Shown: positions 1 through 35,259, counted from the stretch's first letter. The stretch: 35,259 bases of DNA from a bacterium (GCA_040757115.1 JBFLYA010000013.1:1-35259), one strand, 5' to 3'. Made by a program: numbers and translations. The notes: generated by a model not told the origin, from the sequence alone.

Positions 1-353
1 TTTGATGAGGGGAAGTTCCTTGGTATGGATAAACTTCCTGGAATTAAACTTAATGAAGTGGCTATGCATTTGGCCACAAAACTGGTAGCCTATGATGCTA
101 TGAGTGCCTTCAGGGCGAATGTGGGGGAGAATATCTTGGTCATAATCTGGCTACTATCTATGAGAAATTCTTCAATGTTCAGTCCTTAGTGAAGCTTCGA
201 GGAGATCGTATTCGGGTAACTATCTATGGTCATCCAAGAGAAGATGAAATTGCCCCCATGTACCATAAATTAGAAGAGAAACTTAAAAGTAAAGGAGTTA
301 ACCCCAAAGTCTCCTGGCTGAACAACCACTCCTTAGACTTTCAGTTCAAGTGA
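1..353 (+). pseudogene. 3' part of a probable DDE-type transposase, frameshifted and truncated by the window edge
   Basis: Frame +1 reads FDEGKFLGMDKLPGIKLNEVAMHLATKLVAYDAMSAFRANVG. After the G5 run at 123-127, frame +3 continues GEYLGHNLATIYEKFF...KGVNPKVSWLNNHSLDFQFK* (TGA 351-353). One extra G would join the two frames. The tail resembles 'P.IPWL....LDF.FK' transposase C-termini (recognition from memory). Confidence 0.55.
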
Positions 354-440
354 CCAGGGAAAAAAGTGGGAATAACTATCGGTTCGAAATAGGTGGTAGT
401 CTATTTTCAGGAGAACCTAACATTTTGTATGTCTTTAAAT

Positions 441-503
441 AAAAAAGGGTTAAGGGGGTAAGAGAGAAAAAATTATTTTTTTCTCTTTCCCTTAACCCTT
501 TTT
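441..503. terminator. Long inverted repeat, probable bidirectional intrinsic terminator
   Basis: AAAAAGGGTTAAGGG...CCCTTAACCCTTTTT arms with A/T tails, lying between the convergent hup and transposase ends. Confidence 0.65.
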
Positions 504-520
504 CTTTTGTCATAGTGAGT

Positions 521-787
521 TTAAACAGCGCTCTTTAAAGCTTCACCAGCCTTGAAAACTGGTACTTTCTTTGCCGCAATCTTAAGTGGAGCACCAGTGC
601 GTGGATTTCTACCTTCTCTTGCAGAACGCTTTTTAACTGAGAAGCTCCCAAATCCAATCAACTGCACCTTATCTCCGTCTGCTAAAGCGTCTTTAATTCC
701 ATTTAAGACAGCCTCAACAGCCTCTGCGGCTTTTTTCTTGGTTAGACCTATTTCTGCTACCGCATTGACGAGATCTGCTTTCGTCAT
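521..787 (-). CDS. hup: DNA-binding protein HU
   Basis: MTKADLV...[21 protein letters not shown]...VPVFKAG is the HU/IHF signature. Strong SD GAAAGGAGGTG upstream. Confidence 0.97.
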
Positions 788-835
788 TCCTTATTCACCT
801 CCTTTCAAACTTAAATATTGATTAAAAGATTAGAA

Positions 836-1024
836 GTAACTTATTCAGCCACAGATGAAACACTGAAAATTCGTAATCCGTGTCCGTTTTCCGTGTCCGT
901 AATTAGGCTGAAGGTTTTTCCTCCTTCTGCCCTCTGCTCTCTGCCTTCTGCCCTCTGCTCTCTGCCTTCTGCCCTCTGCTATTTATCCGTGCTAATCCGT
1001 GTTAATCAGTAGCTGAATAGTTAC
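836..1024. mobile_element. MITE type A (GTAAC...GTTAC ends) with internal 7-bp repeats
   Basis: Terminal inverted repeats GTAACTTATTCAGC / GCTGAATAGTTAC. The body is nearly identical to 6601-6646 plus 6893-7002. Contains a (C/T)TCTGC(C/T)-type heptamer array. No target-site duplication visible. Confidence 0.8.
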
Positions 1025-1037
1025 GATATTCACTTTT

Positions 1038-2036
1038 TCAATCCTCTGATTTTATCACTCTTAACATTAAATCCTCAACCGCCTGTCGTGGATTTTTCAT
1101 TTCAAAAAGCACCTTATAGACTTCATTGGTAATAGGAAGTTCACTCCCCACACTATTGGCTAATTCTTTAGCGGCTTTAGTTGTTGGCACTCCTTCAGCT
1201 ACCATCACCATTGACGATAAAGCCTCTTGAAGTGGGATTCCCTTACCTATCATTTCTCCCAGATGCCTATTTCTACTATGCCTACTTGTGCAGGTGCAAA
1301 CTAAATCTCCCAGACCACTTAACCCTAAAAATGTCGATTCTTTCGCCCCTAATATCTTTCCTATCCGAATAATTTCTACTAATCCTCTGGTAATAAGTGC
1401 AGATTTTGTATTATCTCCAAATCCCAGCCCATCACATATCCCGGCGGCGATGGCGATAATATTTTTTAATGCACCCCCTAATTCTACTCCGATTAAATCT
1501 GTATTAGTATATACCCTTAAACTGGATGTATTAAAGAGTTGTTGAATAAATTTTGCTATCTTTTCATCGGCGGCGGCGGCGACTATTGCCGTTGGGATTT
1601 TGCGACTTACTTCTTCTGCATGAGAAGGTCCTGAAATAACACCAATTTTTGCTGGAGATGGGAAAAATTCACTTATCACCTCTGAAATTCGTTTCATTGT
1701 TGAGATTTCTAAACCTTTTACTCCTGAAACTATCACGACATCAGACTCAATCATTGGTGGTAACTGTCTAACGACATCTCTTACTGCTTGTGACGGAACG
1801 GCTATAATTATTACCTCTGCCTCTTTTACTACCTCCTCTAAACAGCTTGTTATATAAATTTCTGCTGGAATAGAAATACCTGGTAAAAACCTTACATTCT
1901 CCCGCTTATTTCTTATTATCTCTACCTGCTCATTGGAAAACTCCCATATTTTAACGCAAAATCCCTTTTCATAAAGTTCGATAGCTAATGTTGTCCCCCA
2001 GGAACCACCGCCTAAAACTCCAATCTCTACATCCAT
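1038..2036 (-). CDS. gpsA: NAD(P)H-dependent glycerol-3-phosphate dehydrogenase
   Basis: GVLGGGSWGT Rossmann motif, SGPSHAEEV, GGALKNIIAIAAG, GLGDL..TC.S..SRN and AEGV motifs. Adjacent to plsY. Start placed at the ATG at 2036 (MDVEIG) rather than the TTG at 2096. Confidence 0.97.
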   Translation of the reverse strand: MDVEIGVLGGGSWGTTLAIELYEKGFCVKIWEFSNEQVEIIRNKRENVRFLPGISIPAEIYITSCLEEVVKEAEVIIIAVPSQAVRDVVRQLPPMIESDVVIVSGVKGLEISTMKRISEVISEFFPSPAKIGVISGPSHAEEVSRKIPTAIVAAAADEKIAKFIQQLFNTSSLRVYTNTDLIGVELGGALKNIIAIAAGICDGLGFGDNTKSALITRGLVEIIRIGKILGAKESTFLGLSGLGDLVCTCTSRHSRNRHLGEMIGKGIPLQEALSSMVMVAEGVPTTKAAKELANSVGSELPITNEVYKVLFEMKNPRQAVEDLMLRVIKSED

Positions 2037-2043
2037 TTTAACA

Positions 2044-2072
2044 ATCATATCATATTCTTTAAAAAAATGCAA
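2044..2072 (-). promoter_or_regulatory. Putative sigma70 promoter for gpsA
   Basis: Minus strand TTGCAT-17 bp-TATGAT, with 7 nt between the -10 box and the ATG at 2036. Confidence 0.55.
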
Positions 2073-2120
2073 GTATTTTTTTAATAAAATTAACAAATTT
2101 TTGCGATAAACATTAGGAGT

Positions 2121-2714
2121 TTAAGATTTTTTAATATCAAATTTATGTTCCTGACCAGTTATAAGTCTTTTAATATTAGGGATATGCCTTATCACAATGA
2201 GCCAGGAAATTACCAGAGCAAAAATTATTATTTCTGGCTCCTCTTTAAAAAATAAAAGCAACACCGGGATAAGTATCGCGGCTATAATTGAACCTATGGA
2301 AATATATCGTGATATAGCCACAACTAATAGAAATACTAACAAGGCAATCAGTACAGGGATAGGTGTCAGCCCCAGAAATACTCCTAATCCTGTGGCGACT
2401 CCTTTTCCCCCTTTAAATTTAAGGAATATTGTCCAGATATGTCCAATAATCGCCCCTAAACCAGCCATAATCTGGTATATCGTAGCGAATGCTAATAAAT
2501 TAACAAGATAAATAGGTAGAAACCCTTTCAGAATATCAATGATTAAAACACTGATGCCTGCGGTTTTTCCCACTATTCTATAAACATTACTTGCACCAAC
2601 ATTTCCACTTCCAACAGTTCTTATATCTACCTTCCCAAAAATTCTGCCAATAATGTATGCGGTAGGGATTGCCCCGATTAAATAGCTGAAAATGATGACT
2701 AATATAATTTCCAC
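2121..2714 (-). CDS. plsY: Glycerol-3-phosphate acyltransferase PlsY
   Basis: YLIGAIP, DIRTVGSGNVGASN, GH...FLKFKGGKGVAT and RH..NI.RL..G.E motifs; hydrophobic membrane protein; GTG start. Confidence 0.97.
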   Translation of the reverse strand: MEIILVIIFSYLIGAIPTAYIIGRIFGKVDIRTVGSGNVGASNVYRIVGKTAGISVLIIDILKGFLPIYLVNLLAFATIYQIMAGLGAIIGHIWTIFLKFKGGKGVATGLGVFLGLTPIPVLIALLVFLLVVAISRYISIGSIIAAILIPVLLLFFKEEPEIIIFALVISWLIVIRHIPNIKRLITGQEHKFDIKKS

Positions 2715-2721
2715 ATAAATT

Positions 2722-3014
2722 CCCTTTCCCCTGAAAATAGCGAATTAGTGAATTAGAGATTAGCGAATTAGTATAGTATCCACAGACTCGTATCCTCTGG
2801 TTTAGAACACATATTCCCCCTTAATAAAGGGGGTTAGGGGGTTGTCCTTCTCCCATTTTCATTGCCCTTTCCCCTGAAAATAGCGAATTAGTGAATTAGA
2901 GATTAGCGAATTAGTATAGTATCCACAGACTCGTATCCTCTGGTTTAGAACACATATTCCCCCTTAATAAAGGGGGTTAGGGGGTTGTCCTTCTCCCATT
3001 TTTCATTGCCCTTT
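2722..3014. repeat. Tandem duplication of a 143/144-bp intergenic unit containing a REP-like hairpin
   Basis: Units start at 2722 and 2865 and differ only by one T. Each carries (TTAGCGAA)-like 8-mers and CCCCCTTAATAAAGGGGGTTAGGGGGTTGT. Confidence 0.92.
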
Positions 3015-3057
3015 GTGAGCCGCAGACTCATGACCGTTTCTCTGATAATGATAATCA

Positions 3058-3936
3058 CTAACCAATATTACCGATTGTCTCTTTCTTCCTTGCGGCTACG
3101 AGTAGCATCTCGCCTAAATTCAAGTTATTAATTGATTTCAATATCAATCTTCTACATAGTGCTCTTATTTGTCGTCCCCATCCTTGAGGAATTTTGTAAT
3201 CATAGTATCGTCTTAAATAGGTTTTTGTCTCTAAGTGTATTGGTTTCAAGTCACTTAATTCCAATAGCCGTTTAATCGTCGGTATTGAGAATAAAAATAG
3301 ATGTTCTGGGATAAAAAATATCTCTTGAAATTTCCTTTTCCAGATTTTATGATGAATACTTTTTGAATTAGGCGTAGTTAGAAGAATCATACCATCAGGC
3401 TTTAGTATTCTTTCCACTTCTTTTAAAAACAGGAGTGGGTTTTGAGTATGTTCTATTAATTCTATCATCACGATGACATCAAAATATGAGTCAGGAAATT
3501 TAATATCTTCAAGTTTTCCACTTGAGACTTTAACCTTTGTCTTTTCCTGAGCATAGGCGGATGCCCAGGGTGATAATTCTATGCCTTGAGCTTCCCAACC
3601 CGAGGCCTGAGCTAATTCCAGAAAATATCCTAACGCACACCCGACCTCAAGTAATTTCCCCTTCCCCGAACATAATAAATTGACTAATTCCATTATCGCT
3701 TTAAGTCTATAATTTATCACATCGTCTTTTCTGGCAATAAGGTCATGATAGCCTTGTGGATGTTGTGAATTAAAATACTCTTTTGGGTAAAATTCCTGAA
3801 TGGCATTTTCATCTGGCTGAGGGTCAAGATAAATAAACCCACAATTTAGACATTCTTTAAAATTACACCCATTCAGGGCTTTTACTACTTTATAATCTCC
3901 AGATTTACAGAGGAGACAATTTCTTTTTTCAAGCAT
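3058..3936 (-). CDS. Class I SAM-dependent methyltransferase with N-terminal CxxC...CxxC zinc ribbon
   Basis: CLLC...CLNC, LLEVGCALGYFL, FDVIVMIELIEH and LKPDG..LLTTPN motifs. Likely start is MLEKRNC at 3936, overlapping the upstream stop. Confidence 0.88.
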   Translation of the reverse strand: MLEKRNCLLCKSGDYKVVKALNGCNFKECLNCGFIYLDPQPDENAIQEFYPKEYFNSQHPQGYHDLIARKDDVINYRLKAIMELVNLLCSGKGKLLEVGCALGYFLELAQASGWEAQGIELSPWASAYAQEKTKVKVSSGKLEDIKFPDSYFDVIVMIELIEHTQNPLLFLKEVERILKPDGMILLTTPNSKSIHHKIWKRKFQEIFFIPEHLFLFSIPTIKRLLELSDLKPIHLETKTYLRRYYDYKIPQGWGRQIRALCRRLILKSINNLNLGEMLLVAARKKETIGNIG

Positions 3937-5704
3937 TGTTTTTTCTTTCAGATTGTATCTGGAATAACTTCTCACGAACTGAGGTTAATGAGATAACAGT
4001 TTCCTGACAATAAGTTGATATTTCCTCAAAGAAATTTTTACAGGCTGTGGCTTTTACTACAGGGTCTGTGCTTAAACTAAACCTTTCCATGCGAAATAAT
4101 AAGGATTCTAAATTCCAGCTACTAAGTCTCATAAACCCTCGATGATTTTCAATTATCCGATGATATAAAATTCCAAGTTCTTTGAACATCTTCATTGCTT
4201 TTTTATCAATGTGATTATCTGCTATTGTTTCAAGTAGTCTATTGGCTAACGCCGTGCCTTCTTTACCAATAAATTGAACCTTTTTCCAATCCTTTATTAT
4301 TCCTTCTATTTCTTTTAAAAGGTTATTCATATCCGGCAAAACATAAGAGTTATAAGCCTGTTGCAGGATTTGGTCAATATTGATTGATTTTTGACAATAT
4401 TTCTCAATGGTTTCTTTTAAGGTAAGGATTTTCGTTCCTGGTATTTTTGCTCCCCCTTCAGTGGCATCAATACAGAGTGTCTGGGGCATTTCACTTATCT
4501 GATGTTCAAACCACTTAATCCATGTCCACATACCTTGAACTGTCTTCACTTTACCGCCATAAACATCTTCCACCCACATAAACTCGACTGTTGGCCATAT
4601 TTTTTCTGCTTCTTCAAATCGTTCTTTTTTCACGCCAGAAGTATATACTTTATCATCCGGGAATCCTAAGTCCTGACCAATAAAAATAATTGGGTTAGCC
4701 GCACCTCTTCGCGCCAGGTCAAAAGCCGCGGTTGACACAGAGCCACCCAGTTTAATTGTTCCTTTAACCCCGATGAATGTTTCAATCCAATCCAATAACG
4801 GGTGTCCAAAACTACTTACAAATATCTTTGAAATAGCAGCTAAAAAGGTTTCAGGATAAACAGCAGGCCCGGCAATTAAATATATATCGGATATATCTAA
4901 ATCTTTTAAATAATAATTATAATTTTTTGCCGTAGCATCAATCGTAATTACCAGATCTGGTTTAATATTATGATTAAATAAGGTTCTTAATGCAGTATCT
5001 ACACATATAATTACCGCTTTATCTTTAGCCTCTTTTAAATGCATGACATTTTTATCAAGTGAAGGTCCTGCGGCAACTATAATTACCGGCATATTTTGAA
5101 ATCTCCCATATAATGTTCTTAATCCAGGACATTTTATAATGATTGGAAGATTGATTAAAATCTGATTTTGCCAGAGTGTTGAATTTTCTGCAAGTGTGGC
5201 TAAATTTTGACGCCCGACAACAGTTGCTTCTTCGAGTAAAGTTTTTACTTCTTCATAATAAAGAGGATTTTTAGCAACCGATGGTTTATGTTCAGCAACG
5301 GTTATATCAGGAATGGTATTTATTTTATAGTAATTATCTATTCGAGAACGCACTGCATACGGCGCAAATTCTCCAATGGCAAGTTTAACATTTGGTCTTT
5401 TTAAGATAGGAGTCAGGTCTATTATTTTAAGTAATGCCTTGAATGTCGCTATATCAGGGTCAACCACCAATACAAGTGTTTTTTCCTGAGTCCGTTCTAC
5501 CAGTTCGCGGATATGAGTCCCCATCCCAAACCCTAACACCGCCAGGGTATTAATATGACTCAAATTAATCTTCGGGTCAATAATCGGTGTAGCCGATAAA
5601 GAGCTAACATCAATATTTTGAGCAGGAATTACTTCTTCTAATCGTTTTGCTAACAGCGGTTGCCTTTTTCTCAATAATCCCATATTTAAGTCGAAGTAAT
5701 CCAT
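3929..5704 (-). CDS. Maf / DUF115 (MptE-like) motility-associated factor, putative flagellin glycosyltransferase
   Basis: LGFGMG.H N-terminal motif, IVAAGPSLDKN, IKPDLVITID, GGSVS, PIIFIGQDLGF and IDATEGGAKIPG; next to fliO. Confidence 0.88.
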   Translation of the reverse strand: MDYFDLNMGLLRKRQPLLAKRLEEVIPAQNIDVSSLSATPIIDPKINLSHINTLAVLGFGMGTHIRELVERTQEKTLVLVVDPDIATFKALLKIIDLTPILKRPNVKLAIGEFAPYAVRSRIDNYYKINTIPDITVAEHKPSVAKNPLYYEEVKTLLEEATVVGRQNLATLAENSTLWQNQILINLPIIIKCPGLRTLYGRFQNMPVIIVAAGPSLDKNVMHLKEAKDKAVIICVDTALRTLFNHNIKPDLVITIDATAKNYNYYLKDLDISDIYLIAGPAVYPETFLAAISKIFVSSFGHPLLDWIETFIGVKGTIKLGGSVSTAAFDLARRGAANPIIFIGQDLGFPDDKVYTSGVKKERFEEAEKIWPTVEFMWVEDVYGGKVKTVQGMWTWIKWFEHQISEMPQTLCIDATEGGAKIPGTKILTLKETIEKYCQKSINIDQILQQAYNSYVLPDMNNLLKEIEGIIKDWKKVQFIGKEGTALANRLLETIADNHIDKKAMKMFKELGILYHRIIENHRGFMRLSSWNLESLLFRMERFSLSTDPVVKATACKNFFEEISTYCQETVISLTSVREKLFQIQSERKNNA

Positions 5705-5723
5705 CTTTTTTATTCTCTTCCTC

Positions 5724-5999
5724 GTAACTGTTCAGCCACTGATTAACACGGATTAGCACGGATAAAACGGAGAAGAAACGCCTATGAGTCTGCAACTCAC
5801 AAAGGATGATGAAAATAAAGGGGTTCGGGACTCGGGACTCGGGATTCTGGACTCGGGAATAAAAGAATTCCCTAATCCCAAAATCCGAGCCCCGAACCCC
5901 GATTTTCAGAGAAAAAAGAAAGATTCTGGACAAACATCTATCTTTTTAACTTTTTACTTTTCCAGTTTCATCCGTGTTCATCCGTGGCTGAAGAGTTAC
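5724..5999. mobile_element. MITE, type A-related, inverted orientation, different interior
   Basis: Ends GTAACTGTTCAGCCAC / GTGGCTGAAGAGTTAC. The left arm is the reverse complement of the type A right arm (GATTAACACGGATTAGCACGGATAAA). Internal GGGACTC heptamers. Abuts the fliO stop codon. Confidence 0.78.
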
Positions 6000-6586
6000 T
6001 ATAATTCTAAACTTTTCAGTTTTTCTCTTTGTTTATTCAAAAATTTAAGTTTTTCCTCGTAATCTGTTTGTTCTAACTGTGGTTTCATAAGCCTTTTTTT
6101 CAAATGTTGAATAAAGGATAGTTGTAGTTTATCTTCCGCTCTACTTACTTGTGTTTTAATAAGGTCTATGACTTCCTTATCCTCTATCTCCGTTAATAAA
6201 TTAATATTATGTTCACTGATGCCTAAAACTAATAATTTATTTCCGATTTCTACTATCTGAATATATTTATTAGGGGCTAAAAAGTGAGTGGCGATGGTTT
6301 GAATAAATTCTTGTTGTCGAGTAAGCCATCTTTGTCCTTTGAGGAAGAAACGAAGAACAAAATAAATAAGTGCCGCAATAATTACGAGTGAAACAACTGT
6401 CTTCCCCATCAGAACAAACAGATTGACATCGTATTTTTCTTTTTTGGGAGTTTCTTTAACCACATCTTTTGCAGAATCAATTATTTTCTCGCTTTCGTTG
6501 AATTCTGCTGGCTGTGACAATACCGTTGATTCAATAGTAGATAAAATTAAAATCAACCCAATGAATAAAAGTTTTTTCTTCACCAT
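5999..6586 (-). CDS. fliO: Flagellar biosynthesis protein FliO/FliZ
   Basis: N-terminal hydrophobic segment, a TM helix (LVIIAALIYFVLRF), then LAPNKYIQIVEIGNKLLVLGISEHNINLLTEI typical of FliO. SD AAGGTG. Confidence 0.88.
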   Translation of the reverse strand: MVKKKLLFIGLILILSTIESTVLSQPAEFNESEKIIDSAKDVVKETPKKEKYDVNLFVLMGKTVVSLVIIAALIYFVLRFFLKGQRWLTRQQEFIQTIATHFLAPNKYIQIVEIGNKLLVLGISEHNINLLTEIEDKEVIDLIKTQVSRAEDKLQLSFIQHLKKRLMKPQLEQTDYEEKLKFLNKQREKLKSLEL

Positions 6587-6600
6587 ATTAATTCACCTTG

Positions 6601-7002
6601 GTAACTATTCAGCCATAGATAGACACGGATGAAACACTGAAAATTCGTAACCGTTCAGGATATAGCCACAGAGTCACAGAGAACACAGAGGGAATATATA
6701 ACCACGAATGAACAAAATACAAAAAGATTTGTAGTGCGAGGCGTTAGCTTCGCTTCTGGCAAGCCAAAAGGCGAACTTAAAGGTTCGCACTACATTTATG
6801 GGATGTCAGAGGTTAATTCGTATCCATTTGTGGCTAATTTCCTTAATTCTCTGTGAACTCTGTGCCTCTGTGGCCGAACGCTTACAAAATTCGTGAATCG
6901 TGTCCGTTTTCCGTGTCCGTAATTAGGCTGAAGGTTTTTCCTCCTTCTGCCCTCTGCTATTTATCCGTGCTAATCCGTGTTAATCAGTGGCTGAATAGTT
7001 AC
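6601..7002. mobile_element. MITE type A interrupted by a nested type B element
   Basis: Ends GTAACTATTCAGCCA / TGGCTGAATAGTTAC (perfect 15-bp inverted repeat). Matches 836-1024 once 6647-6892 is removed. Confidence 0.85.
6647..6885. mobile_element. MITE type B (nested)
   Basis: Ends GTAACCGTTCAG / CCGAACGCTTAC, flanked by direct repeat AAAATTC (6640-6646 and 6886-6892). Reverse-complement homolog at 32578-32819. Confidence 0.85.
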
Positions 7003-7023
7003 TCACTAATTTATATATCTACA

Positions 7024-7052
7024 ATTATATAATTAAAATAAATTTTTGTCAA
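7024..7052 (-). promoter_or_regulatory. Consensus sigma70 promoter upstream of fliO
   Basis: Minus strand TTGACA (7052-7047), 17 bp, TATAAT (7029-7024): perfect consensus. Confidence 0.75.
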
Positions 7053-7099
7053 TTTTTTTCTTTCTTTAGGAAGGCAGACAATTTGAAAGCAATTTTTCT

Positions 7100-7328
7100 A
7101 CCTGTGCAGTTAACTTTAGACTTGTGTCCGAAAAGGAGATATATTTAGGAGTTTTTGGTGAAAGGGTTAGGGTTAGCCCCTGATTTAATCAGGGGTTGGT
7201 TTGGTTTAGGGATTATGAAGTTAGTCTTTTTGCACAACCATCCTGACCTAACTCCTGAGCCTGTCAGGAGCAGGCTTACATTTTTAAGGTAAGGGAAAAA
7301 TAATAATCTTAAACCTAACTGCATAGGT
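7100..7328. mobile_element. Third inverted-repeat-bounded non-coding element (MITE-like)
   Basis: ACCTGTGCAGTTA / TAACTGCATAGGT (12/13 inverted repeat). Internal hairpins CCCCTGATTTAATCAGGGG and CTCCTGAGCCTGTCAGGAG. Confidence 0.55.
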
Positions 7329-7357
7329 CGCAATTTTTCAAGTTGCAATCTTCTAAA

Positions 7358-10300
7358 TTATCGCATGACTGCCAATTTACCTGTTTTTGAACTTTTATCA
7401 TCTCTGATGAAATAAATATAGATTCCAGAGGCAACTCTCTCTCCCGCAGAATTATGACAATCCCATTCCACAATCCCATCTCCTCCTGAATCTTCCTCTT
7501 TCTCATAGACTAACTCACCCGCAATGTTGAATATCTTTAAACTGACTCTTGTATTTTGCGGCACGACAAAAAATACCTTCTTGCCTTTAGCCGGATTAGG
7601 ATAGCAGTAAGACTCAGCTACACTATCTAATGCCGACACTTCCTTAATTGGTCCACTACTAACTATCAGGCTATACTCACCTACATTGCCACTATAACTC
7701 TCTTTCTTGCGCATATCAATCAGATTATCTCTATCCTTTAAGTAGAGATAGTATTGGAGTGGCACAGTGGTAATATCCCAACTTATCTCTACTTTCCCTG
7801 GCTCACCTACCTGCTCTACCCTAAATTTCCATTCCTTGTTTGTTTCTACTTCACTGCGATAGTCAGAGCCATATTCACCTTCCGTCGGTGAAATGAAGTA
7901 ACACTTGAGATACGCAGGAGCGAATTCTCCTTCCTCTACTGGTAACATTGGGATTTCAGCAATATCATAGCCATCATCGTAGGTATCGCTTGCCTCAGGG
8001 CTAACGCCAGCAAAGTTAAATCTATCAGTCAGGCTACCCGCCTTAACGGATAGATGAATTGCCCAGCCATCTTTATGCTCAAGTGGGTTAAATTCATCCA
8101 CTTCACTCTCACTACGAACTTCATTATTCACAACCCACTCCTCTATCGGGCAGAAACTCTTCCCCTCTTGAGAGGGGTCAGGGGTGTGTTTCCCACCTAT
8201 CTCCTCTGCTGGAACGAGCATCTCGCAATCCACCGTCACCGGGATAAAATATCCTATCCAAGGACGAATTACCCCAGGATACGGCACCATCTTAAATCCC
8301 GTGCCATCATAATACCATAATGAACTCTTTATCCAGCCATTTACATAAGCCGTCACCGGGTCAACTACCTCTACTCCTTTGCGAAACTTTACCTGCTCAT
8401 TCAAAGCCACCGGGTAAAGATATGGGTGTCCAATATGATTCCACCTTTCAGGCAGACCGCCTTTTAATGGAATAACATAATAACCAGAAGGATTAGTCGA
8501 ACTCCCATAAACAATAATTTCATTATCTTTATCTGCGGTAATCCCATAGCCTATCTCCGGGGCAAAGTTTGGGACAGTTGAATCTGGCGGATTATGAATG
8601 ACCCAATTATTCCCATCAAAATAGACTAATCTGACATTTTGCTCAAAATTACCCCAATTCCACAACACACCTGCGGGGTCAGGATTCCCGGGATGAACAG
8701 GAACAGAGATGGATTTGTAAGTTGGATAGATAGCACCAATTTTACCGGAGCTAACTGTGCCATAAGTAATCGTCGTCCAGATAGTTGATAAAGTGTCATT
8801 CTTGCCATCAGTTGCCCAGATAGCGTAAAGTAACCCTCGCATAGTGACATTAGATGCCGCAATAGTACCTTTGTAAAGGTCATCTCCAATATTAACCATT
8901 TGAGTAAAAGAAATCGTTTTAGTCCCACCTATCTTCCAATAAAGAATTGCCTCATTAACCTTTACATTATCCGTTATAGTAGCTACAACCTCCATTGGCA
9001 ATCCAGCAGGTGCTGAAGGAATAAATTCATGCAAGATAATCGGTGGAATAGTATCTTCTGTTATCACAAAGTAAGAGATACAAACCTCATTGCTTTCTAT
9101 CCCTCTTACTAAAATAGTAGTCGTCCCTGCTGATTGTGTATCAACTGTAAAGGTTACGGAGAAACTACCAGCCTCCATTGAGATACAGGCAGCAATAGTC
9201 CCGGTTGTACCAAAATCTATCCGTATTTGCTCATTAGCTTTATATCCTATACCTTTTACTTCAACTTTACTTCCTACTGTACCACTTGTAGGAGATATCC
9301 AAATTATAGTTCCTTTAATACAAAAATAGACTTTAGTAGATAACCACTTACTTCTGGCAATAACTGTTTTACTCCCAGCAGATTGAGTATCCACAGTAAA
9401 AATAGTCTTAAAAGTACCATTAGCATAACTTGTAGTAAAAGTAATTGATGAAGTGAGTCCAAAATCTATTTCTATAAGTTCTGAAGCAAAATATCCAGTA
9501 CCTGATATAGTAACAATACTACCGATAGAGCTAGAGGTAGGATTTAAGATAATCTCAGGTAAAACAGTAAATATAGCTTTATCCACACAGCCTGCTTTAA
9601 TACTCTTAACAATAATCTTCTTTGGTCCAAATGGTTGTATATCAATACTAAAAGTAGTACAAAATGTACCTAAAGAACTTGCAGTGGTGATAGCAATACT
9701 TGAAGTGATACCAAAATCAATTACTATTGTATCTCTTGCCCCAAAACCATTACCTGCTATAGTTACAATACATCCTACTGTTCCAGAGGTAGGGGAAAGA
9801 TAAACAATATTGCCTGAGATAATAAACTCTGCTTTATCAATCTGGTCTTTATTTATAGCAGTAATAACAGTAGTAGTTCCTTGAGGCTGAGTATCCACAG
9901 TAAAGGTGACCTTAAAAGACCCATTAGATTCAGTATAAGTAGTAACAATACTTTTTGTCATCCCAAAATCAATTCGAAGTTCTGCATTTGAAGAATAACC
10001 ATCCCCTTGTAAAGTTACAACTATTCCAACACTACCAGAAGTAGGAAAGATAGAGTTGATTTTAGGTTTGATAAAGAAAATATCTGTCTTACTTACCATC
10101 GATGTAAGTCCAGTGACTATAATAGAAGTAGTGCCATAAGGTTGCAGATTGGTAGTAAACGAGACAGCAAAAATACCTGATTCATTACTTACAGCAGTAG
10201 CGATAGTCTGGATAGTACCAAAATCAATCCTTATAAACTCATTAGCACCATAGCCTATTCCTCTAATTGTAATCATAGTTCCAACTGTACCACTGACAGG

Positions 10301-13300
10301 ACTAGTCCAGAGCATACCATCTTTGATATAGAAACAAGTAGTGAGTATCAATCCAGACTCACTTCTAACTACAATTGTTTTCATACCATAGGCTTGAGTA
10401 TCCAGTCTAAAGAATGTAGTAAAACTACCATAAGTATCTGTCTTTGCATCAGAGATAGTTTTAGTAGTCCCAAAATCTATCCAGATTAATTCTGATGAAT
10501 AGTATCCATTGCCTTTTACAGTAACTATACTATCTATTTCACCAGAAGTAGGAGTAATTTTAATATTTGGTAAGATAAAGAAACTATTTATATCTTTATC
10601 TATATAATTAACTTCAATACTTCTAACTACTATTGTCTTATCTCCATAAGGTTGAAGATCAACCATAAACTGAGTACTAAATGTCCCAACATAACTTGCA
10701 GTAGTAAGTTCAATTGTCATCGAGGTACCAAAGTCAATACATATTATATCATTTGACCCAAAACCGTTACCTTCTATGTTTACAATACTTCCTACCGTAC
10801 CTAAAATAGGTGAAATATAAGTAATATTGCCTAAGATAATAAATGTAGTTTTATCAACTTCTTCTTTACCTACACCTAAAGTTACTATTGTAGTAGTCCC
10901 GTAGTTTTGAGTATCAATAGTAAATGTAGTTCGAAGTAAACCACTTGACATAACAGTAGTAGTTACAATAGTCAAAGTTTTCCCAAAGTCAATCCGTACC
11001 ATTTTACCTGAAGAATAACCTAGCCCTTTTATCTCTACAATTGTTCCAACTGAAGCAGAAGTAGGTGTAATTGCAATAATCTTTGGTTTAATAAAGAAAG
11101 AAATAGTAGCACTTGAGCCAGTCTTAAGCCCAATAGCACAAATAGATGTACTACCATAAGGTTGTGTATCAATTCTAAAGCTACTAATAAATCTACCCAT
11201 TATATCACTTTCTTCAGTAGCAATAGTTGAAGTTGCCCCAAAATCAATTTGTATAAGTTCACTCTTTCCAAATCCATTACCGAATATAGTAACTTCAGTG
11301 CCAATTGTACCCTTAGTAGGCGTAAGTAAGGTAATATTTGATTTAATAGTAAAGATACCTTTAGATTTTATATTTAACCAATCTTGGACAGCAACTATAG
11401 TAGTCTTACCGTAGGCTTGAGTATTAATAGTAAAGGTAGTAGTAAAAGTGCCATTAACAGAGGTAGAGGTAAGTTGGATACTCGGTATAGTACCAAATTC
11501 TATTCTTATACGCTGAAATGCTACATAGCCATTACCAGCCAATGTTACAATACTACCTATTGTACCTTCTTTAGGAGATATGAGAGTAATATTTGGTTGA
11601 GTTTGAAATCTACTTAATGCACTAATCTCTTCATTTTCATAGGCTATTATACTAATCTCAGCATAAGTCTTGGTATCAATTGTAAAGGTAGTACTAAAAC
11701 TTCCAGTTATATCAGTAGATGTAAGTTGAATAATAGCTGTAGTCCCAAACCTTATCTTTATACTCTGATATGTGCGGTAACCATTACCTGATAGGGTTAC
11801 TATTGTACCTATCGTACCCTTTTTAGGCGAGACTAATGTAATATTTGGCTGGATAAAGAAGTAAGATAAAACAGGATTTGATGAATTGGTACCAATAACT
11901 CTAATGGTAGTACTTCCATAAATCTGAGTATCTATGGTAAATGTAGCCTTAAAATATCCTACATTATTGGCTACTACATTAGTAATACTTTTAGTAGTAC
12001 CAAAATCAATTCTTATTAACTCACTACCAGCAAAACCATCACCTCTTATTGTAATAATACTTCCTATTGTGCCAGTGGTAGGTAAAATAGAAGATATTTT
12101 AGGTAAGACAAAGAAATAATTCATAAATACCTGGTTAGATATAGCTTGAATTGTAACAGTAGTGGTACCATAGCTTTGTGCAGTAGCGGTGAAATAGGTT
12201 AAAAAAGTACCTATCGAAGTTGAGCTACAAACAATAATTGTACTAATATTACCGAAATCTATCACTATTCTTTCTCTTGCTCCAAAGCCATTACCAGATA
12301 CAGTAATAGTCGTTCCTAATGTACCACTTGTAGGTGTTATTAAAGTAATATTTCCTGTGATAAAAATGCAACTAGAGGTACTTACATTAGATATTAAACC
12401 TTTAGCAACAATAGAAGTACTCCCATAAATTTGGGTATCAATAGTAAACATAGCAGTAAATGTACCTAAGATACTACTTGTAGTCAAGGTAATAGTAGAA
12501 CTTATCCCAAAATTAATTATAATTGGCTCAATTGTTTCATACCCTTCACCAGTTACAGTAATTTTAGCCCCTACTGAACCACTTACAGGCGATACTAAAG
12601 TAATCTTTGGTTCTAATGTTCCTATTGTGATGTAGAAATAAGCAATTGTTTTTACACCGCTACTATTCCCTCTTACGACAATAGTTTTTGTCCCTGCTGA
12701 TTGCGTATTTACAGTAAAATTAATACTAAAAGCCCCAACAGAATTGGAATAGGTAGTAGCAATACTTTTAGTCTGCCCAAAAGCTACTAATATCTCTTCA
12801 CTTACTCCATGACCATTGCCTCTAATTGTAACAATAGTACCTATCGAACCAAGAGTAGGTGTAAATTGGGTAATTTGTGGTAAAATAAAGAATTTCTCCA
12901 TAGCAGTCTTATTAGAACTTAATCCAATAGCTATAATAGATGTAGACCCGTAAGGTTGGATATCAACAGTTAAAATGAGTTCAAAATTACCTAAACTATT
13001 ACTTATAGTGGTAGCGATGCTAAGTGTAGTCCCAAAATCAACTCGTATGCCTTCTGATGCATTAAAATTTGCCCCCTCTATACTAACTATACTGCCTACA
13101 CTACCTCTAATAGGAGTAATCAAAGTTATCTTAGTATTTGCTATTTTTACTTTAACCTCTTCTACATTTTCATCTTCACCATCAGTAGCAATTAATTTAA
13201 GTGTGTATATACCATTTGGAATAGTAGTAGTATCCCATGGAGTTAAAGTACCGAGTTCAACAGGTGTATTTGATGTAATAATAGTATTCCAATCTGTGGA

Positions 13301-16300
13301 ACCTTTACTCTCTACATTTTCCTGTCTATATTTTAGGGAATAATAAGATAGTTTTGAAAGTATTACCTCTTTATTTACACTTACATTATCCTTTGCCAAA
13401 CCTATAATTTCAGCTTTACCTTTTAATTGTTGGTCTAAAATAGGAGAGATAATATTAGCCGCAGGAACATCTTTATCAGGATAGTCCATTATACAGATAT
13501 TTGAACTATCGTGTGTTCTTTCATAATTAAGCAATAATTTAGTTCCATCAGGAGATAGGCTAAAATATCCTATTGCATAAATTCCATCAGTATCAATATT
13601 AGTCAATTGAACTAACTCAGCTTCTTTTCCATTATTAACTACTTCCTCTATATTATTAATTATCCACGCGTCATACGGAAATCCAGCAGGAGGGATTCTT
13701 TCTTTCATTAACTCTTTAGATATATTATTTATTTTTGGAAAACGGGGTGGCCAGCCTGTAGTTGACAGAAATGCCAGTTTTTTACCATCTGGTGAGAAAC
13801 CAACAGGAATGTCAAATGCTGGATTATATGTAATTTGCAGTGTAGTAGGTGTAGCATTATTATAAATCACCTCCTGGATATTTGTAATTATGCATATTTC
13901 CCAATTACCAAAGTACCAGTCTAAATCTTCATTTTTTGCATAAGCTAACCATTTACCATCAGGCGACCAGCAGATACCGAGTTCCAATGCATCATCAGTA
14001 TTAGTTATCTGGTGTAATTCTGGATTAGCACCTTCATTAATTATCTCATCTATATTACTTGCTACCCAGACATCGTAATCAGAATAAAATGATAACATCT
14101 TATTATCCGGGGACCACCAACCTGGGTCATTCTCGAAACCACCTGCATCAATCTGAATTAACTCTGGTGAAGTTCCAGTTGCAATTACATCCTGGATATT
14201 AGTTACAAGCCAAATATCCCTCTCAGACTGAAATGCAAGATAACTTCCATCAGGAGAGAATCGAGGATTATAACAACTTTCTTTGCCTACATTTAGTTGT
14301 CTTTGATTATTTCCATCTGAGTCCATTATCCAAATACTTGAAGGCCATGTCCTAAAAGAATGAAATACTATTTGAGTCCCATCAGGTGAAAGACAACTGC
14401 TTAAGTCCATTGCTGAAGTAGTTAATTGATACATATTACTTAAAAAATTAATTTTAATAGTATCTATCTGATTTGAACTAAGCCCTATAGCAGTAATAGT
14501 AACAATTCCACTTACTGAATACCTTGCAGTAAAAACAGAAGAAAAAGTACCTGCTGGGTTACTTATAATAGTGGTAATGCTATGAATAGTTCCAAAATCA
14601 ATTCTTATCATCTCATTTTTACCAAAGCCATTACCTTCTATTGTAACAGGAGTGCCTACACATGGGTTATGAGGATAAACTTTAGTTAGCTGACCTATAA
14701 TACTAAATTTACCCTTAGCCACTAATCCAGAAGTTACCCCAGTAGCCATAATAGTTTTTGTGCCAAAATATTGGGTATCAATAGGAAAAGTAATAGAGAA
14801 AGTCCCTCCAGCACTACAAGTAACTATGTTAATAGTTTTAGTTGTACCAAAATCTATTCTAATTAATTCTGAGGCAACAAAATCCTTTCCTTCAACTGTT
14901 ATTACCGTACCTATCACACCACTATCTGGAGATATTAATGTTATTTTAGAATTTATTACTCTTATTACCACCTCTTCTACCCCTTCATCCTCTCCATCAG
15001 TAGTAGTAAGTTTAATAGTATAGAGTCCATTTTCTAAATCCGATACATCCCAGATAGCTAATGTACCATTATCTACCTGCGTATTGGATGTAACAATTGG
15101 TATCCAGTAATCTGAATTTGTACCCAGACTATACTCGCCAGTGTAAGATAATAATGTAGAAAGTACTGTATTATTAACACTTACATTATCTTTAGCCGTC
15201 CCTTTAATTATAGATTTACCTTTTAATACTTGATTTAGTATAGGTGAAATGATATTAGTTGCCGGGGCAGCTTTTTTATCATAAGGGTAATCCATCTCCC
15301 ATACATCCCAGTTACCAGCACGATAAGACCCAATAAGTATTTTTGTTCCATCTGGAGACCAACTACAGACACCTTCAGTAATCAAGGAAGGGATTAAATG
15401 CTCAAGTTCTAATTCTGCTCCTTTATAAATCACATCCTTTATATTAGTAATCACCCAGCAGTTCCATCTTCCAGGGTGATTATCTTTAGTTGAAGTAAAT
15501 GCATATTTTTCTCCATCTGGTGAAAACACACCATCACAATCATATTCTTTGAAATTTGTCAATTGTAATAACTCTGGCTGGGCATTTTTAAATAACACAT
15601 CCTGAATATTCTTTATCATCCATGCCTCTGGGTCCCCACTTCGAGTAGAATAAAATGATAATACTTTACCATCCGGTGACCAACCACCGGTTACATCCCA
15701 CTCAGGACCAACTAATATATCTTTTATAATAGGAGTAGTATCATGATTTATTACATCCTGGAGATTAATAACCGCCTTAATATCGGCAATAGGATATTCT
15801 ATATTCCAGCAACTAAATGTCATTACATTAGCATCAGGAGAAGAGACAGAAGCAAGTCCTTGTGTACCTACTACCCTAATTTCATCTGGAGGAGTGCCAT
15901 TAATTACCTCTTTAAAATTCTTTATTATATAGATACCCTCTTCAGGTCCTATTTGGTGAGTTTTCAAATACTTGCTATAAACCAACATCTCACCATCAGG
16001 TAAAAAGCCAAGAGGGGTACAATGATATTCCTCATCCTTGATTATCTCCTTTTTATTCTTACCATCTGCATCCATTATCCAGATAGTATATGAGTCATCT
16101 TCAGATTGCCTCGCATAAACTATCATTTTACCATCTGGTGAATAACCTGCTGGACTTTCATTACAGGTATCTGTGGTTAACTGCCTGAGATAAGGTGGAT
16201 TGATTACCTCCTCTACACATACTACTGGTTGATTAGTAATAGGTGTAAGAATTCCTCCTTCTCCCTCTGATTTTATAATAAAGGTATTGGTTCCTAAAGT

Positions 16301-19300
16301 AATAGTACCCTGTGGTGTACCTATATACATTATAGTAAATGTACCTTCAGCAAACATTTCCTCAATAGGTATTATAACGGTTGAACCTACAATACTACGG
16401 TATTTTAAAATCACTTCAGGTCCCGGAGTAACTGTTATCGCCCAATCAGGAGGTATAGTCCAGTTAGGTGGTATAGTTAAAGTAACCGTTCCATTACTTA
16501 AATCTGCCTCTGCTGTATAAGTGATATAAAATACCTCAGTAATATCTACTATTGTCCTATCTGGCTCTATCTTTGCGATCCCACTACCATCTGCCGGTTT
16601 CTCGATTATATTAAATATCCCAGTAGCATTATGCCCATATTTAACACTTGTAGCTGTAATATCAACTGGTCCTATAGCTTGTGTATCAACTATAAAAGTA
16701 GCTATAAATTTACCGTAAGCGTCTGATGTAGTAATTAAGATAGTTTTAGTAGTGCCAAAGTCTATCTGTATTGGTTCTGTTGGATAATACCCCTCCCCTG
16801 CTATCGTAACCTTAGTACCAACAAACCCTGATACTGGAGATACCAGCGTTATCCCTGGTCCAATTACAATAGGCCCATAGCTAATATTTGTAGGAGTGCC
16901 AATAGCCTCTATTCCGTATTCATCTTTTGCCTCAAAATAGTAGCTATAAACTCCACCAGATTGCAATTTAAAAACACACCAGTAGTTTTCACCTTCTATA
17001 TAATCCTTAGTTGGCTCAACACGCATTTCGGCTTCCCCGATAGTAGTAGTTCCTTTAAGAATGCATATCTTAGGATAATCAGAATAAGGGGGAGCATTAT
17101 CCTCATCTTTATATTTTACCTTGAAAGTAAAATATGTTTCGCGAGCAATGCCTTCATGTGGTTCTAATCCATCTTTTTCATAACCTGGGGTACCTCTCCA
17201 TTCTAATTCAGGTGCATGACTTATCTTTGGACCGGTTTGAAGCAAGATAAAAAAAGGACCTCTAGCTTCTTCACCCTTACTATCTTTAGCATAGAACTTA
17301 TATTGATAGATACCAACTTCATCTAAGACTATGGATATAGTAAATGTTGCACCTTTTAAATAATTCCCATTAACAAAGTTCATACTATAAGTCCCTTCTC
17401 CATAAGGTGCACCATCTTTATAGATAAGTAGTGCTGGATAACCTGAGGCAGGTGGGTCAATATTAATATCCCGGTATGCGGTACGAAAAGTAAATGTAGT
17501 CCCTGGAGTACCACGATTTGGTTCAAGGCCATCTATATAATCTTTTTCATCTGGCATAAATAACAAAGGTGCAAGGTTTGTCCCTTCTACTATCGGCCCA
17601 TCTTTAGAAACAGTTGGAGTCCCGGTACCAATAACCCCTTGTTCATTTTTAACCTCAAAGTAATAACTATATGCCTCACTGGCATAAGAAAATCGAACTT
17701 TGTTTGTAGAGTATACCACCCCTTCCGCATAATTATTACCATTTTCCTTGATTAATGTATATCCATCTGATATTAAAAATCCTCCTAGACAAACATAGAC
17801 CCTCGGATAACCCTCTGCTGGTGGGATATTATCAATATCAGTATATAATACTTTATAAGTAAAGTATCCTGTAGGTCCTACATCTGGCTCTACACCATCA
17901 GAAATATACCCTCCTTCACCTATCCAGGTTAATGTCGGAGAGCCTATTATTTTAGGTCCTGAGTGGCTTATAGTAGGACTACCTTTTGCCAGAATTTCAT
18001 CTATATTCTTTGAAACAAATTGATATGAATATAGCCCTGTCTCAAGATTAGCTATTTCAAAACTATACAGTTTACCATCCTTATAGTCAATATCTTGTGG
18101 ATTTACTTCTTCCATAATAAATGGGCTATTTTGTAATTCCCGGCCACCTCTAAAAATCCTTACCTCTGGATACCCTGTTAGTGGTGGTCTGTCAAGATAA
18201 TCAATATATTTTACTCGATAGGTATAAGTTCCAACTAATCGCTCTCCTTCTTCTGGGTGAAGTCCATCCTGTTCATAATTTTCCTCACCTGTCCAATCTA
18301 AAATCGGATATTCATAGGCTACAAATATAGTAAATTCAATAATCTGATTAGAACTAATACCTCTTACTCTAACGGTTTTTGAACCGATAGGTTGAGAATC
18401 AACAGTAAAGGGAATCTTGAAAACACCAGATAAATTTGTCACTCCAGTAGCAATAGTTTTAGTAGTACCAAAGTCTATTACTATCTCTTCTGAAACCTCA
18501 AACCCTACTCCTTCTATACTTACTATTGTTCCAATTGTACCAATTACAGGACTAATTAAGACAATACTCCCTTTAATACTAAAAGTGCCTCTTAGAGTTA
18601 CCTCAGAACTTAATCCTACGGCACAGATAGTCTTTATACCAAAACTCATGGTATCAATAGTAAATATTGAAGAAAAACTACCCGTAGCATCTGCGTATGA
18701 AGAGGTGATAGAAACAGTCGTTCCAAAGTCTATTCGGATTAATTCTGAGGCAAAGAAGTCCTCCCCATGGACAGTAACTACACTACCAACAGTACCAGAA
18801 TCAGGCAAAATAGTTATCGTTGGTGTACCAACCTTTAAAATGAGTGTTTGCGTAGATTTATTATACCCATTATCTATACCTGTAATTAATAACTCTTTTA
18901 TACCAGGATTTACCTCTGATACTATTGCTTGATAAGAATATATATCGTTACCTATATAACTCATTGCTTGACTACCAGCACCTCCAATTGGTGCAATATC
19001 AACCATAACCTCTACAATTCCATATTTATCTATTACCTTTGAGGATAAAGTTACCGTAGCTCCAACTGGGACAACTCCTGGTATAGCTTTTGGATTGGTT
19101 ATTTCAGGTGGAGTGTTATCAACTATTACTTTATCTCTTTGTTGAGGTGCATGATAATTCATTATATTCACAGCATCTATTTTATATGTATATTCATCAT
19201 CTTCTACGACTATATTACTATTATCTTTACCATCCCAGATTTCTGTATTAGTTCCTGAAGGTTTATTTACTTCTACTATTAAATCACGCACTAACTCATG

Positions 19301-20362
19301 ATTTGTATTATAAATCTTGATTGTTACCTTTGCCTCTTCTGGTAGATGATAGGTAATGGTAGTAGTGTCTTTTTGATTGTCATCATTAGGTGAGAAAATA
19401 TAAGGATAAGCACTGACATTTGTTATATAACTACTTATATCAAATATCTGTAAATTACTGTTATTTGAATCTACTACATATAATTTCTTTTGATGGATAG
19501 CCAATTTCTGTGCAGTATGGAATTGTCCTTTACCAGGTCCAAATCTACCAAATGTATGTAAAAATTGACCAGTATTAGAGAATTTTTGTATTCTAAAGTT
19601 ATACTTATCTGCTACCCAAATATTTCCATCCGAATCTACTGCTACATCTACCGGGTCTAAAAACTCACCTACCTGTCTTCCTTGTATACCGAATTTACGA
19701 ATAAAATTACCCTCTTTATCAAATATAGATACCCGTTCATTTCGCATATCGGCAACATAGATATTTCCTTCTTTATCTAATGTTAGACCATAAGGTTCAC
19801 TAAATTGAGTAGTGCCACTACCTTCACTGCCTAATATATTATCTCCATTAAATGAATTTACAGGATTAAAGGATGAATCAAACTTTAGTACTCGATCATT
19901 ACCAGAATCTAAGACATAAAGATTACTATCCTTATCCAATTCTATATCTCTTGGATAATAAAATTGTGGATTACCTGTAAAACACTTTACAAAAGAGATA
20001 CTATTTCCATCATCATACAGATGTTGTACACGCTCATTGCCAGTATCTACTACAAATATATTTCCTCTTTTATCAACTGCAATACCTTGTGGAGCCCTAA
20101 ACTGCCCCTCACCCGTTCCTTCTTGCCCAAAGGCATAAAGAAACTTACCGTTTTTATCATATTTCTTTATCTTATCATTACCGGTATCTGCAACATAAAT
20201 ACTGCCATCATAAGAAACCGCTACACCATAAGGGTATAAAAGTTCTGCCTCAGGTGGTCCTTTCCCCTTTATCCCTACACTACCGATAAAATTAGTACTG
20301 GCGAATACAGTAGTGGTCAAAAATATTAAACTAAATATTAAAAACAATCTCATTTTTACCAT
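7358..20362 (-). CDS. Giant (~4330 aa) secreted surface protein: NHL propeller, FlgD-Ig, 21 Thr-rich IPT/TIG-like repeats, 4 Tyr/Gly-rich Ig-like domains, 2 TolB/PD40 propellers, T9SS type A-like C-terminal domain
   Basis: Signal peptide MVKMRLFLIFSLIFLTTTVFA after SD AGAGGA. NHL motifs (P.GIAVD..GNI.V.D..N.RVQ); FSPNDDNQKD...WDGKD FlgD-like domain; repeated ITL.SP..G.VGT.VTI.G.GF...E.I.IDFGTT; W/FSPDG repeats; C-terminus YCYPNP...KIFNIAGELV...VASGIYIY...GKLAVMR. Confidence 0.9.
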   Translation of the reverse strand: MVKMRLFLIFSLIFLTTTVFASTNFIGSVGIKGKGPPEAELLYPYGVAVSYDGSIYVADTGNDKIKKYDKNGKFLYAFGQEGTGEGQFRAPQGIAVDKRGNIFVVDTGNERVQHLYDDGNSISFVKCFTGNPQFYYPRDIELDKDSNLYVLDSGNDRVLKFDSSFNPVNSFNGDNILGSEGSGTTQFSEPYGLTLDKEGNIYVADMRNERVSIFDKEGNFIRKFGIQGRQVGEFLDPVDVAVDSDGNIWVADKYNFRIQKFSNTGQFLHTFGRFGPGKGQFHTAQKLAIHQKKLYVVDSNNSNLQIFDISSYITNVSAYPYIFSPNDDNQKDTTTITYHLPEEAKVTIKIYNTNHELVRDLIVEVNKPSGTNTEIWDGKDNSNIVVEDDEYTYKIDAVNIMNYHAPQQRDKVIVDNTPPEITNPKAIPGVVPVGATVTLSSKVIDKYGIVEVMVDIAPIGGAGSQAMSYIGNDIYSYQAIVSEVNPGIKELLITGIDNGYNKSTQTLILKVGTPTITILPDSGTVGSVVTVHGEDFFASELIRIDFGTTVSITSSYADATGSFSSIFTIDTMSFGIKTICAVGLSSEVTLRGTFSIKGSIVLISPVIGTIGTIVSIEGVGFEVSEEIVIDFGTTKTIATGVTNLSGVFKIPFTVDSQPIGSKTVRVRGISSNQIIEFTIFVAYEYPILDWTGEENYEQDGLHPEEGERLVGTYTYRVKYIDYLDRPPLTGYPEVRIFRGGRELQNSPFIMEEVNPQDIDYKDGKLYSFEIANLETGLYSYQFVSKNIDEILAKGSPTISHSGPKIIGSPTLTWIGEGGYISDGVEPDVGPTGYFTYKVLYTDIDNIPPAEGYPRVYVCLGGFLISDGYTLIKENGNNYAEGVVYSTNKVRFSYASEAYSYYFEVKNEQGVIGTGTPTVSKDGPIVEGTNLAPLLFMPDEKDYIDGLEPNRGTPGTTFTFRTAYRDINIDPPASGYPALLIYKDGAPYGEGTYSMNFVNGNYLKGATFTISIVLDEVGIYQYKFYAKDSKGEEARGPFFILLQTGPKISHAPELEWRGTPGYEKDGLEPHEGIARETYFTFKVKYKDEDNAPPYSDYPKICILKGTTTIGEAEMRVEPTKDYIEGENYWCVFKLQSGGVYSYYFEAKDEYGIEAIGTPTNISYGPIVIGPGITLVSPVSGFVGTKVTIAGEGYYPTEPIQIDFGTTKTILITTSDAYGKFIATFIVDTQAIGPVDITATSVKYGHNATGIFNIIEKPADGSGIAKIEPDRTIVDITEVFYITYTAEADLSNGTVTLTIPPNWTIPPDWAITVTPGPEVILKYRSIVGSTVIIPIEEMFAEGTFTIMYIGTPQGTITLGTNTFIIKSEGEGGILTPITNQPVVCVEEVINPPYLRQLTTDTCNESPAGYSPDGKMIVYARQSEDDSYTIWIMDADGKNKKEIIKDEEYHCTPLGFLPDGEMLVYSKYLKTHQIGPEEGIYIIKNFKEVINGTPPDEIRVVGTQGLASVSSPDANVMTFSCWNIEYPIADIKAVINLQDVINHDTTPIIKDILVGPEWDVTGGWSPDGKVLSFYSTRSGDPEAWMIKNIQDVLFKNAQPELLQLTNFKEYDCDGVFSPDGEKYAFTSTKDNHPGRWNCWVITNIKDVIYKGAELELEHLIPSLITEGVCSWSPDGTKILIGSYRAGNWDVWEMDYPYDKKAAPATNIISPILNQVLKGKSIIKGTAKDNVSVNNTVLSTLLSYTGEYSLGTNSDYWIPIVTSNTQVDNGTLAIWDVSDLENGLYTIKLTTTDGEDEGVEEVVIRVINSKITLISPDSGVIGTVITVEGKDFVASELIRIDFGTTKTINIVTCSAGGTFSITFPIDTQYFGTKTIMATGVTSGLVAKGKFSIIGQLTKVYPHNPCVGTPVTIEGNGFGKNEMIRIDFGTIHSITTIISNPAGTFSSVFTARYSVSGIVTITAIGLSSNQIDTIKINFLSNMYQLTTSAMDLSSCLSPDGTQIVFHSFRTWPSSIWIMDSDGNNQRQLNVGKESCYNPRFSPDGSYLAFQSERDIWLVTNIQDVIATGTSPELIQIDAGGFENDPGWWSPDNKMLSFYSDYDVWVASNIDEIINEGANPELHQITNTDDALELGICWSPDGKWLAYAKNEDLDWYFGNWEICIITNIQEVIYNNATPTTLQITYNPAFDIPVGFSPDGKKLAFLSTTGWPPRFPKINNISKELMKERIPPAGFPYDAWIINNIEEVVNNGKEAELVQLTNIDTDGIYAIGYFSLSPDGTKLLLNYERTHDSSNICIMDYPDKDVPAANIISPILDQQLKGKAEIIGLAKDNVSVNKEVILSKLSYYSLKYRQENVESKGSTDWNTIITSNTPVELGTLTPWDTTTIPNGIYTLKLIATDGEDENVEEVKVKIANTKITLITPIRGSVGSIVSIEGANFNASEGIRVDFGTTLSIATTISNSLGNFELILTVDIQPYGSTSIIAIGLSSNKTAMEKFFILPQITQFTPTLGSIGTIVTIRGNGHGVSEEILVAFGQTKSIATTYSNSVGAFSINFTVNTQSAGTKTIVVRGNSSGVKTIAYFYITIGTLEPKITLVSPVSGSVGAKITVTGEGYETIEPIIINFGISSTITLTTSSILGTFTAMFTIDTQIYGSTSIVAKGLISNVSTSSCIFITGNITLITPTSGTLGTTITVSGNGFGARERIVIDFGNISTIIVCSSTSIGTFLTYFTATAQSYGTTTVTIQAISNQVFMNYFFVLPKISSILPTTGTIGSIITIRGDGFAGSELIRIDFGTTKSITNVVANNVGYFKATFTIDTQIYGSTTIRVIGTNSSNPVLSYFFIQPNITLVSPKKGTIGTIVTLSGNGYRTYQSIKIRFGTTAIIQLTSTDITGSFSTTFTIDTKTYAEISIIAYENEEISALSRFQTQPNITLISPKEGTIGSIVTLAGNGYVAFQRIRIEFGTIPSIQLTSTSVNGTFTTTFTINTQAYGKTTIVAVQDWLNIKSKGIFTIKSNITLLTPTKGTIGTEVTIFGNGFGKSELIQIDFGATSTIATEESDIMGRFISSFRIDTQPYGSTSICAIGLKTGSSATISFFIKPKIIAITPTSASVGTIVEIKGLGYSSGKMVRIDFGKTLTIVTTTVMSSGLLRTTFTIDTQNYGTTTIVTLGVGKEEVDKTTFIILGNITYISPILGTVGSIVNIEGNGFGSNDIICIDFGTSMTIELTTASYVGTFSTQFMVDLQPYGDKTIVVRSIEVNYIDKDINSFFILPNIKITPTSGEIDSIVTVKGNGYYSSELIWIDFGTTKTISDAKTDTYGSFTTFFRLDTQAYGMKTIVVRSESGLILTTCFYIKDGMLWTSPVSGTVGTMITIRGIGYGANEFIRIDFGTIQTIATAVSNESGIFAVSFTTNLQPYGTTSIIVTGLTSMVSKTDIFFIKPKINSIFPTSGSVGIVVTLQGDGYSSNAELRIDFGMTKSIVTTYTESNGSFKVTFTVDTQPQGTTTVITAINKDQIDKAEFIISGNIVYLSPTSGTVGCIVTIAGNGFGARDTIVIDFGITSSIAITTASSLGTFCTTFSIDIQPFGPKKIIVKSIKAGCVDKAIFTVLPEIILNPTSSSIGSIVTISGTGYFASELIEIDFGLTSSITFTTSYANGTFKTIFTVDTQSAGSKTVIARSKWLSTKVYFCIKGTIIWISPTSGTVGSKVEVKGIGYKANEQIRIDFGTTGTIAACISMEAGSFSVTFTVDTQSAGTTTILVRGIESNEVCISYFVITEDTIPPIILHEFIPSAPAGLPMEVVATITDNVKVNEAILYWKIGGTKTISFTQMVNIGDDLYKGTIAASNVTMRGLLYAIWATDGKNDTLSTIWTTITYGTVSSGKIGAIYPTYKSISVPVHPGNPDPAGVLWNWGNFEQNVRLVYFDGNNWVIHNPPDSTVPNFAPEIGYGITADKDNEIIVYGSSTNPSGYYVIPLKGGLPERWNHIGHPYLYPVALNEQVKFRKGVEVVDPVTAYVNGWIKSSLWYYDGTGFKMVPYPGVIRPWIGYFIPVTVDCEMLVPAEEIGGKHTPDPSQEGKSFCPIEEWVVNNEVRSESEVDEFNPLEHKDGWAIHLSVKAGSLTDRFNFAGVSPEASDTYDDGYDIAEIPMLPVEEGEFAPAYLKCYFISPTEGEYGSDYRSEVETNKEWKFRVEQVGEPGKVEISWDITTVPLQYYLYLKDRDNLIDMRKKESYSGNVGEYSLIVSSGPIKEVSALDSVAESYCYPNPAKGKKVFFVVPQNTRVSLKIFNIAGELVYEKEEDSGGDGIVEWDCHNSAGERVASGIYIYFIRDDKSSKTGKLAVMR
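9060..13135 (-). repeat. Contiguous array of 16 ~85-aa IPT/TIG-like repeats within the giant gene
   Basis: Counted from the translation, TKITLITPIRGSVG through GTIIWISPTSGTVG. Boundaries approximate. Confidence 0.85.
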
Positions 20363-20383
20363 CTTTCGTTCCTCTTTATTTAG

Positions 20384-20455
20384 AGGACGCAGATTTTCGC
20401 AGATTATTAGGATTATTATTAGATATATCTTGTAAATCTTGTTCATCTGCGTCCT
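20384..20455. repeat. Palindromic intergenic element
   Basis: AGGACGCAGAT...ATCTGCGTCCT perfect 11-bp inverted repeat with 9-bp periodic inner arms, just upstream of the giant gene SD. Confidence 0.65.
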
Positions 20456-20519
20456 ATTTTCAGATTATTTAGTTGGAGTGGTATAATTTTTTATTTCTAC
20501 TTAATTTCCATCATATTTT

Positions 20520-20589
20520 TTAGTAATCAGATTAAGCGGATTGATCGGATTATTTTTTATCCATTTTATCCGTTAAATCCGTTTACTAA
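20520..20589. repeat. REP-like imperfect palindrome (TTAGTAA...TTACTAA family)
   Basis: TTAGTAATCAGATTAAGCGGATTGATCGGAT...ATCCGTTAAATCCGTTTACTAA; homologs at 25478-25528 and 35062-35132. Confidence 0.7.
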
Positions 20590-23500
20590 TTATTTAATAA
20601 TCGCCAATTTACCGATACATTTATCTCCTTTAGTATTAGTGATACAATACAGATACACACCACTTGCTACCTTTCTACCAGCATCATTCCTCCCATCCCA
20701 TTCATAGGTATAATCAATACCTTCCTTCTTAAATACCAACTCACCTGATATAGTAAATATTCTTAGAGTTACATCTTGAGTAAGATTTTTAAATATAATT
20801 ACATCTGTTTTACTTTTACTCGGTATAAATGGATTAGGATAGACACAGACCTTGTTTAAATCCTGCATCATTGGTACATCTAATGGCTGAAAATCTGTGT
20901 ATTTGTAAGAGCCAGAGGTAGTATATACAAACTTTGAGTAATCAACTTCCATCCAATCACTGTCATCCTTTATTAATATGAATAGAGGGAATAAGTTATA
21001 TGGTCCATTAATACCTTTACTATATATATCTTTTCCATCAATTTTAAGTGCTATCGTTTGGGTGCCGGTAGATAAAAACTTATGCATAATATCTATATAT
21101 TTAATCACATTAAAAGGAGGTTCTTTGAAATCTTCACATAAAAGTCCTTTTATCATAAACTCTCCTGGTTTCCTAACCTTTACATTTATATTTATCACTA
21201 AATAGTTATGAAGTCCATCACCATCTGTATCTAATCCGTAATCATTAGTTGGGGTGCCACTAAAGGTTACTTCTGGTATTTGAAATTGAGTATAGGAGTA
21301 TGTGCCTGTAATATAGGGATAAGGAAGTGTATCAATCTCCACTAAACCCATAGGAATAGGTACTTTTTCTTCCTCTGCTTCTTCCTCAACTTCTTCTTCA
21401 ACCTCTTCTTTCTCAATAGTCTCAATACATAATCTTACATTATCCACCTTATATGGTCCATCATAACCTGTATTATAAATTTTTCTACCATTAAACTTAA
21501 ATTTGATAGTATATGTACCAGGTTGTAATGATATATTGGTATAACCACTGGTTATAGGACTATTCCCTGAATTATCCCATAACTCTCCACTTATTCTAAA
21601 CTCCCCTGCATTTACAACATTTATCTCATGATTTACTACTAAATAATTATAAAACTCATCATCATCTGTATCCAATGCGTAGTCAGTAAAACTACCGGTA
21701 AAACTTGCATCAGGCAGTTGAAATTGTGTATGAGAATATGTACCAGTAGTATAAGCATCTTGAATGTCATCAAGACAGGTATTACCTTGATATAAATCCA
21801 GATTACGCAATTTATACGGTCCCTCATAGCCTTTATTATAAATCTCTCTTCCATCAAACTTAAGTTCTACTGTATGGGTTCCAGATAATAATGAGATATT
21901 GGTATGTACATAGGTTATGGAATTATTCCCCAAGTTGTCATATAAATTTCCTCTTATCCTGAAATCTCCTGCTTCTATAACATTTACTTCTACATTTATT
22001 ACTAAATAATTGTATCTTTCATCATCATCCGTATCTAAACAATAATCAGTAAAACTACCTGTAAAACTTGCCTCTGGTGGTTGGAATTGGGTATAGGAGT
22101 ATGTACCAGTAGTAAATGCATCTTGAATGTCATCAAGACAGGTATTACCTTGATATAAATCCAGATTACGCAATTTATACGGTCCCTCGTAACCTTTATT
22201 ATAAATTTCTCTACCATCAAACTTAAGTTCTACTGTATGTGTTCCAGATAATAATGAGATATTGGTATGTACATAGGTTATGGAATTATTCCCTGAGTTG
22301 TCATATAACTTTCCTCTTATCCTGAAATCTCCTGCTTCTATAACATTTACTTCTACATTTACTACCAGGTAATTATACCACTCATCATTATCTGTATCCA
22401 GGCCATAATCAGTAAAACTACCAGTAAAACTTGCATCAGGCAGTTGAAATTGTCTATGAGAATATATGCCAGTAGTATAAGCATCTTGAATATCATCAAG
22501 ACAGGTATTACCTTGATATAAATCCAGATTACGCAATTTATACGGTCCCTCGTAACCTTTATTATAAATCTCTCTACCATCAAACTTAAGTTCTACTGTA
22601 TGGGTTCCAGATAATAATGAGATATTGGTATGTACATAGGTTATGGAATGATTCCCTGAGTTGTCATATAAATTTCCTCTTATCCTGAAATCTCCTGCTT
22701 CTATAGCATTTACCTCTGCATTTATTACCAAATAATTATAATATTCATCATCATCTGTATCCAGAGCATAATCAGTAAAACTACCAGTAAAACTTGCCTG
22801 TGGTGGTTGAAATTGGGTATAGGAATATGTGCCAGTATAACCAGATATATATTCAAGGTGGAAATTACTTTGCCATAAATCCAGACGCAATCCATACGGT
22901 CCATCGTAACCTCTATTATAAATCTCTCTCCCATCAAACTTAAGTTCTACTGTATGTGTTCCAGATAATAATGAGATATTGGTATATACATAGGTTATGG
23001 AATGATTCCCTGAGTTGTCATATAAATTTCCTCTTATCCTGAAATCTCCTGCTTCTATAACATTTACTTCTACCTTTACTACCAGGTAATTATACCACTC
23101 ATCATTATCTGTATCCAGGCCATAATCAGTAAAACTACCAGTAAAACTTGCCTCTGGGATTTGAAATTGAGTATAAGAATATGTACCTGTGGTGTAAGCA
23201 TTAGAGATATAGTCAAGTTGAGCACCTGTATTTTCATCTCTTAGGTAGAGATTCTGTAATTTATATGGTCCATCATAGCTTTTATCATAAATCCGTCTGC
23301 CATCAAATTTAAGCTCTATTGTATGTGTTCCTGGTGATAATGATATATTGGTAAACCCATAGGTTATGGAATTACTCCCTGAATTATCATATAACCATTT
23401 TTCTATTCTAAATTCCCCTGCTTTTATAACATTTACTTCCGCATTTATTACTAAATAATTATATCGCTCATCATCATCTGTATCCAGAGCATAATCAGTA

Positions 23501-25434
23501 AAACTACCGGTAAACTTTGCATTCGGGGATTGAAATTGAGTATAAGAGTATGTGCCAGTAGTATAAGCATTAGAGATATAGTCAAGTTGAATATAATCTT
23601 GCCATAACTTTATATAACGCAATTTATACGGTCCATTATAACCTTTACTGTAAATTTCTCTCCCGTCAAATTTAAGTTCTATTGTATGTGTACCTGTTGC
23701 TAATAGTATATTATGAGTATAGCCACAGCTTATATAATTCCCTAAATTATCGTATAAATTTCCATCTATTCTAAATTCCCCTGTTTCTAAAACATTTATT
23801 TCTACATTTATTACTAAATAATTATATCTTTCATCATCATCCGTATCTAAACAATAATCAGTAAAACTACCAGTAAAACTTGCCTCTGGGATTTGAAATT
23901 GAGTATAAGAATATGTACCTGTGGTGTAAGCATTAGAGATATAGTCAAGTTGAGTACCTGTATTTTCATCTCTTATGTAGAGATTTTGTAATTTATATGG
24001 TCCATCATAGCTTTTATCATAAATCTCTCTGCCATCAAATTTAAGCTCTATTGTATGTGTTCCTGGTGATAATGATATATTGGTAAACCCATAGGTTATG
24101 GAATGATTTCCTGAGTTGTCATATAAATTTCCTCTTATCCTGAAATCTCCTGCTTCTATAACATTTACTTCTACATTTACTACCAGGTAATTATACCACT
24201 CATCATTATCTGTATCCAGGCCATAATCAGTAAAACTACCTGTAAAACTTACCTTTGGTGGTTGAAATTGGGTATAGGAGTATGTACCAGTAGTAAATGC
24301 ATCTTGAATGTCATCAAGACAGGTATTACCTTGATATAAATCCAGATTACACAATTTATACGGTCCATCATAGCCTTTATTATAAATCTCTCTACCATCA
24401 AACTTAAGTTCTACTGTATGTGTTCCAGATAATAATGAGATATTGGTATGTACATAGGTTATGGAATGATTCCCTGAGTTGTCATATAAATTTCCTCTTA
24501 TCCTGAAATCTCCTGCTTCTATAACATTTACCTCTGCATTTATTACCAAATAATTATAATATTCATCATCATCTGTATCCAGAGCATAATCAGTAAAACT
24601 ACCAGTAAAACTTGCATCAGGCAGTTGAAATTGTGTATGAGAATATATGCCAGTAGTATAAGCATCTTGAATATCATCAAGATAGGTATTACCTTGATAT
24701 AAATCCAGATTACGCAATTTATACGGTCCATCATAGCCTTTATTATAAATCTCTCTACCATCAAACTTAAGTTCTACTGTATGTGTTCCAGATAATAATG
24801 AGATATTGGTATATACCTGGGTTATGGAATTATTCCCCAAGTTGTCATATAAATTTCCTCTTATCCTGAAATCTCCTGCTTCTATAACATTTACTTCTAC
24901 ATTTACTACCAGGTAATTATACCACTCATCATTATCTGTATCCAGGCCATAATCAGTAAAACTACCAGTAAAACTTGCCTGTGGTGGTTGAAATTGGGTA
25001 TAAGAATATGTACCAGTGGTATAAGCGTGTAGAATGTGATCAAGATGAATATTACCTTGTTCTAATACTATATAATACAATTTATACGGTCCATCATACC
25101 CCTTATTATAAATTTCTCTACCATCAAATTTGACCTCTACACTGTATGTTCCAGGTGATAAAGATATATCAGTATAGGCATGGCTTATATAATCACTTTC
25201 TAAATTATCACATAACCCCCCTTTTATTCTAAATTCTCCAGTTTCTGAAACATTTATTTCTACATTTATTACCAAATAATTATAATATTCATCATCATCA
25301 TCATCTGTATCCAATCCATAATCAGATAGTTTACCAGTAAAATGTGCAGTTATAGTTCCTGCCTCACTATATCCTGAAAGACTTAACCAGATACTTATTA
25401 TTAATATACCTAAAATAATAATTTTCTTTTTCAT
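20590..25434 (-). CDS. Secreted protein with 12 tandem ~121-aa acidic beta-sandwich repeats and a T9SS type A/FlgD-like C-terminal domain
   Basis: Signal peptide MKKKIIILGILIISIWLSLSGYSEA. Unit ASFTGSFTDYxLDTDxDExYNYLV...FDGREIY..GY.GPYKL...YTTGTYSYTQFQ. C-terminus VYPNPF...WDGRNDAGRKVASGVYLY...GKLAIIK. Confidence 0.9.
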   Translation of the reverse strand: MKKKIIILGILIISIWLSLSGYSEAGTITAHFTGKLSDYGLDTDDDDDEYYNYLVINVEINVSETGEFRIKGGLCDNLESDYISHAYTDISLSPGTYSVEVKFDGREIYNKGYDGPYKLYYIVLEQGNIHLDHILHAYTTGTYSYTQFQPPQASFTGSFTDYGLDTDNDEWYNYLVVNVEVNVIEAGDFRIRGNLYDNLGNNSITQVYTNISLLSGTHTVELKFDGREIYNKGYDGPYKLRNLDLYQGNTYLDDIQDAYTTGIYSHTQFQLPDASFTGSFTDYALDTDDDEYYNYLVINAEVNVIEAGDFRIRGNLYDNSGNHSITYVHTNISLLSGTHTVELKFDGREIYNKGYDGPYKLCNLDLYQGNTCLDDIQDAFTTGTYSYTQFQPPKVSFTGSFTDYGLDTDNDEWYNYLVVNVEVNVIEAGDFRIRGNLYDNSGNHSITYGFTNISLSPGTHTIELKFDGREIYDKSYDGPYKLQNLYIRDENTGTQLDYISNAYTTGTYSYTQFQIPEASFTGSFTDYCLDTDDDERYNYLVINVEINVLETGEFRIDGNLYDNLGNYISCGYTHNILLATGTHTIELKFDGREIYSKGYNGPYKLRYIKLWQDYIQLDYISNAYTTGTYSYTQFQSPNAKFTGSFTDYALDTDDDERYNYLVINAEVNVIKAGEFRIEKWLYDNSGSNSITYGFTNISLSPGTHTIELKFDGRRIYDKSYDGPYKLQNLYLRDENTGAQLDYISNAYTTGTYSYTQFQIPEASFTGSFTDYGLDTDNDEWYNYLVVKVEVNVIEAGDFRIRGNLYDNSGNHSITYVYTNISLLSGTHTVELKFDGREIYNRGYDGPYGLRLDLWQSNFHLEYISGYTGTYSYTQFQPPQASFTGSFTDYALDTDDDEYYNYLVINAEVNAIEAGDFRIRGNLYDNSGNHSITYVHTNISLLSGTHTVELKFDGREIYNKGYEGPYKLRNLDLYQGNTCLDDIQDAYTTGIYSHRQFQLPDASFTGSFTDYGLDTDNDEWYNYLVVNVEVNVIEAGDFRIRGKLYDNSGNNSITYVHTNISLLSGTHTVELKFDGREIYNKGYEGPYKLRNLDLYQGNTCLDDIQDAFTTGTYSYTQFQPPEASFTGSFTDYCLDTDDDERYNYLVINVEVNVIEAGDFRIRGNLYDNLGNNSITYVHTNISLLSGTHTVELKFDGREIYNKGYEGPYKLRNLDLYQGNTCLDDIQDAYTTGTYSHTQFQLPDASFTGSFTDYALDTDDDEFYNYLVVNHEINVVNAGEFRISGELWDNSGNSPITSGYTNISLQPGTYTIKFKFNGRKIYNTGYDGPYKVDNVRLCIETIEKEEVEEEVEEEAEEEKVPIPMGLVEIDTLPYPYITGTYSYTQFQIPEVTFSGTPTNDYGLDTDGDGLHNYLVININVKVRKPGEFMIKGLLCEDFKEPPFNVIKYIDIMHKFLSTGTQTIALKIDGKDIYSKGINGPYNLFPLFILIKDDSDWMEVDYSKFVYTTSGSYKYTDFQPLDVPMMQDLNKVCVYPNPFIPSKSKTDVIIFKNLTQDVTLRIFTISGELVFKKEGIDYTYEWDGRNDAGRKVASGVYLYCITNTKGDKCIGKLAIIK
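20880..25347 (-). repeat. ~363-bp coding tandem repeat, 12 units, central units near-identical in DNA
   Basis: Recurring CATAATCAGTAAAACTACC.GTAAAACTT and TTCCTCTTATCCTGAAATCTCCTGCTTCTATA blocks at roughly 354-369 bp spacing. Confidence 0.92.
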
Positions 25435-25477
25435 AGCTCTTCTTTGTAATCGAATTAAACGAATTAAACTAAATTTT

Positions 25478-25528
25478 TTAGTAATCGGATTAAGCGGATT
25501 TATCGAATTATTTTTATCCGTTTACTAA
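25478..25528. repeat. REP-like imperfect palindrome (TTAGTAA...TTACTAA family), shortened copy
   Basis: TTAGTAATCGGATTAAGCGGATTTATCGAATT...ATCCGTTTACTAA, directly after the TAA of the TolB-like gene. Confidence 0.65.
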
Positions 25529-26587
25529 TTATTCTTCCCTTTTAATCTTTTTTACCTTTGGAACTTCTGATTCTTCTTTCGTTAGTGAAGATTTCGTAGA
25601 TTCAACTTGTCGCTTCTCTTTATCTATATCTTCTATTCTGACGATGAAAATATCAGAACCTTCGCCTATCATACCTATAAAGAGTAATTTTTTACTATCA
25701 GTAGACCATGATAGTTCCCGCCATATTTTTGGTACATTCTCAATTTTTCTCAATCCACTTCCATCACTATTTATAAGCCACACCTCTCCACTTCCACCAA
25801 AGATAGCCATTTTTTTATCCGGAGACCATATTAAACCACAACCTGTATTTTCCATAATTAATTTATTTGTTCCATCAGGATTTTTTATCCAAAGGTCTAT
25901 CTTGGGTAATTTTTTCTCTCCAGTAATAACTGGGATTTCCCCTTCTTTTAAAGGAATACCATCTGCTGTAAAATAGAATTTCTGACTTACTGGGAAAGCT
26001 AGTGCTCTCCGAACTTGTTCCATTTCTCTAATCTTACTATGTTTCTCAAAGATAATGGTATGTCCTTCTCCGGGTGCCCAAATTGGTTCGTATTCATCAT
26101 ATGGGTCACCACCTAATACTTCCATCTTTTTTGTATTGACATCTATTACTACACATCTTCCAGGGTCAAACCTATGCCATGAAGTTTGAGCACATAAGAT
26201 TTTAGTATCATCAGGAGACCATTTTGGAAGTCTATAACTCATTATATCGTTAGGCTTAGGAGTAAGACATATTTCTTCTGTCCCATCAACATTCATTATC
26301 CAAAGAGTATCCCTATCTTTCCCTGTTTCTAAAATCCCATTTCTATCTGTATCTTCTCTCAATATATAAGCAATCTTCCTTCCATCATGTGACCAAGTTG
26401 GCTCCATCTTCATAGTTTTAGGGACAGTAGGAGTTATTTGTATAGCTTTTATAGACAACTCACTACTTTCTACTTTCTTAGATCCTTCTCCCATAAACTT
26501 GCTTTTGGCTATACCTACTCCAACAAGAAATAGTACCCCAAGAATAATCAATAATAGATTAATAAAAAATTTATTATTTTTGATCAT
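25529..26587 (-). CDS. Exported or membrane-anchored TolB/PD40-type beta-propeller protein
   Basis: N-terminal hydrophobic segment; PTWSHDGRKIAY, PKWSPDDTKI, PIWAPG, IWSPDKK and SWSTDSKKL repeats. SD GAGGTG favours the ATG at 26587. Confidence 0.82.
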   Translation of the reverse strand: MIKNNKFFINLLLIILGVLFLVGVGIAKSKFMGEGSKKVESSELSIKAIQITPTVPKTMKMEPTWSHDGRKIAYILREDTDRNGILETGKDRDTLWIMNVDGTEEICLTPKPNDIMSYRLPKWSPDDTKILCAQTSWHRFDPGRCVVIDVNTKKMEVLGGDPYDEYEPIWAPGEGHTIIFEKHSKIREMEQVRRALAFPVSQKFYFTADGIPLKEGEIPVITGEKKLPKIDLWIKNPDGTNKLIMENTGCGLIWSPDKKMAIFGGSGEVWLINSDGSGLRKIENVPKIWRELSWSTDSKKLLFIGMIGEGSDIFIVRIEDIDKEKRQVESTKSSLTKEESEVPKVKKIKREE

Positions 26588-26612
26588 TTTGATCACCTCT
26601 CAAAATTTTGTT

Positions 26613-29600
26613 TTAATGATCTTCTAACCATTGAGCTTCACTATAGTTGTATGGTGCATTAGGATATGTCCATGACTTCAGAAGTATATTTAACCTCTGT
26701 TTTATTTGAATTGCATACCTTATCGATTCTTCTGACATTAAATCATCTCTTACAATATACATCCAAGCATAACTCCTTAGTATTTGACCTACTCCTAATT
26801 CTCCTCCGTTATATCCAGCTAATGCCTTAGCTAACAAATCAATATTGTCATCTCCACTGACTTGACAGTAATTAAAAGCAGTATTTAAGCAGGGCACATT
26901 CATATACTGAGCCCCTGCTAATAAATTTCCATCGGGTGCATATAAGTTAGTATTTGCTGGTATATTGCCTAAATTATTATATGCCAAACTATTAAATGGT
27001 TGGATTTGTAAGAATCCTAATGCACCTCTAAAAGATATAGTAATTCTTCTATTCTGCCAGTGAGTGCCACTTGATTCCTGCTCTATCATGCCTCGCAAAA
27101 GTTCCTCTTCATCTGTACTATCAGGTGGAATATCTGTAATAATTCCTTCTGGTAGATTAGTAATATCAGCAGATGCATCCTCTCGCCATTGTGGAAACCG
27201 AGCATCATTTTGTGTAATTGTATTTTCTGCAAAGACATCTAACGCATTTTGAAAGTTATTACGATGATTAAGTAAATTTGTAATCGTATCTGCATTAACC
27301 TGGCTACCAGGTGGATTTAACTGATTTTCTGATAACCAGGTACCTTGATTTGCTCTCTTAAATCTAATCACCTCTTCTCTTGTATGAGGACCATACATAC
27401 CATCTATTTGATTTCCAATAAAATCATAGCATATAAACCTGAGTAAATTCTGCATCCTTTCTACATCATACCCATTTATATTCTCCTGTAAAACTCTACT
27501 TCCACTTCTTCTAACACCTGGATTAGAATACCCATCTGTCGGGTTAGTATCTACTACCGTACTTGTTGCTGGTTCTATACCAGGATACTCTGCTCGAATT
27601 ATTATATCACCTAATTGCCGAGTAGTCCTTATATGTAAGTGTCCTGTTGCTATTCCATTTTGAGTTAGCCCACTGGTTGTTCGTCTTCCTCTAAAATCTC
27701 CATAAGTTTGTCCTTGAACTACTCTAAATGTAACCAAATGATTATTGTCATCTGTATCTATTGGTTCCCCTGCATCTACTATACCATCATTATCAGTATC
27801 TATAATAATCTCTGCCCTTACCTCTGCTTCATGCTCTTCATCTGCTAATAGATATGAGTTTTCATCTGCCTGACCATAATGCCATGGAGTTTGTACCTGA
27901 TTATCTATATCAATTGGTCTTATGATTAATTTTATCAATCTATCCTGTGGTGGTGTAGTGTGACTTACATTTATTGCTAAATTTAGCCTGTCTTCTAAAG
28001 TCTCTGGCTGTTTTACAGGCTCACCCGGTATTACTGTCATCTTTAGATCATAACATCCTTCAGTTGCATACTCATCACTATCCTGTCTATGCCCATCCCA
28101 CCTAAAAAATGGGTTAAAATCTGGAGTTGTCGGCTCTGGCTTGGAGATAATTTCTTTAAAGACTAATTTTTGAGTCTGGGAATTATATATCTCTATTATA
28201 ACACCTCCACAACTATCCTGTAAATAATAAATTATATCTGAATAAGTTGTGGGAACTACATTATAAGGGCTTATATTATTCGGTTCAACCTTTAAAATCT
28301 TGATAAATGGCATCTTTGTGTTAGCCTGTATTTTATATATTGGCTCCACTGGATTTTCATTACCATTTGCATCCTTAGCAGTAATGATGTAATAATAAGT
28401 AGTTCCTGACTCTAATCCAGTATCATTGTAATAATTATGATTTCTATCAGTATTCCAGAATATATTTGTGTAAGGACCATTTGGAGTTTGACTTTTATAA
28501 AGATTGTATCTATCAAAATCAGCCTCAGTACTTCTACTCCAAATCAAATCTATCTCCGTCTCCTTCTCAGTAATATCAGTAACAGTCGGTCTTGCAGGAG
28601 GGGTGGTATCTGGTGGTGGTTCTTCGGTATATGGTGTAGCATAAGATTCATTTGAGGCATCAGTTTCTATGCCAAACTCACTTTCTGCCTTGACATAGTA
28701 ATAGTAAGTAGTATCTGCTATTACATCCGTATCATCATAATAGGTATCTTTGACCAATGATGCAATTTTAGTATAATTTCCTCCTGCTGGCTTGCGATAT
28801 ACATTGTATCCTGCTACTGTATCTATACTCCCTATCCAGCCTAAATAAACTATATTCTCTCCTCCAATAGCAGATAATCCCCACGGTGGCTCTGGTTTAG
28901 TTAAATCCTTTGGTATCTCAGAGTTTATTTGAGATAATTCACTCTCATTACCTGAGGTATCTACTGCGGTTATACCATAATAATATCTTTGTCCTGAAGT
29001 TAATTGATATGCAGTAAATGAGGTATTAGTAATATTATATGCTAACCCATCATATTTATAATAATAACTCTCCTTAGTTGGCGTACCTCTATCTCCTTCA
29101 TAAATATTGTAGTAACTCACATCATTATCAGGTGGTGCGGTCCATGATAGATCAAGTTCACTGCCATTACCTGGATCATTAATCTGTAAATTAGTCGGAG
29201 GAGCAGGAGGGGTGATATCTCCTGGTGATAAAGGAGCAGCAGAAACTACTGAAGAGGCTTCTGATTCATTCCAATAATTATCTATGGCAGTGACTATAAA
29301 ATAATATGGTTTTAATTCAGTTAAGTTACTAAATGTATAATCAGTTATATTCTTATCAACAAAAATACAATAATCAAAATTATAAGGAGTAATATATTCA
29401 TCATCCTTTATATGCACACAATAGTAATTTAAATCTAATTCAGAATTGGGATTCCATGATACTGTAATTTGTAGTACATCTGGTGCAGCCTGTAGTCCGG
29501 TAGGCTTTGATGGAGGTGTAGCATCTAATACTACTACCTGTATAGTATCTGTACCTGGATTACCCGCACCATCCTCTACATATAACTTAGTGGTATATGT

Positions 29601-31538
29601 CCTGGGGTCCCAAAAAGTCCAGTAAACTATCTCTCCTTCTTTATCATAATATCCATCATTTTCAAAGTCCCATTTATATGTTACTATTTCACAATCATCA
29701 TAAGATGCACTACCATCAAACCGGACTGTTTCTTCTTCATATACCCATTTATCATAACCGGCATCTGCTATTGGCGGTTGTCTATCAACTATTATTACTT
29801 GTGGTAAAGTACAGGTCCCCATATTCCCGGCGGCATCTTGAGCCCTGTACCAACAATATTTTTCACCATCTGTATCATAATAGTGTGCAACAGAAGTTGT
29901 TCCAGGAGGAATTTCAAGCCAGGTACCGCCATTACCCCAATAGTCTGCTGTCCAATTTATCCATGTTTTAATCACTCCAACATTATCATCATTCCTTAAA
30001 GTGGCATAAATAGTCCCATCATTATCATACTTAGTATCAGTATCTTTGTCATCCCCTAACTTCATTATCCATGCTTCTGGTAAAGTAGTATCTCTTACTG
30101 TAACTGTTATAATATCGGTATCAGTATTTTCAACATTATCTGTCACCCGCAGTTTTACTTTATATACCCCTGGGTCATCATAAGTATGATAAATAAATGA
30201 AAGCCAACTCCAGTCATCATATTTACCATCATTTTCCCAGTCCCATTCATATTTAGATATGCCAATATTATCTATTGAACCACTGGCACTAAATTCTGTT
30301 GAGGTATCTTCATCTATTTCTTTATCGCCACCTGCATCTGCTGTAGGTGGAGTTTTATCTATGGTGATATAATCATAAGTTTTGTTTTCATTCCCCGCTT
30401 TATCTTGAACTTTGTACCAGCAATATCTTTGACCCTCTCCAATATAAACATACCACTCAGATTTATGTGAAGGTGATATTTCTATCCAGGTACCACCATT
30501 ACCAAATTCATCTGTTGTCCAATTTATCCATGCGTTACTAACCCCAGCTCCATAATCCCAGTTATCTAATGTAGCATATACCCAGCCATCATTATCATAC
30601 AAATTATTCCCACCTTCTTCATCACCTAATACTACACTACAACCTGGCTTAGTATTATCAACTTTAACAGTAATATTCTTTTCTGCATTATTACCAGCCT
30701 TATCTACGGTGATATAAGATATATCATAACTACCATCTGCATAGTTAGTGGTATTCCATGAGTAGCTGGTGGCATATGTATCCACCACACCATTAATAAT
30801 AATGCGATAATCTTCAATTCCAGAGGTAGAATCTTGAGCAGAAAAACTAACTGTAACCTGTCCTGTAAGAATAGCACCATCTTTGGGATTATAATCGGTT
30901 ATCTCAGGAGCAACCGTATCAATCCCACACCAATAACCCGGCTCTGCGTATCCTGACCAATTACCTGCATAATCTTTTGCCTTAAATCTAAAGGCATATT
31001 TATTCCCATGACTACCAGAATACCAAAAATCATAAATAGTATTTTTACAATCTTTATAGTCAATAAGATCATTAATTGCTACTTCTACATCTCCTTCTGC
31101 AACTCCTGATGTCTTATCAGAATACTCAAGGTCAATATAAAGATCGATACTCTTTACCCAGCCTTTAGGGTAATTAATAGAAACTTCAGGTGGAGTAGTA
31201 TCAAGAGTGATAGTATCATCATCAGTCATACTATCTATTGGCTCATCCCACCAAAACCATGCATATACTATTTTATTTCCTTCTCCAGATGACAATGTCC
31301 AGGATTTAGATGTTTCAAAAGGTTCCCACTCACTCCAATCTGAATCCTCATTAGCAAAACACATCCAATCTGCCTTTGGAGTTGTTGATAAGGTAAGAGT
31401 AACATCACGAGAGTTTGTATAGGGAGCATTATTATTTATTACAATTGATCCTGAAACAGCTTTTACCTCAGCAATATTCAGTAAATTCAAGATAATAGAA
31501 ATGGTAGATATGATAAAAGATAACTTCTTAATACCCAT
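26613..31538 (-). CDS. Modular secreted peptidoglycan lytic transglycosylase: Ig-like, 2 PKD, 4 FN3, FlgD-like, PG-binding and SLT domains
   Basis: Signal peptide ending AEVKA. PKD motifs (ADAG.D...F..S.S.D...Y.WD.ENDG). FN3 motifs (P..PT.L...W......Y...Y.V.A.D..GNES). PG-binding motif G.DV..MQ.LL...IDG.YGP.T...V..F. SLT motifs MIEQES, GALGFLQIQP, N..AGAQYM and ALAGYNGG. Confidence 0.87.
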   Translation of the reverse strand: MGIKKLSFIISTISIILNLLNIAEVKAVSGSIVINNNAPYTNSRDVTLTLSTTPKADWMCFANEDSDWSEWEPFETSKSWTLSSGEGNKIVYAWFWWDEPIDSMTDDDTITLDTTPPEVSINYPKGWVKSIDLYIDLEYSDKTSGVAEGDVEVAINDLIDYKDCKNTIYDFWYSGSHGNKYAFRFKAKDYAGNWSGYAEPGYWCGIDTVAPEITDYNPKDGAILTGQVTVSFSAQDSTSGIEDYRIIINGVVDTYATSYSWNTTNYADGSYDISYITVDKAGNNAEKNITVKVDNTKPGCSVVLGDEEGGNNLYDNDGWVYATLDNWDYGAGVSNAWINWTTDEFGNGGTWIEISPSHKSEWYVYIGEGQRYCWYKVQDKAGNENKTYDYITIDKTPPTADAGGDKEIDEDTSTEFSASGSIDNIGISKYEWDWENDGKYDDWSWLSFIYHTYDDPGVYKVKLRVTDNVENTDTDIITVTVRDTTLPEAWIMKLGDDKDTDTKYDNDGTIYATLRNDDNVGVIKTWINWTADYWGNGGTWLEIPPGTTSVAHYYDTDGEKYCWYRAQDAAGNMGTCTLPQVIIVDRQPPIADAGYDKWVYEEETVRFDGSASYDDCEIVTYKWDFENDGYYDKEGEIVYWTFWDPRTYTTKLYVEDGAGNPGTDTIQVVVLDATPPSKPTGLQAAPDVLQITVSWNPNSELDLNYYCVHIKDDEYITPYNFDYCIFVDKNITDYTFSNLTELKPYYFIVTAIDNYWNESEASSVVSAAPLSPGDITPPAPPTNLQINDPGNGSELDLSWTAPPDNDVSYYNIYEGDRGTPTKESYYYKYDGLAYNITNTSFTAYQLTSGQRYYYGITAVDTSGNESELSQINSEIPKDLTKPEPPWGLSAIGGENIVYLGWIGSIDTVAGYNVYRKPAGGNYTKIASLVKDTYYDDTDVIADTTYYYYVKAESEFGIETDASNESYATPYTEEPPPDTTPPARPTVTDITEKETEIDLIWSRSTEADFDRYNLYKSQTPNGPYTNIFWNTDRNHNYYNDTGLESGTTYYYIITAKDANGNENPVEPIYKIQANTKMPFIKILKVEPNNISPYNVVPTTYSDIIYYLQDSCGGVIIEIYNSQTQKLVFKEIISKPEPTTPDFNPFFRWDGHRQDSDEYATEGCYDLKMTVIPGEPVKQPETLEDRLNLAINVSHTTPPQDRLIKLIIRPIDIDNQVQTPWHYGQADENSYLLADEEHEAEVRAEIIIDTDNDGIVDAGEPIDTDDNNHLVTFRVVQGQTYGDFRGRRTTSGLTQNGIATGHLHIRTTRQLGDIIIRAEYPGIEPATSTVVDTNPTDGYSNPGVRRSGSRVLQENINGYDVERMQNLLRFICYDFIGNQIDGMYGPHTREEVIRFKRANQGTWLSENQLNPPGSQVNADTITNLLNHRNNFQNALDVFAENTITQNDARFPQWREDASADITNLPEGIITDIPPDSTDEEELLRGMIEQESSGTHWQNRRITISFRGALGFLQIQPFNSLAYNNLGNIPANTNLYAPDGNLLAGAQYMNVPCLNTAFNYCQVSGDDNIDLLAKALAGYNGGELGVGQILRSYAWMYIVRDDLMSEESIRYAIQIKQRLNILLKSWTYPNAPYNYSEAQWLEDH

Positions 31539-31563
31539 TTTACCCCTTCTTTTCGCTTACTGA

Positions 31564-32406
31564 TTATTTTAATACCCCTAATTCCTTTTTAACCTTAGTC
31601 ATCTCCTTAGCCGCTTTATCTAATACAGGTGAACTTCGAGAATCCATTAATTCTTCAAGCACTTTCAGTGCCTCCTGCAATTTCCCTTCTTCTTTTAACT
31701 CAAGTGCCTTATCAAACAATTTTTGTTGGTGTTGAAGTATTTTTTCATGCCACTCTTTGTATATTTGTTTCCTTTTCTCATCAGATATTTTGAAATGAGG
31801 AAGGGGTTTAGGCTCTGGTTTAGGTGTAAGTATTCTTTTTATCTTTTTAATAGCCATTTCTGCCTCTTTTGCTAATTTACTATCTGCTTGGGCAGTATCT
31901 ACTACCTCCTGAAAACACGCTAATGCCTCTTTAAAGTTTCTTTCACGATAATATTTAATCCCTGAATTAAATTGATAATTTGGGTAATATTCTTTAGGTA
32001 TTTCAATCTTAGGAGTCGGTTTAGGTTGAGATAATAAAGCATTTTTTCTTTTTTCTTCATTAATCTTATCAATCATATATTTAGCTTGATTAGATGCTTT
32101 AGTATCTGGATATTTTTTGATAATTGATTCAAAAATTTGTATAGCCTCATCGTATTTTTTTTGATTAGCAAATTTTATGCCGTTGACCAGTTCTATTTCT
32201 GGCAATGGATTTATTTTGGATTTTGAATCTGGGATTTGTTTAAGATGGTCTTTTAGTTCTTCAGTTCCTGTTTTTTTTAGTTTTCCTTTATCCATCATCA
32301 CTTCCTTTTCATCTATACTTAACAATTTATCTTTTTCTGCCCAGGTTATATTAAAGCAAGTAATCAAAGTTAGTATTAAAACTAAAACAATAATTTTTTT
32401 AGTCAT
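31564..32406 (-). CDS. Exported TPR-repeat protein (BamD/CpoB-like helical repeats with Pro-rich linkers)
   Basis: Signal peptide ending TWA; KYDEAIQIFESIIKKYPDT, NFKEALACFQEVV and KLQEALKVLEEL blocks; SD GGAGGTG. Confidence 0.8.
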   Translation of the reverse strand: MTKKIIVLVLILTLITCFNITWAEKDKLLSIDEKEVMMDKGKLKKTGTEELKDHLKQIPDSKSKINPLPEIELVNGIKFANQKKYDEAIQIFESIIKKYPDTKASNQAKYMIDKINEEKRKNALLSQPKPTPKIEIPKEYYPNYQFNSGIKYYRERNFKEALACFQEVVDTAQADSKLAKEAEMAIKKIKRILTPKPEPKPLPHFKISDEKRKQIYKEWHEKILQHQQKLFDKALELKEEGKLQEALKVLEELMDSRSSPVLDKAAKEMTKVKKELGVLK

Positions 32407-32460
32407 TTTTTTTCACCTCCATGATTTAGTTTTAGTACACGGATTTATCGGTGGTGTCTT

Positions 32461-32489
32461 AATCTAGCATAAAGGTTGAAATAGTGTAA
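32461..32489 (-). promoter_or_regulatory. Possible promoter for the secreted-protein block
   Basis: Minus strand TTACAC-17 bp-TAGATT with an extended -10 TG; weak match. Confidence 0.3.
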
Positions 32490-32577
32490 GAAAAGGAGAT
32501 ATGGGGATTATGGAGATTAGGAGATAAATTCATTCTAAAATTTTGCAAAGGACTATGAATAATCTCCATCTCTCCCT

Positions 32578-32819
32578 GTAACCATTCAGCCACAGAGGCA
32601 CAGAGTTCACAGAGAATTAGAGAAATTAGCCACAAATGGACACGAATTAACCTGTGACATTCGATAAATGTAATGCGAACCTTTAGGTTCGCTTTCCTGC
32701 TTGCCAGAAGCGAGGCTAAAGCCTCGCACTACAAATCTTTTTATTATTCGTGTTCATTCGTGGTTATATATTCGCTCTGTGTTCTCTGTGACTCTGTGGC
32801 TATATCCCTGAACGGTTAC
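32578..32819. mobile_element. MITE type B with 8-bp target-site duplication
   Basis: Ends GTAACCATTCAG / CTGAACGGTTAC; CTCTCCCT duplicated at 32570-32577 and 32820-32827; reverse complement of 6647-6885. Confidence 0.88.
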
Positions 32820-32898
32820 CTCTCCCTTTTCTCCTTATCCCCTTTTGGACACCAAATTTGCATAGATTTCACTATTAGAGTTATTTTCAGACACCACC

Positions 32899-32937
32899 GA
32901 AAATTCGTAATCTGTGTCCGTAATTAGGCTGAAGGTT
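32899..32937. repeat. Internal fragment of MITE type A
   Basis: GAAAATTCGTAATCTGTGTCCGTAATTAGGCTGAAGGTT matches ~865-916 with one sub-repeat missing. Confidence 0.65.
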
Positions 32938-33045
32938 GATGGTTGAAGATTCAGGTATAGTGCCTCGTGTCTCCTCTCCTTCTCCCTTTCTCCGTTTCCC
33001 CGTTTCTCCCTTTCTCATCTGTCCTCTGATGACTGCTTGCTTATT

Positions 33046-34065
33046 TCACCTTAACGATTCAAGTCTTTCTTCCGGAGCAATAATATCTGCAATGCGAACA
33101 CCAAAGTTATCATCAATAACGACAACTCCGCCTTTCGCAATTAATTTACCGTTGACAAAAATATCGACTGGTTCATTAGCCATTTTATCTAACTCAACAA
33201 TTGAGCCTGAACCTAAATCTAATATTTTTTTAATCGTCATTTTCTTTCGGCCAATTTCAACACTAACATTCATTGGGACATCCATTAACAGTTTTAAGTT
33301 TGCTGGTAATTGCTCTGTTTCAGTCGGTTTCAATCTGGTAAATTGAACTGGATGAACTCCCGGGGCAAATGCTGGTTTTTCTACTTCTTTAGGTTTTGCC
33401 GTCTCTCCCATAACCGTTTTAACTATTGGTTTAGCGATATTTAATGGTAGCAACTGAACTAATTTACCTTCACTTAAATCACCTAATGTCAGATTGTAAT
33501 CTACCTCAACCACTTTACTTTCGCGGAATACAGGAAGGTCTTTGGGAACACCCTTCTGGAAATCAACGATCTTTATTTTAGGTGGGGAGGCGGTTACAGT
33601 TTTACCGATGGTCGATGACAAAGACACCGCAGAAGATTCTATCATTTGTCCTAATGCCTCACCCAGGGCACCTAAATACAAATCGTTTATTTCTTCAGGT
33701 GGTGAGGTTCCATCGCCACCCATCATTAAATCGGCAATCATTGCCCCGTGTTCTTTCAGAAAAACGATATAAGTTGGTCCTTTAATTCCACCAGAATATT
33801 CTACCTCAACCACAATTGCTGTGCCGGGGACCTCTTTTGTAATACTATCCGGAGTAATCTCATTGATTTCCGGAGCGGCAATAGTTACCTGTTTATTTAA
33901 AATAGTTGAAAGTGCAGTTGCCGCGGCGTTCATTGAAGAACCAGAAATATCTTTTAAAACACTACCTTCTTCTTTAGTCAATCCTGTTGTTCCTTCTTCT
34001 TCCTCTGCCTCTTCGCCTAAAAGAGCCTCTAATTCAGCTTGTGTAAGTTCATTTCCTCCAACCAT
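33046..34065 (-). CDS. fliY: Flagellar motor switch protein FliY (CheC-like domain fused to FliN/SpoA domain)
   Basis: N-terminal LTQAELEALL motif, AATALSTILNKQVTI..P and IADLMMGGDG CheC-like domain, C-terminal LLMDVPMNVSVEIGR...GSIVELDK...VNGKLIAKG.VVVIDDNFGVRI FliN domain. Confidence 0.92.
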   Translation of the reverse strand: MVGGNELTQAELEALLGEEAEEEEGTTGLTKEEGSVLKDISGSSMNAAATALSTILNKQVTIAAPEINEITPDSITKEVPGTAIVVEVEYSGGIKGPTYIVFLKEHGAMIADLMMGGDGTSPPEEINDLYLGALGEALGQMIESSAVSLSSTIGKTVTASPPKIKIVDFQKGVPKDLPVFRESKVVEVDYNLTLGDLSEGKLVQLLPLNIAKPIVKTVMGETAKPKEVEKPAFAPGVHPVQFTRLKPTETEQLPANLKLLMDVPMNVSVEIGRKKMTIKKILDLGSGSIVELDKMANEPVDIFVNGKLIAKGGVVVIDDNFGVRIADIIAPEERLESLR

Positions 34066-34106
34066 TGGATTTTCGCCTCCTTTTCACCGGTTACCAATTA
34101 CCAATT

Positions 34107-34958
34107 TTAGTAGACCTTTTTTGCCACTAAAAGTATAAGTCCCCCCTGGTTTGTTTTATGCCAGATAAATCTCTTAATCTTCCGATAAAAAGCCCTTATT
34201 TGTGGAAGTAATTTCTCTGACACCTCATAATCCAACCATCTTCTTGGGATACTTAAAGAGGTAACCGCTATAAGATTAAAACCATTTATATTGAATAATC
34301 TTTTTAATGTCTGATATGGAAAATTAAAAATATGTCCTTCTGCAAATAAAAAGTTAGTTAACCCTTTTTTTCCTCTTGCCTCTGCCCCAGAAACATTAGG
34401 CACAGTGGCTAAAACCAGCCCTTCTTTTTTTAAAATTCGATTTACCTCTTTTAATATCCCATTTGGGCTGACGACATGCTCTAAGACATCCAACATTGTC
34501 ACGAGGTTAAAACTTTGTGTTTCAAAGCCTATCTCCTCCACCGAACCTGTAAATACTTCTAATCCTAATTCTTCTCTGGCATATTCAGCCGCATCATTGG
34601 AAAATTCTACACCTTTTGCCTCATAACCCTGTTTTTTGAGCAATTCAATGAAAAAGCCTAACGCACATCCTACATCCAGACAAACAAATTTCTCTTGAAA
34701 ACAAATTTTTCCCAGAGTTTTATCCCAGAATCTTAAAATTGGTTCAAATCTGTATTTAATTATATGATGTTTTCTTTGAGCGTATTCTTTAAATCCATAC
34801 TCTTGATAATAGCCAGATGAATAATATTTCTTTAATTCTTCTTTTGTGGCAATAGGGTGGCGAAACATCAAACCACATTCTTCGCATTGAAAAATAGTCG
34901 TGTTCCCTATTTCGCAAAGTTTTTTAACAACACTCTCCCCACATAAATCACAATTCAT
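34107..34958 (-). CDS. Class I SAM-dependent methyltransferase with N-terminal zinc ribbon
   Basis: CDLC...CEEC, LDVGCALGFF, FNLVTMLDVLEH and LKKEG...ATVPN motifs; paralog of 3058-3936. Confidence 0.88.
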   Translation of the reverse strand: MNCDLCGESVVKKLCEIGNTTIFQCEECGLMFRHPIATKEELKKYYSSGYYQEYGFKEYAQRKHHIIKYRFEPILRFWDKTLGKICFQEKFVCLDVGCALGFFIELLKKQGYEAKGVEFSNDAAEYAREELGLEVFTGSVEEIGFETQSFNLVTMLDVLEHVVSPNGILKEVNRILKKEGLVLATVPNVSGAEARGKKGLTNFLFAEGHIFNFPYQTLKRLFNINGFNLIAVTSLSIPRRWLDYEVSEKLLPQIRAFYRKIKRFIWHKTNQGGLILLVAKKVY

Positions 34959-34965
34959 CTTATAT

Positions 34966-34993
34966 ATTATAACAGATTATTGGTTAATGTCAA
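34966..34993 (-). promoter_or_regulatory. Sigma70-type promoter for the methyltransferase-fliY pair
   Basis: Minus strand TTGACA-16 bp-TATAAT, with 7 nt between the -10 box and the ATG at 34958. Confidence 0.65.
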
Positions 34994-35061
34994 GAAAAAT
35001 TTCGACCTGTGCAGGTAGAAAATTAAGGAAGCAGATTTTTAATAGTAAGCGGGTGGATTTA

Positions 35062-35132
35062 GTAAGCGGATTTAACGGATTTAGCGGAAAAAGAAATAAA
35101 AAAAATCCGCTCAATCCGTTTAATCCGCTTAC
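35062..35132. repeat. REP-like palindrome
   Basis: GTAAGCGGATTTAACGGATTTAGCGGA / TCCGCTCAATCCGTTTAATCCGCTTAC, 25/27 inverted repeat. Confidence 0.75.
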
Positions 35133-35139
35133 AAAAATT

Positions 35140-35259
35140 GTAACCGTTCAGGCTATATATCAAAAGTGTAAGAAAGGGGATAAGGAGATAAGAGTGATAT
35201 GGAGATAAGATAATAGAAATAGATTGAAATTTATAGAAATAGGTAGAAATTGATTGTGG
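35140..35259. mobile_element. Left end of another GTAAC-family MITE, truncated by the window edge
   Basis: Begins GTAACCGTTCAGGCTATA, matching the type B terminus, but continues into a different GGAGATA-rich interior related to ~32495-32526. Confidence 0.65.

Follow-up and report, generated by a model that had tools for sequence, protein, structure and literature searches.

The locus raises the question of why a 25-kb block of five genes for exported proteins lies between fliY and fliO in an uncultured groundwater bacterium, flagellated and belonging to a small uncultured phylum, and whether these five genes work together. A preliminary description of the window, i.e. the whole stretch of 35 259 nucleotides that was analysed, regarded the block as inserted in one piece and as possibly encoding a surface apparatus, in which a stalk-borne muralytic head would attack foreign peptidoglycan. 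The features that matter for the argument are the following, in gene order.

33046-34065, minus strand: fliY, upstream boundary, flagellar switch protein with a CheC-like N-terminus and a FliN C-terminus (NF005995)
31564-32406, minus strand: TPR gene, 280 aa
26613-31538, minus strand: gene for an Ig/PKD/fn3 stalk with PG_binding_1 and SLT, 1641 aa
25529-26596, minus strand: PD40 propeller gene, 355 aa
20590-25434, minus strand: 12-repeat gene (rep12), 1614 aa
7358-20446, minus strand: giant gene, 4362 aa from the first ATG, 4334 aa from Met29
5999-6586, minus strand: fliO, downstream boundary (PF04347)

The block and its position in related genomes

The five ORFs (7358-32406) run in the same direction and are separated, from the TPR gene onwards, by 25, 16, 94 and 143 bp. 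Reading of the ORFs and of their translations by eye confirmed that all five are co-oriented and that each protein starts with a signal or anchor peptide, namely a basic n-region followed by a hydrophobic stretch of 12-20 residues. Each of the domain labels first proposed for the five proteins is backed by Pfam, the SLT domain above its cut-off and PG_binding_1 below. Of the announced giant of about 4330 aa and 12-repeat protein, both are present, with 12 motif starts in the latter, but the length of the giant holds for a start at Met29 and not at the first ATG. The flanking genes are clear: fliY scores 309.3 bits with NF005995 (cut-off 218), has an E-value of 1.2e-25 with PF01052 and shares 98.5% amino-acid identity with its counterpart in a congener, G001; fliO scores 54.6 bits with PF04347 (cut-off 22) and 55.0 bits with TIGR03500, just under the cut-off of 55.25. 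Downstream of fliO come a Maf/PseD-like gene, a methyltransferase gene, plsY and gpsA, an order also kept in G004, G005, G003 and G002.

The idea that fliY and fliO are normally contiguous proved right: they are adjacent in 15 of 20 loci from relatives, where the gap does not exceed 530 bp, and in one further relative just a fliN-like gene separates them. Adjacency in these 15 loci therefore argues that the block is an insertion; at the contig level, it interrupts an ancestrally adjacent pair. In three other genomes of the family (G001, G002 and G003) fliY and fliO are likewise apart and have different neighbours, so that a rearrangement hotspot, and not targeted insertion, could account for the position. 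In G002 and G003 the two genes are unlinked and the block is absent, which had been named beforehand as an observation speaking against an inserted block; it applies to these two genomes, but not to the 15 adjacent loci.

Linkage to flagellar genes is not conserved either, as the block of G001 lies at a non-flagellar site, between a gene for a 535-aa hypothetical protein (hyp535) and rluB. Two congeneric species thus carry the block in different intergenic regions. A search of the 23 other genomes of the phylum, the majority of them with fliY, did not recover the genes specific to the block. Because of the non-flagellar site in G001 and of this restricted distribution, we do not consider the block as flagellar. 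The hyp535-rluB site is uninterrupted in the present genome (G000, contig C434) and in three outgroup genera (G002, G003 and G004). In G001, about 300 bp separate hyp535 from the TPR gene downstream of it, and about 20 bp the stop codon of the giant gene from the start of rluB; the homology of the two block copies extends from about 28 bp before the TPR ATG to about 20 bp past the giant stop. Neither a shared terminal repeat nor a flank duplication was found at the G001 junctions.

Four of the five gene families are present in G001 in the same order (TPR, stalk, SLT domain, propeller, giant), with amino-acid identities of 82% for the TPR protein, 79% for the propeller and 91% over 3784 aa for the giant. 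At four-fold sites, identity between the two genomes is 77.9-88.7% for the four cassette genes against 90.5-99.3% for ten flanking genes, so that the block has diverged two to four times as much as its surroundings at silent sites. The G001 copy is without the 12-repeat gene and has in its place genes for a subtilase and a secretin as well as YycI/PepSY-like genes, and its SLT domain is a separate frame of 204 aa behind two stop codons, apparently broken. Insertion as a unit is thus supported as far as insertion itself and the common gene order are concerned, but site and content differ between the two copies. Likewise, the expected co-occurrence of TPR, SLT, propeller and giant genes is seen in G001, but orthologues of neither the SLT module nor the propeller were found in the 23 other genomes. 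Since the content of the two copies differs, functional coupling of the five genes is unproven.

Spacers, junctions and possible mode of transfer

The spacers on either side of the block are composed as follows.

32407-33045, no strand: fliY-TPR spacer, nested dispersed repeats almost throughout
32914-33008: further repeat in the fliY-TPR spacer
32578-32820, no strand: right copy of MITE-A, inside another element whose halves are at about 32443-32577 and 32821-32906
6587-7357, no strand: giant-fliO spacer, made of a low-copy repeat, a unique stretch and MITE-C
7087-7357: low-copy repeat of the giant-fliO spacer, by copy depth
7037-7086: unique stretch of the same spacer, by copy depth
6601-7002: MITE-C
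6647-6886: left copy of MITE-A, nested in MITE-C

Both spacers are indeed repeat-dense, as the preliminary description had it, but nearly every spacer of the window is likewise, and repeat density is therefore not special to the block. The flanking repeats are MITEs that occur throughout the genome, of which MITEs make up about 9%, and genome copy depth is 26-113 across 32432-33031. The right MITE-A is flanked by an exact 8-bp duplication, CTCTCCCT, and the left one by a duplication of GAATTTT; since each copy has its own target-site duplication, they are not the ends of a cassette. For the same reason, a composite transposon bounded by this inverted pair of 243-bp repeats (I1 and I2), which have about 105-133 matches in the genome, was rejected, as was a joint formed by homologous recombination between I1 and I2. 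MITE-C was tried as a breakpoint; neither G000 nor G001 retains an intact flank duplication for it, and upstream of fliO, homology with G001 stops at 7002. A promoter scan found a perfect TTGACA-17-TATAAT on the minus strand at 7052-7024 (12 of 12 matches), beside the unique stretch.

Nothing suggests that the block moves by itself: the search for a recombinase, a tRNA target, a terminal repeat specific to the cassette and a target duplication was negative. None of the other ORFs of 100 aa or more matched Pfam, and no tRNA gene was found. A foreign origin was rejected on composition, GC content and tetranucleotide distance not being outliers (GC is 34.6% in the block and 36.8% in the genome, with lower values in 16% of 25-kb windows). 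A defence system was also discarded, as PADLOC matched no system and its sole weak match, to PD-T4-6 with 32.6 bits, falls in the NHL region of the giant. When compared to genomic islands and composite transposons, the block is similar in being a multi-gene unit found at different sites in close relatives, with empty sites kept and a divergence unlike that of the core; it differs in having no integrase, transposase or tRNA target, in the independence of the MITE-A insertions and in its non-foreign composition.

At both junctions there are about 400-570 bp of nested high-copy elements (60-190 copies), and no assembled public contig from three runs of one study bridges the right array; in the run that covers the block best, the contigs end at both of its edges, breaking at 32477 and resuming at 32992. 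The linkage of fliY, block and fliO therefore rests on the original assembly and on indirect arguments. One could suppose that the contig is chimeric within the repeat arrays and that the block lies elsewhere in the cell, the more so as fliY is joined to other genes in the closest relative, and contig C133, their equivalent in the present genome, ends in a partial MITE. However, the block is flanked by both halves of one ancestral locus in the right orientation, and a random misjoin would have had to choose these halves twice. Each MITE-A copy has flank duplications that match on either side of it, the sequence right past the giant stop departs from that of the G001 junction over less than a read length, a G000 contig spans the empty rluB site, and the cassette and fliY sides have equal unitig depth (287 and 309, respectively). 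With these arguments in hand, we hold an assembly artefact to be very unlikely.

The five exported proteins

The giant and the 12-repeat protein have features of type IX cargo. Pfam searches on the whole giant and on slices of it, together with a motif count for the repeats, gave from N- to C-terminus a signal peptide, an NHL propeller (E = 3.8e-33), FlgD-Ig, at least 20 Ig-like repeats of about 85 aa and two PD40 propellers (E = 7.6e-32; about aa 1436-1697 and 2020-2298), then an unannotated part of about 450 aa and a type IX sorting domain (CTD) at aa 4282-4359 (Por_Secre_tail, 36.2 bits, cut-off 27). In the ESM Atlas the unannotated part gave a best score of 0.87, to be taken as a lead only. 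The 12-repeat protein consists of a signal peptide, 12 beta-sandwich repeats of about 121 aa (DUF4785_3rd, E = 1.7e-89; at the DNA level, 11 copies of a 363-nt unit and one divergent copy) and a type IX CTD, which scores 24.1 bits with TIGR04183 (cut-off 23), 29.1 with CHU_C (cut-off 27) and 58.5 in a match to the PorZ C-terminus. A two-repeat fold predicted without alignment was all-beta, at a pLDDT of 55.9, too poor for a structure search. In both proteins the CTD is at the extreme C-terminus and a Sec signal, as read by eye, at the N-terminus; their CTDs are 40% identical. No such domain was found at the C-terminus of the TPR, SLT and propeller proteins.

SprB of Flavobacterium johnsoniae is a giant type IX-secreted surface adhesin with a C-terminal sorting domain. 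The present proteins resemble type IX cargo adhesins by the Sec signal, the type-A CTD of 70-90 aa and, for the giant, the very long Ig-like arrays, but here the cargo genes are packaged with those for a TPR protein, a stalked lytic transglycosylase and a propeller. The host genome has, as in type IX systems, many cargo proteins: at least 39 Por_Secre_tail matches, many in open frames of 1000-4300 aa, with paralogues of the giant (through its repeats) on 41 other contigs and the CTD-protein family on 29. It also has SprA-, PorV- and PorU-like genes. What sets it apart is a flagellated host from a small uncultured phylum, machinery matches under the cut-offs and a GldKLMN motor that was not found in the genome. 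The SprA-like frame of 2011 aa matches in three pieces of 106, 53 and 49 bits (cut-off 200), PorV-like matches amount to 40 stretches in about 25 frames with a best score of 94 bits (cut-off 250), and PorU-like candidates reach 121 bits (cut-off 420). For GldK there were weak FGE-type matches only, of a kind that control genomes give too, and GldM had no match in the genome, its control matching nowhere either. The 12-repeat protein and the giant would most likely be exported across the outer membrane and anchored by their C-termini, as their CTDs suggest, as members of a large repertoire of CTD proteins, and may form long fibrils with propeller heads, i.e. adhesin-like surface proteins.

The 1641-aa protein starts with a signal peptide, as read by eye, and then has, according to Pfam, Big_7/PKD/fn3 domains over about 1200 aa, a PG_binding_1-like segment (aa 1356-1398, 18.5 bits, under the cut-off of 23) and a C-terminal family-1 lytic transglycosylase domain (SLT, PF01464, aa 1476-1588, 23.2 bits, cut-off 21.3). 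In 17 aligned sequences of the SLT module, residues E189 (E1488), S203, G206, A207, G209, Q212, Y277 and N278 are invariant (numbering of the 342-aa query; add 1299 for the full-length protein), and we take them to be the catalytic Glu-Ser, G-x-x-Q and Y-N-x-G motifs. The AF2 model of the module has a pLDDT of 77.5 overall and above 90 over the domain; its top Foldseek matches in the PDB are all lytic transglycosylases (MltC, MltE, Slt70), with an E-value of 1.1e-3 for MltC, a TM-score to target of 0.55-0.59 for MltE and no match at E ≤ 0.001. Profile, motifs and lysozyme-like all-helical fold all point to a family-1 lytic transglycosylase, the activity of which is predicted. The subfamily is rare, with 17 representatives at E ≤ 1e-10 among 1.84 billion sequences; SLT itself was recognised at E ≤ 0.001 in 10 of 12 scanned relatives of the module (19.9-45.9 bits), and among 5.8 billion proteins the present one is the sole protein of 902-2872 aa with this C-terminus. 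A metagenome scan yielded 12 loci, of which four, on contigs of 1.3-4.9 kb, have closer relatives of the module, and none has a TPR or propeller gene as neighbour.

Specialised lytic transglycosylases are encoded together with envelope-spanning machines, such as FlgJ/SltF, VirB1 and EtgA. The present enzyme shares with them the family-1 fold, the catalytic Glu-Ser and a place beside genes for very large products that have to cross the wall, but differs by its stalk of about 1200 aa, its PG_binding_1-like segment, its rare subfamily and a flagellar adjacency that is not conserved. The autolysin SagA of the Brucella type IV secretion system is another machine-associated example, as far as the available part of its description goes (PMC8334348).

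The two remaining proteins recall the Tol-Pal system without belonging to it. The TPR protein (TPR_2, E = 7.9e-10; TPR_6, E = 7.8e-8) is weakly YbgF/CpoB-like (TIGR02795, 36.1 bits, cut-off 90), and the propeller (PD40, 22.2 bits, cut-off 20.9), which has an N-terminal hydrophobic anchor or signal, scores 49.9 bits with the TolB model TIGR02800, far under the cut-off of 343. A secreted PD40 propeller and a YbgF-type TPR protein near the gene of a peptidoglycan-binding protein are reminiscent of TolB and CpoB/YbgF; in contrast, these scores are far under the equivalog cut-offs, no TolQ, TolR, TolA or Pal is present in the window, and the 355-aa propeller is without the N-terminal domain of TolB. 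Besides the G001 orthologue, five more relatives of the TPR protein (51-71% identity) were found among 5.8 billion proteins. The propeller has an orthologue in G001 only, the next best match being at 27% identity; scans of genome and metagenome contigs gave no propeller loci, and BLASTP no match at E ≤ 1e-3 between it and the propellers of the giant.

Possible roles of the block

On balance, and with some confidence, we favour a non-flagellar cell-surface island, accessory and relocatable. The TPR, SLT and propeller proteins would be exported by Sec and act most likely in the periplasm and cell wall of the producer, where they might provide local wall remodelling or envelope tethering alongside the export of very large surface proteins. 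The island may have been exchanged or moved as a unit through recombination that does without any gene of its own. Besides the unbridged junctions, the breakage of fliY|fliO in other genomes, the missing recombinase and defined ends and the different content of the two copies, two points speak against such an island: a periplasm could hardly accommodate a stalk of about 1200 aa, and type IX membership is incomplete, SprA, PorV and PorU all being under curated cut-offs. A related but rather unlikely possibility is that the block is a cargo-only mobile cassette, i.e. a 25-kb operon-like unit without recombinase, bounded by the ribosome-binding region of its first gene and the stop codon of its last, moving or being exchanged between MITE-colonised spacers of related genomes. 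If so, MITE-saturated genomes would have a way to shuffle surface-protein operons, which here has split a flagellar pair.

One may also ask if there is any common role at all. The five could be unrelated genes for secreted proteins, gathered in a permissive, MITE-laden hotspot and seemingly united by co-inheritance over a short evolutionary distance. This would fit with the different content of the only two known copies, with the large paralogous families to which the giant and the CTD protein belong, with fliY|fliO as a recurrent breakpoint in the family and with two metagenome loci of SLT-module relatives, L081 and L084, that have neither TPR nor propeller neighbours. But the first three genes are tightly spaced (25 and 16 bp), their order together with the giant gene is kept at two chromosomal sites, and the block that moved was trimmed to the ribosome-binding region of the first gene and the stop codon of the last, so that we find this doubtful. 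A contact apparatus for antagonism or predation, in which a foreign cell is bound by the giant and the 12-repeat protein and its peptidoglycan cut by the stalked lytic transglycosylase, delivered outside, is quite improbable. It is suggested by intact catalytic motifs in a domain fused to an Ig/PKD/fn3 array and a peptidoglycan-binding segment, by SH3_3 wall-binding domains in relatives of the SLT module and by the secretin and subtilase genes just upstream of the giant gene in G001. The SLT protein, however, is without a sorting tail or an evident way through the outer membrane, and a secretin is missing from this copy of the block. Fusion of the stalk to the SLT domain is not a conserved trait, an immunity-like gene is not apparent and no orthologues were found outside the genus. 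A fixed five-protein apparatus, as in the preliminary description, is therefore not supported; to these points is added the replacement of the 12-repeat gene in G001.

The same logic was put forward for giant genes of Omnitrophota, an analogue overlooked when the combination was not recognised as a described system. In the accessible part of that preprint, giant genes with SLT domains beside secretion loci are proposed to serve in prey adhesion and wall digestion; these giants ('Archaeovorins') adjoin type-II-like secretion loci, and their function is a published hypothesis (10.1101/2023.11.21.568195). To the extent covered by that part, the two cases have in common giant secreted proteins, SLT-type and TPR domains, a conserved secretion-related neighbourhood (in G001, a secretin directly upstream of the giant) and the idea of adhesion with wall digestion. 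They differ in size (1.6-4.4 kaa here, not tens of kaa), in the SLT domain being on a separate protein, in phylum and in the export signal, a type IX CTD here and a type-II-like system there.

The story of a wall-attacking weapon wired into a flagellar locus is thus unsupported, and we replace it with a testable surface-protein island. The stalked lytic transglycosylase nevertheless bears on the published and unproven idea, as given in the available part of the preprint, that giant secreted proteins of groundwater bacteria digest the walls of other cells. If the island is confirmed, it would be a clean natural case for the relocation or exchange of large surface-protein operons in uncultured bacteria, and it would show how a flagellar operon tolerates a 26-kb interruption.

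Gene layout and the fliY-fliO junction

The stretch is one entire contig (C35) of a 4.3-Mb MAG in 462 contigs, and every gene of interest lies on its minus strand.

Features of the contig, in gene order, followed by its repeats
before fliY, minus strand: methyltransferase gene
34065-33046, minus strand: fliY
639 bp: spacer between fliY and the TPR gene
32406-7358, minus strand: the block, i.e. TPR protein (280 aa), Ig-stalked lytic transglycosylase or SLT protein (1641 aa), propeller protein (355 aa), repeat protein (1614 aa), giant (4362 aa)
771 bp: spacer between the giant gene and fliO
6586-5999, minus strand: fliO
past fliO, minus strand: Maf/PseD-like gene, second methyltransferase gene, plsY, gpsA
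850-1030, 2724-3049, 5724-5772, 6601-7003, 32443-33008 and 34995-35259: short dispersed repeats

The gaps inside the block measure 25, 16, 94 and 143 bp. The common direction of its five genes, as read in the preliminary description, was confirmed, and Pfam and NCBIfam bore out their domain labels.

Comparison of the fliY neighbourhoods of 20 relatives revealed that fliY and fliO are adjacent in 15 of them, with a gap ranging from an overlap to 530 bp (two of five genomes of the same family, all six of the sister family and seven of nine from other families). This indicates that adjacency is ancestral and that the 25-kb block is a predicted insertion into the pair. One relative, G004, has the contiguous order methyltransferase-fliY-fliO-Maf-methyltransferase-plsY-gpsA, and another, G005, has the same order minus the second methyltransferase on a contig that stops just upstream of fliY; in G012 a fliN-like gene alone separates the two genes. 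The junction is disrupted in four further genomes: in the congener G001, deaminase, GatC and aminotransferase genes come after fliY; in G002 a divergent QueT gene precedes fliO; in G003 there is a STAND-NTPase/FGE gene before fliO and a radical-SAM gene after fliY; and in G019 fliY and fliO are on separate contigs. Within this MITE-rich family the fliY-fliO junction breaks recurrently. The earlier proposal that the block was inserted between normally adjacent genes agrees with the 15 adjacent pairs, but the junction is also broken elsewhere, which speaks in part against it.

Some other features of the locus may be mentioned. Upstream of its methyltransferase-fliY pair, G001 carries two caspase-domain (Peptidase_C14) genes (contig C734, 8783-12038; locus L031), one of them fused to DUF7379. 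No fliPQR follows fliO in the family (window 1038-6586; loci L032, L033, L076 and L077), where the conserved run past fliO consists of the Maf/PseD-like flagellin-modification gene, a methyltransferase gene, plsY and gpsA. A perfect TTGACA-17-TATAAT lies upstream of fliO at 7052-7024 on the minus strand, adjoining the sole non-repeated stretch of that spacer (7037-7086); this predicted promoter could drive fliO-Maf after the interruption.

Repeats around the block and correctness of the contig

The block is bracketed by an inverted pair of repeats (6647-6886 and 32578-32820) that belong to MITE-A, a 243-bp dispersed repeat whose terminal inverted repeats read GTAACCGTTCAG and whose target-site duplication is 8 bp long. 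The genome gave 105 BLAST matches to it, 16 of them full length, and at least nine of these 16 have an exact 8-bp flank duplication (read from the printed flanks). Since the right copy in the window is flanked by a matching duplication of its own (CTCTCCCT), as is the left copy (GAATTTT), the two are independent insertions, and the idea that the pair served as recombination joints or as the ends of a composite element was rejected on the same grounds. MITE-A is frequently nested within another MITE. In MITE-C, a related family with GTAACTATTCAGCC at its ends, 18 of 90 candidate pairs show an 8-bp duplication. Both spacers flanking the block consist almost entirely of nested elements of 60-190 copies, and so does nearly every other spacer in the window. 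Of the 4 317 218 bases of the genome, 385 954 (8.9%) belong to short repeats that recur at least 10 times elsewhere, and 5.3% to elements with at least 30 other copies. Genomes of the genus measure 4.3-4.7 Mb, those of sister genera 2.4-2.9 Mb. A high-copy repeat segment between plsY and the methyltransferase gene contains two direct copies of 138 nt, 100% identical and 143 nt apart (2722-2859 and 2865-3002).

With such spacers, it must be asked whether the block was placed between fliY and fliO by misassembly. The junction stretch is partly present in three runs of one groundwater study, as assembled contigs only. In the best run, one contig spans 31500-32477 and the next begins at 32992, with depths of 287 and 309 on either side; the contigs do not bridge the gap, in which only short, high-depth repeat unitigs are found. 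A chimeric contig is nevertheless unlikely: at its two ends the block meets both halves of a single ancestral locus, correctly oriented, the sequence directly past the stop codon of the giant gene is unlike the G001 junction within a read length, and the empty rluB site (see below) is crossed by a separate contig. The flank duplications of the MITE-A copies also match on both sides, which speaks for an assembly that came out, each time, of the genomic copy it had gone into.

The block at another site in the sister species

The order seen here, TPR gene, stalk, SLT domain, propeller and giant, recurs on contig C24 of G001. Upstream of the TPR gene are a 535-aa hypothetical gene and cobT, and on contig C211 an rluB-like pseudouridine synthase gene starts about 20 bp past the giant's stop codon. 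The 535-aa gene and the rluB-like gene are direct neighbours, 0-570 bp apart, in the present genome (C434), G002, G003 and G004; G005 gave no match at this site. Each of the two genomes therefore has one of the two sites occupied by the block and the other empty. A flagellar role of the block was rejected, as the G001 copy occupies a non-flagellar site.

Sequence shared by the two species begins about 28 bp ahead of the TPR start and ends about 20 bp after the giant's stop codon. At the nucleotide level ten flanking genes are 97.1-99.5% identical and four cassette genes 87.8-94.3%; at four-fold degenerate sites the values are 90.5-99.3% and 77.9-88.7%, respectively, the giant's figure being possibly inflated by mis-paired repeats. 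The composition of the block is not foreign; it holds no recombinase or tRNA gene, and no cassette-specific terminal repeat was found. We conclude that the block is a putative accessory unit, moved or exchanged within the lineage. That it is a recombinase-less, cargo-only cassette hopping between MITE-colonised spacers seems doubtful.

The G001 version differs in content. Its SLT domain lies in a separate frame of 204 aa, preceded by two stop codons and a short signal-like peptide, so that the stalk-SLT fusion is apparently not conserved there; further genes, with YycI/PepSY-like domains, lie in between; and an S8 subtilase (179 bits) and a secretin (PF00263, 125.9 bits) substitute for the 12-repeat gene, directly upstream of the giant (C24 12763-15476; locus L067). 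Secretin paralogues elsewhere in the present genome are only 25-31% identical. The propeller gene of G001 has one in-frame TGA, besides the two stops before the SLT frame (C24 15582-16577 and 16590-17330); these could reflect decay of the block or sequence errors.

Block proteins and their possible role

Judged by eye from the translations, each of the five proteins begins with an apparent Sec signal or anchor. The similarity of the TPR protein to YbgF and of the propeller protein to TolB is confined to the repeats. The giant starts with an NHL propeller and also carries two PD40 propellers and Ig-like units of about 85 aa, of which at least 20 were counted. The repeat protein is built of 12 units, each about 121 aa long, of the DUF4785_3rd beta-sandwich (E 1.7e-89), a domain also present in NttD, a Legionella type-II substrate (PMC6617341). 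Both end in homologous type-IX CTDs, 40% identical to each other. At least 39 matches to this sorting domain are found in the genome, many in frames of 1000-4300 aa, together with a 2011-aa SprA-like frame, about 25 PorV-like frames of about 300 aa (several directly adjoining CTD genes) and PorU-like candidates, all three scoring below the curated cut-offs; the search did not find a GldKLMN motor. Given these matches and the SprA-, PorV- and PorU-like genes, the giant and the repeat protein are most plausibly fibrils anchored at the cell surface, two members of a large repertoire, and we infer that they are adhesin-like. CTD-like ends also occur on frames of 8268, 9835, 4285 and 4092 aa in the present genome (its contigs C211, C79, C367 and C424, respectively).

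In Pfam, the SLT protein has Big_7, PKD and fn3 domains; the PG_binding_1-like segment that follows stays below its cut-off at 18.5 bits, and the SLT domain at the C-terminus scores 23.2 bits against a cut-off of 21.3. The C-terminal 342 aa of the protein retrieved 112 representatives at E≤0.001, 17 of them at E≤1e-10, from 1.84 billion searched, and belong to a rare subfamily in which PG_binding_1 or SH3_3 domains are combined with SLT. The enzyme is probably active, because 17 aligned sequences show no variation at the catalytic Glu E1488 or in the motifs near it, and the top PDB matches of a model of the module (pLDDT 77.5) are lytic transglycosylases only. No other protein of 902-2872 aa with this C-terminus was found among 5.8 billion; one Ig-rich 2348-aa protein matched the module weakly (E 2.7e-4). 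Across 25 genomes of the phylum, orthologues of the propeller and of the SLT module turned up in G001 alone. Five more relatives of the TPR protein lie on metagenome contigs of 1.2-2.2 kb, and on two short metagenome contigs relatives of the SLT module had no TPR or propeller neighbour.

The preliminary description suggested that the block may encode an apparatus for antagonism or predation. The secretin of the G001 copy and a published Omnitrophota hypothesis (10.1101/2023.11.21.568195) would fit this reading, but the wall-cutting enzyme has no sorting signal and its fusion to the stalk is not conserved, so that we consider it unlikely. The combination had also been thought undescribed: our literature searches gave no system in which a type-IX CTD giant occurs together with a stalked SLT protein, but the Omnitrophota preprint did turn up and its supplements could hold related loci. 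The block varies known kinds, namely type-IX giant adhesin loci, specialised lytic transglycosylases and genomic islands. We regard an accessory cell-surface island as the somewhat favoured overall picture, and hold its function with less confidence: two type-IX-sorted fibrils would be co-encoded with three Sec-exported envelope proteins which, including the predicted active wall-cutting enzyme, may act on the producer's own envelope.
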